In this document: positions 1 to 64,000 of the stretch, piece by piece | How the letters are laid out: every line of letters begins with the position of its first letter | How positions within the stretch are numbered: position 1 is the first letter of the stretch | DNA from: Psammoneis japonica | Taxonomy: Eukaryota | Assembly: GCA_008632985.1 (NCBI GenBank) | Contig: QPGO01000029.1 | Coordinates: 260,874 to 324,873 of the forward strand | Reading direction: 5' to 3' | DNA: 64,000 nucleotides | Program-made: the position numbers and the translations under genes | Notes under the pieces: model-generated | The model's input: the letters and a program-made list of their open reading frames with translations, nothing else | Told to the model about the DNA's origin: nothing | Databases searched by the model: none

Positions 1-23
1 TGCTGCGTTTTGATGCTTGTGTT

Positions 24-258
24 GGTCGAGACACAGTCCTGCAGCTGAGCAGGATGGACAAGACCTCGGAGGTTGGCAGCAATGTGAATGGCGACAGAGG
101 CAAACAGACGCTTGTTGAAAGTCGTTGTCTAGAAAATTATGATGAATGTCGTTGCTTCTGTTTGAATCGATTTTGTGATGAGCTAATTGTTTCGAAGAGA
201 AAATCTGAGTCTGGGTTGCAGTCGTGAGATGCAACCAGAATGACGTTGAGTCGTGACT
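24..258 (-). repeat. 3' LTR of Copia-1
   Basis: Matches 6715-6949 without gaps, 11 mismatched bases, all transitions. Confidence 0.95.
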
Positions 259-267
259 CTCCCTCTC
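259..267 (-). other. Polypurine tract of Copia-1
   Basis: Minus strand GAGAGGGAG immediately precedes the 3' LTR. Confidence 0.75.
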
Positions 268-279
268 AACCGAGAGAGC

Positions 280-3200
280 TTGCCAGCCCACAAGAGCCTT
301 TCTAGCCGTGCGGAACGCATCGGTCCGTAGTCCCTTCGTGAACTGATCGGCTAGTTGCTCTAGAGTGCTGACAGGTTGGATGTCGATCTCCAATTGTTCG
401 ACTTTAGTCCTAAACCAGTGGCAAGGGATGCCGATGTGTTTGGTTCGCGGAGACAACTTGGGCATGTGTGCGAACTTGAGGCACGCGGAGTTATCTTCGT
501 ACACAACGGACGCAGGTGGGACATTCTGCTCTACAGGCGAGTCATCGGTGCCTTGGGTTGCGAGCTCAAAAGCCTTGGAGTGAGTCGTGACAGGGTTTTG
601 GCGGTCAGACTTTCCGAATGCGTGGTGGTTGAGCTCCTTGAGAACTTCACGAATGGGGATGAGATCGCGCACAGCTTGAGAAAGTGCGACACACTCCGCT
701 TCCACAGTCGACAATGCTGCAAGAGTCTGCAGCTTGGACACCCAGATGAGCGGGCAGCCGGCGCAGTAGACAAGGTGTCCAGTCCTGGACTTGACAGAAA
801 CTGGGTCTTGACCATCTTCCACACCAAATGACCCCGCGAAGTCAGAATCGACGCAACAATCAACTCGATGATCTTGCACAGGCTTGAGAATGAGACCTTC
901 AGCAGCAGTTGCTTTGAGGCATCGGAGCATCCACTTCACTGCAGCAGCGTGGGACGCTCGGGGCGCAAACGAGAATCGAGCCACTTGATGTGTGGCATGT
1001 GCAATGTCTGGCCGGCTGTTCGCTGCCAAGTGCATCAACATTCCAACAACTGAGCGACAATCGCAGGGTTCATCAAAAGGCAGGCCGTCCGTGTCGGCAC
1101 CAACAGCCGCAGGCAGAGCTGGAGCAGATGCTCCATTGCAATCCTGCATCTGTGCGGTGCGCAGGACCTTGTCAATTAGACCGGGTTGAGTGAGTGGAAA
1201 TCGACCCTCGGAGAGCTTTTCGATCTTGACACCGAGAAAGTCACCGACTTCTCCTTCGTCTCTAAGTTCAAACACGTGGCGATGTTCGTCATCGGAGACT
1301 CCTAACTTGCGAATTTCGGCTTCTAGAGCTTCAGCTGAAGCTCCAGCAAAAACGGTGTCGTCGACGTGCACCACACACATCATGCCCTCTTTGAAATACA
1401 AACAGGGATCTGTGGCTGAAGGCACCCATCCGCGCTCGGTTAAACCAGCTCGTAACTTCTCGTAGAAGCCCTTGGGAGACTGTTTTAGGCCGCACAGTCC
1501 TTTCAAAAGTTTGAGAACCACACTGAGTCCCGACCTTGGCGCAAATCCCTTCGGCGGTGTTGTGCAAACTTCCTCGGCGACATCAGCTTGGCAAAAGGCT
1601 GTGGCACAGTCCACCTGTCGTGTGGTCCATCCCTCCTTTAATGCCGCAGTGAGCATGAGTCGGACACTGGACCATTGCACAACCGGCGCGCAGGTTTCGA
1701 AGTGGTCGACTCCTTCTTTCTGCAAATCACCGCGGACGCAGTGTCGGGCCTCATGCTTGAGAGGGGTTCCATCTGGGAGTCTCTTGAGCTTCAGCGCCCA
1801 TGTGCCTGGAAGTGCATTCATGTGCGGCTGACGCTCGACTGCTTTCCAGGCTCGACAATGTGTGAGTGCGTTGACTTCAATTTTCATCGCCTCAATCCAT
1901 TCGTCAGCATCCGGACCTTTCAGAGCATTGTGTGACGAAGGCATGTCAGGGTCCTTGGTTTTCTTGCTAGCTGCGCAGGCTCGTGGATCGCCGACATTGA
2001 TGGCGCCACTGTCCAAATCCGTCTCGAGAGTCGCCAGACACGCCAGTTGAGCCTCGTGTCCGATCGGCAGCGGCATTTCCTCGACGGAGCTGAAGTGGAC
2101 CTCATCTGCAAACTTGGCAGAGTTGAGCTGTCCCTTGGTTGACCGTGAAGACCGTCGCAGCCCTGGCGCTCCCTCTGGATTCGTCACAGGAGGTGTCTCG
2201 ACTGGGGGAGGAGCTGTTGGTTCCGTCGGCGCTTCGGGTGGCGGAAGTCCGTTGCCATCTTGAGGTTCAGGTGGCTGAATTGGCGTAGAGTCCGCAGAGT
2301 CTGTAGGAGTTTGAGTCGCAGGTGGGACTGGTGGCGTTGGCTGCTGAGTCACAGGTGCGACTCGATTGGCAACGTCGTCGCGAGAAGTGGGTGAATCCGG
2401 CACAGTGATCGATGGAGCAGGCTCAAAATGCCCGCGAATGCGTGTTGCTCTGGCCAGTTCTCGTTCTTGCACGTACGCTGGACATCCCCATGTGTGAATG
2501 TCGCGCAACCGATGTCTTGGCACTGTCGAACCGGTGAAAATGTCCGCTGGGCAATGTCCTTTGGAATTTGGGGTGACATTGTAGATGTGCGTGGCATGAG
2601 AAACTGCCATGGGCCACAGGGAGCTGTCAATTCCCCCCTTCCAGTGGATTGATGCATGAAGCAACATCGCTCTCGCCATGTTGGAGATGCTGCGGATGCC
2701 CCGCTCTGCGACGCCGTTCTGATGATGGGCGTTGGTTCCACAAAAACGGAGACGTTGTTCATGTTCTCGCACGTGTTGTACAAAAGCGTTGGCCTTGAAA
2801 GCGCCACTGTCGGCAAGAAATTCTTGGACGATGACCCCGTGGTCCAAAGCATGTTTCTCAAACGCTTGCTTCGCGTGCATCGTCTCAACAGCGGAGAAAC
2901 CCAGTTGGTGCTCGACCTGGACATAGCCAGAGGCGTGGTCGACAAAGACACAACCACCCTTGAATTGCTTGGACGTGGCTTTGCCATAAGAGTCGAAGGT
3001 GCGGCCTAAAAGGCGCGACTCAAAATGATCAACGCTGACAGCCTGACCCGGTCGAAGATGGTCAGCTCGAAGGGCCCCGTCGCGTTCAGGGACTGTCGAC
3101 TTGTGAGTAGATCCAAGAGAGCGTCCATGACCTTTAGCACATTCGCATGCCTCGCATCTTGGGTGGTCACACTTTGCTGCGGACTGGAAACGGTTCGAAA

Positions 3201-6200
3201 GGAACGGAACTGCGCGGAGAAGTGCTTGGACTCGACCAAAGTTCAAATGGCCAAAACGGGCGTGCATTTCGAGAAGAAGCTTTTGGCCTGCCGTGAGGTT
3301 TTGATTCTCCTCGTTAAGGATCTGAAGGTTCACTTGAGGAGCGGCAGATGCGCCCTTGGTCATCGACGCAACAGGCAAGTGGCTTGATGGATGATGTGGC
3401 ACGACCAACTTGCCTGTCCCGTCAACATGTAAACGGAAAGTGGTTTCATCGCCCTCACACTTCCCACGTACCCCCTTCTCTTCGTTGAAGAGGCGTTGAG
3501 GCGACAGCAGGCGCTGACGGGCTCCAGGGACGTAGCATGCCATGGTGTTCAGTTGGATGGTAGCCCCACTCGGCGTTGTGAACACCCACGCAACTGGACC
3601 GGTGCCCTGGATGGCAAGACCGTTGGCAATCCCATTGATCTGTAAGGGTTTCTTGGGAACAGTCACAGGCCCCGTAAAATCATCTTTGTCGGGGGCAACA
3701 GCTAACGTGGCACCAGCATCCATGACGACCGTGAGAGCCTCGTCCGACAGACCGATGAGTGCCTGCGGATCGGATGCAAGGAGGTTGGCTTGTGATTGTC
3801 CGGTGAGTAGTTGGATGGTGGAGGCACCACAGACGACTGGTCGAACACTTGCTTCCTCCAATGGTTCCACAGGATCTTGAAAATGGGCAGTGTCCACGAT
3901 GTGATGCGGCAGACAGAGCTCATCAAACCGGAAGAAATCCGGGCTGAAGTCCTCAAGAGCGTCAAAGAAATGCTTCTGGTCGTCGAGAGGTTCCAGTTCC
4001 TCACAGGTGTCAAAGAAGGCTGATTCGTCTATCGCATCAGACCGTTCAGCTACTTCTGGGCTCTCCCAGCAGGCCTTGAGACGAGTGCTCAGTGCGTGTG
4101 ACGGATGGCGCGCGACAAACTCGGTGAGCACTTGCGTGCCTTTGATCCTGTGATGTTCGAACAGTGACCCCGTATCCAACACTGTCCGGTCATCTGGCTC
4201 TTCCACAATGTGGCAGACTTGAGAGCCAGCGGTCGAAAAACGACTTGGTGCATTCGAGAATGGATGCTCGGGCTGTTGACCGGCGCAAACTGCTGACCAC
4301 ACCATCACTGCAACGGATGGGACCATCCAGGAGGCTGGAAACCCGTGCAAAGTTGGGAGTTTGCACTGGCGGCGTAGAGCTCGAGGGATGCATGGGATCG
4401 GAGCAAAGCAAAGATGCAGTGCCGTTTCCCAAAACATGGCGGCGAGCCAGAATGTGAATGGCTTGACTCGACCCAAGAGTGAGCGACGCGAAGTGGGCTC
4501 GTCTTCGACGTCCTCGTGACAATCATCCGCATCCAGGACCTCTGGATCGTAGAAATCAAAGCCACGATGCGTAACACACGGAGGCAAGTCGTGGCATGCG
4601 TCTTCAAAGTGTACGTCGTGTTCAAGGATGAGATCTAACTTGGTGTCGTCTGACAGCATGTCCGTCAAATGTGCGGGAGCATCAAAGAACTCATCTGGAT
4701 GCTTGACAGAGCACAGCTTCGAGGCCGGAAACAACTCAATAGCCGGTGGTTCGTTTTCAAAGGTAGAGAAAGCGTCGGAGCACTCGCAGAAGTCATCGGC
4801 GTCTTCGGGAGTGACAGTCTCAACCACGATGGGAGACACGACTGGATCCACGACTGAGGTGAGCACAGGTGGGCTCGTTTCGATGCAAACCACCTCAGCA
4901 CTAACGACTGCATCGCTCTCCCTCTCGGCCAAAGAAGCCGGAGTAACAACAATTGCAGCAGCAACAGGGGCGGAACAGAAATCCGGGTCGGCAACGGGAT
5001 CCATAGCCGCGCACCACATTCCCGTGAAAACCAACTCGTTGGGGTCGGATTCGTCTCCCTCTGGTGCCTTGGTGGTCTGAGCGGGCGGACCCATGGGCAC
5101 GCCACTGTCCGGATCAGCAATGGAAGACAAATTCCCGGCTGGGGTCTCCTTGGGAGGTTGCCTGCGGTCGTCGGCATGTTCCGCGGTAGAGTGCTTCTGG
5201 CAGATTCCAGGTTTGTCGGCACCCTTTGCCGTGCACGTGGCACACCACTTCCATTCCTTGCCATTCTTATCCTTCTTCGTTTCTCCGTCAAATTTAGTGC
5301 GCCAGGCAGCGATGGGTCGCCTCTTCTTCTTGGAAGGGTCGTCTGCAGGCGGCGGATTGGGAGGAGGATCGTCGCGCGGCGGTTTGGCGTTGCACTTCGG
5401 ACACGTCTTCTTGGTGCACCCCTCGAGACCGCAACCACAACAGTGCTTCGTCTTCCCAGGGTTGTCCGTAGTCGAAAGATTGCTCTCGGGTAGCTTGGCG
5501 ACTAATGCAGGCCATTCCCCGTCCTTCACGAGTTCGTTGTGTTGCTCTTGAATCCACGCAATGATGCCGACCAGTCCGAGCGTTTTGCAATCGCTGTCGG
5601 ACACGATGTCAGCAGGATTCTTGAGGCGGTGCTTGCGTTCCATGGCCTTGACGTCGTCGAGCTTGTTGCAGACTTGGCGATTGAAGCATTCAGAGGATGC
5701 AGAGGAGATCTTGTGGAGCAACTTGGAGCTTGTGTTCGCCGGAAGCGCGCAGTCGGTCTGCACAATTTTCACGATGCGAAGAGCTTCGGTGGCAAAGTCC
5801 GTGCAATCCTCGCCGGGATGGTCAACCAAACCAAGGTCTTCTGGCTGCTTCTTGGCCGTCTCAATGTCCGCCAGAGCGCTGGTGTTGCAAGTGTCGAGAG
5901 CCATCATGAATGGAACAGATCCAGGGCAGTCTTGGCAGTCCGAAAGATGGTTGAACTTGGTCTCGATTTTCTCGCGAAAGGTGTCAGTGATTCTTGAGTG
6001 AACGAGAAGTTGAGAGAGCCCGACATCGTCGAGCTCAATCTCGTTGTACTTGGCATCATCGGCAGCTGCTTTCCCAACCGTGTACTCGTTCACGAGATCG
6101 GTCACAGTAAACTCGTGAAGATGGTCGAAGACACATTGAACCTTGTCGTTGCTGTCCTTGACATGGCAGAACGTCTGCTGACCGTGGGCTTCTGCTAGAT

Positions 6201-6552
6201 CTCGAATGGTCTTGACGAAATGGTCCTTGTCAAGCTCGTTGATGGGACCGTCCGAAATCTCAAGTCGACCGTTGAACTTGGAAGTCATTGCGGAAGCTTG
6301 TTGATCGCGGAGAGATCGTTCTGTCGAGTCGAGAGCCTTGGGATGACGGCGCTGAGAGGCAAGTCGGCAGGTTCTGTCGTTGGATTGTTTGCAGTTGTTG
6401 TTGAGTTTGGAACCACCAATGTAAACCCCGTGGGTTGGGTGAATTCCACCACGCAACGGCTTGGTTGGAGCCGGAGGAGCGGTCGCCGCGGCGTCAGCGG
6501 CCATTGCATCGGCAAACGCCTTCGCCAGAACATCTTGATCGATGGCAGCCAT
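280..6552 (-). pseudogene. Copia gag-pol polyprotein, about 2090 codons, frame apparently open but with conserved Tyr replaced; natural stop lost
   Basis: Read manually (absent from the ORF track because the frame runs off the window edge without a stop). ATG at 6552 (MAAIDQDVLAKAF); gag WKWCATC..H....H; protease MDAGATLAV; integrase VSVDHFE and HQNGVAER; RT LKGLCGLKQSP and CVVHVDD (1357-1368); RNase H CVDSDFAG, EAECVALS, LADQFTKGL; ends KALVGW then CAA (280-282) where TAA is expected. Frame spot-checked at several points, not at every codon. Confidence 0.9.
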
Positions 6553-6714
6553 GACAGAGAGTGCAGCATGGGAGGTTCTTGTTAGAGTGAAGACGAGAGA
6601 AGCGAGAGAGACTCAGCTATTTCCCGGGTTTGCTTCAAAATCAAAAACCGAAAGCGTCCGTGACGATGACTCGGTCAGGAGCTCTCGTCAACGCGTGAAT
6701 TGGTCTCTGTGACC

Positions 6715-6949
6715 AGTCGAGATGCAGTCCTGCAGCTGAGTAGGATGGACAAGACCTCGGAGGTTGGCAGCAATATGAATAGCGACAGAGGTAAACAGAC
6801 GCTTGTTGAAAGTCGTTGTCTAGAAAATTATGACGAATGTCGTTGCTTCTGTTTGAATCGATTTTGTGATGAGCTAATTATTTCGAAGAGAAAATCTGAG
6901 TCTGGGTTGTAGTCGTGAGATGCGACCAGAATGACGTTGAGTCGTGACT
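6715..6949 (-). repeat. 5' LTR of Copia-1
   Basis: Direct repeat of 24-258; retains TA at most sites where the other LTR has TG or CA; followed on the minus strand by a possible primer-binding site (T)GGTCACAGAGACCA. Confidence 0.95.
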
Positions 6950-7156
6950 ATGTTGTTATCGAGCGGCGGTGCGAAGCAAAAATTCCGCCCAAACCCTGTT
7001 TTTCGGGACTCATAACCCCTGCACATGGCTTATAGACACATCACGCAAGACGCAAGTTCCAAGTTGACGATGGTCGACGTAGCCCTACTTTAAAAAGTCA
7101 GAACACAGAACCCTCTTACATCATATTGCAGAGCTTAAGGTTCTTTTAGTGCTGCC

Positions 7157-8981
7157 ATGGAGTCCACTAATGGTGTCGACAACTCGAAGCAACAGAAATC
7201 AGTAGCACAAGAGACAACCGGTGACCCGTCGCACACGTGCCCGTACTTGGATACCATTGATCGTTCCGTGTTGGACTTTGACTTTGAACCGTCGTGCTCC
7301 GTGTCGTTGGAGTCGGGTCCGCACGTTTACGGGTGCTTGGTGTGTGGTAAATTTTTTCGAGGACGCGGTCAGCATACACCCGCTTATACGCACAGTGTGG
7401 ATGATGGGCACTTTGTCTACGTTCACTTGGCACGTGGGACCTTTCACTGCTTACCAGATGATTATGAGATTAAGGATCCGTCACTTGCAGATATTTCAGA
7501 CGCTCTACATCCTCATTTTAGTCAAGACGATATTGATAAGGTCGATACAAACACTGGACTGGCTCGAGATTTGTTTGGGCGTCGGTATTTGCCCGGCTTT
7601 GTGGGCTTGAACAATCTTCACAAGACAGACGGTATCAACGCTATAGTTCAAGCCTTGGCGCACGTTCGACCTCTTCGAGATTTTTTCTTGCGCATGACAC
7701 ACAATGATGTCTCTATTGAAACTACAAAGTCAAAGAAAAAAGCTCACAAAAAGATCAAGCTGCAGCAGCAAGGGCCGCATCGCTTGTCACCGTTGGTGTT
7801 GTGTTTTGGTGAGCTCATTCGCAAAATATGGAGTGATAAGCGTTTCAAGAGTCATGTGGACCCTCACATGCTTGTTCAGGCCATTACGGTTGCATCAAGT
7901 AAGAAATTTCGAGTCGGCCATCAACCCGAAGCTGGTGAATTCATGGCGTGGCTTCTCCATCAGTTGCATGTGGGGTTGGGAGGGACGAGGAAGCCTGGAT
8001 CTAGCATTATTCACAAACTCTTTCAGGGACGTGTTCAAGTCACTACACGACAACGGCGAATTGCGGATATGTCAAATCTAGAAGAAGATGATCGGGGTGG
8101 CAGTGACGAGGAAGAAAATAACGAGGAGCACAAGCAACAGCCAGAGGTTGTAGTTGATGAAAACACGACAGATACGCACTTTTTGCAACTAACGCTGGAC
8201 ATTCCCGAGAAGCCCTTGTTTCGAGATGACGAGGGAGGCCTAGTCATTCCTCAGGAACCACTCGTCTCTGTATTGAAAAAGTTTGATGGCATGACGTTCT
8301 CCGACGCAATAGATCGGAGTGGCGTGGCACAAAAGCGTCGGTACCGTTTATTGGAGTTGCCAAATTACCTCATTTTGCACTTGGCTCGGTTCAAGAACAA
8401 TCGCTACTCCAAGGAAAAGAATCCCACCATTGTGGCCTTTCCGGTCAAGAACTTTGATTTGAGTGAATACGTTGTTCATCCGGACGGGAAGCGGGAAGAT
8501 CCTCCGACTGAGGAACAAGTCAAAGCAATGAGTGTGAGTTGAAGGACTGTCTGAAGCTATTGCTTTTTTGCCATAAACTCCTAACCTGTGTATCTCCTAC
8601 TCATTTCACTCAACATAGACCAAGCAGCTCAAAGTACTTCTCGCCAAACACGGACGACAAGAACTGGGAGCCAACATTGTCGAAAAGTCTGAACTCGTGT
8701 CCGTCACGCTTGATTTTGTCACAAAAAGTTTGCCCGACATGCTTGCCGACAAGTATGACCTTGTAGCAAACATTACGCACCACAGTCCAGCAGAAGTTGG
8801 GAGGGAGGGACAACATGATCCGTTACAAGAGGGCTCGTACAAGTGTCATGTTCAGCATCGGGGGACTGGTCAATGGTATACAATGGAAGATCTTCATGTA
8901 GAAGACACTATGCCGCAGTTGATTGGACTGTCAGAAAGCTACGTCCTCATCTTTGAACGCAAGGGTATCTATGCTAAATGA
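7157..8981 (+). CDS. USP39: U4/U6.U5 tri-snRNP-associated protein 2 (USP39/Sad1), 2 exons: 7157-8533, 8619-8981, 579 aa
   Basis: CPYLDTIDRSVLDFDFE, ZnF-UBP (YGCLVCGKFFRGRG), YLPGFVGLNN with Asp in place of the catalytic Cys, EKNPTIVAF, YDLVANITH, SESYVLIFER; GTGAGT...CATAG intron 8534-8618 joins the two ORFs in frame. Confidence 0.95.
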
Positions 8982-9309
8982 TCAGAAAATCCTTTATTAA
9001 CTACGGTGAGTTACCGCTAGAAACTCTCCCCGCTTTACGATTCCAGCTTGGATGTCGCCGTCTGACCTTTGGATTTCAAACCAAATAAATAATTTTATAC
9101 TTAAAAGCAAAGATCTACGACTTTCTGAGTCTTTTTCGCGTCTATCAATGGATAGCCGCCATGTTCATGGAGGTAGTGCAGAGGCCTCGGCAGCTGACCC
9201 GAGTGTGGAATGCTGGCATCCGCAAGAAGGGGAGTCTCGAGCAGTTTGGTATTTTGAACCGTATTGTTCAAAAATACGCGTCGAGTGATGGGGATGGCCT
9301 TCAGCTTGG

Positions 9310-9556
9310 TAGGGCCCTCTACTCTCTAGAGTAGGCCCTCCCTAATCTAGCTCTCTACTCTAGTCTCTCTAGTAGAAGTAAGGTAGCTAGCTGCTACTCT
9401 AGAGAGTAGCTACTACTAGTTGGTTATCCGTACAGATAAGAGAGGCTGACAAAGAATTGTGTGCGAGTGCACTCTAGCCCTGCTCTACAGATAGAACTGT
9501 GGAGCGAGAACAAATCGTGCCGTAGTCTCTAGGGCCCTACAGTAGCTAGGGCCCTA
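9310..9556. repeat. CTA/TAG-rich low-complexity patch with short palindromes
   Basis: About 30 TA dinucleotides in about 250 bp, mostly CTAG/GTAG/CTAC; TAGGGCCCTA at 9530-9539 and 9547-9556. Confidence 0.7.
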
Positions 9557-9645
9557 CAGACAGATCGTCCCACTCGAGTCGAATAAGTCGTTGCTGCTGC
9601 TCGAAATTCACGGTAAACACAACACACAACCAACAAACACACACC

Positions 9646-10245
9646 ATGGCGACATGCCCGACTTCTGCCTCCAGTACGACTGCAAATACAACCACATCAG
9701 AAACAACAATCATGCCTCCAGTACAGTCTATGCCCACATCGCACGAGAACTCCGAGCTCGCGGATGGCAAAGGCACCAGCACTCATGCTGGCGAATCGCA
9801 GGAATCACCCCCTTCCAAGCAAACGCCGACGCAGTGTTTGTCGCCAACCCAATTGAAAACCGATGGGGCGTCGGAATCTTCAATCATCTCGAGTACCAAC
9901 CCCGTACTGGCTTCCACATTGTCCGATAATGAGGGAGAGGTGATGAAACGAAAGCACGAACACGACAGTTGCAATGTTCGGACTAACAAGAAGAGGGGCA
10001 CGCTTCCACTTGCCACTTCGATTCATATGAAGTTGCGTGCTGCCGGGGACGCTGGGGATAAATGGTGGCATGATCTTGAACGAAAACATGGTTTGAAGGA
10101 AGAAGAATCACTCGTGGTTTATGGAATCGTCACAAAGAACTTACACAAAGAAGAGTTTCCACCGGTCGGCGAAGGCTCGAAAAAGGAGTACTTCCTTTTG
10201 GCTAAGGAGGGTTGGCGCTTGATGAAGAATACAACGCTCTGCTGA
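9646..10245 (+). CDS. Hypothetical protein (Ser/Thr-rich N-terminus, charged C-terminal part); possibly transposon-associated or a pseudogene
   Basis: 199-aa ATG ORF after an AC-rich leader; normal TA/CG content; no recognisable family. Confidence 0.4.
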   Translation: MATCPTSASSTTANTTTSETTIMPPVQSMPTSHENSELADGKGTSTHAGESQESPPSKQTPTQCLSPTQLKTDGASESSIISSTNPVLASTLSDNEGEVMKRKHEHDSCNVRTNKKRGTLPLATSIHMKLRAAGDAGDKWWHDLERKHGLKEEESLVVYGIVTKNLHKEEFPPVGEGSKKEYFLLAKEGWRLMKNTTLC

Positions 10246-11199
10246 AACTGCATCCAAAAGAAAATGCGGAACAAATTTGTCGCGATGGTGTATGGACGAT
10301 GGTTCACGCCAGTCGCTGACAACGACTTAAGGCGTGGTAAAAGAGTTTGATCAGGCCGTATCATGTCTCCGTGTCCATGTGCCTGAGAATAAAATAATAA
10401 TTTTCTTGGCGCAAAGCGTTATTTTCATTCCAACAGTTTCAGTTGGCAATGAAGAAGCATCTGATGAACCACCCAATAATGACTCTGGAGTCCTTGTTCA
10501 AGAGACCCCAAACCTCTGCCCATGTGTTGGGCTTACATTAGAAGGGATAAATCCAAATGAGGCGGGGCGGGTTTCTCTGAGGCTTTCGCCCCGGATTGAA
10601 CCTCCGGTGTCTCGCCATACAAAGTTCCCAGTGCAGAGGCCAGCCTTCTAAGCTCCATTCGCATCTTGGTGCAGTGGTTCGTAAGGGGTGAACCACAGGG
10701 CCGTAGCCACCAAGAAGCATGCATTGTGTTCTGTGCAGATGATGAGCGGGAAAGCCCAGCTTCGCATGCAGTGAGAGACGAGGAATTGTTGTTCTACAGG
10801 TGTCCTTTTAAAGAGAAGAGATTTGAGCAAACCCTGATGCCATTGTGAAATCTGGGTGCTTGGTGAAAGGATTCCACTTCAATCTTCTTTTTTCTTGAAA
10901 GCTGAAACAAGCAGGGCAACCAGTGCACAGACAACAAATGTCACCATTTTTCTTTGTTGACAGTTTGCAGCATGTGCCATGGCTTCTTTGTTGCATGGCA
11001 TGGGTCATCTTCACATGTTGACTTTCATGGCAGCACAGCTGACCTCCATCAGACTCTCACAGTCAATGTCAGATCAGATGCTTGCTTGTCTTGCATCACC
11101 AATGACATGGATGAATTGCATTGCTCCCCTCTCTTGATCCACACGGATCAACAGACAGAGCCAAAATTGCAATCACATCAAGCCAACAACCAAAGCCAC

Positions 11200-12776
11200 G
11201 AATCTGCTGCCTCCATTGATGCCCTCATGATGCTCAACCCTGCTGGCCCCTCCTGAACCAAGCTTGCCACCAGCGCTCATTTCCTTGGAGGGATGCCCTG
11301 TCAGCTCCATTAAATTTGTGGCCAAACACCTTGCCACCAAAGCTGATGCATTTGTGCCCTCCCTTTGCCTCTTCTCATCCTGCTTGCTGACAAACAAACT
11401 CAAAGCTGTTTCTTCAGACATGTGCACTCATGTCCACATCCCAGCCACCTCCTTTTCTCTGACATCTTTTACAACCTCTCCTTCACCTCTGACAATCCTG
11501 CCCATGCTTGGTCATCTTTTCTTGACTGCATCTGTGCTTCCTTCTGACACTTCCTCCATCATCTGACCGACTGCCAATCTGACCTTCTCTTCCATGCTCT
11601 TGCTTTTGCCCAGAGGCCTGCCTTCCTCCCGCCATCCCTCCTCCCTTTGTCACCTCCCTTGCTCAATCCCTTCAACACTCATGCCTTGGTGTTGACTCAA
11701 CAGGCGACCCAACCATCAAACTCCATCCAGCTCATTCTTCCACCCACCTCCATCAAGTCACTTCCTGTGACCTTTGTGGTCTTCCGATGTCTGAATCACC
11801 TCTGTGCCATGCAAGTTGTTCAATTCCTTGTCAACAACCCATCCTTCCACCATGGCTTCAACTGCTTTCTTGTCTCCCACGCAAGCCTTGCCCTGCTTTC
11901 TTTCTCATGCTTGCAAGAATGCAACCACCTCTTCCCCTGCTCCCTTGCCATTGTCCCACTCCAACACAAACTGTGCCTTCCGTCCTTCCCTCTTTACACT
12001 TGCAGGTGCAGATTGCCCCTGTGGCCACAAGCTTGATGCCTGTGGTGACCATGCCTTCTCATGCTCTGGTGCCTGCAAACCCCTCCTCTCTAACTCAGTT
12101 GGAGACATGGTCTGGTCACTCTGCCATGCTCTTGGCCCCCTTGCTGGCCTCTGCTCCACCACCTCTGATGTGATCATTGTTGAAACCCTGGGCCTCCTTG
12201 TTCCTTCCCCACCAAATGCCATGCTGACATTGGAGTGCAGTTTCACACACACAATTCTGCTGCCATTGTTTTTTCTCTGTCCCTGCTCCCATGCCACCCA
12301 CCACTGTGTGCCAGGTTTGCCACCTCCCTCCAATGATCCACTTGCCATGGCACACCACAGCAGTGCTTGGAGCAAGTTTGTTGCTCAATCTGCCCCTTCC
12401 TCCTGTGGCCCTGAAATCATCCAGTGGCTTCACAGACTGTGGCAGCATCTTCCTTCTCCCCTTCACCTTTGGCCAATTCTCTCCCCACCCTCACAACCCC
12501 CCCCAGTCCTCTCCCCAAGATTTCAATGATCTTGATTGGCTCACATTGCCTGCCAATGCTCCCTGCTTGCCCTTCTGGCCTCCTTTCGTGTGCAGATGCT
12601 GCCTGGTCCCAGCTCTGCCCTGACTCCTTTGGCACTTTTTGCCACTCTCACTCCCCATCCAAGTGGGCCTCCCAAAACCTTGCTGTTGACAACATGCCAT
12701 CTGCCCTTTCCCCTCCCACCTGTCCTGCTTCCCAGAACAATCCAGTCACCTGCCACTGCTGCCTGTCTGACCTTCC
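11200..12776 (+). mobile_element. Degenerate CRE-like non-LTR retrotransposon fragment
   Basis: C-rich; residual peptides ADKQTQ and CPCGHKLDACGDHAFSC (zinc knuckle) are collinear with the element at 48524-50632. Confidence 0.65.
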
Positions 12777-13089
12777 TGTTGGAATGTTGAGATGAGAGAC
12801 CCAAATGTTGTGTGATGTGACCCAGACAATTTGAACAGGAAGGATGTGGATCCTGATGTGGTCCACCAATGTGACCATCTTTGATGAGATCACAACTGTC
12901 ACCACATTCTTTGCATGTGTTTTATTCTCACTCTTTGGAGTGAATCATTTGGTTTGCATGATCCTCAGTTGGTGTCAAGAGGCACCTGTCATTTTGGGAG
13001 TCACGCAGTTTGCATTTGTGCCAAGGCATGCCACAGAGCTGACACATGCTGCCAAGGCCAGTGTGATGAGTTGCTCAGGAGACCTCTGA
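12777..13089 (+). repeat. 5' LTR of Copia-3
   Basis: Begins TG; aligns with 19427-19733, differing mainly by CA/TG swaps. Confidence 0.8.
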
Positions 13090-16000
13090 AGATTTTTTTT
13101 GTTTGGAAGACATTGACTTGCTTGTTCAACATTCACTCCAAAGAGTCACAGCCCTGCATTTGGTGCTCATTTGCCTCAAGACTGCCACCCACACCAAGAC
13201 ATCAGAACACCTGCAAAATGAGTGGGAGGAGGTGGTGGATCAAGCTGTCAAGGCCAAGATGCATCATGGCAGATGTGGTGGAAGTCACAGGTCATCAAAT
13301 CAGAAGATGAAGACCAGTGTCAAGAAACACCTTCAGTCTGAGATGAATTTTCATCCTTTGTCACTGAACACAGCAATTCCTGAAATGCGACATTCAAGGA
13401 AGTCCTCAAGAAGATTGCTCCACACACACAGAAAAAGCATGATCAAGGGGCACATCCAGCAAGATCCATTGAAGACATGAAGCAGAAAGAGTTCTCAAGC
13501 AAGATGCTCACATGTGTGGGATCTGACATCATGCTGCCAGCAATTGATGACCCCAACTGCCATGAACAGCTCATGAAGAAAACCAACAAAGGCAAAGGTG
13601 TGGAAATGCAGCACAAGCAGGACTGCAACGATTGGTGTGAGAAGGTCAAGAAGTTCAAAGAGAACAAAGCTGCCACATTTGCAACAGACAAAGCAGAGAT
13701 TGAAAGGCAGCCCTGATTTCAAATCTGCAAGAGAGGATCCAGCTACATTGCTGAAACTGATGATGCTTGCCTTTGATTCTGTGGTGAGAGGTGGGCACCT
13801 GTTCCATGTGCTCATGAAGGCATGGAAGAAAATCCTTGATGGAGGCAGCAGGCAGCAAGACACCAACCATTGAACAACTGCCTGTCAAGATTCAAGAACC
13901 AGCAAGACTCCACTGGAGAAGCATTGGGAGACAAGTTGCTTGAGACGTGTTCCTTTCAAGCATGAGGGAACACAAAGATGCTGACAACATGAAGAAGAAA
14001 GAAATGAAGGAGCTTGCATTTGAGATGTGGACAACACACCTGTTTGTGGCAAACAGCAATGTGATCACCACTGCAAGAACCTGAAGATGAGCTTCATGAG
14101 AGACCACAGCCTGGACAAGGACACCTGTCCAAAGGCCCCAGACAAGGCAATGGATGTTGTGCCCGACCATCCAAAAGACAATGATCTGCACAAACAGTGG
14201 AAAGACGCTGCACGGAATGACTGCAACTAGAACAACAGGACCAAGAATGGGAGTGAAAGCACTGACTCAGAGGAACAGAAGGACCAGAGTCATGCTCAAC
14301 AGAGCAACCAGAGTGACAAGTTCATGAGTCACTGTTGTGGTGCAAAAGGCCACATGACCCCCAAATGTGGCCACAAGGGCACTGTCCTCCACAACAGGTG
14401 GTGCAAGAAGACTGGTGAGAAGCCAGAAAATGGGGTCCAGAGCCATGCACAGATGCAAGGTGGAAATGACAAAGACTCATCAGTGGAGAGTGACAGTTTG
14501 AGTGTCAACACCATGAGATCCAATGGATCAACCCAGCCCAGCTGCAGCAGAGGCTCTGCACAGCAAGGGTTGCAGTTGGACATCAAAAGACTGGAAGTGA
14601 GCACAAACCAAGCCAATGCAAACATCAATTCACAGGAGATTGTCCTCAAAAATGGTTTTGCCCTTGGCATGGCAGCCAGCCAGAGACCAGTGCACAATGT
14701 GTGACTGGCAAGGATTGAGATTGATCTGTCAACCAATGCAGGTGTGGATGCCCTGGACAAAGACTGCACAATGCCAGGGTGGGGAGACACAAAGCTTGGA
14801 TCAGATGGCACAACAGCAAATGCCTTTGTTTTAAAGGATGCAAAGAACAAGTGCCGCATGACTTGTGATGACAGAGTGGCAGACAAGTTCCAACCAAGAA
14901 GACTGGAAACAAAGTCATGGTGTTCAAGGTCAACAACATTGGACTGCACATGTTTGCCCCAAGTCAAGAATTCTTCAACTGCACTGAAGAGCTGCAAGCA
15001 CATGTGAGGAGCATGTGAGCATGCTGTCAAAGGATGAGAAGAAAACTGCCAAAAAGAAGTGCAAGGGCACCTCTGCAGTGAAAAGGGTTCCAAGCTGTTT
15101 TTATGATGGAATCAGGCAAAGAATCTGTCCAACATGCTGGAAGATGTGGACAGAATGGCGGACATGTGGGGGGCATGGACACATGCACTAAAAGGAAAGA
15201 CCAAATGTGTGCACCATTCCCACAAGCCCATGAGAGGAACAATGTCACAGCATTGCCACCTGAAAATTAAGAGAAGCAGAGAGACTGCATGATGCTCTGC
15301 ATTGATGTTGTGGAAGTGTGTGGAGTCAAGATGCCACACTTGACAGACAAGACTGTCAAGCACCATTCCAGCATGAAGCTCAAGTCCAAGAACCATGCCA
15401 ACACACACAAGGCATTGGATGTGATCCTGCAACAGTGCCACATGAGCACATTCAAGATCATTTTCATTGAGTGCAACCCAGCATTCAAGGACATGTTGGC
15501 AGCAGTTGCTGATGGCATGGACCTGGTGTTGATGTCAATGAATGCCAGTGACCATGTCCATGAAGTTAAGAGAAGCGTTCAGACTGTCAAAGAAAGAGCA
15601 AGCACTTGGGTCACTGCGCACCACCTGCCACACAAGACAACACCAAAGTTGACATGTGAGCAAGCCAAAATCAAGAACGCAGTGATGACAAATGTGCACC
15701 CACAAAAGGAGGGAATCTCAGACACACACAGTGCACACATGATTGCACAACAAAGACACCTCAGCTGTGACAAACATTTTGAATTCTCATTTAAAGAATT
15801 TGTCCCATCCCATGCCAAGCCCAGCCAATCAAACACAATGGATGCATGTGGTGTTGACAGCATCTGCATGTGACCATGCCATGATGTCCTGAAGGGCAGA
15901 CACTGTGCCATGAACTTGCACAAGAGCAAGCTGCTTAATTGCTGCAGGTTTGCCATGATCCCCCTGACTGACATGCACATTCAAGCAGTCAAAGAAATCA

Positions 16001-19000
16001 CCATTGCCAAGGGCATTGAAGAATTCAAGCACACAGGCAATTGCAGGGACAACTTGTGCAACAATGGCTGGATTGCAGCAGTGGACCACAATGAAAGCAG
16101 CAACAAAAGAAACAGTGCAAGCAATGACAAACACAACAAAAACAACATTGCCAACAAAAAAGACTGTGAAGAAGAAGAAGAAGAAGTGGGAGCTTCCAGT
16201 GACAAATGTGGAGAAGCTCAAGATGTGTTGGCAGACAAAAAGCAGAGCCCAGATCAGCATCATGAGGATGACAATGACATGACCACAATGACCAAGACAA
16301 AAAGCATGAAGAACAAGAAGAACACAAAGACACATCACAGGACAGAAACAAGCAAGTGGAACAATGTGACCTGAAACAGACCAGAAGCAGCAGATCCTGC
16401 ACAGTGGTGACATGCCACAAGAAACATGAGGCTGCACAGAGAGAACCAAGAGCGCAATTCACAGGAGTGGCAGCAGACACCAAAGAAGAAAAATGGAAAC
16501 AGTTCAAAATTGAATGCTGCCATCATTTGTGGACAAATGCAAGCCTGAATCCAAAGAACAACATGCACTGCAATGCAGAATTGGAGTGGTGATTGCACAC
16601 TTCATGTGTGAGATCAATGACCAACTCTAATTGGGAGAGGACATTTCCTCAGCCCACAGCAACACCTGCCACCTGAGTGCCTGCCGCAAAGGCATTCAAC
16701 CCAAGGAGGCATGAGGCCTCAGAGAAAAAAGTTGGTCAACTGTGCAAGCAAGTGTGCTTTGTGCCAATGCAAGCCAAAGACATGACTCTGATTGAAAGAA
16801 AAAGATCTGTGACAGCTTTGATGTTCCTTGCAGAGAAACAAGATGGTCGAGTCAGAGGACGAATGGTTTGCACCAGTGGAAAACCAACAAGAGAATGGTT
16901 GGACAAAGATGAGTCAGCCAGCCCAACAGAATCATTGGAAGGAATCATGATGACAGCTGTTGTTGATGCCAAAGAAGAGCAAGACACAATGAGCCCCAAC
17001 ATGCCAGACATGTTCATGCAAATGATTGATGCCAGACCCCAAGGAGGGCAAAGAACAGATTGTGATGAAGATTGCAGGAGTGTTGGTCAACATGCTGGTG
17101 AGCAGTGATCCCAACCCATGTGGGCCACATGTGTTCCCAGAGAAGGAAAGAGAGAGTCCTCTGCACAAGAGACCATTGGAGCCATCTGTGGCATGTTGGT
17201 TGCAGCTCTGCTGTGGCATGAGCAACTCCACAAAGACCTGGAGAAAATTGGGTTTAAGTTCAACCCATGCAATCTGTGCATTGCCAATCGCACAGTCAAT
17301 GCAGCACACTGTCTGTTTCCACATGGATGACCTGCTGTCAAGCCACAAGAACTGCAAGGTTGATGACAAATTCCTGAGTTGGCTGAACAAGATGTGTGGG
17401 AGCCATGGCAAGGTCATTGCTGCTCAAGGGAAGAAGCACAACTGCCCAGGATGACCCCAGATTTTACCAAAAAGGCAAGGTGAAGGTCAACATGACCAAC
17501 TGTGCAAAGAAGATGGCAGACGAGTTTCCAGAGAAGCTTGAGAGCACGGATGCTGCCATGACACCAGCTGGGGAAAACTTGTTTGACACTGGTGGCACTA
17601 GATTGCCAGCCAAGAAAGCACATGTGTTCCATGAGTGGGTGGCCAAAGGGCTGTTTGTTTCCAGGAGAGGCCACATGGATGTGCGCTTCACTGCAATGCA
17701 TCATGTGTGCACGTGAGGGAACCTGCCAACAAGGGTTGGGGGAAGTCAGTCCATTGTGTCAAGTGTCTGAACTGGACACAAAACCAAGTTGCCACATTGA
17801 GCGCAGATCACCTCTGAGTTGTGAAGTGGTGCATGGAGACATTGCAGTGCACCCTGACTTCAAGAGCCACGCTGGAGGAGACCAATTTGCAATGGAGTGA
17901 TGCAGGCTGTGTCAAAGTGGCAGAAACTCAACACTGAAGCCGCACAGAGGCTGAACCAGTTGGAGTTGACAACGTGATAACTGTGATCTCATGGAGCAAG
18001 TTGTTCATAGAACACCAAGGTCATCCAATCAACAACAACATCCTGCACCAGGATGACAAGAGCACCATTCCACTGGAGACCAATGGGCACAGAAGTGCAG
18101 GCAAATGATCAAGAGGAGCACTCAACATTCAACATTTCTTTGTTGCCAATCAGATCAAGAAGGGCAACTTCAGAGTTCAATGACAGAAAAGATGCTTGCA
18201 GACTTGATGACCAAGCCATCACAGGGCAAGAAGTTCCACAAATTCAAGGGAGCCATTGTGGGCTGCTGAAGAGAAGGCAAGCATGAAGGACACACAAGCT
18301 GTTTGTGACATCAAACAAGAACTCTGATGCATGTGGCTGAAATTGGAGCAAGTCAGCACCCAAGAACCCAATTGTCTCACATGAGGTGTCCAGCATGAAG
18401 CAGTCTGCTGACCCTGGAGTTTGAGAAGGATGGAAAGATTGTCTGGACCTGCGCCCATGGCATGACAGACAAGTGTGCAAAAGAGCTTGAAGACAAGTGG
18501 CCCAAGCAGCAGGCAAAAGGGGTTTGATGCAATGTGCAATGTGTGCAAGGCCTGGAACAGATGGCCAGGTGAAGTTCATCAATGTGTGTCAACTGCTGCA
18601 CCAATGACCTCCATGTTCAAAAAGGGAAGTGTGAATTCACACAAGATGATGGAACAAGCAAAGGCAGCACACATGACCAAGGAGTGTCAGCACATTGTCA
18701 GGACAGGCACAACAATCCAAGGAACAAAATGTTGCAGGAGTGGCAACAATGTGGATTGTTTCAATGGATGCAATGAAGAAATGACAGTGAGGTCAAGAGG
18801 TGATGAAGGTCATGTTGTTGCCCTTGACAATGAAGACATTGGTCAACTGTGTGGGATCAGTCAACAGTGAGTTGTTCCACCTGCAGCTGTGGGATGACAC
18901 CAGGTGTGGTGCATGTGGGCCACTTGTGGAATGTGTTCCCAACCATCACAACAACATGACACATTGGTGGTTTGGTTTGGCAACAGATGACAGTGGAGTT

Positions 19001-19426
19001 GTCTGTGATGCCTTGAAGTTGGCATGCTTTTTTCAACAAGAAGCTGTGTTGAAGCAAAGCTGGTCAGAAGCGGGGCTGTTGTGATGTGGAGTTTTGCCTG
19101 TTGCTGCTCTGGAGAGTTGACAAATGGGTGGCAGAAGGAATTGACAAGATGGATGCAAAGGGGTTGTACAGCAAAGAAGCATGAGAGAAACTCTGTCTTG
19201 CCTGTGCAAAGAGTTTTGTCAACCAGGTGCATGGCATTGAAGATGAGTTTGATGTGATGCCACACTTCAAGGGCTGCAGATTGGGTCAAAGAACATTCAT
19301 GATGTGTGAGTTGCCATGTGATGACAACATTGCCATGCCAGATGAGTTGGGTGGGACTGCATTGAAGAATCTCTGATCACTGTTGTTGGGGAGGAAGATG
19401 GGTCATCAATGCAAGCAGCAGGAGTG

Positions 19427-19733
19427 TGCGGGAATGTTGAGATGAGAGACCCAGATGTCACACAATGTGACCCAGATGATTTGAGTGAGAAGGATGTGGA
19501 TCCTGACCTGGTCAATGGACATGACTTTCTTCAATGAGATCATGACCATCACCACATTCTTTGCACATGTTTTGTTCTCACTCTTTGGAGCAAATTGTTT
19601 GGCTTGCACAATTGTCAGTGTCAAGAGGCACCTGTTGTTTTGGCAGTTGCGCAGTTTGCATTGATGCCAAGGCACACCATGGCTGACACATGCCACCAAG
19701 GTGAGTGAAGTCAGTTGCTCAGGAGACCTCACA
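19427..19733 (+). repeat. 3' LTR of Copia-3
   Basis: TG...CA termini; aligns with 12777-13089. Confidence 0.8.
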
Positions 19734-19899
19734 GGATGCCCCCTTTGGGAGACATTGACTTCTGGCTCAACACTTGTCTTTCCACCCCTCCCCTCCATCT
19801 GATCAGCATCCATCTGGTGCCCCTTTTTTCTCCAGTCCTGCTTCTCCTGTGGTTTGGGTGTTGCCACACCATGAGCAGGGTGGGAAATTGCAGTGGCGG

Positions 19900-22800
19900 T
19901 CTGTCCAACAGCTTCTGGCTGTTGCCTGAATTTGGGTTTCCAAAGGGGAGCTGGTTTTCAAATGACCTTCAACATCGGCACATGTGCAGCACTCATTCTG
20001 CAGGAGGACTCTGCTTTGTGTGACCATTTGCAATGGTTCGGCAAGGACACCTGCACAAAATTTTTTCATTGCAAAACATGTGTGCAAAATGACAAATTTT
20101 CTCTTTTGTCAGGATTTGGCAGTTGTGGCTGGGGTGGCACATTGATTTGCTTTTGTTTTCCAAACCCGGCGATCTGGTTGGATGACATGGGTCACGGTTT
20201 TTTTCAGTCATTTTAGTGCTGATTTTCCCTGGTCTTGTGTGGATGATGTCATGCAATGGACAGGAACAACACATTGATTTGTTTGTGTCTGTGGTGCAAA
20301 TGTCAGATTCAATGGGTTTTTTGTCTTTTGCATCCTTCAGCGATGGGCGAGACGATGATTTCCTCAAATTTTCATCGTTTCTTTGTTTTCTTGATCTCAA
20401 AAAAGGCATTTCCTTTTTTCGTGTTCAATGTTGCAGTCAGCTGACATTTGCAGGAAGGTCATTTTCATTGCTTGACAAGGCTGGTCTCTCTTGTTTGGCA
20501 GGTTCTGTGTGACTCAAGGTCGCCAGGAAGAAGTCCTTGGGTGCTTCTGCATTGATCTTGTTTTGGTGAGCACAGTGCATCACTTTTTTGTTTTGCAGTG
20601 GCTTGTTGCAGTTTTGTTGGCTTGTTGTTGTCACAGCTTCCACAACACAAAGAGAGCTCTCTGAGCTCATGCTGAACACTTCATTTGACAATGCAGAGAA
20701 AGCCAGCACAACTTCATTCATGCAAATGAGCAGCATGACTGCATTTGTGACAATGATGAGATGAGTGTTCTGCAACTGGAAGATCAAGTTGCAGTTTTAG
20801 AGCACATCATCATTTGGATGTTGACAATCAATGTGATCTGGACTCAATGGGGCAGGATTGTTCAAGTCATTTTTGTCATTTGAAATGGATCAACCGGCGC
20901 AGATTCTAAAGATTGTTGAGACAGGTTGCAATGACAACAACAAAAATGCACAAACCAGAGTCATTTTGTGGGTTTTCACATTTGCACAACTGGTCCAAGA
21001 TGGATTTTTGTTTTTCCAATGGCTGCCATTTGACATGAGTCAACCACTCCTCCACCTTTTTTGTTGCAACTCTTGTCATCCAAGAATCAGGAGGACACAA
21101 TCTTTCAAAATCATTGTGCAGACGGATGTTGCCATGATGCTGTTTCAAAGAGAGTTGCACCCAATGACATGTGGCTCAGGGTCATTGGATTGGTCAATGT
21201 TGCAGCACATCACACTGTGATTCTCTGCCAAAATCAATGACCACAAAAGCTTCTTTAGGAATCTTGCATGGCACCACAACTGCCAACTCAAGTGCACTGA
21301 TGTTGTTCTCATCCACATGCACAAGTGTGCTGGTTTGGGAGGTCCAAATTTTTGTGTGGGACTGCAGGAGGGTCTTTTCACAAAGACACCATTGTGAATG
21401 TGATGGCTGTCTTGACTTGCATTCCTTCCTTCTCACACAAGGATTGATGCTCTTGGCACGCACAAGATCACTTCTTCATGTTCACTCATCTTTCAAGGTG
21501 CTGGCTTGAACATTTTTGAATTTGAAATTAAAGCAGGGAAAACCAATGGTGACATCTTGGATTTGATCTTGGGCGACATTCCCAAACACTGTGCAGAACA
21601 AGAAAGAAAGACTCAAAAGTCTCAACAAACCACCCCCCTGACAATTGTCATTTCAATGCCTCCATCCAACTGGATTTGAGACATTCTTGGATGCACCACT
21701 TCATTCTCCTGGTTTGTGACATCCAAGCAAAGCCTGTTCTTGCAGGTTGCTGACTCAGCAAAACCCACACCATGTCTCCAATTGCCACAAACTTTGTCTG
21801 GTTTTGAAAATGTGTGCAGAAATTTTAGCACGGCTTGCAGCATCATGAAATCACAAGACGCAAGGAACTTGTTTGAAGATTGTGAACATCTTTGTTTCCT
21901 GCCACCAACATTGACTCTGAAATGGCCAGAGTGAACAAACTCATTTCTCCTTTCTGTGGCAATGGCTCAGTCAAAACCAATGCTTTGCAAGGGCAATGGA
22001 CACCATGCATCTCATTTTCTCCTTTTGCAGCTGATCTTGCATTTTTGGCAATTCGTTCATGTTTGTCTTTGTCCTCTGCAACCACATCAACTCAGTTGAC
22101 AATGTTTGGTGCTTTCCTTCATTTTTTGAATGGCACTCCTTTTGCACTCATCAATTCTTTCCACAATGGAATGTTTTCTTTGCACACTTTGGTGTGTCCT
22201 TTTTGTTCTTTGATGCGGAATGACACATGGTCTTGTTTCGCAACTTGTGCTGTCTTTTTTCTTCTTCTTCTGCATTTCCAATTTTGCTTGACAGGGTGAT
22301 CTCCTCAAACTCCATGCTTTGTTTTCATGGTTGCAGATTCCATCCACAAACTGCAAGTGCTTTGACATTGTGCATTGGATGTGCAATTTGGAATGTGCGA
22401 TGCATTGAAAACGTGGCACTCCACACAATTTTTGGCCATTGTCTGTTGTGCTTGCAATTGGACAATGCAACAATGTGCCAGATTTCTCACAGCTTTGTGA
22501 CATGACCATGTTGTTTGCCATGAATTTTGTTGCTAAAATTGTGTGGTGTGGTGACACATCTTGCTTTTGTGTCATTTTGACATGACAAACATGCGAGTGA
22601 TCACCAGCACGCTGTTTTAGAGGATGTCTCACTGAAAAATTTGTGTGACATGTCAATGTGAACAAAACTCAAATCACACACATTTGACATTGTCTCCTCA
22701 AAATCTTGAGTCCTGTGTTCATTTTAACACAAGAGTCAAGTGATTGTGTCTTTTCAACTCTTTTCCACCAAAAATTGACACAGTCTTCTTGTGTTGAGAA

Positions 22801-25800
22801 TGTTGATTGAGAGCAGGTGTGAGCATCTTTCTCACATTGAGCTTTCCTCTTTGTTGTCACTTACATTGTTGCTCACATGTTGTTGAATGGCACCGGTGTG
22901 ACAATGGCTGAAGATTGACAATGACCGCAACATCAACAAATCTGACACCTGCGTCAAATCAGAGTCAACTGCTCCTTTTGAGCCCATTGTTGGCATGACA
23001 AGGAAGGAATCTTCAATTCAAACCCATCACTCAATTCATCGTCATCTGTTCTCAATTGCATCATCATCAAAGAAGGATCTAAAATGGGAGAAGCAATCCA
23101 TTTGGCAGAAAAAAAGACAAAGTGCATCCCGCTGATGGGGTCTCAGCGCTGACTGTGAATTGAAGTTGGGTCACATTTAAGAGGCAGATGAGCAGAGTGG
23201 CTGTGATTCACTTTTGGAATTCCCTTCTTGTTTGGATGGAGTTGTGCAAAAAAAAGAAGCAAACATGAAGAGCCAGCATGCTTGGACACTGTCATGTTGG
23301 AAGTGGAGCAGAGACACTGCGCTGCTTCTGAGAATTGGTTCAATCACAAGTGAAGCACATTTCCAGCAATGGCATTGACACTCACGTCATTTGACAAGTG
23401 GTTTTCACAGGTTTGTTGTTCATTGGCTTCATTCACGTGTGCATGGAGGAACTGAAGATGCTCATCCAGCTTGCTCTCATCAAGCTTTTTCAAAGTTTTT
23501 GGCGGATTGTCAGAAGGAACTGTCTTTTCTTTGTCTTGATCATCTCCCAAATTAATTTCTGGGCTCACATGTCCACAGTCAAGAACCTCAACAGGACACA
23601 GGCAAGTGCTGGGATGGAAGCACATGGCAGCTTAGTTTGGTTTTTCCTTCAACCAATTCTCAGTGAATCCTGTTCCATGAGTTGTCATGATCTTGACAAT
23701 GTCATCAACCAGAACAAACTGATTCAGGGAGTGTGTTTCTCCAGGCTGGGCACGCCAATTCAATTTGTTCATGTGACATTTGTTGTCCATGCAACCTTTG
23801 CTCATCTCAGCATTTAGAGTCATGGCAGACTGTTGTAAAATGCAACAATGTTTTGTTGGTTCATGATGCACTTGCATCAATTGAGAACATTGACACATTG
23901 TGACACTCTTCTCCAAAACAGCTGCTAAAACTGTCAACCAAAAATCTTCACCAATGTCCTGATTGGCAAAGATGAGTGGACATTTGCGCCCCCAATGCTT
24001 GCGGCTCTTCTCTTCCATGTCTGTGTTGCACTGCATGACATTGTTTGACAGATCTTTTCAACAACAACCGCTGTCCACAACGTTGAGTTCAACCAAGTCA
24101 TTTGCACAATTTTTTTTGGGTTTTGCACTGCTGCACTTGCTTGGGACCCTGGCTGCAAACACCATCACTGTCTTTTGCAAGACCAGCAGTGCATGGCCAA
24201 AACCCATTGTTTCTGGGATGTGCCCTGTTGTCTGCATGACCACAATTGCAACATTGACACATTCTCAGCAGACAGCTCACCTTTTTGGTCTGCAGGTCCC
24301 ATGACACACAAACCAGCTGCATTCTCTTGTGTCCTTGATGGCCTCTTGAGTTTTGTTTTTCTTGGGCAAAAGAAACATTGGCAGAGAAGAAGCACTTTTT
24401 TGTTCATTGGAAGATGAGCTCCTTTTTGCTCAACTTTAATTCCTTCCCACTCATTCTTGATTTACAAGCATTGCCATTGTTTTCTTGAGCAATCCTGGGT
24501 TTTGCAAACAAAAACATCAAAGAAAATGGCAACAATTTTGTTTGCGATTGTGGTGGCTGGGAATGAACAATTGCACATTGCAGCTCAGAAATTGAGCAGA
24601 AACCCAGAAATGTGACATTGCAGTTTTTAACACACATGTGTGGGTGTTGTTAAGATGACCACATTTTGCAACAGTGCAAAAGTGATTGTGATTCTGTCAT
24701 TTAATTGAGTTTTTAACTGCCACACATGTCATTTTAACCAACAACCAGTTTGGTTCAATCAACTTGCAGTGCAGTGCAGATTTTCTCCTTGGACATTGCT
24801 TTGAGACAAGTGCAACCTGTTTCTGCACACAACTCAAATTGAAACATCAAACTTCACATTTCAATTGAAAACTCCAATGACTGAAATGTCAGCTCCATGT
24901 GAAATGTCATTTGTGAGTGTCAAAATCATGGAGTCCTTGAGGAATGTCTCACGTGCATTGACAAAATTTGATGATCCCTTGCAATGGATTGTCTTTTGTC
25001 TTCAAAGGACTTTTCTTTCAGTTGAGCCCGGTTGCAGACAACACAAACTCAGACAACAAAAACTCACTTGGCAAAGATCGCACATTGAGCTGGTGCAATT
25101 TTCCCACTTTTCAGTTCAAGGACAAGCTTTGGTTTGCTTTTCAGAGTGACAAAGTGTTGCAACTGTTGCAGAAGCCATCTTTTTGCTGCCCAGACCTTTC
25201 ATTTGACAGAAACCCTGCCAGCTTTGGCTGGACTTGTCAAAGCTGTGGCAAACATGTTGCGCATGAGCTCCAATCTGAGTTTTTCCTTGCTTTTTGGATT
25301 TGCATTCTTTGCTTTGGAAACTTCTTGGATTTCATGGCAAAACTGCCTTTTCAAAGGTCATCAGATTCTTTCATGAGAGCGAGCTTGCATGCCAAGGTTT
25401 GGAAGGTGTTGCAATGATTGGAGCCACTTCACCCACAAAATTTGGGTGAGTTCTGGCATTGCATTCAGTGTGTTGGCAAGTTTTTGTTGTCTTTTGGGCT
25501 TGATGTCAATGCTTTTTCTTTGGTCACACTTGTGCCACTTTGAATTTTGATGTGACATCTGTGGTGCAACAACTGCAAATGCTGGGATGCAAACCTCTCT
25601 GATTTGCTGATGACATTTCAACCCTGCTGAATTGCCCGCCAACGCTGCATCTTGACAAAATGATGTGGTGATCTCTCATCCTCCTTGGGATTCAAACAGA
25701 CAATCAGCTTGTGCGCTTTGCACAAATGATGGTGAATTTGGAATCGGACGTCTGAACTTTCTTTGATTTCCTTTGACTGACTTGCCGCCATTTCACCCAA

Positions 25801-28700
25801 ACATGAAAACATTTTTTCTTCCTTGAGCATGAGTGTCCAGCATGGTTCTTGAGCAGTGCCACTCAAGATGGCCTTTTTCTTCACATTCATTGTCACATCT
25901 TCTGTCCAACCCAAGTTCTGTCTGCACTCTTCTCCCATTTTCAATTTGAGTTTGTCGGCAACAAAGCCCATGACAACATCATCTTCATTTGTCATCAACA
26001 CAGGATCTTTGACAACCAACTTAAAAAAACAAGCATGATGAGCTGTGCAATTGTGTTGTTGATCAACCACTTGTGCCAAAAACCAATGATGACATTTGAG
26101 AATGAGATGTCGCCAGTGTTTCTTGCTTGTGAAGCTCTCCAACTCTTGTTGCATCATGTGAATTGCAATGGTCACATTTGGACTTGAACTTGGTTGCTGC
26201 ATGAAAACACCTCAAATGTGCCACATTTTGGTGACTTCAAAGAAGCCAAATGCAACCAAATGTGTGCACTGTTGCCAATGCAACCATCACATTGCAGCAC
26301 AATCACTGCTCAACAATGAGTTGTTGTCGCCATTGCCACTCTTGTCTTCCAAATGTGGCTGAAACATTTCCTTGCCCTTTTCAATCAGACCATCCACTTC
26401 TGCAACTTTCTCTTGCTCCTCCTTGGTCGCAGATCCCACACTTTCTTCACAACTGGGAATTTTGCCATCACTCTTGCTTGAACTGTCCTCTTCATCCTCT
26501 TCCTCATCAACATGAGTTTTGGAAGTTGACACTCAGTGGTTTCAGTTGTGTGTCTTTTTTTTCTTGCAACCACTTTCATCGTCATCTTCCTCTGTTGGAC
26601 CAACTCCACTGGTGGCTGCATTTGCAAAACAAAAAAAGCACAACACAACAAGTGCCAACAAACAAACATGCACTCCACAATTTCCAAATTAAAGTGAGTG
26701 GACTTGCACTCCAAAAATGCTTGCATCCACTTGTGCGTGCACAACTTCTGCACTTGGCAGATTCTGCCACTTCATCACTGATGGGTTTGTCACCAACTCC
26801 AGCTGTGGCCTGGAGGAATTTCCAATGTCGCCAAATTGCAGCCATGACTGACAAGAATTGCACTCATGACCACTCTCTTCACTGTGTCTTGAGGCATCAT
26901 AACTGGCGCATTGAACCGCATTTGCACCGGACTCAACTTAAAATCACTTCCTCTAACTTGATTGCTGTCCCACACCCTGGCCTTCTTTGAACTTCACTTT
27001 TCATCTTCAAGCCTTTGTTGCTTGGTGCAATGCTTTTGCCTTGGGATGTGACTCCACAAAGTGCAATTTAAAAGTTTTGCAACAGCCATGTGTGAGCTGC
27101 TTCTGTGAGACTTCAAATGTTTTCTGAGTTTTGTCATCTTGCTTTCCATGTCCCCAAATGACTCAGAGATCATGATTTCAGTGCATCGTTGCAACCAACA
27201 AAAATTTAGAAAGTGACCCAAAGCCATGCAAAAAACATGAAACTCTCCTTTCTTCCTTGATGTCCTTTTGATTGTAAACAACAAAAAGAACAACTTAGAA
27301 AATGGCCAATTTTGCCATCTCTAATGTTTGACAAAAAACAGCTGAGTGACTCACCCAAAAGTGTTCGCTCCCTTTGGCACACCTGTCCATTGTTCTTCCA
27401 ATTTTGGAAAGTTCTGGCAATGTCCTTTGGAGTCACCATCAAAAAGCTTTGTGCCAATGAGCTTGCAAAAACAATGGGCCAGTTGCTGCATCTCTGGCCT
27501 CTCAAATTCATTCTTGCACAAGCAAGCAACGGCGGAACAACAACCAGATTACAAAGACACACAGATTGTCAAAATTCTTGAACCCAATTTTCACACTCAC
27601 CTCACAGTGAACAAATGAACTCTTTTCAAAGTGCAGCGGGTTGTTGCTGCCCTCAAAACCTTCTCAGCTGCTTTGACAACTCCTTTCTCAACATCTTTGA
27701 CTCCGTCTTTCCTCTCATGGCAGCTTGCAAGCATTTGTCAAATTTAGCAACATTTTCCATTGACACGCCAATGAAGCAGCTGTTGTCATCATTGGACAAT
27801 TGTTTGTTTGACAACTTTCCCAAATTTTCCACATCATCTGGGAACTTAGATGAAAACTCCAACAACTCTTGTTCAATTTCTGGAGTTGCAAGCAACTCAT
27901 CAAAACGTTCATTCAACTTGTTCAAACAAGCCACTCTTTCAGCCTGAGCCTCTCCTGACTCAGGTCCAGTCATTCTTGCATTCTTCTTCTCCTTCTTTCC
28001 TGCCTTCAAATCACTTTCCAAATCTTTCTCATTGAGCCCTTTCTCTTCATCTGATGTGACATCATCCTTTCCCTCAGCTTGACATGTGGTTGCATCTCTG
28101 GGCACCCCAAACAAATTTGATGTTCCAAACTTCTTTCCAACAAACCAGCCATGAAGATGACAATGTGCCCTGGATCCACTGACATGGGAGTGGCTGCAAT
28201 CTTGATTTCTCTGTTTCAGGATGATTGCTGGCCACAGGTGCATCCTGCATCTTCTTGTTTTTCTCCCCCTCCTTCAAACCATCCTCTTCTTGACTTTGAC
28301 CTTCATCTCCTCCTTGTTTGCATCATCTTCAACAGGAGCCACTGATGATGACTTGGCATTTTGCTTGTCCATGACATTTTGTTGTCCCATTGTGTGCTCT
28401 CAACTGAGTGCAACAAGCACCTGCACCGATGCTGTGCTTTCTGAAAAATGGTGCTGCAGCGAACAAATGACAAGAACCACCACTGCACCTGCACGCTGGC
28501 GCAGCGCAGTGGTCTGTTCTCATGTGACCAAACTGATCTTGTTAAAAGTTCCAAATGATCAGTTTCTTTTGTTGACATTCTCATCTTTGTGCTCCAACTG
28601 TCATTGCTCAACCCCAGCTGCTCCACAACAGAACATTGTTTGCCGTTCACCACATGAACACTTCAATGTTTTTCTGCAGCAAAGCAAAGAACATCTTGGA
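19900..28700 (-). pseudogene. Degenerate minus-strand coding relics of an unidentified large element
   Basis: Fragmented charged, protein-like frames (27653-28243, 26287-26532, 23344-23625) and weak Ulp1-like protease remnants near 20900-21330; saturated TA/CG loss prevents identification. Confidence 0.35.
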
Positions 28701-29630
28701 TGACTCTTTTTCTTTTTGAGTGAAACAGCAGATGCAAAATGATGCCATTAAATTTTGTCTTTGCAAACCAAACATCACACACAAATGACCGTTGAAAAAT
28801 GACGACGACCGCCCCTCCTCCCGAAGTGCAATTTTCCTTCATGTGCTTGTTGCTCTCACCCCACACATGTGCTGCACTGTCAAATGATGTGAGCCTGAAG
28901 CTGTGAACCCTTTCAGTTTTCAGAAAAAGGCCAAACCACAGCATGCAGCACAAAAAACATGCAGAATTCCATGGCAACACTTTGCCGTGTTGCAAATCAA
29001 AATCATGTGGTGAAAGCACAGTGAAAAGCATGAGGGGTGGAGAATGTCCACATGAGCAATGCAAGCAGTTTAATGTCACACAACTGTTGCTTGACACATG
29101 CAAAGGTCATGTGTCTCAAAACTGTCACCAGAGCAGAGATGTCAAATCAAAAATTTTGGGCGGCCCTTGTGTCACCATGGCAAAGTGCGGTGAAACGCTC
29201 GCCAAATTGCCACACAAATTGCTGGCACAATTGGCTGGAGATGCTTTGTGAGGCTCTAAATGACTGTCAAAGCAGATTCCCTTGGCATGAGATCATTGTC
29301 AAACAGGACCAGAAATGGGTTGTCTCTTTCCTTCATGCTTTTGCCGTGGTTTCCATTTTTTAACCACACGGTGAAGTGCGCACGTAATTTTGTGCCAAGC
29401 GCTGCAGCATGCTGTTGTTTTGTGGCAAGGGATTGTGCACTAAAGACCAAAGTCTGGGAATGCAGCAAATGGAAGATGGCTAGACTTGCAGTGCATTTTC
29501 CACATGAAAAAATGTCCAGGTTCTTGTCCACCGTCATGTGGAATTCTGAGTCACGAACAGTGATTCGTGGGCAACTGCAGTCTGAAATCTGTCCTTTTGA
29601 AGACGAAACAACACGGCAAAGCACGGGGCA

Positions 29631-29793
29631 CCATGGCGCCCTTTGGACGCCAATGTCTCAAAATCTGACAGGGGGCATGACCCGGTCTCAAGTGCATTTT
29701 CACTTGTCAGGCAATCTTGTGCTCACATGGCCATGAGACCGGGTCATGCCCCCCATTGGATTTTGAGACAATGGCGTCCAAAGAGCACCATGG
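29631..29793. repeat. 60-bp imperfect inverted repeat with 43-bp spacer (MITE-like or hairpin)
   Basis: 29631-29690 is the reverse complement of 29734-29793 with about 7 mismatches. Confidence 0.85.
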
Positions 29794-30276
29794 AGCTGAC
29801 GGTTTTTTGATGCTGTGATGTCAGCACTGATTTCCTCACAGGAATCCAGTGCAATCCCATGCAGAATTTCAAAAATCTCTTGGATGCACATCACACAAAT
29901 TTGCACCTCCCATTTGCTCAACAACGGTTGACGAAATCAACATTGCTGATTGCTGTTCATCTCAACAACCTTGCTCATTGTCAGTCAACGTGACGTCCAT
30001 TTAAGAAAATGCCAAAAAAGAGTGACCCTTCCAAAGCTGCAGCCTGCGCTGCCACACATCGCCTCTACACTGCACCAGCCACGGAAATTGAAAACCATTT
30101 TTGCAATTGACAGAAATGTGGTGGACACAACGAGCCACACCACATTGACTGCCAACGAGCCTTGGTCACATCTGCTGTTTTGAGAATGGAAACTCCAATG
30201 AAAGGAGGCAACTGCTCTGGCTTCAAAAACAATGAGCAGCCAACCAAGGCTTCACTGAAGAATTGGGATCCTCATC

Positions 30277-30537
30277 AAATTTTGCCAGTGCAAGTCTTGA
30301 GAGTTGCAAAGAGCGTGAAAGTTGCAAGAACCAGGTGCTGCAGCATCATTGTTGTTTGGCACAAGTTTTGTGCTACAAACAAGTTGCACTGCTGAGTGGC
30401 ACAAGCATCATGCCCACCAAATTTTGCCAGTGGTGCAATTCTCGTGAGTTGCAATGAGCAGGAAAATCACAAGAATTGCTGCACTGTCATTGTTGTTTGG
30501 CGCAAGTCATGTGCAGCGACCAAATTGTGCCAGCGCC
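30277..30537. repeat. Imperfect tandem duplication, unit about 140 bp
   Basis: Both units share AAATTTTGCCAGTG...GAGTTGCAA...TCATTGTTGTTTGGC.CAAGT. Confidence 0.6.
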
Positions 30538-31297
30538 GTTCTGTCATTTGTGCCATTGACAAATCTGTGGCAGCAACCCATTTCCAAGTGGAGAGAGACA
30601 GACACACCATTGGCTTTTTGCCTTTTCACAGCTGTCATCTTCAATGTGTGTGAGAGTGATGACGTTGTCACTTGTCACACAAAACAACACAAGACTCAAG
30701 ACTGTGGTGTGTGCGAGGCTTTGTGAGACTTTGATTGCATGTGCGGTGACCACGCAAGATGTTGCAAACACAGACATGCACAGAAGTCCACATGGCAAGG
30801 TGCGGTCTGTCCAACCTTGTGTTGCTCCCAGACTTTAGCGTTCCCTTGTTTGCGGACTGAACAATTTCTATCCTCAACTGTGCGAAGGCCCCCTTGTCTG
30901 CGCGGCGGGTGCACTCTGCCCGACCACTGTGCCAACTCACCCCAATTGTCTGACGGAATCTTTCTTTCGCTTTTCCCATCAGTTGGCCCCAATTTGAATC
31001 AAAATGCTCTTCTCCATCAATGATGTGCTTGTGTTTTCATTCAGTTTGAATTTCATTCAAAATCTTTGTTTGCGGTCACCTGTTGAATTTCTGCCTCTTG
31101 CCATCAACCCACACTTGCTCGATGCAACACAAACTGGAAAACAGCAGCTGTGGACAACTTGTCAGTTGTCGTGCTGGCAATTTCCACTTTGCCCCAACCT
31201 CAGCTGCCAAATCAAATGTCATCTCACCTTGCTTCTGTTTGTGCTTTGTGCCATTGGAGGTGGAGGCGATGCTTCCAAGCATTGCCGCCGCTTTGCA

Positions 31298-31573
31298 TGA
31301 CAGAAAATGAAGGCAAATGGCAAGAATTCAAACAACAACTCCTTGCTGCTGTCTAAATGGCAGATGAGTCTCCGCTCAGAGACCGTTGCAGGAGCCGAAA
31401 GACGCGCAAGTCGGCATGATCGGGCTGCTGTTGTCATTCTTGTGAGCCTTGTGGCTTGAAAGCAAACTACATCGCGCGTGAACGCGCGGAACCAAAGCAC
31501 ACAAAACTGTGCACGGTAAACTAAACAGCGCGCGACACTTCGCGCGCACCCAAATCCTGTTCAAATCCTGTCA
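31298..31573 (-). repeat. 3' LTR of Copia-2
   Basis: Ungapped direct repeat of 35573-35848. Confidence 0.95.
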
Positions 31574-34500
31574 CTCCCCAGTTTGCTTGAGGAGCCACAG
31601 AAACAGATTCGACTTCGGATGGAATGAAGTTCCAGAACATGAGGGGGCGGAGAAGGTCCCAGATTTGGGAGTGACCCCAATGCTTGCTGAGAATGTCAGC
31701 AGGGTTGCGGGAGCCTTCGATGAAGTGGAACTCAAGGCAACCAGAGGCAATTGCCTCACGCACACGGTGGAACGATAGTGCGGTGTGTCGCTTGTGTAAC
31801 TTGGAGTGCGGGATGGTGGCACTGTCTACAACCGACTTGTTGTCACCGAACATGTGACCAACATTACGGATCGGGACGCCAAGGCAGCGCAGGGTGATGC
31901 GCAGGTCGACAATCTGCTCAACACAAGTCCTTGCGGCAACAAATTCAGACCCGCAGGTCGCAGTCTCCACGGTGGCTTGTTTCTCAGAGAACCAATCAGC
32001 TGGGAATTTGTTGAGGAAGTGGAGCATTCCCATGACAGAGCGTCCGGTGAGCATGCAATGGTACAAGTTTGCATCGACGTAGTGGGTGGCAGTGACGAAC
32101 TTGCCAAGGGGCGGTGGAGCGTCCTTCGGGATCATCTCTTCTGCTTCGCCATACACGGAATGCATCCATTCATAGGCCGGAGCAGGGAGATCCGAACAGT
32201 CGGGCTCTTCCGTGCGAACGCGGAGAGCACCGTGTCGCATCTTGGAGAGGCACCCACAGACGCGTTTGGCACGGTCCAAGTGGCCTTGACGGGGCGCAGC
32301 TCGGAAGCTAGAGAGTGACATGACGGCCGTGGCAATGTCAATTCGACCAAGGGACACTGCCCATTGGAGTGAACCAACAAGAGACTGGAACTTGTGAATG
32401 CCATCGGGTCCCAGCAGTTCGGAAGTGTCCAGTTCGGGGTGGTCACCCTTCTCTAGAGGTGACAGGGCGTTGGTGGCAGGTTTCTCCCCAAACAGTCGGG
32501 CACAGCTGTCGACCATGCGCTCGATGTACTTGCGCGGAGACAGGCACAAGGTTCCGTCGGGTTCCCGGGAAAAGTCGCAACCCAGATGGAACTCAATGGG
32601 TCCCGCACCCTTGAGCTTGAACTTGTGATTTTTCGTGAGAGTGTCGACGAAAGATTGAGGGTCCTTCATGGCAATGGCGAGGTCATCCACATAAACGGCA
32701 ATGCATTCACAGTGGTCGCCGTTCCTGCGCATCCAAATGTCGGGTTCGGCGCGGCAGGGGAAGAAGCCTTCAGCTCGCAGGCAGTCGGCGAAGCGCTCGT
32801 GCCAGCGGAGACCGGAGCTGCGCAGTCCATGCAGTGCCTTGTGGATGACAAGGATGTGCCCTTCGAGTTTGCCGAACTCGGGTCCAGCTACAATGTAAAG
32901 CTTCTCCTTGGTGGTGGCTTCAAGGTAGGCATTGCCAATGTCGGTGGCCCATGTCTCCAACTCGTTGAGTTCGGCCAGGAAAATCATCAGCCGAAGGCCA
33001 CGGAGGGAGACTACTCCGGAGTGGACACTGTCGACAGGTACGTCCGTGAGGTGCCCGTCGGCTACGAGTCGTGCCTTGTGGCGACCGTCGTGTTTCACGT
33101 CGTGCGCTAGGTGCACTCGGATCTTCTTGTGTCCCGCAGGAGGAGTGGAAGACTTGAAGGGCCCGCAGTCATGGAAGACTTCGTATTCGTCGAGTTGGTC
33201 CATCTCGAGATTAGTTGCGTCTCCCCACTTGCGGTTGCCGTTGCGTTCGTCTAGTGACATGGCGTGTTTGTAGTTCCGGGGAACTTCGCATCCATGCTTG
33301 TAGCGAGGTGCAGTGCGGAAGGAGCGAAGCTTGGCTTGGTTGGCCATGCGAAATAGCTTCTTTTGGCGCCTCGCGATGGTGCGGAATCGCTTCCAGCCAT
33401 CCGTGTCGAGGAGTCCGTTCTCTCGTGCATAGATGGCACAGGTGACGGGGTCGTCCTTGGCGATGATGGCAAGAGGCTCGGACGTGATCTCCCCACTTTC
33501 CCATTCAAGCATGATGTTGTAGCTGGAGCCTTTCCAGGTTGGGTCGTGAGGCTTCAGAGGTCCTTCGTGCGACACGATGCGTCGAAATTTCCAAACAGTG
33601 GCATCTTCGTCTTCTTGCTCAATGTGATTCATGATGTCATTGTAGGCAAGGACTTCCTCGTATTCGTCATTGTTGACAGAGCAGACGAACTTAGTGAGCT
33701 CGGGATTGCCGTTCACTTTCCATTCGTGGTCTTCGACGGCCTTGACGATGCGAGCTCTGTGGCGTTGTCCATCCTCTTGTGGCTGCATGAGGAAGGTGCG
33801 TCCAATGATGTCTTGCGGATCGAAAACTGGCATCTTGGGTGTCCTGATCTCCCCATCAGGAGAGTCGACGGGGTTGTCGTCATGGCAAGATTTGATGATG
33901 GGTTCAGGTGGCTCCCCATCAGGAGGATCAAGACGCAGGTTTCGAACGGCAGGATCGGAGGTAGCGGAGCGGACGTTGGACCGGCAGAGGATCTTCTGAG
34001 TCTCGTCAGATAGAATCTTGAAGGTCATCTGGTGGCCGACGTGCTCAGCAATGCCAACGAAGCGTCCACGCAACTCACGGGATTCGGACGGCCAATCGGA
34101 GTCATCGAGGTGGAAGTAAACGGGTTCCCACCAATGAAAGCGAAGCAACGGGCTGATGTCCGGGGTGGAGCCAGTGAGAGTCTCGAGGGGCGTGCGCCAG
34201 TGGAGACGTGGGGACGCTGCATGGTTGAGTGTGAAGCACACGTGCATGAGCGCCAGCAGCCATGCATGGGCGGGCGAACCAAAACGATCCATGACAGTGT
34301 TCGCCATGCGCTTCACGGTCTGGTGTCGACGTTCGGCAAAGTTTTGGTGTTGCTGGTGAGGCTCACTTTGCCAGCTAGAGATGAAGAGGGCGCGTAGGAT
34401 CCCGAGCACTTTGTTGCTGATCTCAACTTGAGCATGGTCGCTAATGAGTTTGGATGGGGCACCACGTTCACGGATCTGATCCTCGAGTGTGTTGACAAAC

Positions 34501-35606
34501 TCTTTGTCCGTCTTAGTGCCGCAGACGTCAGTGACGGTAGACTCGGTGCCAACAAACAGTTGGGCGCTGGTGCAACCAGAGTCGACGGCCGGGGTGTCGG
34601 CACAAACGGTGTCAGTGGCGATGGGCTCGTTGCGGCGGTGCACATTAAGGGCGGGGTTGGGTGATTTGCAGGCCTTGCGAAGGTGTGTACCGGCGGGCAT
34701 GCGGGCGCACTGCGTGGTGCAGTCAAAAGTACGACGGACCGCATCGGCAGGTAAGAAGCCAAAGTGAGGCCGAAGAGACTCGAAGGGGGGGTCCTTGGGC
34801 TGCACAGTGCGCTCCGGAGGTGGAACGTCGTCGTCCTGGGGGCCAATCGCATGCAGATGACACTCGCAGAACACGTCGTCGTTCGGAATGAGGTGATCAT
34901 CGAGGGCGGACGCGTGATCGGCAGACAAGGAAGCGGACATGATGGTCTCGTTGACAACGACACGATGACGGCAGTTGCCGCATTCGTCAAACAGGTTGGC
35001 AGTGGGATCGTCCTGCAGGTCAGAGATCGCGTCGTGCCACTGGTCGTCGTCAGTGACAGAGTGATCGAGGACGGAAGGGTCCCATGTGTCATCACCGGTG
35101 AGGATGACATGGGGCAGGGTGTCCCATTCGGCGTCAGTGCAAGGTCGCATGGCAACATGAGGCAGGCCAGCCTTGGTGTCAATGGGGATGACACAGCCAT
35201 CAGGAGTGGCAATGCGTTGCAAGCCGTTGGGCACCTTGACAGAGCGATCGTTGACATCCTGTTTGTGCCATTCGAGCTGGCCGCAGGAATGGATGGTCTT
35301 GCCCTTGCCCGTGTGTGCGCACTGATGGAGGATGGCGATGACGGGACCACGCTGGGTCTCAACAACGGCACCAGCGGTGACAATGGGGATGTCCACCAAT
35401 TGATGATCGTCAATGCCCTGAACGTCGACTTGGTGAGAGGTGCGTGCAATGATGCGAACGTCGTCGCCAGCAATGCCGCCGTTGGCCCCACGATCGACTA
35501 GAGCACCAGTGCGTGTGGAGCGATGAGCAGAGGCAGAGCAAATGACATTGTGGTTGTTAACGCGGCGGCATCTGACAGAAAATGAAGGCAAATGGCAAGA
35601 ATTCAA
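31521..35606 (-). pseudogene. Copia pol (protease-integrase-RT-RNase H); open frame with many Tyr>Cys/His changes
   Basis: ALVDRGANGG, HQNFAERR, DVKHDGRHKARLVADG, TDIGNAYLEA, AVYVDDL, YVDANL, GDNKSVV, NPADILSKHW. Both ends of the called ORF lie inside LTRs, so its start and stop are not the natural ones. Confidence 0.92.
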
Positions 35607-35848
35607 ACAACAACTCCTTGCTGCTGTCTAAATGGCAGATGAGTCTCCGCTCAGAGACCGTTGCAGGAGCCGAAAGACGCGTAAGTCGGCACAATCGGGC
35701 TGCTGTCATTGTTCTTGTGAGCCTTGTGGCTCGAAAGCAAACTGCAACACGCGTGAACGCGCGGAACTAAAGCACACAAAACTGTGCACAGTAAACTAAA
35801 CAGCGCGCGATGCTTCGTGTGCACCTAAATCCTGTTCAAATCCTGTCA
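35573..35848 (-). repeat. 5' LTR of Copia-2
   Basis: Ungapped direct repeat of 31298-31573. Confidence 0.95.
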
Positions 35849-36067
35849 TTGCACAACAGCTCTCTTGCTCCCCATGATCGCGCTGCTTCCCCCACAATGA
35901 CGATGATGCCCCTGCTTGGCAAGATGTCTCTTCTGACCACCCATCAAGCTCACTCTCAAGGCCACTGCCAGTTGGTCCATCTCGGGCCTTGTGGCTTGTC
36001 ACAGCAACCTTCTTGCTTTTGACGCTCCTCTTCAAAAGAGCAACATCAACAGTTTGTTGCAGACCCA

Positions 36068-36493
36068 TTGCTCCCTGCCATTTCTCCCTCCCAAGTGCAG
36101 AGCCTCTTTAGTCTCTGGAATGATGCTCTCACCACACTTGACCCCAACACATTTGCCAAGCGCTGCGCCAAGAGGTTGGTGCTTTTGCCCATGGTTTTGG
36201 ACACACCCCACACCAACTGTGACTCAATCAAGTCATGCTTTGTGGATTTTTTGCAAAAGAAACCCCAGGGCATCATTCTCGAGTCCAATGTCATTCAGGG
36301 TGATGGCTGGTGCATGGATGCCGGCATTTGCCAATTTGCCGTTGGTGCCACTGGGGACAAGGTCAAGGCCCATTGCACGCATGTCTGCCAGTGCAAAGAT
36401 GGCAAATGGAAGATTGCCCACCACCGCTTCTCTGTCATGCCCAAAGCCTTCCTCCGCCAAGCATTGCGGCGCTGCAATGTGTGTGTGAAATGA
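36068..36493 (+). pseudogene. Mutated COG4875 / CaMKII-association-like (NTF2-fold) domain of iota carbonic anhydrase (LCIP63) type
   Basis: VQSLFSLWNDAL.TLDP, VLLP.V.DTP.T, FLQKKPQG.I.ES, DAGI..F, WKIAHHRFSVMP match the family pattern; the HHHSS motif is damaged and there is no Tyr. Confidence 0.8.
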
Positions 36494-37970
36494 AACAACA
36501 GGCACTCGCAAACTGCATGTCATTTGCAAGTGGTGTCTTTTGACATCCTTCCACAATGACTGGACTCTTTCTTTGTGCAATTGGAAACCACAGCACACCA
36601 ATCCTCATGCAGGAGGCAAAATGACTGTGTGAAAGAAAGCATGCACAATGGCACAGCCCATCATGACGCACTCTTCTTTTCCATTTTTCGTCTCGGGCCG
36701 GAACAAAAAAACAGAAGCCAACGTTGGAGCATTCAGAACCCAAGCTGTTGTTTGTTGTCTTGAAGCATCGCCAATTGACCAATTCTTGCTCATTGCAGTG
36801 TGAGAGATTGAATGGATCTAGCAGCATTTTTGAGTCCAGAAGGGATGCCACAGCAGCTCTCTTCCCAGGCAACAAACAAAAATCCGCCTCACTCATGGCT
36901 TGGCTGTCTGCGGCAGCCAGCGCTGACAAATCTGCTCTGCCGTCACAGCCAACAAAACCACAGCCCAAAGAGCACACATCAACTGGGCCAGCAACAGCAT
37001 GTCCGGTTGGCACTGGATCAACCAAAGAGCATGGATCAACTGGGCAAGCACAATCCTGTCCGGTTGGTGCCGGATGATGTGGAGCAGACTTGAGCCCACC
37101 CAACTCAGAAATGGCACCCACAGAGGACCACAATGACATGAGCAGGCGGTGGCTTTTTCAAGCCAGCATTGTGCAGAGCAGCAAACTGGAGGGACATGGC
37201 AGCATGACAAGAACAAGGAACCGGCCGGCAATGTCAGAGAAATGAAAAAACGATTCTCTGAGAAAAAGCGTGGGTGCAGAAAGGAAAAACCAACGCCGCG
37301 CTTGCACTTGTGGCACACGATCAATTGTCAAGTGAAAGAATGTCCCTGCAAGAGGTTTGGTTTGCTTGCACTTCGACAAGCACACCAACAGCAAGCAAAG
37401 TGCAAAAATGAGGAGCGAGTGCAAGCAATGAGCGTGTTTCAGCAAAAAGCGAGTCACGAGAAAAGACTTGCAGTGACACAAGCAACAAAAAACATCTTGC
37501 CGACAGGAACACATGAGCATTGGATCGAAATGTCCACACGTGATTGTTGGATGGGCGACGCAAAAGAAGAACACATGGTCGCATGCGGTTTTCGTGAGAT
37601 TCTGAACGGTTTCGTCCGATGCGAAAAATTGAAAACGACGGTTGGAATGCGAATGAACATGCCGTGTGCAGATGACGGTTGAACATTTTTATGATCTTAT
37701 CCGTAAAAAGGTGAACAGAACCAAAAGAAGTTCCGTCAGACAGTTCTGTAGGGAGAGAGCGATTGACGGGCAGTGTACACCCGTGTCACCGACATGGGTG
37801 ACATAGTACAGGTGGGGAGGTAGGAAATAACTGGCAATAATCAACAAATGGTACGTACTGTAACAACGAATGGCGTCTCTTTGAACGGCAATCGCAAACG
37901 CGTCGGTGCAACTAAACTAGTGACTTCCATGGGAACGTCAGAAAACTCCTAAATCTGATCCAAATTCGAC

Positions 37971-39996
37971 ATGAAAACTCAAAGATACAGAACAGCTATC
38001 GCAGTGTGCATCTGCTTGTTCCTCCCATCTGTGATTAGCTCTCCTTTGGTTCTGGACCTCTCTTACAAACAACGGTTGAATGCGGATACTATAGCTAACG
38101 CTATTGGTGATATTGTCTGGAAAGCTACGGATGACGAACGCGACGACGTAGTGGAGGTTGATGTATCATCATCCGTGTTTGGTGATGGAGACATGGAAAA
38201 AGTAGTTGAAACGTTGCTTCCGACAGATACAAAACTACCGCTTGAAGGCCGTCAAATGACATTGCATTTGGCGGCACGAATGAATCAAATGAGCCCTTTC
38301 GGTGTTACTAATATACTGAAAGCCATCACTGTACCGGAGGCGTCAGATAATGATAAGGATGGAGGAGACAGCGAGGAGTCGACAACGTCAGCATCAACTG
38401 ATCGGCCCGCGTGGTACCTACATTCACTAGATGTAGGATGGAACGATCTGAACCCACAAGCTAACGGATCCAAATCCTTTCTGTCTGCTCTTAAAAATGT
38501 TTTGGCTTCTGAGCAATGTCCACGAGTTTTGCGATTAGATCAATGTGGTGTAAGCCCAGCCTGTTGTCGAGCCATTGGGAAGGTATGTTGTTTGACAAAC
38601 CAGGAATCTTTGTGCAGACGCAAAATCTCATATCTGTCTTGCTATCTTGAAAATATCACAGGGAATTATAAATCGTTTTGAGAATCAAAACAAGACAAAA
38701 GACGATAGTCACAATTCGCTTTCGCTTCACTTGTGCGGAAACGAGGCAGTGAGGGATGCCGGTGTGGCTGCAATCGCCGCAGCTCTACGAACCTCAGCAC
38801 TGAGAAACGGCAATCAAGGAGAAAAACCTGGAGGGACAGTTGTGTTTGATGTTTTAGACTTGTCCGCTTGCGGTGTTGGAGATGCTGGTGCAGAAGCCCT
38901 TGCCATGGCATTGGAGACCCACCCTCTTTGTATTCGTCACTTGGATTTGAGTAACAATTGCATATCCGACGAAGGCGCTGCAGTCTTAGCGGATGCACTG
39001 GCAAAAGCTAGCAAGTCCCAGGGTGGTTCAGCATTCTCTCTTGAGAGCTTGGACCTAAGTAACAACAAGGATGTTGGTGACCGTGGAGCGTCAGCGCTAG
39101 CAAAAGCCATTGAGCATGGAAACCTCATGGCTGTATCTCTTCGGAGCTGCCACGTTCGTGCAGACGGCGCAAAGGCCTTTGGTCGAGCGCTTCAAGGGCT
39201 TTCCATACATAACAAAGAAGATATTGGCGATTGCATCCGAAAAGTGGATCTTAGCGGAAATCCCTTGGGTGTTCTCCGTGGCAAGACAAAAGGTGGGGGG
39301 AAGTACTCTGCAACCAAGTTGAAGAGTAAAGCGAGTGCAACAGCGTCGTCCTATATGAGCTTCATCGGCAAGAACATTCGAAGTGGGCTCAAGGATGTCG
39401 GTCTCGGCGTTGGGGGTCCGACTGCAGAAAGCGACGACGATGAAGACGAACGCATGGGGGTGAATGCCGACGATGACGTTGATCCATCAAAAGCTCGATG
39501 TGGAGCAAAGTCTTTTGTAAGTGAAGTGTTTAATGTCGCCGAAGAAATTCAAAAGAAACAAACGTCACAGGTAGACAAGAAGACTGGAACTGTTCGATTG
39601 GAACTTGGACTGAGGCACTGCTTTCTTGACACTGGAGGAGCCGATGGACTTGCAGCGGCGATAATAGAATCGAAAGAAACCTTGGGGATTGAGCTTGACG
39701 TGGACGCGCGAATGAACCATGTTTTGGAATCTGAAATGATTGCTGCGCTCCGAAATGACGATGACTATCGCAGCACTCTTGAGGAAATGGCGGAACGACA
39801 CCTTGACGCCATGGAAAGCTTGCGAATTGCGGAAGAAAGGGCCGCCCAGGCGGCTGCTGCTGCAGCTTCACGTGTGTCCCGACCATGGGATGAGTCGGGA
39901 GAAGACGACGAACGTGGAATATATGGTATCCATGCTTACGACAATGATTACGATTCTGACGCGTTATACGACGAAAATGGTGACTACGACTACTAA
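37971..39996 (+). CDS. Leucine-rich-repeat (RI/NLRC3-type) protein with N-terminal hydrophobic signal, 2 exons: 37971-38582, 38662-39996
   Basis: Repeats LDLSACGVGDAGAEALA, LDLSNNCISDEGAAVLA, LDLSNNKDVGDRGASALA; GTATGT...CACAG intron 38583-38661 keeps the frame. Confidence 0.88.
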
Positions 39997-41080
39997 AGAT
40001 TGTTGTGCCAGCTACCTGTACTAGAGAGGTAGGTAAGGTCGTCTCCTGATGCGGTTACGGCATTCCCAAACCTATTTTAATACCCCTGCCACTGATTAAT
40101 CTTGCGCCTCGGCCGCCAGTATGCCTGCATTGGAAAACGAAGACAACACCAGAGTGTGAGGTCCTTGACAGTCGATAGCATCAGAAAGCAGATTTGATTT
40201 CGTAAGGCCTAAGTTGGTGGTGCATCACATTTCTCGACAGGTGCGCACTGTTAAACATGACTTTGATACTCCTTTCGGAGCATCCAAGTCAGTTCAATAC
40301 AGCGCCTAAATTTCCGTACAGGTCTATGATATGGATGGGATATCATCATTGGCCATTACACTTTCGATTTCGGCTCGAACAACAAGGGACAGCACTCACT
40401 GTTTCTGGTAGTTTTGCATAAACGAATATTCCGCAGAGCTTTTGTAACAATCTGTTTACACGAAACACCGTCAGATCAAACGAGATAGTATCTCTTTCGT
40501 TTTCGGATAAACTAGATGGTAGGCCTTCTGTTGTCGAGAATCTGTTTGAAAGGGGAGAAAACAAAAGTGTGAGGTGCAATCGAGAGCGGTTTTTCGTTGC
40601 CCAACAGAGAACAAAATTTTTCCCTTCAGAAGCTTCAGTTTGATCAAGAATACCGTTGATATTTCATTTGACACGCATGAATGATGATATTTTTGGTAAA
40701 GCGCATGCTCATCTCTAGGGAAGAGTACCTCGGCGTGCCCCGGCCGATTGAATCGCAAAAGCACGGCCATCTTACCGAAAGGACGGGTTCTAGTCCGTCT
40801 GCCAACTCAGTCATGGTCTCATCAGCCTCACAAGATCAAAGGCATGACATCGCCGTAGCGTTTGTTGTCATAATGCTGGACCCGCATCAACTAATTCATC
40901 GTCGGCAGACGCTCATGGTCGCCGCGGCGTTGTTTGTGAGGTGTGAAGTCGTGAAGTCAAAGGTCGGCGGTCGGCGGCTAGACGTTGTTATATGGGTTAT
41001 GAGTTGCTCGATATTCTCGCGCCAAAAGCCGTCCGTGCATCGTACGTCTCTTCCGCATCCCGCCAATTTCTGCATAGGAA

Positions 41081-42430
41081 ATGAAAATGGTGGACGATGG
41101 TGCTGCCGCTGATGAGCTACAAGAAAGACGGCTCGCAGAAGTGCAGTTTGTCGAATCGGCATACAGTCCTGAAGAAGCATGGTGTGATATTCACGAGGGA
41201 TCATCATCGTTACCGATGACGATACATCGAATCTTGTCGTTGAAAAATGAGAGTGACGAGGAATCTGTTCAGATTCAACTAAGTCTAGCCCTGACCTCAA
41301 GCTATCCAGTCGACAGTGCTCTACAAGTGTCTGCAACTGTCTTAGAAGATAAAGGGGAGAGTAACACTTCTCTAATGATGAAAAAGAATGCTTGGGACGC
41401 TCTTCCGAAATTGTTACAAGTGTGTCGAGAAGAAGCCGAGAACAGTGTTGGAGAGGAGGCCGTTTGGAAGGTATTCAACTCTGTAGAAGAATGGGTGCAA
41501 GAGCAATGGCCCTCGTTTTGCAAGAGAGATTGTCAGCCTGATGAAGAGTCACCAACTCAGTCGAAAGAGATCGACAACCAAAGTTGCCACTTGTTGGGAA
41601 GACGACTCATCTACAGTCATCACATTATTGCATCTTCCAAGAGAACCGCTATTCGAGACTTGACAAGTCACTACCGATTGACCGGTTACGTCAAGATTGG
41701 ATGGCCTGGTATTATTTTGATTGAAGGTAGAGAACAGGATTGTCTGGACTTTTACGATGAGATTCGACCCATGTCGTGGCAGTATTTGGTAATTCGAGGC
41801 GAGCAGCAAGAACAAGTAAGCAATGACGATGACTTTGAATCGAAACGCAAGTTCTCGACTTTTGAAGAAGTAAACGACATGTCTGTCTTGGCTCAAAAGT
41901 GTCGAGAAGTCGGATTAGAGGCATTGTTTCGAACCAGCATGAAGAATTATAAAGAAAAGGAGGGAGACGATGATGCTACGAATAACAGCATGTCGGAAGC
42001 TCGATATGGAGCTCTTGTGCTTGTGGATCACATGAACAATGGAAAGAGTTACCGCAAATGGCTACAAAAGACGAGTCGTGAAGTCAATTGCTCTGCAGTT
42101 GTGCGGCAGTGCTTTCCAAATGATAATTATGCAAAGCGACCCATCATTGTTGTCTGTGTGGTCGGAAGTAAAGAGAGTGTCTGTAGCTTCATGAAGAGAT
42201 GGCGAACCAGTCGCGTCGATGTGGATTCCCATGGACGACCGTGCCTCGAACGAAAAATGTCGGTCCTCACAGAAGGAAATGTCACGGGAAAACTGACAGA
42301 ATGTGACTCGGACAAGCTGAAGGTTGAAGAAAACATAAACACAGGCTATGAACAACTCTCGGACCTTATTCATTACCTAGGAGGTCAGGAATGGGTCTCT
42401 GCTTTTGAGGATGCTACGAACATATTATGA
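41081..42430 (+). CDS. RWD-domain protein (RWDD2/DUF1115-like) with an extra RWDD3-like C-terminal domain
   Basis: RWD E....ESAY and YP motifs; RRLIYSHHI, GWPGIILIEG; second module VDHM..GKSY..RTSRVDVDSHGRPCLERKM. Confidence 0.8.
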   Translation: MKMVDDGAAADELQERRLAEVQFVESAYSPEEAWCDIHEGSSSLPMTIHRILSLKNESDEESVQIQLSLALTSSYPVDSALQVSATVLEDKGESNTSLMMKKNAWDALPKLLQVCREEAENSVGEEAVWKVFNSVEEWVQEQWPSFCKRDCQPDEESPTQSKEIDNQSCHLLGRRLIYSHHIIASSKRTAIRDLTSHYRLTGYVKIGWPGIILIEGREQDCLDFYDEIRPMSWQYLVIRGEQQEQVSNDDDFESKRKFSTFEEVNDMSVLAQKCREVGLEALFRTSMKNYKEKEGDDDATNNSMSEARYGALVLVDHMNNGKSYRKWLQKTSREVNCSAVVRQCFPNDNYAKRPIIVVCVVGSKESVCSFMKRWRTSRVDVDSHGRPCLERKMSVLTEGNVTGKLTECDSDKLKVEENINTGYEQLSDLIHYLGGQEWVSAFEDATNIL

Positions 42431-42548
42431 CGCTTCCTTATGGAACGCCCGCACGGACCAAGTCGATTACGTCACGGAACGTCCGAGCAATTAAATTAAG
42501 GTTATGCAGCGGAAACGGGGACAGCCGCGAGAGCGTGTGTGTCGCTTT

Positions 42549-44286
42549 TCAATAGCAGCGAGCGAGCTTAAATTTGCAAAAGTAGCAGTCATTGTCGGGG
42601 CATCCAGTCAAGCACTTTTCCGGGGGAGTATTGTTGTGCTTCATCATATCCCACATGAGTTTCTCCTCTGGGCTCTCTCCAAGAGGCATGCTCTTCCCTC
42701 CGTATTCTGGCGGAATGTTCTCAACCGGAATAAACTCGCTGAGTGCCTCGAATATTTCATCCTTTCCGCGGAGAATTCTGATCTTCTTGAGAGTGTCTTC
42801 GTCCACTAAAGGTTTCAGGACATTGTATACCACTTTGAACCAGGACGGCACGTTAATCACCATCATGATACCCATTCTTTCCGGATAATGCGCACCCGTA
42901 AATTTTGTCGCTTGCTTCACAAAGTCAACCACCTCACCTTTAATTTAGAGCGAGAAGAAGAGAATCAGCCTTCGCTCTGACATCATCGTATGGGATTCTC
43001 CACAGTGGTCTAAACTTACCGGCAAAATCGCGCATGCCCATGCCTTCAAGATCCACGACGAATATCGACTTTCCAGAATCACTTCTCTCAACGTCTGTAA
43101 GATAAAGGTGAAGTTGGTAAGATCTGAAGAATCTCGCTCAGTTTAAACGCCGCATGTTTTCTCATGACTTACGCTGCCACATCGCTTCTGTAACCATTGC
43201 GTAGTGACGAAGAAGAATATCCAGATTGACACCGCCCTCTCGCAAGGCTTGCAAATCCGTCTTTGGAGGGGCTTCGTAGTACACGGGCGAGTTGTCTTTG
43301 CCTCTCAGATGAAAGTAATGGGGATAATGCTGTTTGATCAATGCAAAATGGGGATGCTTTTGCCTCAAAATGTAGTCGATACCTTGCTCCTTCCTCCACT
43401 CGAGCGTTTGCTGAAATCGCTGTTGTCCTACTTCTGGGTCACCCTTCCCGGCAGCTAGAAAACGTGGAGGAAGCTCAGTGGGTGGTGGGGGTGGAGGAGG
43501 GTAATCCAACCCTAGCAACTGCGTCTGTAACGACCTGGTTGAACGCCTCCGAGCTGACATTTTGGGCCTTGCCTCCTCGTTTTCCGATTCTACTTCCTCA
43601 GTATCAAGAAGGGTTTTATTCAACACCTGCTCTCTTGACATGTCAACACGCTCCATCCTGTATAGGCTGCGATCTACAAAAAGCAACGACAAGCACCAAG
43701 AAAATGCCACCAGCACAGGAACCTCGTTCCTCGACACACGATCCCAAGCCAGCAGCGTCGGAATCAATCCGAGCGACAGTGAAAATAGGAACATTTCTTG
43801 CATTGTTGCAGTCGTCTTCTTTTGAGAGATTTTTTGGATTAAAGAAAAAGGGCTTTCCTTTTTGGGGGTTTCGATAGCTTTGGGAGCGACTCCTTTTGTT
43901 GAAACGATCGTTTCTTCCCTTTTCGGCGCTTCTTCTTTTTGTTCTTCCGTTTTCACCTCGGGCGTGTTTGGCTTTTTCCCAGATTTTTTTCTTAACACAA
44001 GCTGTTTTTGCTCTTGAATTTCGTCAACACTATCCCGAGAAGATTCACTGCGACTGACCATTTTCTTCATGGTTCTCTTTGTCGTTTTCATACCGGCAGC
44101 AACAGGTGTAGTAATTGTAACGCCAGCGTTCTTGAAAGCTTTTGCCATGTTGACTGGCGCAAAGCTTGATGCCATAGTCATGGTCCTAGACTTGCTTCTC
44201 CGTACCGATACTTCCTCTTCTTCTTCTTCTTCTGAAGGAGGCGGAGGAGGGATATCTTCTGGCAACGAGTTTGACTTAGCCACCAT
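42549..44286 (-). CDS. CRAL-TRIO (Sec14-like) lipid-binding protein with predicted transmembrane segments, 3 exons: 44286-43173, 43094-43020, 42937-42549
   Basis: TLEWRKE, YPHYFH..GKD..PVYYE, VVDLEGMG, HYPERM..MMVINVPSWF, IPPEYGG; two GTAAGT...AG introns give a continuous frame. Confidence 0.88.
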
Positions 44287-44876
44287 CGTTTTCAAGTAAT
44301 GTTGTAATGTTGCTTGGTGGCGAGCTTCGCGCAAAAATGCAACCAACAATTTCAATTTCGGAATTTCCGTTTGACGTCACAGTACTCTGACGTACGTAGC
44401 AGATACGTAACGCAAGATTGTCTGTCCTTCGTGCCTTCAATTTTGACCATCATCCGTCATCAGGCAGTGCGTGATCATGGTTCTGTACTCTACCGGTAGA
44501 GTCTACTCGATTATCTACAACTGTATTATCTACAGTACTTGTAGTCTCTCTAGCTAGAGAGTACCGTAGGCTGCAGGAACTCCTTTCGAGTTACAACATT
44601 TTCCTTTTGCTATGCTACTGTTAAGCGTGTAGTTTTAGGAGACAGTACCAGTTTCAATTTAGTTACTAAAGAAAATGACCAAAACGTCGGAAAATCATGA
44701 CCAGTTTGACGGACAGCTTTCGAAAAGAGCCTCTAGAGTGTGAGAATTATATTATCTGTAATGAGCGGTCTTTTGAAAAAAAAAAAAAGACTATTTGAAA
44801 TTTGAAACCTAGAGAGAATCGAAGAGAAGAAATCTTATGCTGACAATATGAAATAGGGAAATAGTTTGAAAACTTT

Positions 44877-45878
44877 TTACAGCGTATCCTTTATGAACGT
44901 AAAGGCGGCAGCAGCCCTTTCAGGCATAGATTTCGGCACGTATCCGTCTGTGGATGTGATCATTTTTTCAATGTCGCGGTAGCTTGGTTGTCCATAGTCA
45001 AAAAGACGGCCACCATCACTCTTGTTCAACGGATCGTTCTCCCACTGCGTAGTTTTCGTGTCTTCTACATCTTTGGTTCCAATTTCAACCCAATCAAATT
45101 CATTGTCTTCTATTTCTTTTCTCAAAAAGACTCTCCAAGCGCCCGGATAGCATCGCAAAATACGTACTTGTTCACCCTCTACCATCAGATTCGAACAATA
45201 AAAAGTCGGCTCAAACTTTTCAACATAATTGATTTGTTCCTTGGATCCAAAAAACCCAAAATCAGATCGACGCTTCCACTGAGCATTCACCAAGATTAAA
45301 TTGCGATCGGGACCTACTTGGCTTTCAAGGCCTTGCAACAGCGGTACAGTGTCAGCCGACGGCAGCAAGACTCCACAAGCGTCGTCCTTTGCTTCTTCCG
45401 CTTGAGACAAAACTGCCCGAACGCCGTCGTTGCTGTCCAAAATAGAATCGCTAATTGTTTTTCCTCCAAGAGACTTTAGCATTCTTTCCGTAAAAGGAAA
45501 TGCAGCTTCCATCATTTGACGAGCACCGCCCGGCCAGTCGTCGAGCTCGGTGGCTCCTATGAGAGGCAGCAAGAGGCGAATGCTGTGTCGGTGAATGCCG
45601 TCCCGAGAAGCAAGACGCAGGGCCTCCGAGGCTTGGCGCACCTGGTCATCCACGCTAGTAGGAAACCGTGCCGTCAGTAGCGATTCTAACTTCTCCTCAT
45701 CCGATCCCTCAAGAGCGCGCAGAGAGACTTTTCTTGTGCACGAGGTTGGTCTCAAAGATTTCGAAATTTGTGAGAATTGAAACCCCTGGCCAAACGTTAA
45801 TGCATAGGCATTCAGAAACAACAGAAGAAAAGAAGCGTTAATCAGACTCATGCTTTTAAAAATAGCCTTTATGGTCAT
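44877..45878 (-). CDS. DUF1995-family protein, probably plastid-targeted
   Basis: Signal peptide plus Ser/Arg-rich transit-like segment; FP.S....V.QA, ILVNAQW, RILRCYPGAWRVF, PSY motifs. Confidence 0.75.
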   Translation of the reverse strand: MTIKAIFKSMSLINASFLLLFLNAYALTFGQGFQFSQISKSLRPTSCTRKVSLRALEGSDEEKLESLLTARFPTSVDDQVRQASEALRLASRDGIHRHSIRLLLPLIGATELDDWPGGARQMMEAAFPFTERMLKSLGGKTISDSILDSNDGVRAVLSQAEEAKDDACGVLLPSADTVPLLQGLESQVGPDRNLILVNAQWKRRSDFGFFGSKEQINYVEKFEPTFYCSNLMVEGEQVRILRCYPGAWRVFLRKEIEDNEFDWVEIGTKDVEDTKTTQWENDPLNKSDGGRLFDYGQPSYRDIEKMITSTDGYVPKSMPERAAAAFTFIKDTL

Positions 45879-46986
45879 ATTTCCTTGTGAGAAACAAACC
45901 GACGAAGACGCCTGACAAAGGATGATGTTGTGTGCTGGCGGGACACGTCATGTCTCGTCCGGGACTGAAATGTCAATAAAACGTTACTGAAATGAATAAT
46001 TTTTAATGATGATGTCATCCTCATTTTTTGGCGGGAAGAAAAATCGTGTCGCGTTTTTGAATTTTGAGTTGAATCCCTGGAAGCATACTGTACGGTTCCC
46101 TTGCCTGCACAGTAATGCAAATATCACATCGATACCAGTACAACAAGTCTAAGGCGCTATAGCACAAGCACTAGATTCAATGTTGCAAGCCGATCTAGCT
46201 AGAGCAAAGAGTTTCACAAAGTAAACAATTGATGCGTTCACAAAGAGCGACAATAATGATCACAATGCGACCTCCGGCGCAGAATTCCGCTTTCTCTGAG
46301 AATGAAAGCAGAAATAATAAGACCACTACAGGACCCTATAGCCGCATCAGAAACGCATGGGGTGAATATCCGGAAATCTGAAAAGGGTCGCGCCAAGCGC
46401 CAGTTAGGCCTAGTAACCTATGCAAATGCGAAGACCCAAAACGAGCTTCCTATGGCCATGTTGTTTTGGATTGGTCGAGGGTGTTTCTGGGCCACCCGTT
46501 ATCCAACATTCTGGCAGAAAAGCCTTTGCCCGTCGACAGCGAAATCCTGTTTAGTTGCTTGCAGTTTCTGGGGGTAATATCAGCAAGGTCACCTCAGCAA
46601 AGACAAAACAATTCTTGTGTTAGGAGGTGGTGGAAGGTGGGTGGCAGGGTTGCTCCGAAACTGGTTGAAAGCGGGAGTCGTTTTTTCAAGGAATCGAAAT
46701 CTCGATGGATACAACTCTTTCCATCCATCCCAGTAAAGAAGGATTGTTGCTGTCTTAGTGACGCCCTACTACTACTAGTAGTAGTAGCTAGTTTTAGCGG
46801 ATAAGTTTGTGCTACTATCTCATAGCCGGTAAAACGAACTCAAGAACGGGTTTATTGCCCAATCATCTACAATGTACGGTATGGTTATCCCCTGAGTGAA
46901 AAGTATCGCGTGGCCTTTTCTCACTTCCTCCGCACCCTCACTCACCACACTATTTATACCCGTCTAAATCGCAGCGAAAATTAGAA

Positions 46987-48291
46987 CTAGCCAAACGTAC
47001 GATTTGGTCCATTCATGATCAATGAAGCATTTCCCTTTTCGTCGATGGTCATATGCCCTCGCTTGATGAGCGCTTCACGAACTTTTTCGCGGGGTTTGTT
47101 ACACCACAGTTTATGCCGCTTCCAATCGTTTCGCTGGCACGAGGTGTTGCAATAGAAGGCAACACCACATCGCTTGCAACGGAGCTTGTCTATTGAGACT
47201 TCGGAGCACCATTGACACATGCGCGCACCTATTTCTTCTCGATAAATTGCTTTGCCAGGTTTTGGAGCTTTCTTGGGTGATGGTGCTCCTCGCGGCAATA
47301 GAGGAATGTACAGCACTGCCTCTTCATCCTTGATTCTTCGTCCGCCTAGCATGAACGCCACAGCTCCTTTCTGTTCTCGTACACTGAATCCACAGTAGTC
47401 GTAAAGAAACTCTTTGAACCCCATTGAGTGCCGTGTTCCGTCCTTTTCTTGCCGAATCTCAACTTCAGCGTTAGTAATCTGCGTTGCCTTCACCATGGTG
47501 TGTTTTGGGGGCGCGTCGTTGTTCAAGCACTCGATCGTGAAATTGCATTCAATAAACCTTCGAACATAGTACCACAGTACCTTGGCTAGACCTTCACCAC
47601 GACGCGACTGCTTGACGGCTAGCATTTCAAGGGTAGGTCCCATAGAAGAGTCAAAAGACCCATCCTCGTAAGTCATGAGACAGCGCGCAACTTCTTCGTC
47701 TTCGTGGAAGAGTGTAAATCGCGTTGCGAGCCCATCCTTACTATCATCTGTAGATCCGAATCCAGTAACCGACACAACTCGATAACCATATCCAATGTGC
47801 GTTTCAACTCGATCATGAGGAACATAGCACAACATTCCAGTTACCACCGACCCATCTTTGGTCTCCACCAACTTCTTCATGAGTTCTCTGCCTTCTGCGG
47901 TAGTGGCATGAAACGTTGCAAAGATTCCCACGTTTGGATCGGGAGAGAAGCCCTCACCATGAGGGTCATCCATGAACCCTTCAACTACTGAGTCTTTGGT
48001 CCGCTTGTTAGTGATTTCAAACTTGTACCTTTTATCGTAGTCGTCCGACGATGCCTTTGGAGGGATCTCTCGGTACTTTAGATTCTTGCTTTTCTTGCAA
48101 ATTTTGGTGAAAAGAACCTTCAAAGTCATTCGAGGATCATGGTTGTTCACAACAGCCCACATTGTGGCGTGATTTTGCATAGCTCGGGGATGAGGCGTAC
48201 CGCATTCGCCGTAATCCCAATTGTACGCCCACTCAGACGGCTCACCCACAACATTGTGAATCCAGTCATAGACTAAGTCTTCTCCGTTCAT
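46987..48291 (-). CDS. Protein with GNAT-like acetyltransferase motif and C-terminal MYND zinc finger
   Basis: LEMLAVKQSRRGEGLAKVL (acetyl-CoA motif A-like); CQWC...CKRCGVAFYCNTSCQRNDWKRHKLWC. Confidence 0.82.
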   Translation of the reverse strand: MNGEDLVYDWIHNVVGEPSEWAYNWDYGECGTPHPRAMQNHATMWAVVNNHDPRMTLKVLFTKICKKSKNLKYREIPPKASSDDYDKRYKFEITNKRTKDSVVEGFMDDPHGEGFSPDPNVGIFATFHATTAEGRELMKKLVETKDGSVVTGMLCYVPHDRVETHIGYGYRVVSVTGFGSTDDSKDGLATRFTLFHEDEEVARCLMTYEDGSFDSSMGPTLEMLAVKQSRRGEGLAKVLWYYVRRFIECNFTIECLNNDAPPKHTMVKATQITNAEVEIRQEKDGTRHSMGFKEFLYDYCGFSVREQKGAVAFMLGGRRIKDEEAVLYIPLLPRGAPSPKKAPKPGKAIYREEIGARMCQWCSEVSIDKLRCKRCGVAFYCNTSCQRNDWKRHKLWCNKPREKVREALIKRGHMTIDEKGNASLIMNGPNRTFG

Positions 48292-48523
48292 AGCTCAAGA
48301 AAATGGAAGACACAGGACGAAGACAACACGGTGCTTACTGTACCGGCGCCGATAGGAAAACGAAAGGCGACAAGACACAAGCCGGAGGAACTTTTGACGA
48401 ACTTTTCACCATGGCTTTTGTTTCGTTTCGGGATCAACATCCAACATCGCGCCCGCATCTCGCGCAGCGCCGTTCGTTGTTGGAGAACGCGGCGCGCGGC
48501 TGTGTCGCGTGGAATTGCATCAG

Positions 48524-50632
48524 CCGACTCCCAGCCACCCCGCTCCAAATCCGCCACCTCGTCATACATCGACGACACCCACATGTTCCTACCCTTTTCT
48601 CAGCTCCCTTGGTTTCTCAAGAAACTCTCTGCCTACGGTCCCCAATTCGGCATCAAACTAAACACCTCCAAGGCCAAAATCCTTACATCCACCACAGGTG
48701 CCTCTCCCATCAGCCACCTCTCACCCACTGATGCCGCGGCCCTTTCCGAAGCCCTCACCTTCCTCAACCCCAACAATGACACACACATCAAGCCCGAGAT
48801 CACCACCGGCGTCTGCTTCCTCGGACAACATGTTGGCTCCTTTGCCTTCGCCATGAACTTCCTGCAAGACAAAGCCACCTCTTTCGCCACAGACCTTCTG
48901 CGCCTTGCCACCCGCCTCGCCGACAAACAAACACAAAGCACCCCATTCCGCAAATGCTCCATCCTTCCATCACCCACCTCCTCTCCACTGACGCATGTTA
49001 CAGCCTTGTGCACTCCAATGACCTCCCACCCCCTTTCGAAATGGCATCTCCCTTCACCGACAAGATCATCGGACACTCCCTGCGTTTCCTTTCCTGTCTC
49101 ACCCAACACACAGATCCCTTCCCTGCCTCCGCTAAACTCATCGCCACCCTCCCCATCTCTTTGGGCGGCGTCGGTTACCGCAACATCTCCACCATTGCCA
49201 TCCCAGCCCTCGTGACCTCACCAATCAGATCCGTTCGACACACAAAACACGGCATCCCACTCACCGGCGGCGATGTCTTCCGACTCCCTTCAAGCCACTC
49301 CTCTGCTCTCAGCTCATGGTCCAACCCATGCTCTGCCCTTTTCCCATGCCGCATGTTCCATCACTGCACCCTGACTCTCCCACCTTACCTCTTTAAAACA
49401 TGCTGTTCAGCACCACACCCCACACGGTCTCACACAGTGACTCCACCCACACCATCACAAACACAACACCCTCCCCCAAATCCTCGCCGATCCTTGCATG
49501 CAGCCAGCTCTCCCATCTTTGCAGTCTCTGCTTGCAAGTCTCTGCCTCAACTCTCTGTCATGTGCCCCGGCCTCAAACCAGCTCCCTTTGAACCTCTTCA
49601 CACTCCTTCTCCTGTGCAAACTCCGCCTTCCTGCAATGTCTTCCAACCCACTCCAATGCAACTGCCCATGCGACCATGCTCGCCCTGACCCTTGCGGAGA
49701 CCATGCCTTCACCTGCTCCAAAATGCACAAAAGCCATCTCGCAAACCACATCCGAGACACCGTCCACACCACAATCGAAACTTTGGGCCCCCTGTCTGGC
49801 CTGTGCTCTTCTTGACAACAAGTGCACCTCGACCTTGCCAGCCTCCTGTCCGACCACCCCCTTGAACGCCCCACCAATGCAGGCGTCCAACTCACACCCA
49901 GCTCTGCACCACCTGGCACCCCTTCCACCCACCAATTTTTGGCCACAGACGTCACTGTGCTGCCCGCTGCCCCGTTTCCTGCACCTGGTTTGCCTGTCCC
50001 TGAAAACCCACTCAACAAGGCTCACCTCAGCAGCACACGGGACAAGCTCCTTGGTCACTCTGCATCATCCACTGATGGATCCGACATCATCGACGCCATC
50101 AACCAAGCCGGTCTCTTCCTTCTCCCTTTCATCCTTGACCACCTTGGCGGCATCGGCTGCCATTTCCACACCTTTTTCTTTGGCACCTCTGCCACAACTT
50201 CCTCCTCCATGCCACCCCTTCCTCCCAAACCACCCTGGACAAGTCCTGCCTCCTTTTCCAACTCTCAGCCATCCTTTTCTGCCTGCACCAACTCACTCCT
50301 TGCACCCTCCGATCTCCTTGCCAACTCCAACGCAGCCTGGAAACAACTCTCTCAAGACCGCTTGGCTCTTCACACCACACCTCAACACCATCGCTTTGGG
50401 CCTCACAAATCCTCAGTCTCAACTTCGGCTTTGCTCTTTCCACCCATCTTTCTGCACACCAAGCTCTTCTCCTCTGCCACCCTGCTGTTGCCAACTCCTC
50501 CTCTCAACTGTCTGTCCATGCTCTTGGTCCACCCTTTTTCTCCCCATCCCCTGGTGCACTTCGTGCGACCCTTCCGCCACACATTTCCCCAGACCCACCC
50601 CTTCCAATGCCATGGACTCCCCAATCACTGTA
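48524..50632 (+). mobile_element. 5'-truncated CRE-like non-LTR retrotransposon (RT, zinc knuckle, restriction-like endonuclease), degenerate
   Basis: SYIDD (48565-48576), GIKLNTSK, GVCFLG..VGS, LPISLGGVG, CNCPC...DPCGDHAFTC, RPTN..V...LATDVTV; frameshifted. Confidence 0.8.
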
Positions 50633-50649
50633 TGAAGTTAGTTCTTTTG

Positions 50650-53600
50650 TGGGGAATCGTTGTCCCAGTGAAAGGGGTGGTCAAATCATGTGGCAAGAAG
50701 CTGCAGCATGAAGTCCATCAGCTTTTTTTTGTGAAACAGCAGTCTTTTTTGCAAAACCAACAGTGGCTTTTTTTGCTGCAGCTTGGGCCCAAATCCCCAC
50801 AGTGCATGTGGTGATCCAGGGGGGGGGGCTCCTTGGCTCTCCTGACCTGTGCCCCTGTGGCAAAGTCATGGAGAAAAACACCAAAAGCAATCCATTGACT
50901 GGACATTTTCAAGAACCAGCTCCAAACTTTTCATTGCCCTGCCCTTCCAGCAAAGCCAGAAAAAATGTGCCAGAGAGAGAGAGAGAGAGAGATCCCTGTG
51001 TTGTTGTCAGCTTGCTGACCCTGCTCTTTAAACAAGCACCTCTCAAGCACACAGAAGTGCTGCCAGCAGCTGCTGTTTGTGACACCAGACTGGCCACATT
51101 TGAGCCAACTTTTTCTGGAGCACCTCTGCAGGAGCATGTGGGCCAGTGCTGTGAGTGCACCAACATCTTTTGTTTGGACAACAGTTTGTCAGCTGAGGTG
51201 GTGGGTGGTGCCCACAGTTGAAAAAGAGGGTCTTTGCAGTTTGCGCACAGCAGGCGATGCTGCAGAGCTGGTGTTGAACAGCAGCAGTGCAATTTCTGGC
51301 ACAAAACCAGTCTGCAAGTGCCCCCCTGAGCAATGAATGAAAGAATCTGAGTGCCCAATGTGAGTAAAGTCAGACCTGGCTTGCTAAAAAGAACAGGTTT
51401 TTGCTCATCATGCTGCCCCTGCAGGCACTGCAGACTTTAATTTGGTTGCTCTCCCATCAGTGAGACACAAGCTGCTGGACATTGGCTCACTTCACATTCT
51501 CACTTTTTTGCTGCTTGTCAGGTCAGCCTTTTTTGGGTCCATGGAGCACAGGCCAGGGTCTGCATGTTTTTCCTGCATCTGCAGATCATTTCCACCATGC
51601 ACTCTCTCAGGCACCAAAGCAGGACAAGTCCACATGACACATGCCCAAGCACTGCCCAGATCTGCAATCAAGAGAATTGAAAATGAATGGGGCTGATCAC
51701 CCGAATGTGCCCATGCTGGTTGGCTGTGTGAAGCCATTGTCACAGCACCTCTGCACAGGTGGGCATGATTTGGCTGCCCACACCCCTTGCTGAAAGATTT
51801 CTCACTCACAGCAGGGGGCTGTGGAAGCAATGTGCCTGTTGTTTGTGAGTCCTCCAGGAGTGCAAAAGATTTCCTTCCATCAATGAAATGGATCAGTTCA
51901 TTGAGGGCCAGCTTTCATGTGAACACATGACAAGCTTCAGTGCTCATGACTGCAGTTTCTTTGACATGGCCAATGCCAGATTCCCATGTCATTTCAGCTT
52001 GTTTGGTGCCACAGCATGAGAGCTGCGCTGCAGAGCAAATCACTGCCAACATTTGGACCAGACCGACCCACATGGGTGCTGGGTTGGAAACAGCTGAAAA
52101 TGGGCAGACCAAAACTCAGCAGTCAGCAGGATCACCATCACCAACTTTCTTGCACTGTGAGACACATCATGTTGGGGATTGAGAATGCATGCATGACTTC
52201 TGAGTTTTGCATGATGATGTCATCCTCATTTTTGGCCGGAATCATCATGCTGAAAAAAGGGGCCATTTGCCAGGCTGCAAACCATGAAACCTCCCAATGC
52301 CCATTGGGTGTCAAGAATGTCACGGCAAGGAGGGTCTCAAACACATTTGGGACAGGCCCAGACAGACAAACCTCACAAGCACTTTGACAAGCTCCCCACA
52401 CTGGAGCTCACTTTTTCTGCAACAGCACAATCAGGACACTCCCACCCTGCTCCAAAATCAGGGCTTTTTTGGCAGCAGATCACAAATGACACTGCTGGGC
52501 TGCAACCTGGCTGGCACAAGATTTGAGCCAAGCACAAGTTGCTGACACCATGCCATCACCAGCAGCACAGTGCACTCACAGGAGAAGCCAAAGACAAAGG
52601 CACAACAATGGCATGCTCCTGACCAACAGTGGCTTTCCAAAAGCTCTCACCATTGAGGGGTCCACATTCATGAATCCACCCACTGTCAGACAAGCCACAG
52701 ACTGAAGTCCAGGAAAAAATCTGATGACCGGCTAAATGTGCAGTGCACATTTTTGAGTTTTCAAGGCTCATTTTGTGCCAAATGCACAAAAACACAATGT
52801 TGTGTAGAAAAATGCACCAGGACTCTCTGTGGTGTCACACACCAAAATGTCACAACACTCTCTTGACAAGCCAGTGACTGCCACACAAAAGCAGCAATTG
52901 AAGTCAAGCAGTGACCACAAAACTCACTGTTGCCACATTGTCAGCTGTTGCCCACTCAAGCAAGTGACAGCACTTGCTGCGCCTGTTTGGTCATTCAAAC
53001 AAGCAGATCCAAGGGTGTCATGCAGGATCTCATGCTGCAAGTTCTCGTCACAGTTGGAAGGAGGTTGTGGCATCATTGACCAGCACTGCACCTGTGCAGC
53101 ATGCATGCAACCAGCTTCAGTGCATTGTTGGGTGCAAAACCTGGTCTCAACCAGCACATTTGGCCAGTCCTCTTCAGTGACAAACCAGCCTGATCAATTG
53201 CAAATCTCACTCATTTGTCCTGACAGGGGTGGCATGTGAAAAAGAGCAAATGTCCACATTCCCCAACAAATGTCTGGGTCAACAAATCAACACCATGTCA
53301 ACCCAACAAGTGTGGAAGAACAATTCAACAACTTTGCACTCACAAAATGTTCAATTTGATGTTGTCAACCAACCAGCTGACAATCAATTGGTTGACTGGC
53401 ATTTTCAAAAGACTGTTTCACAATGACAGCTCTGCAACTCAGTTTCATTCTGCCACATGAAATGCATGCACTGCCATGCAGCATTGCCCTGCTGAATCTC
53501 TCTGAAAAATGCAGTTGCTTGTCATGGTTTTTCATTTGCCAAACCCCAATCAACTCCATTTTGCAGATCTTGGTGCAGCTCACCATGTGGTCTGCAAATT

Positions 53601-56600
53601 TGCATGTGTCATGTGACCCTTCCTCTGTTTGGTTTTTTGTGGCTGGTGGAAATTGTCTTGCACAAATGCTCCCACTGGATGAGTTGTTCACTTGCTGCAT
53701 CTCACTTCATTTCCACAACCAGCTTCTTGAAGAACTTGTTGGTTCTTGGCAACCATCCCATGCTTTTGCTTGGTGTCTTGTGTTGTCTCCTGCATGTGCC
53801 TTCCTCTGCTGCACTCAAGTTGCCTGCCATCATGAAGTGCTTGAGTTGTTTTGTGCACTCCTTTCTCTTTTTCCAGGAGTCCCCTCTGCTGGGGCAATGC
53901 TTTCAAGCTTGTTTGCAACATCTGTCAGAGCTGAGAATCAGCCTTTTGCCTTCTGCTTGTCTTGCATCTTCTTGACTTTGTTGTTTTGACTCTTGAGGGA
54001 CTCCCTCCTTGCCTCCTTGAACTTGGTGAGGCTGCTGTCTCTTGAGTGGCTCCTTGTTCTGTTGCTTTTTGGTCTTGGGGGTGTTTCTCTCCAACACCAC
54101 AAATGTGCTTGATCCATCTGCATCTTGTGCTCCTCCATGGTTCAGTTTGGCATGATGGTTTTGCACAAGTCATGCTTGCCAGTTGGGCCTCCTTGTTTGT
54201 CAATGTTCACATCACAGTCTGACAGCAAAGTGCTGTCTTTTTGTTGTTCTTGCACTGCACTCTGCATGCCATGCATCAAAAATGTTCTCATCAGCAACAT
54301 GTGTGCAATTGCTTTTTGGCACTCAACACACTCACATTTTTGTTTTCAGAGATGCCATTCTTCCAATGAGTGTCTCCCATGACAGGTGATGACATGCAGC
54401 TGCAGAGGACAATGTGCAGTGTTGGGTTTGGCAATCTGTCTTGGAATCACTCCACCAGCGGTGAACTGCAACTCTGTGATCCTTGCCGCAAGTGCAAACA
54501 AGGGCTGCATCATTGACAACAGCATGATCCTGATGTTGGCATTTCCACGCCTCACAAAGGCAAATGCTCCAGCAATGGTGCTTGCCATGAAATTTGTCCT
54601 TCTGTGCCTGACAAGCATTTTGGATTGTTTTGCCACTAGAAAACCTGTCTTGTTTCATTTTCATCCCCAAAGGAACTGCAGGCAAGTCTTTTGCTGTGCC
54701 TCTGGAATGTCTGGAAGCATGCCACACATCAGCTTTGGCCTGCAATTTGGAAAAAAGTCTTTGCATGGCATGTCTGTCTCTGCTCCAATTGCTCTGCATC
54801 AGAGTGTGATGCTCAGAAACACTTTGTCCTTGACATGGCCTCTCAGCACTTTGATGACATCTCTGTTGACCTTTTTGTCATTGGCCGCTCACTTGCTCAG
54901 ATTGGCCCATCTCCTCTGAGCTGCACAGTTGCCATGCTTCCTCATTGTTTTTTTGTGTGGTGTGTTTGCCCATGCCACTGCTGCAAATCTGGTTTGTGCC
55001 CCCCCCCTTGTGTTGTCTCTTCACACCTGGTCAAGTTTTTGATCTGTTAGATTCAAAATGGCACCCACAAGTTTACAAAAGTGTCCCAATTGTTTGTGAT
55101 TGCTGCACCCCCCAGTCAAAAGACAGTCATGTCGTGCAATGGGGTGAGCAAAGCTCTCACAGGTTGGCAGCAATGTAAACAGCAAAGAGGCAAACAGACA
55201 TTGTCGTTGTTGTTGTTCTTGGAGATCATGGCAAAAGTTCATTGCCATTTTGAACAGCGATTTGAGTGGTTGGCCAAACAAATTGATGAGTCTGGGTTGC
55301 AGTCATGATCTGCAACCACCATGATGTTCAGTGGTGACTCAGAGACAGTTGACACAAACAATGCAAATGTCTTTTTCCTGGCAACCTGGCACCCTTGGCT
55401 TGTCCTGTTGCAAACCAATCAGTTTGCAAATTCCATCTCCCAGAATGATGAAAACAAACTTTTTTCAAATGAACCAGCACACTGCACAGCCAATGAGTTC
55501 CCATTGACTCAGGTCAACCACAGTTTGTCCCTCCTTGTGGATTGCAATGCATGCTGCACCATTGCCATTGCCACTGCTTTTGCCACACAAACTGGTGTGC
55601 TGATGCAACTTGACATCATCAGCCTGGGCATGCTTTCCCAAGCCACAGCATTGCTTCATCCCCCCCCCCCCCAACAGGCTTGTGACTCAGGCACATCGTT
55701 CTCCAGAGTCATTTGGTGGCCACAGTGGGCACCACTGTTGCCATTCCCTCTGCTGCTTCTTCTGCCTGTGCCTTGGGTGAGACCCAAGTTGCATCTGGCA
55801 AATTTGGTGGCAGCTGTGCCATTTCTGGTCCCTCTCTGATGTGTTCCCTTGCACAATGTGCTTTTGCTGATGTCAAGAAAAGGGGTTCAGAGGAAACTCA
55901 GGAGAATGGAGGTGACAACAGATGTGTTTAAAAAGAATGAGCTTGAAGAACCTGGTCATTTTGAAATGCTTCCTGGGGCCAGTTTCTCTCAGACACTGGG
56001 CTCTCCAATGACAGTTGTTCAATGCTGCCAGTGCCCTCTGGTCCAAGGGAACATGCCATGTTGTCAAAGTTCTCTTTGTTGACAATGACCTTGCCTGCTC
56101 TGATGATGATGATGCACAAAGAACTTCTGTTGGCATCCTGGACAATCGCAGCAACCCTAACAACAGTGCTCTTGCTGCTGCTCAAGCTGACAGCTCTGAC
56201 AAAGTGCTGGTCAGTTTGACAGCAGCTTGAGCAATTGAAAGAGCAAAGCTGGTGCTGTCAGCTGTGCTGCCAATGACAGTGACAGGTGACAGAAAAATTA
56301 AACAACTGTTGCTGCAGGTGTTGTTGTTGATGGCATTCGCAATGTGTCAGCACACAAACCATGGAGTGCTCTCCTTCAATGACTGTGCTGTCTTGTGCAC
56401 TTTCTAAGGCTGCAGTCTGTGAAAAAGGGTGTCATCAATGGCACTGCAAAAGAGGCTGGTGCCAGTGCTGAAGCCATGGCCCTTGCTGAAAATGGCAAAA
56501 TGCAGATGTCTCTTTGGGCAGCACACTTCCTGGGGTTGACAACAACAACTGCAAACACTGCACTGCTTCTTTTTGTTTGACATCTTCAGTTCTGAGCTGG

Positions 56601-58040
56601 GTGACAAAGGCAGAAATGTGGCTGACATGCCGGGCACTCAGCCAGCTGCTTAAAAAATGTGAAAGCTGGAAAGACAGATTGCTCCATGTGATCAACAAGG
56701 CTGATGGCAATGATCTTGAGTGCACAGGCATGATTGAAGGGTGAGAAGTTTTCAAAGAAAAAGCTGAGTGTGCTCCTGATGGCTCCTCACACACAGCAGA
56801 TGATGACAAAGATGGCAGCACATGCAAACCAAGGCAGCTCAAGCACAGGAGAAGTTGTCAAGGCAGCTGATTTTAGACAAAAAGGTGGCTCAAATTCTGG
56901 CAATGACAGCAAAGCCAAACTCAAAGCTCTGAGCCGGGATTTTGCCAATGGTCATTGAGCAAGAAGCAGACAACAAGTGTGCAAAAATTTGCTGCTGGCT
57001 CAACTTCAGACCAAGGCAACAATGAAAGCTTTAAGCTCAGCAGTGCAAAAAGGAGCCACGTGGCTTTGTTCTTTAACAGGGGATGGCAAACCTGTTGCTT
57101 CCCTGCCCTGATGATGGTGCTGCTGAAGCTTGCAAAGCACTGGGAAATTCTGGCTGTGACAGAGCTCCTGGTTGCCCTGCAAGTGACCCTGATGGCATCT
57201 CTCATAGAAGCCCCAGCAATCTTTCCAAGACATTGGGAACTTTTGACAGCAGCTGTCCTGACAGCACAAAACAAAGAGTTCCTGATGACACAAATCTGTT
57301 CCCAAGCCCTGCAAATTTGACACACTTGGTCAAGTTTCATGCTTCCAAAAGCTTCCAAACCAACCAAACATTTGGCTGACAAAATGGCAATTGTGTTGGA
57401 CAAGAAGGTGCCACATTCTTTTAAAGTTTGAATGGCATGCCTGAACTGCAGCTGGAATTTGCCGAGCAAGCAAAATGCTCAGATTTGGTTGCATCTGATT
57501 TTCAATGACAAATTTTAGAGCAGCTTTGTTTTTGATTGGGCAACAACTGCAACAGTGAGAGCTTCAAATCTCCTCTGATTTCACTTTCCAGCAAAAAGTC
57601 TGCAGGAAATCCCCGTCATCTTTTGGGCAAATGCCTGCCTGGGAAAAACAAACGCTTTAGTGCAAGGCATTGGGAGAGGCCCAGGCATCACAAAATCAAT
57701 GGTCAGCCCAATTTTTGCCCTGGCAAGTGAACACCGAGAAGTCATTTGAAGCTGTGTCATTTGGATTTGTGCAGCTCATCTTCAAACCACGCAGCAACTG
57801 TTGCCCTGAAATGCATTGGGAAACCATCGAAGAGGCTCCCAGAATCCCAGCCATTGAATGGCAAGGCCATCTGGCTCATAAACCTGGACATTGCCCAGAA
57901 ATCACCCCAACCCGCAATCAAAGACAAGGTCACCAAGCAACCCTGACATTGTTTGGAAGTTGTGAGCTTGACTTTAGCAGATTTTGAAGAAAATTTGAGT
58001 TGAGCCAACACCAGGCTTAGAGCTTAGAGCCCGCAGCTTG
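50650..58040. other. Second large TpA- and CpG-depleted degenerate domain, content not identifiable
   Basis: TA and CG almost absent with strong TG/CA excess; only short Cys/His-rich junk ORFs. Confidence 0.88.
50972..50992. repeat. (AG)10 microsatellite
   Basis: Seen directly. Confidence 0.9.
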
Positions 58041-58668
58041 TGGCTTTTATTTTTGAAGTCCTGGCTGATTGCCGCATTTGCAGTGCACAAAAGCTGATGA
58101 ACTGTCCAACTTTCCATTCAGCCCAAGATGATGGTCATAAAAAAATTGCAATTCGAGCACACAACATAAAGACGATTGTGAATTGTGAACGAAACATGTC
58201 AGGGTAATGCGCGTAGATGGGGATGTAAAGAAACATGATATAGAGTGGTGTCGTTCTACCAAGAAGACTTGCTGACTACTTGTCGCAGGAGAGCAAGCTG
58301 AAAAGAAGAACTCCAAGAAATGAGCCAGGGATAACGTAGGCGTAGATAGGGATGCCAAGAAACACAATAGCTTTCCGCCAAGAAGACTGTTGCTACGATG
58401 CTATAAATAAAGTGCGAGGATACCCGAAATCGTGTCACAAGTGGCATAATAATGAAAATAGAATTAACATTAGGAATGCTCAAAAGCTTCAACAGATTTT
58501 AGCAGACCCTGCCAGCTTCAATCGAATTCAGAAGGGGGTGAGAATATTACTACTACGACAAGTAACGCAATAGATGAAATCCATGTCTGTCTACACCATC
58601 ACAAACGACCTGAACATGACGATGTTAGCTAAAAATTAACAAGATTTGAGTCAGTAGAGGCTGTTGCC

Positions 58669-60213
58669 TTAATAGAGCCACCAATTCGCGGCCAGCCAAG
58701 TAGCAGCGGCTGCTGGTCCGATAGGACCCAGGTGGCTGACCAAACCAGCCGATACTGCGGCAGGAATATAAATTGTGGCCAACGTCCAGTATTGGAGCCA
58801 CTTTTCTGGAACCATTTCCGGAGTTTGTGCCGTTACTCTAGCGCGATCTGTCCCAGGGGGCACTTGGACAATGGCGTTGGCGAATTTCCTTGGCTCATCG
58901 TAGAAATGGTTCCGCACCGGCTTGAGCGGGCTCACCATGGCGGACTTAATGCATTTAAAGCCTTCATATATTGATGGAGAGTCTTCTACCTCCTGGTAGT
59001 AGACCACATTTACATTATCGGGCCGTTTGTTAGTCAAGTACTCATCTTCGAGCAAGTCAATCAGTATAGCTTTTGGGAAGAGACGTGCACGGCGAATCAA
59101 ACCACAAAACTCGAGGCCACCGCTGGTCCACTGGGCACAGTTGCCAGACTGATACAAAGAGTTTCGCACTCCCATCATCATCTCTTCGCTTTCTTCCATC
59201 ATTTTCATTATCTTACCATCAGCAAACTCGTCATCTTGCTTCTTGACAAAGCTTTTGGCTGATTTTTCCATTTTCAGAAAGGCTTCCCGGCGCTGGTCGT
59301 CTTTTTCCCGAATCCAATCGGCCAGGTTGTAAAATGCTTTGTCAAGGGGTGAGGGTAAGACCCGCGCCAGGCGACTGAACTGAACCTCTACTAGTTGAAA
59401 TCGTGCCGCACCACGCTTAGACGATCCAGGGGCACCGCCAACCTTGTAAGGCGTGCTCCCGGAAACGGTGTGCTTTTTAGTGCCCGATGGATGATGAGAA
59501 TCATCCACGGCACCAATTTCGCTTGCGCGCGACACAGCCTGGTAGTAGGCATGCAAGGCATCCGTGGCTCCAGGAGCAACATTTTCAATCCGCACGCCCA
59601 CAAAAGGGCGGCTGTAGACGCCTCCCTGTTGCGAAATTTTTGGATCAGTGCCGTAAAAGTAGTCGGAAGGCTTGAAGAAGTTAATGAGAGTGGAATCAGG
59701 ATTGGTGAAGTCACCCATGATGTTCATGACGTGCTGTTCGTCGTCAGAGGTCGTGTACCGAATGGCAATGTGACCAAATCTGAGAAGATTCAAGTGCAAA
59801 AATTTGCTGAGGCCGCTGTTCAGATCGGCCATGTGGTCCGTCAAAATGACTTCAATGTCCGGCGGTTTGGACACACTCAAAGCTTCATCGATTTCGTCAA
59901 AGATGCTGTCTTTGTTTGCAATGGTGGGCCCATGGGGAAAGCTCCCTAGGACTGCTGGAGAGTCAGTGCCTGGCTTCTTCTTTTTCTTCTTTTTTTGTTG
60001 CTGCTCTTCAAGTAGAGTCGTCGCATTCGCCGGTTCCGTTGCAGAGTGCTCGCCAGTCAATGTTTTGTACGCAAACTGTGAGCCCGCCGCCAAAGAATGC
60101 TGAGAACTGTGAAATAGGGTCGGTCTATTACTCATGGTGATAAAAGCAGCGGCGCATCGGGATCCGACGAAGAGGAACATTGTTATAGGGGTTACAGCAT
60201 CAAATGCTTTCAT
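58669..60213 (-). CDS. Uncharacterised, probably plastid-targeted membrane protein; possible permuted papain-like His/Cys fold
   Basis: 514-aa ORF with normal composition; signal peptide ending AAAF; FGHIAIRY and GNCAQWTS motifs; hydrophobic C-terminus. Confidence 0.75.
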   Translation of the reverse strand: MKAFDAVTPITMFLFVGSRCAAAFITMSNRPTLFHSSQHSLAAGSQFAYKTLTGEHSATEPANATTLLEEQQQKKKKKKKPGTDSPAVLGSFPHGPTIANKDSIFDEIDEALSVSKPPDIEVILTDHMADLNSGLSKFLHLNLLRFGHIAIRYTTSDDEQHVMNIMGDFTNPDSTLINFFKPSDYFYGTDPKISQQGGVYSRPFVGVRIENVAPGATDALHAYYQAVSRASEIGAVDDSHHPSGTKKHTVSGSTPYKVGGAPGSSKRGAARFQLVEVQFSRLARVLPSPLDKAFYNLADWIREKDDQRREAFLKMEKSAKSFVKKQDDEFADGKIMKMMEESEEMMMGVRNSLYQSGNCAQWTSGGLEFCGLIRRARLFPKAILIDLLEDEYLTNKRPDNVNVVYYQEVEDSPSIYEGFKCIKSAMVSPLKPVRNHFYDEPRKFANAIVQVPPGTDRARVTAQTPEMVPEKWLQYWTLATIYIPAAVSAGLVSHLGPIGPAAAATWLAANWWLY

Positions 60214-61012
60214 GGTTGTTTGTAATTTTGTGGGGCATTCCTGAAAGCTTTCCCGTTTTATTCTGCCGGGGCGTGGGGCGAAAGATTTTTTTCATCTCAC
60301 AGCCGACAGCTGTCTCGCAGAACCCAGAACCAGACGCACGTCTGACATCTGAAAATTCGGATGACGTCATGTTGATCCCACGAACTCTGAGGAAGTTCCC
60401 GGGATTCGGGAAAATCATCAACGCAACACGTAAGTCTTGAGTCTACGCAATGATGCATGATTCATTCATTCTTCCGAACCCCTCCGAAGATCACCGAATC
60501 TCTTGGAAAAAAGGCATTCAAACAATCCTTGTTGGGTGTCTTTTTCTCTTTGATAGTTACTATCAACAAGAGGGAAGCGAAAATGGTGGTTGCCAGTAAT
60601 CACTCTCTAACAGTCCTGTTCAAAGCCCTTCTGTCATTTCCAACACGCTGGTGTATATTTTAAAAGTTAAAATTCAATAAGCCCCTACTAGCGTTTTGTA
60701 CCTGTTCCTAACGAACCAACGCTTCATGATTCCGCCTTGCAAACACCTTGAAGCTTACGTTTGCGATTGCTTTGTTTCCTTAAGTACTGCAATTTTGAGT
60801 GGTTGCCTTCCAAGTGGGGTATGGTTCCCAGAAGAAGCTATAAAGGGAGGCAAAGACGCATCGGAAGTTCTGATGTTGAGGTGCTCACACCGTTGAAGCT
60901 GAATGCTCGTATGGCATTGTATTGTTACGCCAAGAAGGTTGGGACGGACAAGAGACAGCAATACCCCAGAAAGATGTGGCCGCTACAATGATCTAGTCAT
61001 GTCTCGTGCTTT

Positions 61013-63369
61013 CTATTGCGCAGATTTTGGCACTTTCGATTTGAGACTTTTCACCAGCGAGCTCAAAGCAAGAGCACCACCGCTATTAGGCTGCTCTCCA
61101 GGTTCAGCAATCACGTCAGAAACTACCTTCGCTTTCTTTCGTGATTTCTTTTCCTTACGTCGCTTCGTTTGCGCGGACAGGATCTCCTTCATGGCGGGAG
61201 TTTCCTTGAAATTAGGATCAGTCCTGTCTATCCCGAATCGTCCATCATCACCATCGAGCACGGCTGCAAATCGATCATCTTTGATGTCTATCTTAAAACC
61301 TGTGCCTGAGACGTTGGCAGCGAGCTCATCTTCTTTACGCTTTCGAGATCCTCGTAGCTTTTTATCTTTGTTCTTTGAGATCCGAACTAGTCCCCTCATG
61401 TTGTAGTCTTTCGCCAGTTCTTCGCCTATGAGATAAACGATTCGTGAGATTGAGAGAACAGAATAAACACGAAAAGCATCAATGATGTACGCAAAAACTT
61501 CATGGAACGCCAAAATGACCTACCCTCGTCACCAGCAAGGAGCAGTTCGAGTTCCTCTGTGGTGCTTGTTTTATTCGTTCCGTCTTGATTATCCACAATT
61601 TCTTTCTTTCGCATCTTGGCGACAGGCTTTTCTTCCTTGCCGGGCATATCTGCGTCAAGGAAGAAGTCGTCACCATCATCGTCGCTATTAAACTCTCGAG
61701 CGTGAGCCTCCGCATCTGAGACAGAATACATGCCGTCTCCTTCTGGCAAGGCGCCATCTCGACGCTTGTTCCGAGATGCCCTTCTTCTTTCTCGTTTCTT
61801 TTCCTTTCGCTTCTCTTGATATTTTTGCCAGGGCGTCAATTCCTTGGGCTCCTCTTTGCTCGCCTGAAGCTTTGACCTGATTTTATCTTCCAGTTTCTGT
61901 TTCCCTGGGACGAAAGTAGCGACCTTGGCAAAATCTTCACCTCCATCGCTATCGCTATTTAAGCCATCTTCTTTTTCTGCTGTCGCGCTTTCGTCATCAC
62001 TGTCCAGCCCCAGTAGTTTTCTCATCTGGGAACCGCGTCCTTCATGCTCGGAATCAGAATCTTCATCGCTTGACACATCTGATGCCAGATATGCCCTCAA
62101 ATCTTCACTGTCTGCTAGGTCACCCCAAGCACCCGTTGTCCTATTGCCGTAGCCGGTTAGTTTTCGTTCTCGCTCCAAGTCTCCTTCCTCCCACGTGCAC
62201 TGAACAGAAGTTTGTTGAAGAGCCGAGACAACGAATTCAGGCGGCTCGTAGTTGCTGGGTAAAGCCGTTGCCTCATCCCTTACAGTCCGTCCTTTAATAA
62301 CATTTTCCAACTCTTTTGGCGGAATAGAACGCATATCCATTGCGGCACTTGAGTGTTCTAGTTCTAGGCCGTCCACTTCTCGGTAGGCAACGTCGGCATG
62401 CTCAGGACTGGCAAACTCAACAACAGCGAAATAATACTTGAGCTTCGAAGCTTCGTAAGCTCTAAGCTTCTCCGGATCAAAATCCGAATCGATTGAATTT
62501 GGATTTACATCAACTTCTTGTTCATCCTGTTCGTCCTCGCTACCACTGATGTCGCCGCCGTCTTCGAGATCATTCGAATTCTCATTCGACTTACTTTCGT
62601 TGTTGCTTTGTTCTTCTTTCCACAAGTCAGATGGACCTAGAGCTTCTTCTTTCTTCATTCGTTCCATCCCAAAGTCACTAGGAAAGACCTGGACTTTCCG
62701 CACGGATCCAGGAGGCGTGAAACTGCACAAAATCGAAAACAAGTCCACCGCTCTCACGTGAGTCCATTCCATATTCATGACTGCCAAAAATTGAGATGGC
62801 TCTTCCGTCAACGGCACAGGCTCCTCTTCTTTTGTAGAAGGATCCAAGATACCAGCCACAGAGTCATCGTCTTCTCTATCCGAACCATCAGACTCTTCTT
62901 CGGAGGAGTCTGATTCATCATCAGATGAAGATGAAACAGAGAGCTCGCCTCGAGACAACGAAGTGAGATAGGCAATTCGCGAAGCTGGGTCCTCCGGTGT
63001 TTCCGTTTTCTCGTTGTCTGAAGAGACTGAAGACGTCGACGATTCATCAGATTGCTCAGCTTCTGGTTCTTTCTGGGGCTTTGGTTGATCCGTCGCTTCG
63101 CTTTCAACCTTGTAGAATTCGCTCAGTTCAGCCTTCTGCTGCTCTTTCCGTTCCTTTTCCTTTTTCTTCTTTTTAGATCGGCCATATTTGTCCCGTTGCT
63201 CAACACCAAAGCGCGGATCAGTCAAGACAGAGGCAAACCGGTCATCCAGCACGACTTTTGACTGCTGTTCACGCGGTTTTCGAAATTGCGGTCGGGTGGT
63301 TGCCGCAGCAAACCGCTCGTCAAGCGGCTCGGCGCCAATATCACTCGGATTTGTTTTGTTTTTGCCCAT
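61013..63369 (-). CDS. ESF1: Pre-rRNA-processing protein ESF1, 2 exons: 63369-61524, 61425-61013
   Basis: LDDRFASV, DKYGR, LAVMNMEW..VRAVDLF, VFPSDFGMERM..E...GP, LRAYE...LKYYFAVVEF, DLRAYLAS; NUC153-like DDRF...FGIDRTDPNFK; GTAGGT...CATAG intron. Confidence 0.95.
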
Positions 63370-64000
63370 GAAACTCAACTAAGTTTTATTGTTACCTTGA
63401 CACGATGTACCTGATAGAATAGCAATCTCCCGTCAAAGTTTAGTTCTTGTCTTCACTTTTGTCACCTTTCTCATCTTGAATAATCTTGAAGAATCTCGCT
63501 CCGATATTTTTCGGTGGTTCTCAAAGCTACTGACTGGTGACGGACAGAGCAACTGCATTAAGGATGGATCTACGTGCTGCGTTCAGTTTTTTGGGAGCTC
63601 GTAATTTTTATAAAAATAACCCGGATGCATCGTAGTAAATGCGCGCGCGTTCGCAAAAAAAAGTTTCAGCGATCGGTCGAACTTTGTCCGTTCGCCAGAC
63701 ACCCTAGAATGCTTGAACGACAGGTGTGACTATGCGCGACTTTTACCTTAACGACTGTAGATATGTCAATGGCCAGTCAAATGCCACTTGTCGGCATTTC
63801 CCGGAAAGTTGCCGCCAACCTCCCACAAGAAGCCCGACCCCAGCGAAAATTGGCAGTTTTTTCGACCTGACAACAGGGCACAGGTCAACAAGTGGCATTT
63901 GAAGTGCTGAGTGTGCAGCTCTTGTGGCCGTCCAACAGCACCTGTGAGGGTTTGACGAACGCACAAGTGTTCGGGGGTGTTCCGAGGCAGGTCAAAATGA

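Follow-up and report, generated by a model that had tools for sequence, protein, structure and literature searches.

Fungal RIP acts mainly on CpA, raises TpA and AT content, makes stop codons, and needs duplication and a premeiotic stage. The changes it introduces are C>T (PMC7296669, PMC3318451). A different signature, TpA-only A>G/T>C hypermutation, is reported for Bigelowiella natans: mutation-accumulation lines gained 302 mutations, 231 of them in two integrated viral regions; with a single exception these 231 changes were A>G or T>C, and each A>G or T>C lay at TpA (bioRxiv 10.64898/2026.01.13.699255). According to the same preprint, the rate is about 1000 times background and is found in foreign or silent regions, TpA-poor clusters are rich in CpA and TpG, TpA-poor genes show an excess of RT and DDE domains, and an ADAT2-like adenine deaminase is proposed, not demonstrated. 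The initial annotation of our locus, which knew of no description of such a system, is outdated on this point; our literature search found no report of TpA hypermutation in a diatom. As far as the mutational pattern can tell, the signature in our diatom window (the whole 64-kb stretch of DNA that was analyzed) is the same as that in B. natans.

We calculated observed/expected (o/e) dinucleotide ratios in 1-kb windows across this stretch, placed edges with 200-bp bins, and pooled the sequence into three classes: host DNA (20.4 kb), the young elements E1 and E2 (11.2 kb) and old blocks (31.0 kb). The features are listed in Table 1. TA was observed 810 times against 1421 expected in the host class (0.57), 123 against 555 in the young elements (0.22) and 101 against 2179 in the old blocks (0.05), and the corresponding counts for CG were 1095/1128 (0.97), 812/857 (0.95) and 304/1699 (0.18). 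If TA were as frequent as in the host class, 316 would be expected in the young elements (Poisson log10 P = -35 for the 123 seen) and 1242 in the old blocks, where 101 remain. Both TG and CA are over-represented in every depleted region (1.88 and 1.75 in the pooled old blocks), and over the 64 windows their combined excess matches the combined TA and CG deficit (r 0.96, slope 1.09). The remaining 12 dinucleotides stay at 0.80-1.29 in all three classes; within the old blocks AA, AT, TT, AC, AG, GA, GT, TC and CT stand at 0.83-1.25, leaving TA as the only A/T-type dinucleotide to be lost. GC content is 0.51-0.59 in E1 and E2 versus 0.42-0.50 in host windows.

Table 1. Features of the window, with o/e ratios for dinucleotides and E-values for Pfam matches
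Feature	Position	Strand	Observations
E1, young Copia LTR retrotransposon	25..6949	-	RVT_2 3e-32; LTR pair 95.7% identical; TA-only depletion; TA 0.15-0.30, CG 0.87-1.18 (windows 1-6000: TA 0.15-0.24, CG 0.87-0.97)
E1 3' LTR (mutated copy)	25..258	-	3 TA vs 9 in 6716-6949
E1 5' LTR (largely spared)	6716..6949	-	9 TA kept (18.1 expected from composition), 13 CG
Old hypermutated block, TA and CG nearly erased	10810..31297		windows 11001-31000: TA 0.00-0.09, CG 0.02-0.45, TG 1.47-2.46, CA 1.55-2.40; edge ~10800
E3, old LTR-flanked unit (LTRs 12781-13131, 19431-19772)	12781..19772	+	LTR pair 77% identical
E2, young Copia LTR retrotransposon, nested in old block	31298..35848	-	RVT_2 5.5e-27; LTRs 93.5% identical; TA-only depletion; windows 32001-36000: TA 0.16-0.34, CG 0.81-1.07
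E2 3' LTR	31298-31573	-	LTR pair
E2 5' LTR	35573-35848	-	LTR pair
Old block continued right of E2	35849..37690		TA 0-1 per 200-bp bin; sharp TA return 37600-37800
Hypermutated host-type (non-transposon) CaMKII_AD/SnoaL-like gene copy	36023..36490	+	Pfam CaMKII_AD 1.8e-9
TA-poor, CG-normal margin of third block	48300..49400	+	five 200-bp bins: 10 TA vs 46.9 expected
Second old hypermutated block, TA and CG erased	49400..58040		windows 49001-58000: TA 0.00-0.11, CG 0.02-0.61; edge 58000-58200

The initial annotation had described transposon blocks stripped of TA and enriched in TG/CA, with normal TA in the interleaved host genes. Within the 64-kb window, the 1-kb calculation bears out both the stripping and the sparing: windows with host genes have TA at 0.36-0.91 and CG at 0.69-1.15, and the block edges at ~10800, ~37700 and ~58100 are each sharp to within about 200 bp. 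The blocks are not in one uniform state, however. Only TA is lost in E1, E2, 37200-37690 and 48300-49400, whereas TA and CG are both lost in the rest; between 35849 and 37690, CG is partly lost and becomes normal again by ~37400. Nor could every block be recognized as transposon: E1 and E2 contain a Copia reverse transcriptase, but none of 148 open frames in the old blocks has a transposon Pfam domain. These data support a process limited to non-genic or putatively silenced blocks.

Both E1 and E2 have RVT_2 and flanking LTRs, as expected for Ty1/Copia elements. The 5′ LTR of E1 lies ~200 bp from a host gene (UCH), and TA begins to recover at ~6600 in 200-bp bins; at the other end, open frame 1-6552 extends across the 3′ LTR. 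The target site duplication (TSD) is approximate only (TGTTG, with a one-base offset). The k-mer depth of E1 in the reads is 3683-5742 compared to ~55 for unique DNA, the family comprises about 70-100 copies, and the reads contain 176 variant places. For the coding sequence, we examined the 442 columns whose conservation among 60 Copia homologues reaches 70% or more. Only two of the 19 conserved tyrosines are kept, with 11 replaced by Cys, three by His and three by Phe, so that the Tyr-to-Cys/His change that had been noted in Copia motifs holds at 14 of 19 columns; each non-Tyr residue type is kept in at least 50% of its conserved columns, and the overall Tyr content is 0.6%. When the 80 mismatches at conserved columns are read as single steps, 22 are TA>TG, four TA>CA and two CG>TG/CA; the others comprise seven other transitions, 20 transversions and 25 that need more than one step.

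The LTR pairs allow changes to be polarized. The 10 mismatched columns in E1 are six TA/TG or TA/CA, two CG/TG or CG/CA, and one TG/CA double, and at all eight single mismatches the TA or CG stands in 6716-6949 and the changed form in 25-258 (three TA>TG, three TA>CA), a comparison that would reflect between-copy differences instead of post-insertion change if copies were mixed in the assembly. E2, which has TG..CA termini and a 5-bp TSD (TTGCA) flanking both ends, has 18 mismatched columns: four TA singles, four TG/CA doubles, five CG singles and one transversion. Sixteen CG are intact in both of its LTRs despite the four doubles, of which CG decay alone would be estimated to give ~0.2. Thus, in the two young pairs, all mismatched columns but one (27 of 28) fall in dinucleotides derived from TA or CG. 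The old E3 pair has 18 doubles, with one and zero TA and one CG each left in its two LTRs; this implies ~36 ancestral self-complementary sites, versus 17-19 CG expected from composition. TG/CA doubles are therefore present in all three pairs.

E3 is probably a decayed Copia element: its frame 16695-18350 matches, weakly and in order, the RT and C-terminal motifs of Copia (E 0.0015-0.003, for a set of 120), although the same frame read through its stops has no Pfam match. Searches elsewhere in the old sequence were similarly negative, with no Pfam domain in the open frames of at least 90 aa in 10810-31297, no Pfam match in 48300-49400, no transposon Pfam domain above cut-off in 49400-58040, and no match in the old blocks with either a Copia HMM or tblastn. 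The repeat nature of the old blocks rests on the one LTR pair of E3 and on raised read k-mer depth.

The zone also includes a gene that does not look like a transposon. The SnoaL-like gene has 44 homologues, at no more than 71% identity and with named diatom proteins among them. Its 156-residue product contains no Tyr and 10 Cys, all six conserved tyrosines now being Cys, and the 26 mismatches at 101 conserved columns include seven TA>TG and 11 CG>TG/CA. The loss of Tyr in E1 and in this gene, together with the LTR mismatches and their TG/CA doubles, implies that the change took place in situ, on both strands and after insertion. By these alignments the direction is confirmed as TA>TG/CA, i.e. 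A:T>G:C confined to TpA. The earlier proposal that A:T>G:C changes strike both strands at the DNA level also agrees with the joint rise of TG and CA and with the 3:3 split in the E1 LTRs. We regard a real, in-place, TpA-specific A:T>G:C hypermutation as very probable.

The TA that survive point to a wider motif. Of the 101 left in the old blocks, 34 are in TTAA, 36 in CTAA/TTAG and 12 in GTAA/TTAC, but none in ATAT and a single one in GTAC; relative to host density, retention is 0.56 for TTAA, 0.35 for CTAA/TTAG, 0.07 for GTAA/TTAC and at most 0.06 for the others. A per-strand product model fits most TA classes, the exception being CTAG (0.06 versus ~0.22 predicted). Ten LTR events could be polarized, and in these the mutated strand had TAC in five, TAG in three, TAT in two and TAA in none. 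An A>G change on one strand cannot be distinguished from T>C on its partner. The order of loss, new here, places TAT and TAC far above TAG, and TAG above TAA.

We favor, with moderate confidence in the whole including its chemistry, a model in which a sequence-specific mutator would work in situ on chromosomal DNA in double-stranded form, within silenced domains rich in transposons. The mutator would convert the A:T pair of 5′-TpA-3′ to G:C, the strand struck deciding between TG and CA and either product being immune to further change, with preference for TAT and TAC, next TAG and last TAA. TA would be lost several-fold faster than methylated CpG decays in the same domains, CpG decay being a second, separate process. 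Coding capacity would be ruined by Tyr to Cys or His replacements, and stop codons would never be created. Chemically, the most likely step would be an enzymatic deamination that turns adenine into hypoxanthine, which is read as G, catalyzed by a TadA/ADAT2-like protein or another one with a deaminase fold; a +1 pyrimidine preference fits the tRNA loop of bacterial TadA but is a poor fit to eukaryotic ADAT2/3 substrates. Targeting would depend on a chromatin or silencing domain, not on sequence homology. Three observations lean toward such a chromosomal domain over repeat-directed action: a host-type gene was struck, 10673-12673 is saturated at single-copy depth (58-72, compared to 54-60 for host genes), and the gene-proximal LTR of the multicopy E1 was spared.

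The same base changes could in principle start from thymine, since A>G in TAY on one strand amounts formally to T>C in RTA on the other: a TET/JBP-type dioxygenase might mark the T in TpA of silenced repeats as 5hmU and then 5fU, with T>C following from mispairing with G or misrepair. We consider this unlikely. 5hmU paired with A is weakly mutagenic, which counts against it. In dinoflagellates, 5hmU does mark transposons and is said to prefer the thymine of TA and TC (PMC11572971), but TC shows no clear depletion here (1.18 in host, 1.29 in young and 0.97 in old sequence).

Error-prone patch repair or translesion synthesis in heterochromatin, for example by a Pol-eta-like polymerase misinserting G opposite T at TA, as in the A:T phase of antibody hypermutation, has the attraction that the WA hotspot of Pol eta, with its A>G bias, resembles TA>TG; CpG decay in the same domains would also feed mismatches into repair. 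Such a polymerase would be a distinctly improbable source, however. AA is undepleted (1.19, 1.16 and 1.23 in host, young and old classes) and AG unenriched (1.03, 1.01 and 1.00), transversions are nearly absent (one of the 28 LTR columns), TA loss comes before CG loss in E1 and E2, and the near-total erasure of one dinucleotide would be hard to achieve by patches.

Copies could instead have arrived already mutated, by A-to-I editing of retrotransposon RNA or deamination of cDNA during reverse transcription. Deaminase editing of LTR retroelements is known in vertebrates (PMC4866542), and a cDNA editor could possibly leave one LTR mutated and the other not, as in E1. Still, this is very unlikely: RNA or minus-strand editing should give a single outcome, but one E1 LTR has equal numbers of both, and the E2 LTRs have opposite outcomes at four sites. 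Whole blocks with sharp edges are erased independently of element limits, the SnoaL-like gene was struck as well, and, within the old block, alleles in the window and in read contigs differ by TG/CA doubles and by TA versus TG. RNA editing of the ADAR type, if fixed by reverse transcription, would leave A>G on the sense strand alone and in identical form in the two LTRs; it was rejected as a candidate, given that both products are seen and that the LTRs differ at TA sites.

We give very little credence to a technical artefact, in which modified bases in repeats would be systematically miscalled or altered by polishing, although there is no record of the platform used for the assembly or for the DNA run X1, and the assembly may itself derive from X1. 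Contigs assembled independently from its reads (depth ~55-60) span 9554-19589 with few differences (in one example, 11 letters over 2927 bases) and reproduce the blocks at normal depth, which makes assembly or polishing error unlikely. The changes follow a logic at the codon and LTR level, an artefact would not spare TTAA and CTAA while removing ATAT and GTAC, and contig L024, assembled from an unrelated metagenome, is in the same state (TA 0.04, CG 0.20, motif CVDD). That the elements avoid TA by native composition or selection is scarcely credible, even with TA low in host DNA too: conserved catalytic and structural tyrosines are destroyed (the RT motif of E1 is HVDD in place of YVDD), the LTRs by reconstruction carried about 9-15 TA at insertion, and TA stands at 0.36-0.87 in all but one of 72 related metagenomic Copia loci.

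Should it prove real, the case would bring to only two the lineages in which invading DNA undergoes TpA-specific A:T>G:C hypermutation, and would be the first from diatoms, which are major primary producers; it suggests that the process is more than a peculiarity of a single alga. The motif order TAY, TAG, TAA would constrain any candidate enzyme, the kinetics would place methyl-CpG decay behind TA loss, and a natural enzyme converting A:T to G:C in chromosomal DNA would be of interest for base editing. There are also consequences for annotation: erasing TA removes TAA and TAG and so inflates false open reading frames, it conceals transposons from domain searches, and it leads to strong overestimates of insertion age from LTR divergence.

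B. natans (Rhizaria) and diatoms (stramenopiles) both belong to the SAR supergroup. As described in the preprint, the B. natans process resembles ours in being almost exclusively A>G/T>C, restricted to TpA, with TpG and CpA products, and local, with normal neighboring genes. It was seen as new mutations in culture lines of a chlorarachniophyte, whereas the diatom case is inferred from sequence only; its main targets keep more TpA (Rho 0.45, compared to 0.05 in the diatom old blocks) and are integrated viruses, a range that the diatom would widen to LTR retrotransposons and a neighboring host-type gene. The TAY>TAG>TAA order, the precedence of TA loss over CpG decay and the timing drawn from LTR pairs come from the diatom and do not appear in the available preprint text. 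Tentatively, and with rather less confidence than in the model itself, we suggest that diatoms may have a dedicated natural editor of double-stranded DNA (an adenine deaminase or thymine modifier acting on 5′-TAY-3′) that is recruited to silenced chromatin, erases TpA from transposons and whatever else lies in the domain, and shares ancestry with that of B. natans: an old SAR genome defense and the mirror image of fungal RIP. Deamination of 5mC at CpG explains the CG>TG/CA part in the old blocks, as well as 11 of the 26 changes in the SnoaL-like gene, but, as had been argued at the outset, it cannot remove TA, and E1 and E2 have lost 78% of their TA with CG intact. The ADAR/APOBEC editing of retroelements similarly yields clustered deaminase-type transitions in retrotransposon copies, but acts before insertion on one strand, of RNA or single-stranded cDNA, whereas the diatom changes affect both strands, after insertion, over whole domains. 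Fungal RIP shares with our locus an in-place, dinucleotide-specific transition hypermutation that disables transposons and may catch neighboring or duplicated genes, yet C>T at CpA, TpA enrichment and AT-rich products are not what we find: the diatom change is A:T>G:C at TpA, opposite in direction to RIP, as the initial annotation had stated, so that TpA falls to 0.05-0.22, GC rises in the young copies, and no stop codons are made.

The two old blocks (about 10810-37690, and about 49400-58040) are nearly devoid of TA: in 1-kb windows, its observed/expected ratio was 0.00-0.09 across 11001-31000 and 0.00-0.11 across 49001-58000, with CG at 0.02-0.61 and TG and CA at 1.4-2.5 in both intervals. 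In 1-6000 and 32001-36000, which belong largely to the two young Copia retrotransposons E1 and E2, TA was at 0.15-0.34 and CG at 0.81-1.07, and in the host-gene windows TA ranged from 0.36 to 0.91 with CG near 1. Pooled observed/expected counts for TA were 810/1421 in host sequence, 123/555 in the young elements and 101/2179 in the 31 kb of old blocks; those for CG were 1095/1128, 812/857 and 304/1699, respectively. The 12 remaining dinucleotides stayed within 0.80-1.29 in all three classes, and the TG+CA excess matched the TA+CG deficit across the 64 windows (r 0.96, slope 1.09), implying that lost TA and CG turned into TG and CA exclusively. In 200-bp bins the block edges were sharp, near 10800, 37700 and 58100. 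The initial annotation's claim of blocks with TA loss and TG/CA gain amid normal host sequence thus describes something real and strongly non-random. The plus-strand balance of TG and CA also shifts along the first old block, from TG>CA in 11001-17000 to CA>TG in 20001-25000, a shift that may reflect how the decayed elements are oriented, or their composition at the outset.

Between the blocks, the open frames specify proteins of ordinary eukaryotic type: a ubiquitin hydrolase (UCH) that carries zf-UBP, proteins of the LRR, RWD/Prp3_C and zf-MYND types, DUF1995 and ESF1. For ESF1, the best relatives share 48-57% identity, and those with names are from pennate diatoms (e.g., Fragilaria, Nitzschia, Cylindrotheca and Pseudo-nitzschia); together, these proteins identify the window as diatom nuclear DNA. 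At the UCH gene, a contig from read run X2 lacks 85 bases that begin with GT and end with AG (8534-8618); this is a spliced intron, and the long frame 7157-8542 is therefore the first exon only. Run X2, listed as "DNA?", behaves like RNA, and none of its contigs fell on the transposon parts. A further run, X3, yielded nothing that aligned to the window.

Self-comparison of the window revealed three LTR pairs, each of which defines an element or LTR-flanked unit (see table). E2 is a clean insertion into an older block. The description of all blocks as transposons is borne out for E1 and E2 by their reverse transcriptase domains and went unsupported for the old blocks, where a Pfam search of 148 open frames found no transposon domains and Copia searches (tblastn with 120 homologues and a local HMM built from 60) had no matches, hitting E1 and E2 alone. 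The core of E3, read through from 16695 to 18350, matched no Pfam family. Read k-mer depth over E1 was 3683-5742 versus about 55, making its family worth about 70-100 copies; parts of E3 were repeated 2-12 fold, and 10673-12673 had single-copy depth. A short tandem-like direct repeat (30273-30386 and 30415-30527, 75% identical) also lies within the old block.

LTR-defined elements in the window
Element	Position	Strand	Features
E1	25-6949	-	Copia, RVT_2 3e-32
E2	31298-35848	-	Copia, RVT_2 5.5e-27; TG..CA termini; intact 5-bp target duplication TTGCA
E3	12781-19772	+	defined by LTRs 77% identical

As TA loss removes TAA and TAG, long false open frames appear in several reading frames within the blocks: of 58 frames that reach 150 aa or more, many overlap each other there, and the E1 frame 1-6552 (-) continues through the 3′ LTR as far as the edge of the window. 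In such TA-depleted sequence, gene callers would predict too many genes. The frame at 48331-49215 (+) is TA-poor and CG-normal and had no Pfam match; it contains "...SYIDDTHMF...GIKLNTSKAKIL...", which we take to resemble non-LTR reverse transcriptase motifs.

The direction of change can be read from conserved tyrosines. Across 60 Copia homologues, median Tyr, Cys and His contents were 2.9%, 1.7% and 3.2%, as compared with 0.8%, 3.0% and 4.7% in the E1 segment. At the 442 columns where 70% or more of these homologues agree, E1 kept only 2 of 19 Tyr (11 had become Cys, 3 His and 3 Phe), whereas the other residue types were each 50-100% kept; its reverse transcriptase catalytic motif reads HVDD rather than what we take to be the normal YVDD. 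At the codon level, its 80 mismatches comprised 22 single-step TA>TG, 4 TA>CA and 2 CG>TG/CA changes, along with 7 other transitions, 20 transversions and 25 needing more than one step. For Ile>Val, Met>Val, Thr>Ala and Lys>Glu, the preceding codon ended in T every time. Tyr counts for E2 were left out, as it is too distant from the homologue set (12 of 35 control columns kept). E3 gave weak but correctly ordered matches to the reverse transcriptase "SLYGL...W-Y" stretch and to the C-terminal "ADxxTK" stretch, in which the homologues' Tyr positions again read Cys and His.

A second, independent case is no transposon gene: the frame at 36023-36490, in a TA-free zone, is CaMKII_AD/SnoaL-like, with 44 relatives at up to 71% identity, several of them in named diatoms. 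It has 0 Tyr and 10 Cys in 156 residues, and all 6 conserved Tyr have become Cys; its 101 conserved columns contain 26 mismatches, 7 of them TA>TG and 11 CG>TG/CA. The direction originally proposed, TA to TG/CA by way of Tyr to Cys or His, is therefore upheld by 14 of 19 conserved Tyr in E1 and 6 of 6 here.

An element inserts with two identical LTRs, and differences between them record what happened afterward. In E1, all 10 mismatch columns were TA/TG, TA/CA, CG/TG, CG/CA or TG/CA doubles (TG in one copy, CA in the other), and in one LTR TA>TG and TA>CA were split 3:3, showing that both strands are hit. In E2, 17 of 18 mismatch columns were of TA or CG type and the remaining one was a transversion, so that there are almost no other substitutions. 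Four of its sites are TG in one LTR and CA in the other, for which the simplest ancestor would be TA or CG with one change per copy. Given 16 CG intact in both LTRs and 5 that differ, CG decay is estimated to yield about 0.2 doubles, and the four must thus derive from TA. By a rough estimate from small numbers, each E2 LTR has lost about half of some 15 original TA versus about 13% of its CG. In the E3 LTRs the process is complete: TA is left at 1 and 0 sites and CG at 1 and 1, and the 18 TG/CA doubles call for about 36 self-complementary sites in the ancestor, double the CG supply at this composition.

The TA that survive reveal a motif larger than the dinucleotide. The 101 in the old blocks include 34 TTAA, 36 CTAA/TTAG, 12 GTAA/TTAC, 1 GTAC, 1 ATAC and no ATAT, and retention relative to host density was 0.56 for TTAA, 0.35 for CTAA/TTAG, 0.07 for GTAA/TTAC and at most 0.06 for other classes. 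Most classes fit a model of independent TAN survival on each strand (TAA about 0.75, TAG about 0.47, TAC about 0.09 and TAT about 0.04), although CTAG retention falls below its prediction. In the young elements, the ATAN classes were at 0-0.18 of host density and the others at 0.23-0.67. The mutated strand in 10 polarised LTR events read TAC in 5, TAG in 3, TAT in 2 and TAA in none, and where both LTRs retain a TA, it mostly reads TAA or TAG on each strand. This TAY preference also offers an explanation for Tyr mainly becoming Cys: the excess of Cys over His (11:3 in E1, 6:0 in the SnoaL-like frame) might suggest a sense-strand bias, but TAY preference explains it equally well. In the two proteins together, the Cys:His split was 5:2 where the preceding codon ends in a purine and 12:1 where it ends in a pyrimidine. 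CG survivors had no comparable context effect (0.12-0.26), as expected of plain methyl-CpG decay.

The depletion is also present in reads. One DNA run contains 93% of sampled words from 44001-54000, and contigs built independently from this run span the hypermutated block 9554-19589 at host-gene depth with few differences (11 differing letters in one 2927-base contig), although this run, of unrecorded platform, may be the assembly's own source, so that the agreement is not fully independent. Among the 40 best-supported of 176 read-versus-window differences, 28 rows in the block represent about 25 events (2 TA/TG, 7 CG/TG or CG/CA, 3 TG/CA doubles, 6 other transitions and 7 transversions) and 6 lie in host genes, none of the TA or CG kind; the same contexts thus dominate variation between alleles or strains. 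At 12169-12170, 12684-12685 and 16745-16746, window and read contigs differ by whole TG/CA swaps, apparently through a single ancestral TA or CG having gone one way in one allele or strain and the other way in the other. Such swaps are a hint that the process went on beyond their divergence.

A 1789-bp metagenome contig with a Copia fragment is in the same state (TA 0.04, CG 0.20, TG/CA 1.64/1.69, Tyr 0.9%, motif CVDD), and all 5 TA that survive in it lie in TAC. It was the only one of 72 metagenome Copia loci with TA and CG erased, in a survey that selected near-intact peptide motifs and so under-sampled mutated copies; in each of the 71 others, TA stood within 0.36-0.87 and no more than 2 conserved Tyr columns read Cys.

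As to targeting, the repeat-directed action put forward in the initial annotation stays a hypothesis, and the evidence leans towards a domain effect, since the host-type gene at 36023-36490 is mutated, since 10673-12673 is saturated at single-copy depth, and since the E1 5′ LTR near the UCH gene is spared while the 3′ LTR is mutated. All 8 one-sided differences between the E1 LTRs (6 TA, 2 CG) place the loss in the 3′ LTR (25-258); the 5′ LTR (6716-6949), which lies some 200 bp from the UCH gene, retains its 9 TA and 13 CG, and in 200-bp bins TA recovers from about 6600, still inside E1. This asymmetry could reflect the gene-proximal position of the 5′ LTR or transcription, as the U3 of the 5′ LTR is not transcribed, and it would carry little weight had the assembly merged different copies of the family.

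With the signature, its direction, in-place action on both strands, the motif and the speed relative to CpG decay established, we favour adenine deamination as the chemistry: the adenine in TAY would be enzymatically deaminated to hypoxanthine, giving A>G directly. A site would stop changing once it is TG or CA, and stop codons would never be created; as A>G at TAY never makes one, the 2184-codon "open" frame of the dead E1 would be explained. In the main rival, a TET/JBP enzyme would oxidise the thymine of TpA; dinoflagellates carry 5hmU as a transposon mark, reportedly with a preference for TA and TC (PMC11572971). The adenine and thymine routes predict the same sequence outcome and are not separable at that level. 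Editing of sense RNA or minus-strand cDNA is excluded as the main cause by the 3:3 products, by the sharpness of the edges of whole blocks and by the mutation of a host-type gene; together with the E2 and E3 doubles, these agree with the initial annotation in placing the process on DNA and on both strands. On grounds of sequence context we set aside gene conversion with a GC bias, UV photoproducts at TA and mutagenesis at WA by Pol eta, as AA, AT and TT are unchanged and transversions rare.

Compared with fungal RIP, the process is reversed both in base change and in effect on TpA, as originally noted, and it lacks RIP's defining feature. Our literature search found no diatom report of TpA hypermutation and one description elsewhere, which supersedes the initial statement that none was known: a process of this kind has very recently been described in another lineage, in a single 2026 preprint on Bigelowiella natans (bioRxiv 10.64898/2026.01.13.699255). 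According to its main text, two integrated viral regions received 231 of the 302 nuclear mutations in mutation-accumulation lines, a rate there of about 6e-7 per site per generation, and all but one of the viral-region mutations were A>G or T>C, all of those on TpA. In the B. natans genome, windows poor in TpA and rich in CpA+TpG form 124 clusters, the TpA-poor genes are enriched in RT and DDE domains, and an ADAT2-like protein is proposed, as a hypothesis, to be the enzyme. That main text does not include the motif hierarchy, near-complete erasure or LTR-based timing seen here, although mutation contexts may be in its supplement. To a process of the B. natans type, our analysis adds a diatom host, retrotransposon targets and the TAY motif.

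Follow-up and report, generated by a model that had tools for sequence, protein, structure and literature searches.

The locus and its question

The two long terminal repeats (LTRs) of a retrotransposon of Psammoneis japonica, here called Copia-1, are no longer the same, and the locus raises the question of the direction in which they changed, the molecule in which this happened and the chemistry behind it. Our evidence base was one 64-kb window, the whole stretch of DNA that was analysed, together with runs of one sample, possibly the assembly's own source. Copia-1 was mapped as a full-length Ty1/copia retrotransposon on the minus strand, with LTRs at 24-258 and 6715-6949 and the following features:

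19-23: left copy of the target-site duplication (TSD), GTGTT; G at base 19, against A in the right copy
24-258, minus strand: left LTR, the 3' LTR of Copia-1; hypermutated, 3 TA left, rho(TA) 0.18
259-271, minus strand: putative polypurine tract, purine-rich GGTTGAGAGGGAG on the minus strand, abutting the 3' LTR upstream
280-282, minus strand: lost stop codon, now CAA, presumably once TAA
283-6552, minus strand: gag-pol polyprotein ORF of Copia-1, open and hypermutated; rho(TA) 0.20, rho(CG) 0.94
1114-1851, minus strand: reverse transcriptase domain (Pfam RVT_2, E 3e-32, residues 1568-1813)
3133-3267, minus strand: weak gag_pre-integrase match (E 9e-4, below the Pfam cut-off, residues 1096-1140)
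6715-6949, minus strand: right LTR, the 5' LTR of Copia-1; 9 TA, rho(TA) 0.50, 13 CG
6950-6954: right copy of the TSD, ATGTT

The LTRs are direct repeats of 235 bp, 95% identical, with ends reading AGTC..GACT rather than TG..CA. By an arithmetic estimate, a TSD matching at four of five bases with a transition at the fifth has a chance probability of about 0.006; a 4-bp TSD was rejected because it would not adjoin the LTR end. The weak gag_pre-integrase match lies upstream of the reverse transcriptase in a single gag-pol ORF, and homologues have that domain: the best of them, with identities of up to 54% across 1001 aa, carry PF13976 and PF07727, and two are named from diatoms. Taken together, the domains, LTRs, TSD and putative polypurine tract make Copia-1 a Ty1/copia LTR retrotransposon of the diatom CoDi type. 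A ubiquitin-hydrolase gene starts about 200 bp from its right LTR.

The Copia-1 LTRs differ at TA and CG steps

An earlier sequence-only reading of this DNA had counted 11 LTR mismatches, all transitions in specified contexts, and a TSD reading GTGTT on one side and ATGTT on the other; realignment of both LTRs and inspection of the two flanks returned exactly this. The differing positions of the left LTR are 24, 32, 33, 50, 84, 90, 101, 143, 189, 219 and 233, ten of them in YpR steps and the eleventh in the TA at the junction with host DNA. Where the right LTR has TA, the left has CA at 50, 101 and 219 and TG at 84, 90 and 189; at 143 and 233 it has TG or CA against CG; the step at 32-33 is reciprocal, CA on the left and TG on the right; and position 24 is G on the left and A on the right.

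We took random transitions on the right LTR as the null for these statistics, under which 21.7% of positions create or destroy a TA. At least six of the eight single-site differences being TA-type then has P=0.002, as does all eight being TA- or CG-type, and retention of TA by the right LTR at all six single TA sites has P=0.03. The left LTR holds seven of the eight TA-type changes and both CG-type changes, and TA has been lost at 7/10 sites in the left LTR versus 1/10 in the right (Fisher P=0.02). The right LTR is close to its state at insertion. Outside TA, CG and the junction the two LTRs show no difference at all, yet about 70% of the TA of Copia-1 is gone. Among 40 of the 466 places at which the window differs from the DNA run X1, none was an LTR TA site.

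TA was changed to CA or TG

An LTR comparison on its own gives no direction, and this is all that speaks for the reverse polarity, in which a RIP-like CpA>TpA process would have added TAs to the right LTR. Polarity was instead taken from independent outgroups. Of 36 columns in which 44 homologues conserve Tyr, Copia-1 has Cys in 17, His in 8 and Tyr in 4, whereas each of 11 control homologues keeps Tyr in 24-32 of those columns, with at most 4 other residues; conserved Tyr codons (TAY) have thus become TGY or CAY in 25 of the 36. Tyr makes up 0.6% of the Copia-1 polyprotein versus 2.5-3.9% in 70 homologues. The window holds a second copia element:

31298-35855, minus strand: C3, with LTRs at 31298-31580 and 35573-35855 and TG..CA ends

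Across 41 conserved Tyr columns, C3 reads Cys 16, His 8, Tyr 13 and Phe 4, and the 10 controls for this comparison keep 43-48 Tyr. The lost stop codon of Copia-1 points the same way. Its CAA comes straight after the Trp codon at 285-283, the endpoint of five homologous polyproteins, all of which end at window position 283; Copia-1 continues with CAA where a TAA stop is expected, and its ORF extends through the LTR and beyond the window edge. When both LTRs are compared in this extended frame, CAA and Cys or His on the left stand opposite TAA and Tyr on the right. Finally, TA is nearly absent from all older repeat DNA in the window, the opposite of what a CA>TA process would leave. The direction from TA to CA or TG, as first proposed, therefore holds on the Tyr columns, the lost stop and the TA-poor old repeats, and we give the reverse polarity next to no chance.

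Loss of TA extends over blocks that stop short of genes

Near-complete TA loss was found in three blocks, the first of which encloses an old LTR element, E2:

10800-31297: block 1, TA- and CG-free; rho(TA) 0.00-0.09, rho(CG) 0.02-0.45, CA and TG about doubled; contains E2
12781-13086: left LTR of E2
19431 to about 19730: right LTR of E2
35856-37600: block 2, TA-free, between C3 and the next gene
49400-58000: block 3, TA- and CG-free

About 31 kb of the window is nearly TA-free, with 3.2 TA per kb compared to 40 in genes; CG is nearly gone from it too, and CA and TG are doubled. The blocks (30.8 kb) contain 100 TA, 294 CG, 3568 CA and 3382 TG, and the genes (19.7 kb) 791, 1063, 1364 and 1353, respectively. 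The YpR total is unchanged, at 239 per kb in blocks and 232 in genes, as pure transitions require. A few hundred bases separate the block edges from genes. In counts per 200 bp, TA climbs from 0 to 13 at the edge of block 2 (37600-37999) and from 2 to 13 at that of block 3 (about 58000-58400). The process spares genes, stopping a few hundred bases short of them, and is near completion in old repeat DNA. At several edges (37200-37600, 48400-49400) the TA-free zones reach past the CG-depleted zones.

A microsatellite reading of the blocks was rejected, as no tandem repeats were found. Comparison of the window with itself in purine/pyrimidine code for hidden old copies returned only the three LTR pairs of Copia-1, C3 and E2, tblastn with seven copia polyproteins matched only Copia-1 and C3 and nothing in the blocks, and a Pfam search of 22 + 39 ORFs of the blocks and E2 gave no domain above the cut-off. 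Long ORFs in this repeat DNA are a by-product of erased stops, not genes. Rho(TA) is 0.47-0.86 in 64 related elements from metagenomes versus 0.20 in Copia-1. None of these 64, which come from other diatoms, is hypermutated, the peptide patterns used to search for them having contained Tyr, which would miss mutated copies.

The target is TA, favoured before a pyrimidine

A>G changes at codon position 2 before a pyrimidine occurred at 33 of 77 TAY codons, compared to 0/60 for CAY, 1/42 for AAY and 2/110 for GAY. The target is strictly 5'-T-A, favoured before a pyrimidine (TAY, equivalently RTA on the other strand), and the transition is 2-4 times faster where a pyrimidine comes after the A; 11 of the 16 directly seen events fall at TAY. 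The 100 TAs surviving in the blocks tell the same story, with 74 in YTAR, 24 one-sided and 2 in RTAY, against 20, 51 and 29% in related elements (P=4e-41). Each strand of a TA is hit independently of the other. Relative survival is 0.127 at one-sided sites and 0.019, roughly the square of that value, at two-sided ones. Whether His or Cys results depends on the preceding base (Fisher P=0.015), and where both strands offer TAY, His and Cys are nearly equal (11 versus 10).

Loss of CG, seen as low rho(CG) in the blocks (0.02-0.25) and as CG-type LTR differences, goes to TG or CA in repeats. It lags behind TA loss and follows no flank rule, which points to ordinary 5-methylcytosine decay. The TpA process is much faster than this decay and than background substitution. 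As TA is its own complement, A>G and T>C look alike in sequence, and the chemistry has to be inferred.

Evidence that the changes arose in chromosomal DNA after insertion

All three LTR pairs differ mainly at YpR steps. The C3 pair has 17 of its 21 differing bases in such steps, and its differences comprise 4 that are reciprocal, 4 TA-type, 5 CG-type and 4 of other kinds; the LTRs of E2, over 277 aligned columns, show 18 reciprocal CA/TG steps, 1 TA/TG step, 12 other transitions and 6 transversions (37 of 55 differing bases in YpR steps). The 18 reciprocal steps of E2 are expected if each LTR resolved ancestral TA or CG on its own. One-step flipping between CA and TG was considered for the LTR pairs and is not needed, since the share of reciprocal steps in E2, 18 of 64 YpR steps, fits independent resolution.

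The A>G change at base 24 falls in a TA formed by host T23 and the A of the LTR. Such a TA can form only where the 3' LTR meets host DNA, and its change counts as evidence for an event in DNA after insertion. The TSD copy adjoining the mutated LTR carries the same kind of change, TA>TG in host DNA at base 19 (T18 A19 to T18 G19). One and the same locus also differs as TA versus TG between the window and X1, one of three sequencing runs considered, all from one sample and one study. The sequence-only reading had placed the changes on the chromosome after insertion and had them reach into flanking DNA. Both claims are supported, and the LTR pairs, the junction TA, the TSD base and the window-versus-run differences place the changes in DNA.

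Single-copy contigs of X1, at a word depth of 54-76, agree with the blocks over 0.6-2.9 kb apiece save for 0-11 letters, and differ from the window at TA/TG and CG/CA sites. Three of the differences between window and run are reciprocal, TG against CA, seemingly more than independent double hits would give, and may reflect one-step flipping. That the pattern arose from assembly, or from base-calling at modified bases, is hardly credible: Logan contigs of X1 reproduce the TA-free blocks at uniform depth (though X1 may share the assembly's sample), the artefact would have to yield dozens of G>A and C>T per kb, and the pattern is codon-consistent, with sharp edges at genes. A more serious proposal is ADAR- or ADAT-like A-to-I editing of retrotransposon transcripts, fixed by reverse transcription; gene conversion or cDNA recombination would afterwards have introduced the LTR differences. 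RNA adenosine deaminases typically change A to G and favour a 5' U, and the family has many diverged copies: 3310 contig pieces, 85-100% alike, cover 259-20000, and the summed word depth is 4080-6923 over Copia-1 versus 54-68 in single-copy bins. However, the LTRs of a new copy share one template, yet three pairs differ at these very steps; the TSD base and the junction TA lie outside any RNA context; both strands are equally affected once context is allowed for; window and run show TA against TG at the same locus; and the 5'-T requirement is far stricter than that of ADAR. We regard RNA editing as very unlikely and already largely refuted. Transcription-coupled targeting was also rejected, as the 3' LTR is altered up to and including its last base and the TSD beyond it is altered too, while R-U5 of the 5' LTR is spared.

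Candidate mechanisms

We are highly confident that TpA hypermutation here acts at the DNA level and is targeted to domains. The fuller reading towards which we lean, by a modest degree, is that Copia-1 was altered after integration by a TpA to TpG/CpA process on the chromosomal DNA of transposon-rich domains, with adenine deamination as its likeliest chemistry. On this view, a deaminase that requires a 5' T would be brought to silenced repeat chromatin and would convert adenine in DNA to hypoxanthine, which is read as G; the system would be an adenine counterpart of fungal RIP. For the chemistry taken by itself, the sequence pattern leaves adenine deamination slightly short of an even call. 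More tentatively still, we suggest that diatoms, or at least this one, possess a natural adenine editor of chromosomal DNA, with a nearly absolute need for a 5' T (TAY), that is recruited to silenced transposon domains as a heritable defence, an 'adenine RIP'.

This reading has its difficulties. We know of no natural enzyme that carries out adenine deamination on chromosomal DNA. Known adenine deaminases fit the TpA pattern poorly: ADARs accept other bases on the 5' side and favour G on the 3' side. The right LTR keeps 9 TAs, 7 of them in the favoured context, while DNA 320 bp away is mutated, which would require a sharp domain edge. A route through 6mA is unlikely, since in eukaryotes 6mA occurs at ApT within active genes and was absent from the diatom examined (10.1101/2024.10.28.620566). 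A full-text literature search, with subscription journals outside its coverage, turned up no account of TpA>CpA/TpG hypermutation, whether in diatoms or in other organisms.

The same repeat-targeted DNA process could instead attack thymine, through a TET/JBP-type dioxygenase or another modifier acting on T in 5'-RTA-3', so that a modified T (5-hydroxymethyl- or 5-formyluracil) pairs with G and gives T>C. The motif reads equally well as RTA, and T in TpA and 5mC in CpG are both 5-methylpyrimidines before a purine, both lost here; thymine modification is enriched at TpA in dinoflagellates, and base J occurs at TpA steps of kinetoplastid telomeres. In base J contexts, though, a pyrimidine and not a purine precedes the T, we know of no modified thymine in diatoms, and CG loss, without a flank rule and far behind TA loss, leaves a single enzyme for both unsupported; we judge thymine attack improbable. 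Nor do we think it likely that there is no dedicated enzyme and only a slow, context-dependent bias of methylated heterochromatin, such as error-prone patch repair of deaminated 5mC by a polymerase with a tendency to err at WA motifs. The blocks are CpG-depleted too, so presumably long methylated, and polymerase eta is prone to A>G errors at TA and AA. Against such a bias, AA is no target here (see the AAY and TAY counts above), Copia-1 combines its heavy TA loss with no background LTR substitution and little CG loss, and the TA-free zones outreach the CG-depleted ones.

Consequences

As read from the sequence, the process erases TAA and TAG stops rather than making them and turns Tyr codons into Cys or His, and G+C stays roughly level; TA-containing signals must be destroyed as well. 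Naive dating by LTR divergence fails in such genomes, Copia-1 being 4.7% diverged with zero background substitution, and heavily mutated copies escape transposon annotation, as the 31 kb of blocks without a Pfam domain illustrate. Repeat-targeted chromosomal hypermutation has so far been described as fungal and cytosine-directed. If our reading is true, a second system, in a major marine algal group and aimed at A:T pairs in a three-base motif, would represent a novel type of genome defence, wrecking Tyr codons, TATA-like and other TA signals without producing AT-rich DNA or stops; it would also imply a natural DNA adenine-editing or thymine-modifying activity of biochemical and biotechnological interest.

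Comparison with known systems

ADAR hyper-editing and fungal ADAT2/3-type A-to-I mRNA editing likewise have A read as G and favour U or T before the A. Their substrate is RNA, whereas the diatom changes are in DNA, and editing would put the same changes into both LTRs of a copy, unlike the three elements seen here. ADAR prefers 5' U>A>C>G and 3' G; in the diatom the 5' T is near absolute, as the codon counts show, and a pyrimidine is favoured on the 3' side. TadA-derived adenine base editors share DNA adenine deamination read as G, and early versions prefer T/C-A-C, after the natural tRNA substrate U-A-C, close to the TAY seen here. They are, however, engineered laboratory enzymes, and we know of no natural counterpart on chromosomal DNA.

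APOBEC editing of LTR retrotransposons and retroviruses (PMC4866542) is alike in leaving deaminase-type hypermutation in genomic retroelement copies. It deaminates C on minus-strand cDNA before integration, giving strand-specific G>A common to both LTRs, in contrast to changes at A:T pairs, post-integration and on both strands. Methylcytosine decay at CpG matches the CG>TG/CA part of the pattern (2 LTR sites in Copia-1, 5 in C3, near-complete in the blocks), and diatom transposons are CG-methylated according to PMC9998398, but it leaves unexplained the TA loss, which is faster, wider in extent and has its own flank rule.

The closest likeness is to RIP of Neurospora and other fungi. Both systems target chromosomal repeat and transposon DNA after insertion, make transitions only at a specific dinucleotide on both strands, can reach saturation, and leave regional blocks with a dinucleotide signature while sparing genes; action on duplicated chromosomal DNA rather than RNA or cDNA is seen here in the LTR pairs, the TSD base and the window-versus-run differences. 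RIP requires RID/DIM-2-type methyltransferase homologues and a premeiotic stage. It is described as fungus-specific in PMC7882544, and PMC9998398 reports the RID-related DNMT4, of unknown function, in many diatoms. One LTR of a high-copy family is spared here, which pure homology targeting would not predict. The polarity is also opposite: RIP turns C:G into T:A, mainly at CpA, raising TpA and making AT-rich DNA with many stops, whereas the diatom process turns A:T into G:C at TpA, with Tyr going to Cys or His and rho(TA) falling to 0.00-0.09 in old repeats, so that TpA vanishes, stops are erased and G+C is kept.

Copia-1 LTRs differ by transitions at TA and CG steps

Copia-1, a minus-strand Ty1/copia element whose left LTR is the 3' LTR and right LTR the 5' LTR, comprises the following features.

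24-6949, minus strand: full-length LTR retrotransposon Copia-1
24-258 and 6715-6949, minus strand: LTRs, 235 bp each
From 6552, minus strand: start of the single ORF, encoding a copia-type polyprotein
259-271, minus strand: purine-rich tract directly before the 3' LTR
19-23 (GTGTT) and 6950-6954 (ATGTT): 5-bp target-site duplication (TSD), one transition mismatch between the copies

The polyprotein matches RVT_2 (E 3e-32), with a weak gag_pre-integrase match upstream, and its closest relatives are polyproteins of 2,100-2,300 aa (identity up to 54% over the pol half), two of the best of which bear diatom names (Fragilaria crotonensis, Nitzschia inconspicua), which places the host among the diatoms. 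The adjoining genes are ordinary eukaryotic genes. The family is abundant, with a word depth that sums to 4080-6923 across Copia-1, a sum that does not equal copy number, against 54-68 in single-copy bins. At 6714-6798, a low-depth contig of X2 (a further run from the sample that gave DNA sequencing run X1) runs into the Copia-1 LTR from another flank, which points to another family copy or a read-through transcript elsewhere in the genome.

All 11 LTR differences are transitions, with positions and contexts as the sequence-only reading had them: CA/TA (three), TG/TA (three), CA/CG, TG/CG and reciprocal CA/TG (one each), plus base 24. Under a null of random transitions, 21.7% of positions make or destroy a TA, and finding at least six TA-type changes among the eight single-site differences has P = 0.002. 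At all six single TA sites, the TA is in the right LTR.

Outgroups polarise the change from TA to CA or TG

LTR comparison by itself gives no direction, and polarity was therefore taken from outgroups. Tyr is encoded by TAY, Cys by TGY and His by CAY. Copia-1 was aligned with 44 homologues and the 36 columns in which at least 70% have Tyr were kept; here Copia-1 has Cys in 17, His in 8, Tyr in 4 and other residues in 7, while 11 control homologues treated identically show Tyr in 24-32 columns and no more than 4 other residues. The Tyr content of the Copia-1 protein is 0.6%, versus 2.5-3.9% in 70 homologues. Five of five homologues end at the Trp codon found at 285-283, after which Copia-1 reads CAA; the TAA stop having become CAA, the ORF continues through the LTR and past the window edge, and in this read-through frame TAA and four Tyr codons of the right LTR correspond to CAA and Cys/His in the left. 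For the dinucleotide ratio rho(TA), the right LTR scores 0.50, against 0.18 for the left and 0.20 for the internal part; 64 related elements from metagenomes range over 0.47-0.86. Taken together, these lines of evidence back the proposed direction, TA to CA/TG. On outgroup polarity and the rho(TA) comparison, the right LTR is probably near its insertion state, and the remainder of Copia-1 has lost ~70% of its TpA. Hypermutation was found at none of the 64 related metagenomic loci (0/64), in a scan whose patterns contained Tyr.

TA-free blocks and two further LTR pairs

A dinucleotide scan of the window in 1-kb steps delimited blocks depleted of TA and CG, and the window holds two LTR pairs besides that of Copia-1.

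10.8-31.3, 35.9-37.6 and 49.4-58.0 kb: TA-free blocks, rho(TA) 0.00-0.11, rho(CG) 0.02-0.45, CA and TG near 2
31298-35855: C3, a second copia element
Starting at 12781 and 19431: LTRs of E2, an old LTR element

The blocks (30.8 kb) contain 100 TA, 294 CG, 3568 CA and 3382 TG, against 791, 1063, 1364 and 1353 in gene DNA (19.7 kb). Summed over these four YpR steps, the density per kb is alike (239 in blocks, 232 in genes), as is required where every change is a transition. Block edges are sharp: the TA count per 200 bp climbs from 0 to 13 around 37.6-38.0 kb, and around 58.0-58.4 kb it goes from 2 to 13. At several edges TA loss extends past CG loss. Within the blocks, no tandem repeats and no recognisable protein domains were found; an inverted repeat lies at 29628-29796 (70-nt arms, 84% complementary, 29 nt between).

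TAA and TAG together number 122 per 20 kb of block and 398 per 10 kb of gene DNA (six frames), and this scarcity in repeat DNA leaves long ORFs in every frame. ORF lists are inflated accordingly (for example 1-6552 on the minus strand, and 64 ORFs of at least 110 aa between 10 and 31.3 kb); these are by-products of erased stops, not genes. The stretch 48300-50800 is C-rich (GC skew -0.39, G+C 55-57%, CA 2-3 times TG) and TA-poor with normal CG, and Pfam found nothing in its overlapping plus-strand 300-aa ORFs; the stretch could be a younger unknown element in which TA was resolved with strand bias.

The C3 LTR pair differs at reciprocal CA/TG (four), TA-type (four), CG-type (five) and other (four) sites, and of 41 conserved Tyr columns in C3, 16 read Cys, 8 His, 13 Tyr and 4 Phe, where ten controls keep 43-48. 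Its LTR ends are typical (TG..CA), with no recognisable TSD at 31293-31297 and 35856-35860 (TTGCA versus ACAGC), and its ORF spans 1361 aa versus ~1850-1900 in homologues; C3 may have suffered a deletion or arisen by recombination between two elements. The E2 LTRs differ at 18 reciprocal CA/TG steps, the left retaining one TA and one CG and the right no TA and one CG, the pattern predicted if each ancestral TA or CG was resolved separately in each LTR. They reach ~30 bases past the repeat-finder limits (13058-13086, 19702-19730), sharing a GAGTTGCTCAGGAGACCTC-like end after an indel.

The target is TpA, preferentially TAY/RTA

The 5' neighbour was examined at codon position 2 preceding a pyrimidine, with Copia-1 and C3 pooled. 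A>G frequency was 33/77 for TAY, 0/60 for CAY, 1/42 for AAY and 2/110 for GAY. Cys outcomes exceeded His (33 vs 16, P = 0.02) because of the base preceding the codon: after a purine, which makes T-A-pyrimidine available on both strands, there were 11 His and 10 Cys, against 5 and 23 after a pyrimidine (Fisher P = 0.015).

Among the 100 TAs remaining in blocks, 74 are YTAR, 24 one-sided and 2 RTAY, versus 20, 51 and 29% in related elements (P = 4e-41). Relative survival is 0.019 at two-sided and 0.127 at one-sided sites, roughly the square, and the strands are therefore hit independently. By our own arithmetic the favoured context changes ~2-4 times faster than the other; 11 of 16 directly observed events lie at TAY. 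Remaining CGs follow no flank rule, so CG loss is separate from TA loss and slower, presumably through 5mC deamination.

The right LTR of Copia-1 keeps nine TAs, seven in the favoured context, a ~1e-5 event at ~0.19 survival per favoured site (own arithmetic), and the Tyr codons at 6393 and 6369, in the interior near this LTR, are already mutated. Our guess is a sharp domain edge beside the promoter of the ubiquitin-hydrolase gene, the switch falling somewhere from 6393 to 6741. Within that gene, an X2 contig omits 85 bases (8534-8618) with GT..AG ends; on this evidence X2 resembles RNA sequencing, and 8534-8618 is an intron.

Changes arose in chromosomal DNA after insertion

A newly made copy has both its LTRs from one template, and three LTR pairs differ at TA- and CG-type steps despite this, in agreement with the chromosomal, post-insertion origin that the sequence-only reading had claimed. 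Its junction argument also holds: the TA at 23/24, host T plus LTR A, is present at the 3' junction alone, and the matching base of the 5' LTR is preceded by C and unchanged. Change reaches the flank, as had been suggested, the TSD copy next to the mutated LTR showing TA>TG; the 23 bases of left flank hold no TA and six TG.

Each 0.6-2.9-kb piece of X1 contig (single-copy word depth 54-76) agrees with the TA-free blocks apart from 0-11 other letters, which rules out an assembly or base-calling artefact, although X1 may come from the sample that was assembled. Among the 40 listed of 466 places where window and X1 differ, those within blocks include at least three sites each of TA/TG and tandem TG/CA and seven of CG/CA-or-TG, and the process has therefore continued at this locus. 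The three tandem TG/CA exchanges against single-copy X1 contigs (12169-12170, 12684-12685, 16745-16746) exceed a rough estimate of 0.2 for independent double hits; ectopic conversion, hot sites, or both bases changing in one step are possible explanations.

Possible mechanism and relation to known systems

The transitions are strictly TpA-specific, fall on chromosomal DNA in transposon-rich domains, strike each strand independently and prefer TAY/RTA. Copia-1 LTRs show no differences beyond TA, CG and the junction, and rho(CG) of the element is 0.94 with ~70% of TA lost, a contrast that indicates burst-like hypermutation rather than slow decay.

With somewhat less than even confidence, we infer that adenine is deaminated to hypoxanthine, which would be a simple hydrolytic step, as is cytosine deamination in RIP and APOBEC. 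The context met by tRNA adenosine deaminases is always U33-A34, and bacterial TadA, like the first base editors built on it, favours U/T-A-C. An alternative starting from thymine, oxidised at RTA, is compatible with the sequence and may apply. A route through 6mA is unlikely: the accessible text of 10.1101/2024.10.28.620566 places eukaryotic 6mA in active genes, at ApT, and reports none in the diatom examined. On paper there are candidate recruits for adenine deamination: the consulted sections of Iyer et al. 2011 (PMC3239186) predict deaminases confined to stramenopiles and joined to SAM and 1-22 Tudor domains, as well as Rossmann-deaminase (LmjF36.5940-like) proteins, and suggest editing or DNA-mutagenising roles. 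Algae have AID/APOBEC-like enzymes, according to passages of PMC5889660.

A full-text literature search, in the excerpts it returned, gave no description of TpA>CpA/TpG hypermutation, nor was TpA hypermutation found in the available portions of the study of CoDi elements in diatoms by Maumus et al. 2009 or of a 2025 preprint on diatom transposons. Diatom DNMT4 is described in part of PMC9998398 as related to fungal RID, without known function; the change in the window, however, falls outside cytosine. RIP is the closest known system, the process seen here being likewise repeat-directed, chromosomal and dinucleotide-specific; however, RIP is defined by C:G>T:A at CpA, whereas the process in the window runs in the opposite direction, at TpA.

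Follow-up and report, generated by a model that had tools for sequence, protein, structure and literature searches.

A diatom retrotransposon recoded without stop codons by TpA loss, probably the work of a host process acting after insertion

A host process has, with high probability, erased TpA dinucleotides, and to a lesser degree CpG, in transposon DNA after its insertion into the pennate diatom genome studied here. Our host-genome data are a single 64-kb window, the whole stretch of DNA that was analysed. Its positions 25-6949 are, on the minus strand, a complete, recently inserted CoDi-like Ty1/copia LTR retrotransposon (element 1), which has the following features in window coordinates.

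20-24: target-site duplication on the side of the 3' LTR, TGTTG on the plus strand and CAACA on the minus strand, with the identical five bases at 6951-6955
25-258, minus strand: 3' LTR of 234 nt, direct repeat with 6716-6949, three TA (o/e 0.18)
259-267, minus strand: polypurine tract GAGAGGGAG, adjoining the 3' LTR, as read from the sequence
1-282, minus strand: read-through tail, 94 codons past the usual end of the family, open up to the window edge
280-282, minus strand: CAA codon in place of the family's stop; relatives end at 283, with GW
283-6552, minus strand: recoded frame of the gag-pol polyprotein, 2090 codons counted from its first ATG
409-855, minus strand: RNase H region with CVDSDFAG, EAECVALS and IPCHWFR, all three carrying Cys in place of the relatives' Tyr
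1114-1851, minus strand: reverse transcriptase domain (Pfam RVT_2), containing LCGLKQ and VVHVDD
3706-3720, minus strand: protease motif DAGAT, for which the consensus of relatives is FDTGAS
6698-6715, minus strand: putative primer-binding site beginning with TGG, immediately after the 5' LTR, read from the letters
6716-6949, minus strand: 5' LTR of 234 nt, nine TA left (o/e 0.50), 13 CG
6951-6955: target-site duplication on the side of the 5' LTR, TGTTG, with one extra base at 6950 before the LTR

The motifs of element 1 follow each other in the order DAGAT (aa 965), HARFGH (aa 1117), RVT_2 (aa 1588-1833) and DSDFAG (aa 1920), the RVT_2 match having an E value of 3.1e-32 and 112.6 bits against a Pfam cutoff of 31.6. 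For the integrase core, Pfam gave no match in element 1, and gag_pre-integrs stayed under its cutoff. The closest proteins are polyproteins of 2068-2300 aa encoded on contigs of diatom type, among them one with the name Fragilaria crotonensis, and no protein found exceeds 57% identity to element 1. Like the CoDi elements of Maumus et al. (2009, PMC2806351), it is a Ty1/copia element of a diatom host with one long gag-pol frame; the parts of that paper available to us do not mention any TpA-specific decay of CoDi.

The coding frame of element 1 runs without a stop from 6612 to base 1, i.e. over 2204 codons, with the first in-frame ATG at 6552. For a sequence with the trinucleotide content of element 1 one would expect about 41.7 stops; the other five frames contain 43, 82, 47, 62 and 89 stops, the coding frame 0. 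The initial annotation had described a frame passing through the LTR and off the window. It is indeed open to base 1, but the 3' LTR lies wholly inside the window, and 24 more bases are crossed beyond it. The GW followed by CAA that had been noticed at the expected stop was recovered at 280-282, and the proposed removal of the terminator by a TA change is borne out by the relatives: four of four examined with tblastn reach precisely to position 283 of the window, and the consensus of 13 relatives terminates in ...MGW. The loss of a stop can be seen directly at a second in-frame TAA, which is kept in the 5' LTR and reads CAA in the 3' LTR.

The five altered motifs listed in the initial annotation are all present on the minus strand, namely LCGLKQ (1480-1497), VVHVDD (1357-1374), CVDSDFAG (832-855), EAECVALS (679-702) and IPCHWFR (409-429), and the consensus of the 13 relatives has Tyr at every one of the five positions (SLYGLRQ, VVYVDD, CYVDADFAG, EAEYIALS, IPYHWFR). 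Across 27 conserved Tyr columns derived from 45 relatives, element 1 retains Tyr at four, while Cys stands at 12 and His at five; 15 relatives used as controls have Cys or His at 0-1 of these columns. Tyr makes up 0.6% of the ORF of element 1 as compared to 1.73-3.9% in 120 relatives. We classified 134 changed conserved positions, of which 38 fit a single TA step, either TA>TG (31) or TA>CA (7), in line with the earlier suggestion that TA>TG/CA recodes without making stops. The remainder comprises three CG>TG/CA changes, 12 other transitions, 34 transversions and 47 positions that need at least two changes. The substitution T966A in the protease motif is compatible with a TA>TG step across a codon boundary. 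Since TA>TG/CA and CG>TG/CA cannot form TAA, TAG or an in-frame TGA but destroy TAA and TAG, gag-pol stays open and is read through its former stop. The protein so recoded is probably non-functional, as suggested by the replacement of YVDD by HVDD in the reverse transcriptase and of DTG by DAG in the protease and by the loss of 17 of the 27 conserved Tyr.

The timing of the changes is given by the LTRs. The pair of element 1 is 95.7% identical, and 100% once coded as purine/pyrimidine: 234 columns hold ten transitions, no transversion and no gap, and all ten transitions are TA or CG versus TG or CA. The 3' LTR has TG or CA where the 5' LTR keeps TA (six sites) or CG (two sites), and at one further site one copy has TG and the other CA. 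The TA losses in this pair went to TG three times and to CA three times, i.e. to both outcomes. In element 2, a second Copia element described below, 17 of the 18 LTR transitions fall into the same class, with four TG-versus-CA sites. Because the LTRs differ almost exclusively at TA/CG versus TG/CA, the changes were made in DNA after insertion; part of the internal TpA losses of element 1 could nevertheless predate it. The TA sites of element 1 were hit unequally in its two LTRs, with one of ten in the 5' LTR versus seven of ten in the 3' LTR (p=0.02). This sparing of the 5' LTR concerns one element and is not clear in element 2.

The same erasure is found elsewhere in the window, in the following features.

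31298-35855, minus strand: element 2, a second, unrelated Copia element with like recoding, ORF of 1368 codons
31298-31580 and 35573-35855, minus strand: LTRs of element 2
10751-31297: old repeat DNA, TpA o/e 0.05, CpG o/e 0.17
12781-13139 and 19431-19780: old LTR pair inside 10751-31297
35856-37500: old erased DNA beside element 2, TpA o/e 0.02, CpG o/e 0.41
49251-58000: old erased DNA, TpA o/e 0.05, CpG o/e 0.14
55112-55340: solo-LTR-like relative of the element-1 LTR, inside 49251-58000

Element 2 has Cys or His at 23 of 40 conserved Tyr columns, and ten relatives serving as controls at 0-2. The young elements have a TpA o/e of 0.20-0.24 and a CpG o/e of 0.94-0.95 (0.20 and 0.94 in element 1), the genes in the window a TpA o/e of 0.51-0.62, and the TpA level changes from one state to another within about 250 bp. 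In the older repeats, which occupy about 31 kb of the window, the process has run to completion, with a TpA o/e of 0.02-0.05 and a CpG o/e of 0.14-0.41. The old LTR pair shows 19 sites with TG in one copy and CA in the other and 52 at which the copies agree, together with 13 transversions and nine gap columns. Neither Pfam, which detected no transposon domain in any of the 93 ORFs that measure 110 codons or more from stop to stop, nor a tblastn search with six Copia proteins (no match at E 1e-3 or better) recognised transposons in the old erased regions. The 93 ORFs yielded one CaMKII_AD/SnoaL-like match and two weak matches at chance level. A relic of a non-TE-type gene was also hit.

From these observations we infer an enzymatic, targeted mutator that works like a genome defence. 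It would act on transposon or heterochromatic DNA. Most probably after insertion, roughly 70-80% of the TpA in the body and 3' LTR of element 1 turned into TpG or CpA, each loss being an A:T>G:C transition on either strand. A smaller share of CpG went to TpG or CpA, more slowly than TpA and presumably by deamination of (methyl)cytosine, and the frame is recoded by Tyr>Cys/His, Ile/Met>Val and Thr>Ala. The more specific proposal of a dedicated defence mutator that is chemically unlike RIP is one that we put forward tentatively, doubting it slightly more than we believe it. Such a mutator, which could deaminate adenine in DNA or modify thymine, would find transposon or heterochromatic duplex DNA, change A:T to G:C at TpA on either strand, silence elements by recoding without stops and leave repeats free of TA and CG. 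With regard to its chemistry, we would favour a reaction in which adenine is deaminated to hypoxanthine in the self-complementary TpA of duplex DNA, whichever strand it lies on, a guess that may well be wrong. We know of no enzyme that turns TpA into TpG or CpA in duplex DNA. A processive single-strand deaminase is argued against by the lack of strand-coordinated TG/CA tracts, the order of TG and CA in mutated DNA showing no clustering (runs test, z -0.7 to 2.1). Flanking bases of 57 conserved Tyr codons revealed no significant preference (3' T vs C, p=0.54; 5' R vs Y, p=0.36; 5' C vs the rest, p=0.08). Searches of open-access papers and bioRxiv returned no published report of TpA-directed transposon hypermutation in diatoms or elsewhere and, for a link to the modified thymine 5-hydroxymethyluracil, dinoflagellate reviews only, as far as the available parts of these sources go.

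The best surviving alternative, although improbable, dispenses with a dedicated mutator and invokes passive, context-dependent spontaneous mutation in methylated, compacted transposon chromatin over time, by deamination of 5mC and a liability of TpA. The CpG loss of the old repeats (o/e 0.14-0.41) matches ordinary methylation decay, its spectrum being equal to the CpG>TpG/CpA part of the changes; diatom transposons are CG-methylated according to the accessible part of PMC9998398, and some related loci of other diatoms have normal TpA at a CpG o/e of 0.17-0.5. However, methylation-driven decay leaves TpA alone, and in the young elements TpA has already fallen with CpG still close to 1. The contrast within element 1 (CpG 0.94 vs TpA 0.20) means that CpG decay can account for no more than the CpG losses of the old repeats. 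In addition, the 3' LTR lost about 70% of its TpA sites but changed at none of the remaining positions in the 234 columns, which places the TpA rate two orders of magnitude over background, while CpG loss reached just two of 13 and remained below TpA loss. Furthermore, related loci of other diatoms are without TpA loss, with a TpA o/e of 0.41-0.92 in 66 of 66.

A still less probable explanation is A-to-I hyper-editing of the transcript by an ADAR- or ADAT-like enzyme, fixed through reverse transcription and integration. Known adenosine deaminases favour A>G changes with a 5' U/T neighbour, a context that fits, and at the conserved Tyr codons of both elements TA>TG on the sense strand exceeds TA>CA (27 vs 13, p=0.04). 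Editing of RNA would, however, affect a single strand and leave the two LTRs identical, but the LTRs of element 1 differ at nine sites, both TG and CA outcomes occur (three each in that LTR pair, besides 13 Tyr>His changes), even at one and the same LTR site, and old repeats and the relic of a non-TE-type gene are hit as well.

An artefact of sequencing or assembly, in which long reads are miscalled at modified bases (5mC at CpG and a modified base at TpA), would account for pure transitions, the lack of indels and an intact frame, and is nonetheless hardly credible. Contigs assembled from k-mers of run X1 (DNA) at a depth of 54-62 differ in few letters from the erased DNA of 9554-12471, of 12933-14305 and of further pieces, and such contigs require accurate reads; one of 2927 nt and depth 58 bridges a boundary within 9554-12471 and departs from the window in only 11 letters. 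This run is possibly from the sample that was assembled into the window, and it therefore checks the sequencing chemistry rather than an independent individual. Had differently mutated copies been collapsed into one consensus, TA would be expected to come back rather than to disappear, and the old erased DNA has the transversions and gaps that ordinary old sequence shows. The RNA-like run X2 gave no contig on 1-6670 and one 85-nt piece of depth 2.1 at 6714-6798, which is no evidence on expression.

A natural, still active lineage with these residues and a long C-terminus as its normal state, for which speak the fully open frame, the possible occurrence of HVDD in some Copia lineages (a caveat of the initial annotation) and a summed depth of about 80-100x that of neighbouring genes for contigs at least 85% alike (a depth sum, not a copy number), can practically be dismissed: all 240 relatives, 120 of each element, have at least 1.73% Tyr, the tested ones end at GW, the element's own 5' LTR keeps TAs that are gone from the 3' LTR, including the in-frame TAA, and two unrelated families show a like shift. 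Close relatives sharing both the residues and the long C-terminus had been named beforehand as the case that could overturn the reading, and the relatives share neither.

The TpA-directed host process that we favour resembles RIP of ascomycetes and the RIP-like TCG hypermutation of basidiomycetes, which likewise hypermutate transposon copies in place in DNA, by transitions only, on both strands and at dinucleotide targets, sparing adjoining genes and inactivating elements soon after insertion. The LTR pairs, with ten of ten and 17 of 18 transitions in class, display this in-place, two-strand mutation. RIP is C:G>T:A, mainly at CpA, so that it makes TpA and stop codons (PMC2621366 and PMC3318451, in the parts accessible to us). 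In contrast, the diatom change of A:T>G:C at TpA destroys TpA, raises GC and gives no stops, and the RIP signature of CpA>TpA with rising TpA is absent, since TpA has dropped to an o/e of 0.02-0.24 through changes of TA>TG/CA. A RID-like DNMT4 of unknown function occurs in some diatoms (PMC9998398, available part). Hyper-editing of RNA by ADAR and of cDNA by APOBEC also recodes retroelements through clustered transitions, ADAR by the same A>G change. Both, however, act before integration, on one strand and leave identical LTRs, while the LTRs of the diatom element diverged later and on both strands; the G>A change of APOBEC was not seen in it.

If our interpretation is correct, transposon hypermutation at the DNA level is not confined to fungi, and both the target (TpA) and the base change (A:T>G:C) are new. 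This implies an unrecognised DNA-modifying activity that is traceable by comparison with relatives without the signature, and the proposed enzyme would amount to a naturally occurring A-to-G editor of double-stranded DNA. Common annotation rules also break. As the initial annotation anticipated, intactness screens based on ORF length would be misled, scoring a perfect frame of about 2000 codons as intact even though 17 of 27 conserved Tyr are gone. Dating by LTR divergence would be badly off (4.3% in total in element 1, 0% outside TA/CG sites), and fully erased repeats match no family, so that repeat content would be underestimated. Repeat DNA is also driven to a higher GC content and becomes rich in TG and CA, a visible mutation pressure on genome composition. 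Differences between copies point to the same dinucleotides: at the six best-supported places of element 1 where all contigs differ from it, the window has TG or CA and the contigs have CG (five places) or TA (one place).

Element 1, the CoDi-like Copia retrotransposon at 25-6949, is read by one open frame of 2204 codons that fills window 1-6612 (minus strand) and in which all strings quoted in the initial annotation were located:

6552, minus strand: first in-frame ATG
1480-1497, minus strand: LCGLKQ
1357-1374, minus strand: VVHVDD
832-855, minus strand: CVDSDFAG
679-702, minus strand: EAECVALS
409-429, minus strand: IPCHWFR
280-282, minus strand: GW, then CAA

This frame is free of stop codons, compared with 43, 82, 47, 62 and 89 stops in the remaining five frames of this DNA and approximately 42 predicted from the element's own trinucleotide content, which indicates descent from a functional gene rather than an effect of composition. 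A Copia-type reverse transcriptase (Pfam RVT_2, E 3.1e-32), LTRs formed by a 234-nt direct repeat (25-258 and 6716-6949, minus strand), a purine run adjoining the 3' LTR on its 5' side, a TGG-led stretch directly after the 5' LTR and TGTTG flanking the whole (20-24 and 6951-6955) identify element 1 as a complete 6.9-kb Ty1/copia element, whose 3' LTR lies entirely within the window. The nearest proteins are polyproteins of 2068-2300 amino acids from diatom-type contigs with at most 57% identity. Some 450-500 residues that separate the zinc-knuckle region of gag from the protease (approximately aa 480-950 of the frame at 283-6552, minus strand) carry no Pfam domain; a comparably long, poorly conserved stretch is also present in these relatives.

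Tyrosine accounts for 0.6% of the frame of element 1 versus 1.73-3.9% in 120 relatives, and cysteine and histidine are elevated. Conserved columns were defined from an alignment with 45 relatives; of these 646 columns, 511 carry the conserved residue in element 1. It retains tyrosine at 4 of the 27 conserved Tyr columns, 12 of which are now Cys and 5 His, whereas 15 relatives treated identically as controls retained 23-27 and showed Cys or His at 0-1. The 134 changed conserved positions were sorted by the single base change able to yield each.

Changed conserved positions of element 1 (134) by base change
TA>TG: 31
TA>CA: 7
CG>TG/CA: 3
Other transitions: 12
Transversions: 34
Two or more changes needed: 47

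The 38 positions that fit TA>TG or TA>CA, together with the replacement of conserved Tyr by Cys and His, support the earlier reading of a protein recoded by TA>TG/CA changes. The changed sites include YVDD>HVDD in the reverse transcriptase and DTG>DAG in the protease. Relatives terminate exactly at GW (4/4 by tblastn, and the consensus of 13) and share neither the altered residues nor the extended C-terminus; the CAA at 280-282 therefore occupies the former stop position, as had been proposed. Removal of a stop is demonstrated directly inside the LTRs, where a TAA of this frame in the 5' LTR corresponds to CAA in the 3' LTR. Given that 27 in-frame CGA codons are still present, the frame would be lost as soon as CpG>TpG, the slower step, advances.

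The two LTRs of one element are identical at integration, so that differences between them are changes in the DNA that postdate insertion. Differences within pairs were compared for element 1, for the unrelated Copia element 2 (31298-35855, minus strand) and for an old LTR pair.

Differences within LTR pairs
Element 1: 10 transitions, 0 transversions, 0 gap columns; 10/10 TA or CG versus TG or CA
Element 2: 18 transitions, 3 transversions, 0 gap columns; 17/18 transitions in this class, TG-versus-CA sites 4
Old pair (12781/19431): 67 transitions, 13 transversions, 9 gap columns; TG-versus-CA 19, concordant 52

In element 1, six TA and two CG sites preserved in the 5' LTR are TG or CA in the 3' LTR, and at one further site the two LTRs disagree as TG versus CA. 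The 3' LTR is changed at 7/10 TA sites, at 2/13 CG sites and at no other position, which shows that the TA-erasing process is fast. The 5' LTR, approximately 145 bp from the first base under the neighbouring gene's transcript-like contig, is spared (1/10 sites changed versus 7/10 in the 3' LTR; p=0.02). The counts of the old pair match those predicted for independent resolution of almost all TA and CG sites in each LTR, and in purine/pyrimidine code the identities are 100% for element 1, 99.6% for element 2 and 93.9% for the old pair. RNA editing before reverse transcription can yield neither differing LTRs nor both TG and CA outcomes, and ADAR-type or APOBEC-type editing was rejected as the identity of the process. 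The process acts on both strands; TA>TG on the sense strand exceeds TA>CA at Tyr codons (27:13, p=0.04), and no strand-coordinated runs of TG or CA were found. The old element as a whole spans 12781-19780 and has no protein domain left between its LTRs (12781-13139 and 19431-19780), whose identity is 77% at the DNA level and approximately 94% in purine/pyrimidine code.

Dinucleotide depletion (observed/expected, o/e) along the window
Genes: TpA 0.51-0.62, CpG 0.89-1.00
Two young Copia elements: TpA 0.20-0.24, CpG 0.94-0.95
Old repeats, ~31 kb: TpA 0.02-0.05, CpG 0.14-0.41

TpG and CpA reach 1.6-1.9 in the old repeats, and switches between states take at most approximately 250 bp. Plain CpG decay was rejected as the identity of the process, since the young elements have lost most TpA at nearly full CpG. 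The TAs surviving in old DNA are mostly YTAR (TTAA 36/103), those with a 5' A or 3' T being almost absent. Element 2 shares only 22-24% identity with element 1 in the reverse transcriptase region; of its 40 conserved Tyr, 13 are retained, 15 are Cys and 8 His, compared with Cys or His at 0-2 in ten controls. On a kilobase scale the process is patchy: changes affected 10/10 Tyr sites of element 2 at aa 30-462 versus 3/11 at aa 504-911 (p=0.001). Its frame (31521-35627, minus strand) is fully open over 1368 codons, relatives mostly having 1850-1900 residues, and has the appearance of a shortened derivative or one with an internal deletion.

A sequencing artefact is opposed by k-mer contigs of DNA run X1, which reproduce the erased sequence at depth 54-62, a 2927-nt contig spanning the boundary at ~10750 with 11 other letters; X1 may derive from the assembly's own sample and hence tests sequencing chemistry, not a second individual. 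Contigs with at least 85% similarity add up to a depth of 4400-5900 over element 1, which is not a copy number but suggests a multi-copy family. Over the 20 kb compared, differences between window and contigs are mostly transitions (363 places versus 101 transversions). At the six places in element 1 with the best support, the window reads TG/CA and all contigs TA (1) or CG (5), and several single sites of single-copy old DNA (12169-70, 12684-85, 16745-46) differ between window and contig as TG versus CA. A family trait is opposed by 66 related metagenome loci, none of which had a TpA o/e below 0.41.

The process resembles fungal RIP in its effect. However, RIP makes TpA and stop codons (PMC2621366, PMC3318451), whereas the diatom process removes both, and RIP's defining spectrum is not matched. 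In the open-access literature searched, we found no published report of such a TpA-erasing transposon mutation, which is not proof of absence. On the evidence of a single 64-kb window, which confirms the initial observation and supports and extends its interpretation, the process is an apparently undescribed form of transposon-directed hypermutation. Its spectrum, direction, in-place timing and restriction to transposon-type DNA are demonstrated; we infer a targeted enzymatic mutator acting as genome defence. The simplest chemistry would be deamination of duplex DNA, of adenine at TpA on either strand and of (methyl)cytosine at CpG; alternatively, a modified thymine might be read as C. The sharp borders and the sparing of the LTR on the promoter side are compatible with targeting by chromatin state; another possible basis of targeting would be repetition, as in RIP. 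For the CpG part alone, a RID-like DNMT4 that occurs in some diatoms (PMC9998398) is a candidate.

Further features were observed in the window. An ORF relic with a CaMKII_AD/SnoaL-like domain (36023-36490, plus strand; Pfam E 1.8e-9) lies within TA/CG-erased DNA; its 156 residues include no Tyr but many Cys/His, which indicates that a non-transposon-type gene fragment was recoded likewise. A solo-LTR-like relative of the element 1 LTR (55112-55340; 67% identity, 83% in purine/pyrimidine code) carries TG/CA at 8 TA and 11 CG sites retained by the 5' LTR of element 1. From gene to repeat island (48300-51000), TpA drops first (o/e 0.39, 0.09, 0.04) and CpG later (1.01, 0.61, 0.26); the ORF at 48277-49215 had no Pfam match. 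Old erased DNA also holds a palindrome-like stretch seen only in purine/pyrimidine code (29631-29793; 87%) and a two-copy tandem repeat of ~120 nt (30268-30527; 75% identity). The neighbour of element 1 is a USP39-like gene (7139-9008) with 61-69% identity to pennate diatoms such as Nitzschia, Pseudo-nitzschia, Fragilariopsis, Cylindrotheca and Phaeodactylum, which places the host among the pennate diatoms. In this gene a contig of the second read run, X2, skips 85 bases with GT..AG ends (8534-8618, plus strand); this marks an intron, and X2 behaves as RNA although it is listed as 'DNA?'.

Follow-up and report, generated by a model that had tools for sequence, protein, structure and literature searches.

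Reciprocal CA/TG swaps between the LTRs of a decayed Copia element point to transposon-confined mutagenesis of CpG and TpA in a pennate diatom

The two long terminal repeats (LTRs) of a degraded Copia element, designated Copia-3, differ mainly by doublets that read CA in one repeat and TG in the other. Which mutational process could leave such reciprocal swaps behind? The analysis of the 64-kb stretch of DNA that holds the element (the window) makes it very probable that the pattern arose by transition mutagenesis that is confined to transposons, follows integration and consists of two separable parts, one at CpG and the other at TpA; the LTRs would differ mainly by CA/TG swaps because the genome rapidly mutates the CG and TA of its transposons.

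Structure and identity of Copia-3

Direct repeats were first detected at 12781-13093 and 19431-19737, with an identity of 76-80%, and the LTR limits were placed by the common termini. The features of the element are as follows.

12785..13131, + strand: 5' LTR of Copia-3, 347 nt, termini TGTTGA...TCAACA
13132..19434, + strand: internal region, 6.3 kb, in advanced decay, one of its frames having 73 stops
16677..17327, + strand: relic of a Ty1/copia-type reverse transcriptase (RT), by protein homology
19435..19772, + strand: 3' LTR of Copia-3, 338 nt, termini TGTTGA...TCAACA

The repeat pair of the earlier note, given there as 12777..19733, is thereby retained, but its end coordinate lies some 40 nt before the end of the 3' LTR. 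Like Ty1/copia elements, Copia-3 has two direct LTRs with TG...CA termini, and tblastn found positions 14081-18305 homologous to Copia polyproteins, spread over three frames. With E<=1e-3 as the threshold, the RT relic matches 1820 proteins of the database (best E, 6.3e-39); five of the six matches scanned reach the cut-off of the Pfam model RVT_2, and the remaining one, P0123, scores 30.5 bits against a cut-off of 31.6. A direct Pfam scan of Copia-3 itself (18 stop-free pieces and three read-through frames) returned no RVT_2 or other transposon domain. Long homologues, which carry RVT_2 in their C-terminal half, also align with 15001-16500 upstream of the RT, a region for which no match to an integrase model was obtained.

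No target-site duplication was found, TGGAA preceding the 5' LTR and CTTGT following the 3' LTR. The duplication may have decayed, the limits may be off by a few bases, or two copies may have recombined; the LTR pair could thus stem from two insertions that recombined. When Copia-3 was compared with the window by self-BLAST, its own LTR pair alone was returned, a purine/pyrimidine-collapsed repeat search of the window returned only the three known LTR pairs, and tblastn detected no match between Copia-3 and two other Copia elements of the window, A and B (see below). Taken jointly with the whole of the two-part decay, Copia-3 is highly likely to be an LTR retrotransposon of the Ty1/copia type, old and dead, that resides in the genome of a pennate diatom.

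Reciprocal swaps and saturated loss of CG and TA

A strict global alignment of the LTRs (338 aligned columns, 9 gap columns) contains 72 mismatches, 54 transitions and 18 transversions, and 16 CA/TG doublet swaps; a transition-tolerant alignment contains 73 mismatches (60 transitions, 13 transversions), likewise with 9 gap columns, and 18 swaps. These counts bear out the "about 18" of the earlier note, whose three quoted examples are all present in the sequence. The doublet-excess test that it had proposed on a pairwise alignment gave a clear answer: in 10,000 column shuffles, swaps averaged 1.07 and never exceeded 6, and adjacent mismatch pairs numbered 37 against 15.2 +/- 3.1 in shuffled alignments (maximum 27).

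12809..13051, + strand: span of the 18 swap doublets in the transition-tolerant alignment, with first bases in the 5' LTR at 12809, 12811, 12813, 12827, 12836, 12870, 12882, 12893, 12897, 12916, 12941, 12946, 12959, 12970, 12990, 13002, 13029 and 13050

The 5' LTR holds 35 CA, 49 TG, 1 CG and 1 TA, the 3' LTR 40 CA, 43 TG, 1 CG and 0 TA, and a single site was caught directly as TA versus TG. Overall divergence between the LTRs is p = 0.213, versus 0.062 in columns outside CA/TG/CG/TA dinucleotides. This 6% and the transversions among the mismatches mean that part of the divergence is ordinary. As the earlier note had warned, dating by LTR divergence overestimates age; such dates would be inflated in genomes of this kind, for Copia-3 about 3.4-fold raw and 3.9-fold after Jukes-Cantor correction.

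Over the 6988 nt of Copia-3, we counted 879 CA, 791 TG, 29 CG and 17 TA, where base counts predict about 478, 374, 389 and 460, respectively. The surplus of CA+TG (about 818) nearly equals the combined deficit of CG+TA (about 803), and the process has gone to saturation, in agreement with the completed end state described earlier. The element lies in one of two depleted blocks.

10900..31297, no strand assigned: transposon block nearly without CG and TA, holding Copia-3; gene-side edge falling within about 100-200 bp
49200..58000, no strand assigned: second block nearly without CG and TA, by observed/expected (o/e) dinucleotide ratios

Transposon blocks have a CG o/e of 0.02-0.27 and gene regions one of about 1, and TA o/e is 0.00-0.09 in old blocks versus 0.4-0.9 in gene regions. 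The loss of both dinucleotides is restricted to transposon blocks. Positions 19773-31297 and 49200-57900 gave no match to the Copia protein sets.

Direction, timing and neighbor dependence of the changes

The direction of change was read from codon tallies at conserved columns of pairwise BLAST alignments with homologous proteins. In Copia-3, none of the 12 conserved Tyr codons (TAY) is left, seven now reading Cys and three His; of 12 conserved Arg codons, 4 are kept (3 of them AGA), the eight lost ones reading Gln (5), His (2) and TGA (1). These codons of the internal region support CG and TA alike as ancestral targets in Copia-3, and the changes TA>TG/CA or CG>CA/TG explain 37 of its 83 changed conserved codons. 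On the CG side, Gln or His replaced Arg in seven cases and Cys, Trp or stop in one, a hint of strand or context bias.

Earlier stages of decay are captured by a pair of younger Copia elements that the window also holds.

1..6949, - strand: element A, with a 2204-aa open frame (1-6612)
25-258 and 6716-6949: LTRs of element A, 96% identical
31298..35855, - strand: element B, with a 1368-aa frame (31521-35627)
31298-31580 and 35573-35855: LTRs of element B, 93% identical

Element A, whose homologues include a Fragilaria crotonensis protein, shows a TA o/e of 0.15-0.30 and a CG o/e of 0.87-1.18, and the coding region of element B 0.23 and 0.95, respectively; about 70-80% of TA is lost in both, with CG still intact. 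The codons follow suit: element A has kept 5 of 30 Tyr (15 Cys, 5 His) and 39 of 44 Arg codons, and element B 12 of 36 Tyr (13 Cys, 8 His) and all 54 Arg codons. In element A, a preceding T was found at 7 of 12 Ile>Val, all four Met>Val and 4 of 5 Thr>Ala changes, versus 0 of 12, 0 of 8 and 1 of 16 unchanged Ile, Met and Thr codons. In place of the single process that had been suggested, TA and CG behave as two separable processes with different rates.

Nearly all LTR differences of these elements (29 of 31) fall within CA/TG/CG/TA dinucleotides, that is, all 10 mismatches in A, with 0 of 124 columns changed elsewhere, and 19 of 21 in B, with 2 of 133 columns changed elsewhere. The pairs display the states TA/CA, TA/TG, CG/TG, CG/CA and CA/TG, and such intermediates bear out the view that the changes occurred after integration and independently in each LTR. 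Before the loss, the LTRs carried at least 9 TA in A and at least 7 in B; the TA loss hazard per site is 1.8 in A and 1.1 in B, compared with background values of <0.012 and 0.0075, respectively, for each site and copy. Element B has four LTR swaps, versus 0.15 expected from CG (16 shared and 5 differing CG), so TA-derived swaps exist. Among 80 environmental relatives of B, the median TA o/e is about 0.63 (read off the sorted list), and the low TA is therefore derived rather than native to the family. Strong TA loss was seen in only 3 of the 80; the same TA loss occurs in environmental contigs L013, L006 and L080, from other projects, and in protein P0491.

The loss of TA in this window depends on neighboring bases, RTAY going first and YTAR last, with adenine before a pyrimidine preferred. 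The 100 TA surviving in old blocks comprise 73 YTAR, 25 mixed and 2 RTAY sites; gene regions have 159 YTAR, 428 mixed and 176 RTAY sites (chi-square 124.8, p = 8e-28). Tyr codons after C or T became Cys 22 times and His 5 times (p = 0.0015), and those after A or G 12 and 11 times. The strand symmetry put forward in the earlier note holds on average, the orientation of the Copia-3 LTR swaps being 12:6 (p = 0.24), but not at TA sites, where the flanking bases influence which strand is hit. This strand rule was not replicated in environmental contig L013 (TA o/e 0.01; Tyr columns occupied by 13 His, 7 Cys and 7 Phe), whose sites after C or T show the opposite trend, 11 His versus 5 Cys. Three other causes were rejected: a pure transcription-strand bias by the balanced 12:11 outcome after a purine, GC-biased gene conversion by the unchanged state of other A:T sites, and selection against TA by the fact that the elements are dead.

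Proposed mechanism, alternatives and known systems

In the mechanism that we propose, C-to-T change at CpG yields TG or CA. Its most likely cause is deamination of 5-methylcytosine, since transposons of diatoms are CG methylated; this methylation is maintained by DNMT5a, with a precedent in Phaeodactylum tricornutum (PMC9998398). A much faster second part changes A to G at TpA, or T to C on the other strand, again giving TG or CA. CG and TA are self-complementary, so either strand can be hit at each site: LTRs hit on opposite strands show a reciprocal swap, and LTRs hit on the same strand no visible difference. The CA/TG product is not a target, so that the process comes to rest in a stable state nearly devoid of CG and TA. 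For the TA part, our preferred guess, held tentatively, is that silenced chromatin is the target of a DNA adenine deaminase, in which case inosine would pair with C and A-to-G changes would follow.

Could methyl-CpG decay alone suffice, every LTR swap going back to CG and the LTRs lacking TA natively or for irrelevant reasons? CpG-only decay is common among the environmental relatives (CG o/e 0.07 and TA o/e 0.61 in L042; 0.15 and 0.69 in L037), and, among the differences listed, contigs of sequencing run X1 read CG where the window has TG at 16632 (at least five contigs) and 18284 (at least three). The LTRs of A and B are rich in CG (11-16 shared), so most of the swaps between the Copia-3 LTRs may have arisen from CG, and runs such as CGCGCG could explain the triple swap at 12809-12814. 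That every swap site was ancestrally CG is nevertheless unlikely, and decay at CpG as the whole explanation very unlikely: none of the 12 Tyr codons of Copia-3 survives and 10 became Cys or His, one of its LTR sites reads TA versus TG, the swaps of element B exceed the CG-derived expectation, the LTRs of A and B once carried TA, and the CA+TG surplus matches the sum of the CG and TA deficits, not the CG deficit alone. In another reading, the TA changes come from repair rather than a dedicated enzyme: frequent G:T mismatches at methylated CpG of transposons would be restored to CG by long-patch, error-prone synthesis of polymerase-eta-like type, which would erode neighboring TA before CG is lost. 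Polymerase eta leaves A-to-G changes at TA or WA, a motif that includes AA, in immunoglobulin hypermutation. Such a by-product fits the confinement of TA loss to blocks that later lose CG, its precedence over CG loss in A and B, and the involvement of both strands; we regard it as improbable, as AA>AG or other non-TA changes are missing (0/124 and 2/133 LTR columns outside the dinucleotides) and most relatives with strong CpG decay are without TA decay.

Editing of RNA or cDNA before integration, of ADAR or APOBEC type, would account for the coding-strand bias toward Cys over His at Tyr codons (15:5 in A, 13:8 in B and 7:3 in Copia-3) and for the Arg bias of Copia-3 (7 Gln/His versus 1 stop). 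Both LTRs are copied from one template, however, so editing at that stage is unable to give reciprocal swaps or one-sided losses; one-strand changes common to both LTRs were not seen, and CA and TG outcomes, swaps and one-sided TA/CG losses were found instead. Moreover, the Tyr bias vanishes after a purine, and it thus follows sequence context rather than strand purely. This source is extremely unlikely. We give equally little credence to a sequencing or assembly artefact, the miscalling in transposons of 5mC at CG and of T or A carrying a modification at TA, even though the pattern is limited to regions expected to be modified and strand-specific miscalls could mimic random CA/TG. The sequence of Copia-3 is real, since contigs of run X1, possibly the assembly's own sample, reproduce it: 77% of sampled 31-letter words are present, and the 8 longest contig pieces listed have 0-12 differences each over 0.4-1.5 kb. 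The 624 X1 contigs aligned reveal a multi-copy family, and no contigs of runs X2 and X3 aligned to Copia-3. TA loss is, in addition, found in the contigs from other projects and in P0491 noted above.

Returning to the two-part mutagenesis, its CpG component is ordinary and its TA component is unreported in the literature searched. Full-text searches of openly accessible papers yielded no description, for diatoms or any other organism, of transposon hypermutation from TpA to TpG/CpA, and term searches of PMC9998398, PMC2806351, PMC4504042 and PMC12994199 found nothing relevant to TA-directed hypermutation. It is conceivable, though we would not press it, that the TA part represents a lineage-specific, previously undescribed, defense-like mutator, an adenine counterpart of fungal RIP that makes neighbor-dependent A-to-G changes at TpA of silenced transposons more than 100-fold over background and faster than methyl-CpG decay, in only some lineages. 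Such a possible mutator would erase Tyr codons, the stops TAA and TAG, and motifs resembling TATA. If real and enzymatic, TA-directed mutagenesis would be a new genome defense or mutational hazard outside fungi, and a possible natural source of DNA adenine-editing activity. Where TAA and TAG have been lost, a dead element can retain a giant open frame, such as the 2204 aa of element A, and gene callers will take it for an intact protein; old copies will be under-detected by homology-based repeat finders, as exemplified by Copia-3 without a direct Pfam transposon match.

Elements A and B, and Copia-3 by RT homology, belong with the diatom Copia lineages, like the CoDi-type Ty1/copia elements of Maumus et al. 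2009 (PMC2806351); a term search of that paper brought up nothing about deamination, a bias in mutation or the divergence of LTRs. The CG>TG/CA part resembles the methyl-CpG decay of silenced transposons in vertebrates, plants and the diatom DNMT5a case in being transposon restricted, and it recurs in many environmental relatives; enrichment of this change in repeats is evident from the Arg>Gln/His/stop codons of Copia-3 and the CG/TG and CG/CA states of LTR pairs. Such decay leaves the loss of TA unexplained, which in A and B ran about ten times faster than CG loss, with CG intact. APOBEC3/ADAR hypermutation shares deaminase-type transitions, a neighbor preference and the inactivation of retroelements. 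ADAR and TadA prefer a 5' U or T beside the edited A, resembling A-to-G at TpA here. Those systems act on one strand of cDNA or RNA before integration, whereas the LTRs here diverged on both strands after it. RIP of ascomycete fungi is similar in its dense transitions on both strands, confined to transposons or repeats, that kill the element and leave skewed dinucleotides. RIP, however, is C-to-T change mainly at CpA that raises TpA, is triggered by duplication before meiosis and needs a RID-type methyltransferase. Here TpA is destroyed, adenine is one of the two mutated bases and the CpA/TpG product is not a substrate; the direction is TA>CA/TG, and TA o/e in old blocks has fallen to 0.00-0.09. 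Because TA falls where RIP raises it, fungal RIP indices would miss the signal.

The Copia-3 LTR pair and its CA/TG swaps

Direct repeats of 76-80% identity (12781-13093 and 19431-19737) were recovered by a repeat search of the window, and the limits of the LTRs of Copia-3, a degraded element, were then set by the termini common to both copies, TGTTGA at the start and TCAACA at the end:

12785-13131: 5' LTR of Copia-3, 347 nt
19435-19772: 3' LTR of Copia-3, 338 nt

A 5-bp target-site duplication was looked for beside these LTRs, and none was visible (TGGAA versus CTTGT). Ordinary global alignment of the two copies gave 338 aligned columns, of which 72 are mismatched (54 transitions and 18 transversions), besides 9 columns with gaps; strict swaps, in which CA in one LTR faces TG in the other, number 16. 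Transition-tolerant scoring, which shifts two small gaps relative to the ordinary alignment, raised the swaps to 18 and the mismatches to 73, 60 of them transitions, with gap columns still at 9. The earlier note had counted about 18 reciprocal swaps, the number obtained with this second scoring, and the three examples it quoted were all found in the alignment. In 10,000 shuffles of the columns the mean was 1.07 swaps and the maximum 6, and adjacent mismatch pairs numbered 37 versus 15.2 ± 3.1 in shuffled columns. These data indicated that the swap excess is real and far above chance.

The 6.3-kb interior of Copia-3 has undergone heavy decay (one frame contains 73 stops), and a Pfam scan of its 18 stop-free pieces and three read-through frames gave no match. 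A 217-residue stretch (16677-17327), searched against 1.84 billion proteins, matched 1820 of them at E ≤ 1e-3 (best 6.3e-39). The RVT_2 Pfam cut-off was reached by five of six scanned homologues, the domain lying in the C-terminal half of the long ones, and tblastn homology extends over 14081-18305 on the plus strand. Because of these two lines of evidence, the label of Copia-type LTR retrotransposon appears justified, through homologues rather than a direct domain match. The host is a pennate diatom; its USP39-like gene at 7139-8539 shares 66-69% identity with proteins named from Pseudo-nitzschia, Nitzschia, Cylindrotheca and Fragilariopsis, and 64% with Phaeodactylum.

The pattern could in principle stem from miscalled modified bases, but this is unlikely. 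The sequencing run X1, which may be the assembly's own sample, contains 77% of sampled 31-letter words from 12500-20000, and the eight longest X1 contig pieces among those listed differ from Copia-3 by 0-12 letters each; such contigs need accurate reads. The family is multi-copy in X1 (624 contigs aligned), the listed differences being mostly transitions, and among these, sites 16632 and 18284 read CG in other X1 copies and TG in the window. At 12684-12685, one X1 contig of single-copy-like depth (52.6) carries CA versus TG in the window, a swap that sets the window apart from an almost identical allele or duplicate and hints at continued activity of the process once the two had diverged.

Direction and timing of the changes

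Intermediate states of the kind called for in the earlier note, which wanted younger family copies for assigning each site to TA or CG, are present in the same window, in the LTR pairs of two younger Copia elements, A (1-6949, minus strand) and B (31298-35855, minus strand).

LTR pairs of the three elements (mismatches in CA/TG/CG/TA columns as a share of all mismatches; those elsewhere as a share of the other columns)
A, 25-258 and 6716-6949: identity 96%; mismatches 10/10, elsewhere 0/124; doublets 3 CA/TA, 3 TA/TG, 1 CG/TG, 1 CA/CG, 1 CA/TG
B, 31298-31580 and 35573-35855: identity 93%; mismatches 19/21, elsewhere 2/133; doublets 3 CA/TA, 1 TA/TG, 3 CG/TG, 2 CA/CG, 4 CA/TG
Copia-3: identity 79%; mismatches 61/72, elsewhere 9/144 counted and 2 more beside gaps; doublets 16 CA/TG, 1 TA/TG

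Since one template gives both LTRs of an element, these changes are post-integration. With 16 shared and 5 differing CG, pair B is expected to hold 0.15 CG-derived swaps and holds 4; therefore, TA-derived swaps exist.

The direction of change was tallied at columns conserved among homologous proteins. In Copia-3 (227 conserved codons, from 150 of the 1820 homologues), no Tyr of 12 was kept (7 Cys, 3 His), and 4 of 12 Arg were kept (3 AGA, 1 CGA), the others being 5 Gln, 2 His and 1 TGA. With the flanking base taken into account, 37 of its 83 changed codons fit TA>TG, TA>CA, CG>CA or CG>TG, and 46 do not. For element A (frame 1-6612, minus strand, 673 columns), Tyr was kept at 5 of 30 positions (15 Cys, 5 His) and Arg at 39 of 44, other residues being mostly about 90% kept; for element B (31524-35627, minus strand, 738 columns), the values were 12 of 36 for Tyr (13 Cys, 8 His) and 54 of 54 for Arg. 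A T-ending codon precedes 7/12 Ile>Val, 4/4 Met>Val and 4/5 Thr>Ala changes in A, versus 0/12, 0/8 and 1/16 of the unchanged Ile, Met and Thr codons, a contrast that ties A-to-G to a preceding T, codon boundaries included. Thus, TA>TG/CA is a real, polarised mutation process, which in A and B is far advanced with CG still intact.

Element A retains a 2204-aa open frame (1-6612, minus strand) that passes through its own 3' LTR (25-258) and stays open despite the replacement of 25 of its 30 conserved Tyr; a dead element here resembles an intact giant gene because TA loss strips TAA and TAG stops.

From Tyr codons, the TA loss hazard is 1.8 per site in A and 1.1 in B, and the background per site per copy is <0.012 and 0.0075, respectively, so that TA loss exceeds background more than 100-fold and exceeds the CG loss per copy in B LTRs (0.12) roughly tenfold. 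The Copia-3 LTR distance is 0.213 raw (Jukes-Cantor 0.251) and 0.062 (0.065) outside the four dinucleotides. This 3.4- to 3.9-fold inflation bears out the earlier warning that LTR dating would greatly overestimate age.

In element A, the 5' LTR (6716-6949), separated by 190 bp from the host frame at 7139, holds 9 TA and the 3' LTR (25-258) holds 3; at all eight one-sided differences it is the 3' LTR that carries the mutation (p = 0.008). Mutagenesis seems to end before it reaches the LTR nearer the gene, in keeping with a process whose limits are those of a chromatin domain. The B LTRs show one-sided CG loss at 5 among 21 CG, all 54 coding-region Arg being intact, and CG decay may start in LTRs.

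Extent, sequence context and occurrence in relatives

Observed/expected (o/e) ratios over the window are 0.61 for CG, 0.25 for TA, 1.48 for CA and 1.49 for TG. In 1-kb bins the CG and TA deficit is uneven: bins 11001-31000, 36001-37000 and 49001-58000 have CG 0.02-0.61, TA 0.00-0.11 and CA and TG about 1.4-2.5, and gene regions have CG about 0.9-1.15 and TA 0.4-0.9. Depleted blocks give way to their surroundings within 100-200 bp. The 6988 nt of Copia-3 contain 879 CA, 791 TG, 29 CG and 17 TA, versus about 478, 374, 389 and 460 expected from base counts. Its CA+TG surplus of about 818 against a CG+TA deficit of about 803 requires the loss of both CG and TA.

The block margins 37200-37700 and 48400-49300 are already TA-free (0-2 TA per 100 bp) with 1-15 CG per 100 bp; TA loss extends further, or comes earlier, than CG loss. 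A reverse transcriptase-like 'YIDD' frame at 48277-49215 is probably the relic of a non-LTR element. In 19773-31297 and 49200-57900 (about 20 kb free of CG and TA), neither Copia protein set matches and a purine/pyrimidine-collapsed repeat search found no LTR pair; the two regions probably consist of older transposons or of different ones. Pyrimidine-rich low-complexity stretches open the depleted blocks (11001-13000 and 48001-51000), with strongly negative GC skew (-0.26 to -0.49) and, in several frames, long pseudo-frames rich in proline and serine.

The 100 TA surviving in 30.2 kb of old blocks, the nearly CG- and TA-free transposon stretches, comprise 73 YTAR (TTAA 35, CTAA/TTAG 33), 25 mixed and 2 RTAY, versus 159, 428 and 176 among 763 gene-region TA (chi-square 124.8, p = 8e-28); contexts in A and B lie in between. 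Among surviving CG, TCGA is scarce (8/280 versus 98/1052) and GCGC and CCGC are enriched. Tyr codons (TAY) of the three elements were pooled by preceding base.

Outcome of conserved Tyr codons (Cys:His)
Preceding C: 15:1
Preceding T: 7:4
Preceding A: 5:5
Preceding G: 7:6

The ratio is 22:5 after a pyrimidine (p = 0.0015) and 12:11 after a purine (Fisher p = 0.036), and in alignments read by eye six of seven informative one-sided LTR sites of A and B obey the same rule. Adenine followed by a pyrimidine is the better target in the window, which explains the apparent coding-strand bias without recourse to transcription. The strand symmetry claimed earlier holds on average (swap orientation 12:6, p = 0.24; 879 CA versus 791 TG in Copia-3) but not strictly, given this flanking-base effect.

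Among relatives, A's Tyr>Cys/His pattern was found in none of 117 tallied database homologues (highest 3), and B's in 1 of 120, protein P0491, in which 7 of 36 columns read Cys and 5 read His. Across eighty metagenome loci encoding B relatives, the median of TA o/e is about 0.63, versus 0.23 for B, and three of them show strong TA loss: L013 (0.01), L080 (0.24) and L006 (0.31). Conserved Tyr was kept at 1 of 29 positions in L013 (13 His, 7 Cys, 7 Phe) and 16 of 26 in L006 (6 His, 2 Cys); L080 is without the replacement (12 of 15 kept, 1 His). The whole L013 locus has 3 TA in 2766 nt and CG o/e 0.44, and its His excess and Tyr>Phe (TA>TT) changes are unlike the window. After C or T, His outnumbers Cys in L013 by 11 to 5, the opposite of the window's strand rule, which may be lineage-specific or incomplete. 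CpG loss alone is found in many B relatives, such as L042 (CG 0.07, TA 0.61); across L042, L037, L029, L010, L068 and others, CG is 0.07-0.27 with TA ordinary at 0.47-0.69. CpG decay without TA decay is the usual state in B's Copia lineage, and TA decay, strong in 3 of 80 loci, is rare and separable from it.

Mechanism and comparison with known systems

The changes are transitions at the DNA level, made after integration, confined to transposons and directed at two self-complementary dinucleotides; each LTR copy mutated independently, and the end product, CA/TG, is a non-target. The interpretation offered in the earlier note, decay of both CG and TA, is largely right; its strict symmetry and its single process are not, there being two processes instead. 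We hold this overall explanation with good confidence, at the level of elements rather than site by site in the LTRs.

The CG part would arise by deamination of 5-methylcytosine. According to PMC9998398, diatom transposons are CG-methylated through DNMT5a, and according to PMC4504042, H3K9me2, H3K9me3 and H3K27me3 each lie on about 40% of annotated P. tricornutum transposons, mostly Copia-type. CpG decay as the sole cause cannot explain the pattern. Spontaneous damage would hardly account for the speed and the context specificity of the TA part, and our preferred guess, a tentative one, is that a deaminase drawn to silenced chromatin acts on adenine in DNA. The 5' T preference recalls TadA/ADAT and ADAR. 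Of two alternatives, patches of error-prone repair set off by methylated CpG are a rather improbable source of the TA changes, and a mutagenic modified thymine at RTA, for example with an oxidised methyl group, is speculative.

No description of TpA-directed transposon hypermutation was found by searching the full texts of openly available articles, or by term searches within individual papers; a truly new adenine-directed DNA mutator is a real possibility, though less likely than not. The process is a kind of point-mutational decay of silenced repeats, and its outcome is like those of RIP and methyl-CpG decay. The defining feature of RIP, however, is that TA is created, whereas in the window elements TA is destroyed.

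Follow-up and report, generated by a model that had tools for sequence, protein, structure and literature searches.

The mobile elements in a stretch of diatom nuclear DNA have lost almost all of their TpA dinucleotides, and the sites that remain obey a flank rule that is read separately on each strand: a TA followed by a pyrimidine (5'-TAY-3', which is 5'-RTA-3' on the other strand) is ∼5 times more mutable than TAR. The stretch that we analyzed, here called the window, comprises 64,000 nucleotides of contig QPGO01000029.1 of Psammoneis japonica (GenBank assembly GCA_008632985.1, positions 260,874 to 324,873), and dead LTR retrotransposons form a nest in this region. Very probably, a transition process that is confined to mobile elements and reads the flanks of its target has turned their TpA into TpG or CpA. 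The explanation as a whole, in which this DNA-level process and its flank rule are combined with an enzyme inferred to lie behind them, seems to us, on balance, the probable one. A 2026 preprint gave the first description of TpA-specific hypermutation of foreign DNA, in one chlorarachniophyte, Bigelowiella natans (Mettrop et al., bioRxiv 10.64898/2026.01.13.699255), and our literature search found no report of TpA hypermutation in a diatom. The signature in a diatom adds a second major lineage, and retrotransposons are a second class of target, in which TpA loss has run to saturation.

Elements in the window

An old, fully decayed LTR retrotransposon of ∼7 kb (12781..19772, plus strand) was delimited by a self-BLAST LTR pair and a 500-base composition profile; its observed/expected ratios are 0.00 to 0.09 for TA and 0.00 to 0.25 for CG. 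The 5' LTR (12781..13131, plus strand) is 76.9% identical over 351 bases to the 3' LTR (19431..19772, plus strand; self-BLAST and alignment), and read depth over the LTRs reaches ∼518, compared with ∼55 to 60 for single-copy DNA. The two copies differ by 19 TG-versus-CA doublets and by one TA versus TG; such doublets are what independent decay of ancestral TA or CG in each copy would leave. A decayed gag zinc-knuckle-like stretch, SHCCGAKGHMTPKC (14327..14368, plus strand), was read by eye, has no Pfam match, and carries Ser at the first Cys position. Beyond the 3' LTR lies decayed mobile-element DNA (19773..31297) in which the profile and Pfam gave no recognizable LTRs or domains. Other decayed blocks occupy 10751..12780, on the 5' side of the old element with a host border near 10.5 to 11.0 kb; 35849..37500, with a sharp host border at ∼37500; and 49501..58000, where TA stands at 0.00 to 0.13 and CG at 0.00 to 0.47 of expectation, ending at a sharp border at ∼58000. 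None of 71 open reading frames from the decayed DNA between 10.9 and 30.4 kb matched Pfam, so decayed elements of this kind are missed by domain searches.

The window also contains two younger LTR elements. The one at 25..6949, the LTR-1 element of an earlier note on this DNA, has LTRs at 25 to 258 and 6716 to 6949 (95.7% identical), TA at 0.04 to 0.39 and CG at about 0.74 to 1.18 of expectation, and a weak copia RT match at 916 to 1761 on the minus strand. The other (31298..35848, minus strand) is a Ty1/copia LTR retrotransposon, in which an LTR pair (31298 to 31573 and 35573 to 35848, 93.5% identical) encloses an open pol frame of 1,368 codons (31521 to 35627) with an RVT_2 match (E value of 5.5e-27); its ratios are 0.05 to 0.54 for TA and 0.75 to 1.16 for CG. 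Host genes at 37501..49000 (LRR, RWD/Prp3_C, DUF1995, and zf-MYND) served as an unaffected control, with TA at 0.37 to 0.91 of expectation (falling to 0.25 in the final 500 bases) and CG at about 1.

Surviving TA sites and the half-site rule

Between positions 13081 and 29600, only 61 TA sites are left (3.7 per kb), of which 48 are YTAR (24 TTAA, 11 TTAG, 10 CTAA, and 3 CTAG), 6 are YTAY, 6 are RTAR, and a single one is RTAY. The earlier note had described the residual sites as largely TTAA, TTAG, CTAA, or CTAG, and its count of 10 of 15 for positions 13081 to 18300 is exact; YTAR likewise makes up 21 of 24 sites in 20100 to 24800 and 17 of 21 in 24801 to 29600. The share of 48 in 61 departs from 25% (binomial p = 2e-18), from the 20.1% found in host DNA of the same window (164 of 815; p = 1e-22), and from the 15.5% found in 32 undepleted related elements (p = 1e-27). 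The YTAR pattern also extends past this interval into the other decayed blocks. Pooled (10751 to 31297, 35849 to 37500, and 49501 to 58000), the decayed blocks hold 101 TA sites, 74 of them YTAR and 2 RTAY; 43 of the 101 lie in 19773..31297 (41 in 19773 to 29600 and 2 in 29601 to 31297), and 38 of these 43 are YTAR.

TA is the sole depleted step ending in A, which places a T 5' of the adenine: GA stands at 0.98 to 1.15 of expectation, CA is enriched, and AA, as the earlier note remarked, is not depleted (1.02 to 1.41 in 4-kb bins from 12001 to 32000). The only simple repeat in the region is one 32-base tandem array, and simple repeats are therefore not the cause of the pattern. Contigs of a public sequencing run match the decayed sequence at ∼99%, so the TA-free text is not specific to this assembly; over 12933 to 14305, the matching contig has 9 other letters and 4 gaps, and the run may share a culture with the assembly.

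We corrected survival for ancestral frequency by using the purine or pyrimidine class of the flanks, which transitions leave unchanged; the ancestral baselines are proxies (host DNA and 32 of 49 related elements), and no Pfam match among the 71 frames assigns the old elements to a family. In 30.7 kb of decayed elements, corrected TA survival was 0.32 at YTAR, 0.031 to 0.036 at sites with one favored flank, and 0.004 to 0.007 at RTAY. Survival tabulated over NTAN contexts is thus far from uniform, both in 13081 to 29600 (chi-square p of 4e-32 to 1.5e-43) and over all decayed blocks (1e-42 to 1.5e-58). The same order recurs in the younger elements, where survival is 0.46 at YTAR, 0.23 to 0.27 at mixed sites, and 0.10 to 0.16 at RTAY. 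An additive two-strand model, fitted with u of 0.57 to 0.58 and f of 2.74 to 2.90, predicts 1.2 to 1.5 RTAY survivors where 2 were observed, and the data reject a model in which mixed and RTAY sites survive equally well (p of 0.005 to 0.0004). Because the logarithms of survival add up, each strand acts as an independent 5'-TAY-3' half-site. By half-site, the survivors are enriched 2.6 to 3.3 for TAA, 1.0 to 1.2 for TAG, 0.31 to 0.37 for TAC, and 0.16 to 0.18 for TAT; mutability by the +1 base declines in the order T>C>G>A and is thus graded, with no sharp division between pyrimidines and purines. The +2 base has no effect, with TACG at 0.06 to 0.08 and TACC, TACT, and TATT likewise at 0.06 to 0.08.

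Direction and timing of change

The products left in decayed DNA are oriented as TAY>TGY and RTA>RCA changes would leave them, which supports these directions: between Y..Y flanks, TG outnumbers CA by 1,102 to 808, and between R..R flanks, CA outnumbers TG by 1,069 to 737, giving an odds ratio of 1.98 (p = 7e-25); the ratio is 1.19 for host DNA and 0.78 for the relatives. The asymmetry runs in one direction in six of six decayed segments, and in three of them (19773 to 24800, 24801 to 31297, and 49501 to 58000), the Y..Y and R..R tests both give p < 0.05. The strands are affected symmetrically, with 200 TG and 224 CA between the symmetric R..Y flanks in the old element. CpG decay has a weak flank bias of its own, YCG being lost faster than RCG, which by our estimate explains about one-fifth of the TG/CA asymmetry. 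If LTR differences are taken to have proceeded from TA toward TG or CA, 8 of 11 single TA changes in three LTR pairs fall at TAY or RTA, and the changed half-sites are 8 of 12 favored and 3 of 22 unfavored ones (Fisher p = 0.005). The LTR-1 pair (25 to 258 and 6716 to 6949), which lies outside 13081 to 29600, contributes six single TA changes, and five of them are at TAY or RTA, in agreement with the five of six reported earlier.

Two other polarized tests gave no directional rule. Tyrosine codons in YTAY, which should mostly become Cys under the rule, have Cys:His ratios of 8:5 in the window's copia element, and three metagenomic relatives depleted in TA have ratios of 4:3, 1:8, and 4:4; the outcome may be blurred by selection in lineages that are still mobile. 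In a metagenomic pair (L030 and L036, 94.5% identical, 25 single TA changes), 7 of 17 favored and 18 of 47 unfavored half-sites had changed, which is no preference, and the test is weak because the remaining TA sites are already mostly YTAR and losses common to both copies are invisible. The TAY (= RTA) preference proposed in the earlier note is thus upheld by corrected survival, product orientation, and LTR changes, and finds no echo in these two tests.

TA loss is a DNA-level process that is confined to mobile elements and acts after insertion. Decayed blocks have observed/expected ratios of 0.03 to 0.08 for TA, 0.05 to 0.5 for CG, and 1.6 to 2.1 for TG/CA, whereas host bins have 0.35 to 0.64 for TA and 0.8 to 1.04 for CG; host segments range from 0.25 to 1.18 for TA with CG at about 1, and their 164 YTAR sites among 815 are no excess. 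Block borders are sharp within 500 bases, at ∼10.7, 37.5, and 58.0 kb. The LTR copies of the two younger elements differ at 25 positions (10 single TA changes, 7 single CG changes, 5 TG/CA doublets, and 3 others), so that 22 of 25 differences are transitions at TA, CG, or TG/CA steps and mutation must have gone on after insertion. Per copy, 0.455 of TA sites have been lost since insertion (6 kept in both copies and 10 in one only), compared with 0.115 of CG sites (27 kept in both and 7 in one only), and CG still stands at 0.74 to 1.18 of expectation in younger elements from which most TA is gone. CpG survival is 0.11 to 0.12 at YCGR versus 0.21 to 0.24 at RCGY, and CGA (= TCG), with a survivor enrichment of 0.65, is the fastest-decaying CpG context. 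Of 34 listed differences that separate the public run from the window in old elements, 11 are of the CG>TG/CA kind, 3 are TA/TG, and 3 are TG/CA doublets. The age of such elements is greatly overestimated by LTR divergence. Removal of TAA and TAG leaves long false open frames on both strands of dead elements, and 20.8 kb of decayed DNA contains 99 frames of at least 90 codons.

Loss of conserved tyrosines in the copia element

For the copia element at 31298 to 35848, we found 49 related loci with 39 to 77% amino acid identity in the best segment, and 39 alignment columns in which at least 60% of undepleted relatives have tyrosine. At these columns, the window's element has Tyr 13 times, Cys 11, His 10, Phe 4, and Trp 1, and the relatives have Tyr 1,090, Cys 12, and His 17 times out of 1,258. 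Cys or His thus replaces conserved Tyr at 21 of 39 positions, versus 29 of 1,258, and the tyrosine content of the protein (1.2%) is the lowest of 121 proteins (median, 3.8%). A pol frame that looks intact over 1,368 codons has therefore lost more than half of its conserved tyrosines.

Proposed process and competing explanations

We propose that a transition process rewrites mobile elements from TpA to TpG or CpA (T:A to C:G), with CpG decay to TpG/CpA trailing it at a several-fold lower rate. The preferred base on each strand is the A of 5'-T-A-Y-3' (equally, the T of 5'-R-T-A-3'). Because the strand contributions are additive, RTAY is lost first, then sites with one favored flank, and YTAR last, and the last survivors are above all TTAA at junctions of T runs and A runs. 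The agent may be an enzyme that handles each strand separately and requires a T on the 5' side of its target; the most likely candidate would be a DNA adenine deaminase converting A to inosine, a base read as G, and this is the mechanism proposed for the B. natans signature. We put forward adenine deamination as the chemistry of TpA loss only tentatively. None of the host genes in the window is a deaminase, and assignment to TadA/ADAT-like enzymes is not specifically supported. It is conceivable, although we consider it rather unlikely, that diatoms and Bigelowiella share a dedicated genome defense enzyme, ancient in the SAR group, that reads TAY and rewrites TpA in mobile-element chromatin, taking each strand singly, and that this enzyme is a natural DNA adenine deaminase or thymine oxidase, a second, non-fungal "RIP." If that were true, the T>C>G>A gradient would be its biochemical fingerprint. 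The per-strand, ∼5-fold, additive TAY rule adds a quantitative description of the substrate that can be applied to candidate enzymes and to the Bigelowiella mutation list.

The same sites and products would arise if a TET/JBP-type dioxygenase oxidized the T of 5'-R-T-A-3' to 5-hydroxymethyl- or 5-formyl-uracil and the latter mispaired with G to give T>C, since A>G on one strand is indistinguishable in these data from T>C on the other. The target would then be a 5-methylpyrimidine followed by a purine, like the 5mCpG that decays in the same blocks, and in dinoflagellates, which also belong to the SAR group, thymine is replaced by 5-hydroxymethyluracil, preferentially at TpA and TpC. Yet excision and error-prone repair should add transversions, and the younger LTR differences are YR-step transitions in 22 of 25 cases, and 230 of 231 mutations in B. 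natans are transitions; among the literature matches listed for 5-hydroxymethyluracil and diatoms, all concerned dinoflagellates. Thymine modification is accordingly improbable in our view. We give still less credence to a Y-family, eta-type polymerase (A>G at WA) that resynthesizes repair patches in methylated heterochromatic DNA. The hot spot of polymerase eta does include TA, methylated repeats are repaired often, and CpG decay is present in the same blocks, but AA, the other half of WA, is undepleted, as the earlier note had pointed out. Moreover, TA loss is ahead of CpG loss, which argues against a by-product of CpG repair, as this should not outpace its trigger.

Editing of RNA or cDNA during retrotransposition by ADAR/ADAT- or APOBEC-like enzymes, with inheritance by new copies, would account for the near equality of His and Cys at former Tyr codons and for the internal TA survival of younger elements, which at ∼0.23 of baseline reflects a greater loss than the 0.455 per copy in their LTRs and so indicates that part of the loss is older than the present insertions. 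That share is, however, equally explained by chromosomal decay of the source copies, and the LTRs of one element differ mainly at TA/CG steps, the strands are equally affected, and in the old LTR pair, independent TG/CA outcomes have reached saturation. The 3' order T>C>G>A also reverses the G preference of ADAR, which the earlier note likewise held to be the poorer fit, and editing of this kind is, at best, a slim prospect. Least credible is the absence of any true flank preference, with the pattern arising from ancestral make-up, TA sites of recent origin, chance, or artifacts of assembly or base calling at modified bases. Ancestral states of the old elements come from proxies, the L030/L036 pair lacks the preference, and the best-matching public run is perhaps from the same culture; nevertheless, two unrelated baselines give 15.5 to 20% YTAR versus 73 to 79% observed (p of 1e-22 to 1e-38), graded additive survival is not expected from composition, and product orientation agrees with the rule. 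The public-run contigs carry differences of their own and are not simply the same assembly, Cys and His stand in place of conserved Tyr, and LTR copies have differing TG/CA outcomes at the same sites, which systematic base-calling error would not give. This explanation is already largely refuted.

Comparison with known systems

Repeat-induced point mutation (RIP) of ascomycete fungi resembles the DNA-level TpA process in being a transition hypermutation with a dinucleotide target, sharp borders, and confinement to repeats and mobile elements. RIP turns CpA into TpA, enriching TpA and lowering GC, whereas here the change runs the other way, from TpA to CpA and TpG, with GC content roughly stable at 0.41 to 0.53. 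Deamination of 5-methylcytosine is seen in the same blocks as CG>TG/CA change, which has taken CG down to 0.00 to 0.25 of expectation, but it explains CpG loss only, is, per site, ∼5 times slower than the loss of TpA from the LTRs of the younger elements, and has a weak flank bias opposite to the TpA rule in purine/pyrimidine terms. Polymerase eta in the second phase of somatic hypermutation also makes A>G changes at TA; its WA>WG signature is not found here, given the undepleted AA and a TA loss that is independent of prior CpG loss. ADAR hyper-editing shares A>G change in repeats and a preferred 5' U. ADAR prefers a 3' G, however, whereas TAG is among the survivors here (1.0 to 1.2), and the changes are strand symmetric and postdate insertion.

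Likeness to TadA and ADAT2-ADAT3 extends to the T/U 5' of the target adenine, acceptance of C at +1, and Tyr>Cys recoding. Bacterial TadA requires TACG within a stem-loop and no longer edits when the +1 C is changed to T (PMC12255301); in the window, TAT mutates no less readily than TAC, and depletion of TACG does not exceed that of TACC, TACT, or TATT. Amphioxus BjADAT2, for which activity on DNA has been reported, prefers GAA as its adenine context on DNA (PMC10354150), versus TA here, although its cytosine context, TCG, is the fastest-decaying CpG context in the window. The TpA context in the window is broader than those given for these two adenine deaminases.

The closest match is the TpA-restricted hypermutation of B. 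natans. Its mutation-accumulation lines acquired 231 mutations across two viral regions integrated in the genome, 230 of them A>G or T>C and all 230 at TpA according to the authors, at ∼1,000 times the genome rate and with only some lines active (bioRxiv 10.64898/2026.01.13.699255). Both systems target TpA alone, yield TpG and CpA on either strand, and spare host genes, and B. natans also has long-term TpA depletion with CpA and TpG gain, including in reverse-transcriptase and DDE genes. In the window, T/A>C/G change at TpA giving TpG/CpA is seen in the 11 single TA changes of LTRs and in Tyr replaced by Cys or His, and confinement is seen in the sharp borders and in host segments without YTAR excess. 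The main text of the preprint makes no mention of flanks, trinucleotides, CpG, or diatoms. The process was measured directly in B. natans and is deduced from sequence in the diatom; the B. natans targets are single-copy giant-virus and virophage inserts in which TpA still makes up 3.3% and 9.2% of dinucleotides, whereas the diatom targets are LTR retrotransposons near saturation (TA observed/expected of 0.03) with CpG decay added. Both hosts belong to the SAR group.

Window layout and decayed blocks

Mobile-element DNA lies in blocks between the host genes of the window and is found in two states, old and younger. The old blocks (10751-31297, 35849-37500, and 49501-58000) have observed/expected ratios of 0.00 to 0.16 for TA, 0.00 to 0.66 for CG, and ~1.5 to 2.3 for TG and CA. 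The younger elements (25-6949 and 31298-35848) have TA ratios of 0.04 to 0.54 and CG ratios of 0.74 to 1.18, and the host segments have TA at 0.25 to 1.18 and CG at ~1. Borders between old blocks and host DNA are abrupt, taking at most one 500-base step of the profile. Edges of decayed blocks (11001-13000 and 48001-51000) carry C-rich sequence that is strongly GC skewed (-0.26 to -0.49).

Self-BLAST identified three pairs of long terminal repeats (LTRs): a younger pair at 25-258 and 6716-6949 (95.7% identity), a younger copia pair at 31298-31573 and 35573-35848 (93.5%) that flanks a 1,368-codon copia pol frame with an RVT_2 domain, and an old pair at 12781-13131 and 19431-19772 (76.9%). The region 13081-29600, to which the earlier note had drawn attention, comprises this old element and ~10 kb more of decayed DNA. 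None of the 71 open reading frames tested across 10.9 to 30.4 kb matched Pfam, the copia pol of the window had no tblastn match to the old elements, and no RNA families were found within the window. Simple or tandem repeats were rejected as the cause of the TA pattern, as 10751-31297 holds just one 32-base tandem array.

The best named relatives of the DUF1995 protein encoded at 44877-45947 are from diatoms (transcriptomes or genomes of Grammatophora, Fistulifera, Striatella, and Leptocylindrus; identity of ≤67%), and the remaining host genes (UCH, LRR, RWD/Prp3_C, zf-MYND, and ESF1) are unremarkable for a eukaryote. Directly after the UCH reading frame, at 8533-8619, 85 bases with GT..AG ends are spliced out in a contig of public run X2; the gap is an intron of the host gene. 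Because the contig skips this intron, run X2, apparently labeled as DNA, is suggested to be RNA derived; its coverage excludes the decayed elements. For 7001-17000, no RNA run was among those listed, which speaks neither for nor against transcription of the decayed elements.

TpA change follows insertion and acts on DNA

The TpA change is real, occurred after insertion, and took place at the DNA level. Comparison of the LTR copies within the two younger elements gives 25 differences, 22 of them at TA, CG, or TG/CA steps. The old pair carries 19 TG-versus-CA doublet differences, the end state to be expected if an ancestral TA or CG was resolved separately in the two copies. At 39 alignment columns with Tyr in at least 60% of the undepleted relatives, the copia of the window has Tyr 13 times, Cys 11, His 10, Phe 4, and Trp once; in the relatives, Cys or His fills 29 of 1,258 cells at those columns. 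At 1.2%, the Tyr content of the pol protein of the window ranks last among 121 homologues, with Cys plus His at 8.3% versus a median of 4.6%, and no similarly Tyr-poor protein occurs among the best 120 homologue clusters. Per-copy loss since insertion is 0.455 for TA versus 0.115 for CG, and TA decay is ~5 times faster than CG decay. In both younger elements most TA is gone and CG is at host level; TA loss precedes CpG loss.

Contigs from a public run, which may derive from the same culture, cover the decayed DNA at ~99% identity with differences of their own; the TA-poor sequence is thus no oddity of one assembly. The 40 difference rows listed, of 171, include TG-versus-CA doublets at 12169-12170, 12684-12685, and 16745-16746. 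On one reading, the haplotypes or strains separated before TA or CG had been lost at these sites.

Survival of TA depends on its flanks

Surviving TA is dominated by YTAR (Y, pyrimidine; R, purine) far beyond chance. The earlier note had counted 10 of 15 in 13081-18300, which is exact, and its “most” in 20100-24800 proved to be 21 of 24. Across 13081-29600, the 61 TA sites divide into 48 YTAR, 1 RTAY, 6 YTAY, and 6 RTAR. All old blocks together retain 101, of which 74 are YTAR and 2 RTAY; the corresponding host figures are 164 and 184 of 815. Surviving TA sites show mild clustering (gaps of <50 bases, 12 of 60; gap coefficient of variation, 1.09), and 24437-24735 holds seven in 300 bases, every one TTAA or TTAC inside a T-rich run.

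To correct for ancestral frequency, we tallied the YR steps of decayed DNA by flank class and multiplied each tally by the TA share of such steps in a baseline. As all changes considered are transitions, the purine or pyrimidine class of a flank is kept, and TA, CG, TG, and CA each count as a YR step. One baseline was the host DNA of the window; the other was 135.5 kb from 32 of 49 related metagenomic copia loci whose TA and CG ratios were each 0.6 or more, the other 17 being excluded. In decayed DNA, 74 YTAR sites were seen against 233 to 234 expected (survival, 0.32), 25 sites with one favored flank against 690 to 809 (0.031 to 0.036), and 2 RTAY sites against 297 to 490 (0.004 to 0.007). 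Uniform survival over flank classes after this correction, which the earlier note had made its decisive test, was rejected by chi-square at p values of 1e-42 to 1.5e-58 for all old blocks and 4e-32 to 1.5e-43 for 13081-29600 alone. In the younger elements the ranking is unchanged but less steep (0.46, 0.23 to 0.27, and 0.10 to 0.16 for YTAR, mixed, and RTAY).

On a negative log scale the three survivals, 1.15, 3.3 to 3.5, and 5.0 to 5.5, are additive, with 0.57 to 0.58 for an unfavored half-site (TAR) and 2.74 to 2.90 for a favored one (TAY, equivalently RTA), a ratio of 4.8 to 5.0; 1.2 to 1.5 RTAY survivors are predicted and 2 were seen. A dimer that reads the palindrome was rejected, as the log survival of sites with one favored flank falls halfway between the two extremes and differs from each; equal survival of the mixed and RTAY classes was rejected at p values of 0.005 and 0.0004. 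Resolved to single bases, the flank rule is graded: half-site enrichment among survivors is 2.6 to 3.3 for TAA, 1.0 to 1.2 for TAG, 0.31 to 0.37 for TAC, and 0.16 to 0.18 for TAT, and the most protected context is TAAA (4.6 to 8.3).

The base next to the favored flank changes

A flank acting on its neighboring base should turn YTAY into YTGY and RTAR into RCAR. The old blocks contain 1,102 TG versus 808 CA in the Y..Y class and 737 TG versus 1,069 CA in the R..R class, a product-orientation odds ratio of 1.98 (p value of 7e-25); host DNA gives 1.19 and the relatives 0.78. All six decayed segments are asymmetric in the same direction, and in three (19773-24800, 24801-31297, and 49501-58000) the Y..Y and R..R tests each reach significance. 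In the symmetric flank class of the old element the outcome is strand symmetric (200 TG versus 224 CA). The three LTR pairs together contain 11 single TA changes, and 8 fit TAY>TGY or RTA>RCA; the five of six polarized changes that the earlier note had found to fit match the pair 25-258/6716-6949. By opportunity, 8 of 12 favored half-sites changed versus 3 of 22 unfavored (Fisher p value of 0.005). A rule in which the distal base changes (RTA>RTG and TAY>CAY) was rejected: it fits 2 of the 11 LTR changes, and its predicted product orientation is opposite to that observed.

CpG decay has a weak flank bias of its own, with survival of 0.11 to 0.12 at YCGR versus 0.21 to 0.24 at RCGY, which we estimate accounts for about a fifth of the TG/CA asymmetry. 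Surviving CpG in old blocks is biased in the direction opposite to surviving TA, with GCGC commonest (32 of 285) and TCGA scarce (8 of 285 versus 102 of 1,146 in host DNA). TCG is the fastest-decaying CpG context in the window, reminiscent of the TCG preference of some deaminases; basidiomycete hypermutation also prefers TCG.

Two small tests do not fit the directional rule

Under the rule, pyrimidine-preceded Tyr codons should yield a large excess of Cys over His. The ratios of Cys to His, 8:5 in the copia of the window and 4:3, 1:8, and 4:4 in the TA-depleted metagenomic relatives L014, L030, and L036, do not fit. TA observed/expected is 0.31 in L014 and at least 0.52 in the 46 of 49 related loci other than these three. 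L030 and L036 (94.5% identical over L030:129-1850 and L036:1-1722) differ by 25 single TA changes, 20 TG/CA doublets, 8 CG changes, and 19 others. The copies differ mainly by TA versus TG/CA and by TG/CA doublets, which shows the same TpA process acting in another sampled organism or population. Their changes show no flank preference (7 of 17 favored versus 18 of 47 unfavored half-sites); nevertheless, their surviving TA is YTAR rich (13 of 26 and 6 of 13, versus 15.5% in the baseline). Possible reasons for the misfit are selection on still-moving lineages, the invisibility of TA losses shared by both copies, and a perhaps different host. Overall, this window supports the TAY/RTA preference proposed in the earlier note, in the form of an additive, per-strand gradient of ~5-fold, which two small polarized tests do not show.

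Open frames and element age

With TA gone, TAA and TAG nearly vanish (1.97 and 0.85 per kb in old blocks versus 8.95 and 9.98 in host DNA), leaving TGA as the sole stop in quantity (27 per kb), and long open frames are therefore plentiful on either strand of dead DNA; 10500-31300 alone holds 99 with a length of at least 90 codons. The 1,368-codon copia pol frame (31521-35627, minus strand) looks intact, with 21 of 39 conserved Tyr now Cys or His; open-frame length is thus no sign of activity in this genome. LTR divergence (4 to 6.5%, nearly all at TA/CG steps) overstates element age.

Candidate agents and known systems

A transitions-only, single-strand, 5′-T-dependent process would be most simply explained by adenine deamination, with thymine oxidation as the main rival. 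ADAR prefers a 3′ G, which misfits the flank rule. Polymerase eta acts on AA as well as TA, and AA should then be affected too; it is undepleted by dinucleotide observed/expected, as the earlier note had observed. Fungal RIP runs in the direction opposite to the TpA loss of the window.

Bacterial TadA requires TACG within YTACGAA in a stem-loop, and a +1 C>T change abolishes editing (PMC12255301); under the diatom rule, T is no less acceptable than C at +1, and the +2 base has no influence. On DNA, the favored contexts of amphioxus ADAT2 are TCG (cytosine) and GAA (adenine) (PMC10354150): the former is the fastest-decaying CpG context of the window, whereas the latter is not its adenine context. 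In mutation-accumulation lines of Bigelowiella natans, 231 mutations were reported in two integrated viral regions, at ~1000 times the genome rate, 230 of them A>G or T>C, these 230 all on TpA according to the authors, who propose an ADAT2-like DNA adenine deaminase and describe TpA-poor, CpA+TpG-rich clusters in the genome that include reverse-transcriptase and DDE genes; the main text of that preprint has no account of flanks, trinucleotides, CpG, or diatoms (bioRxiv 10.64898/2026.01.13.699255). Our literature searches found no reports of such TpA hypermutation in diatoms. The window is best regarded as a further case of this very recently described hypermutation, extending it to a diatom and to retrotransposons and contributing a substrate rule.
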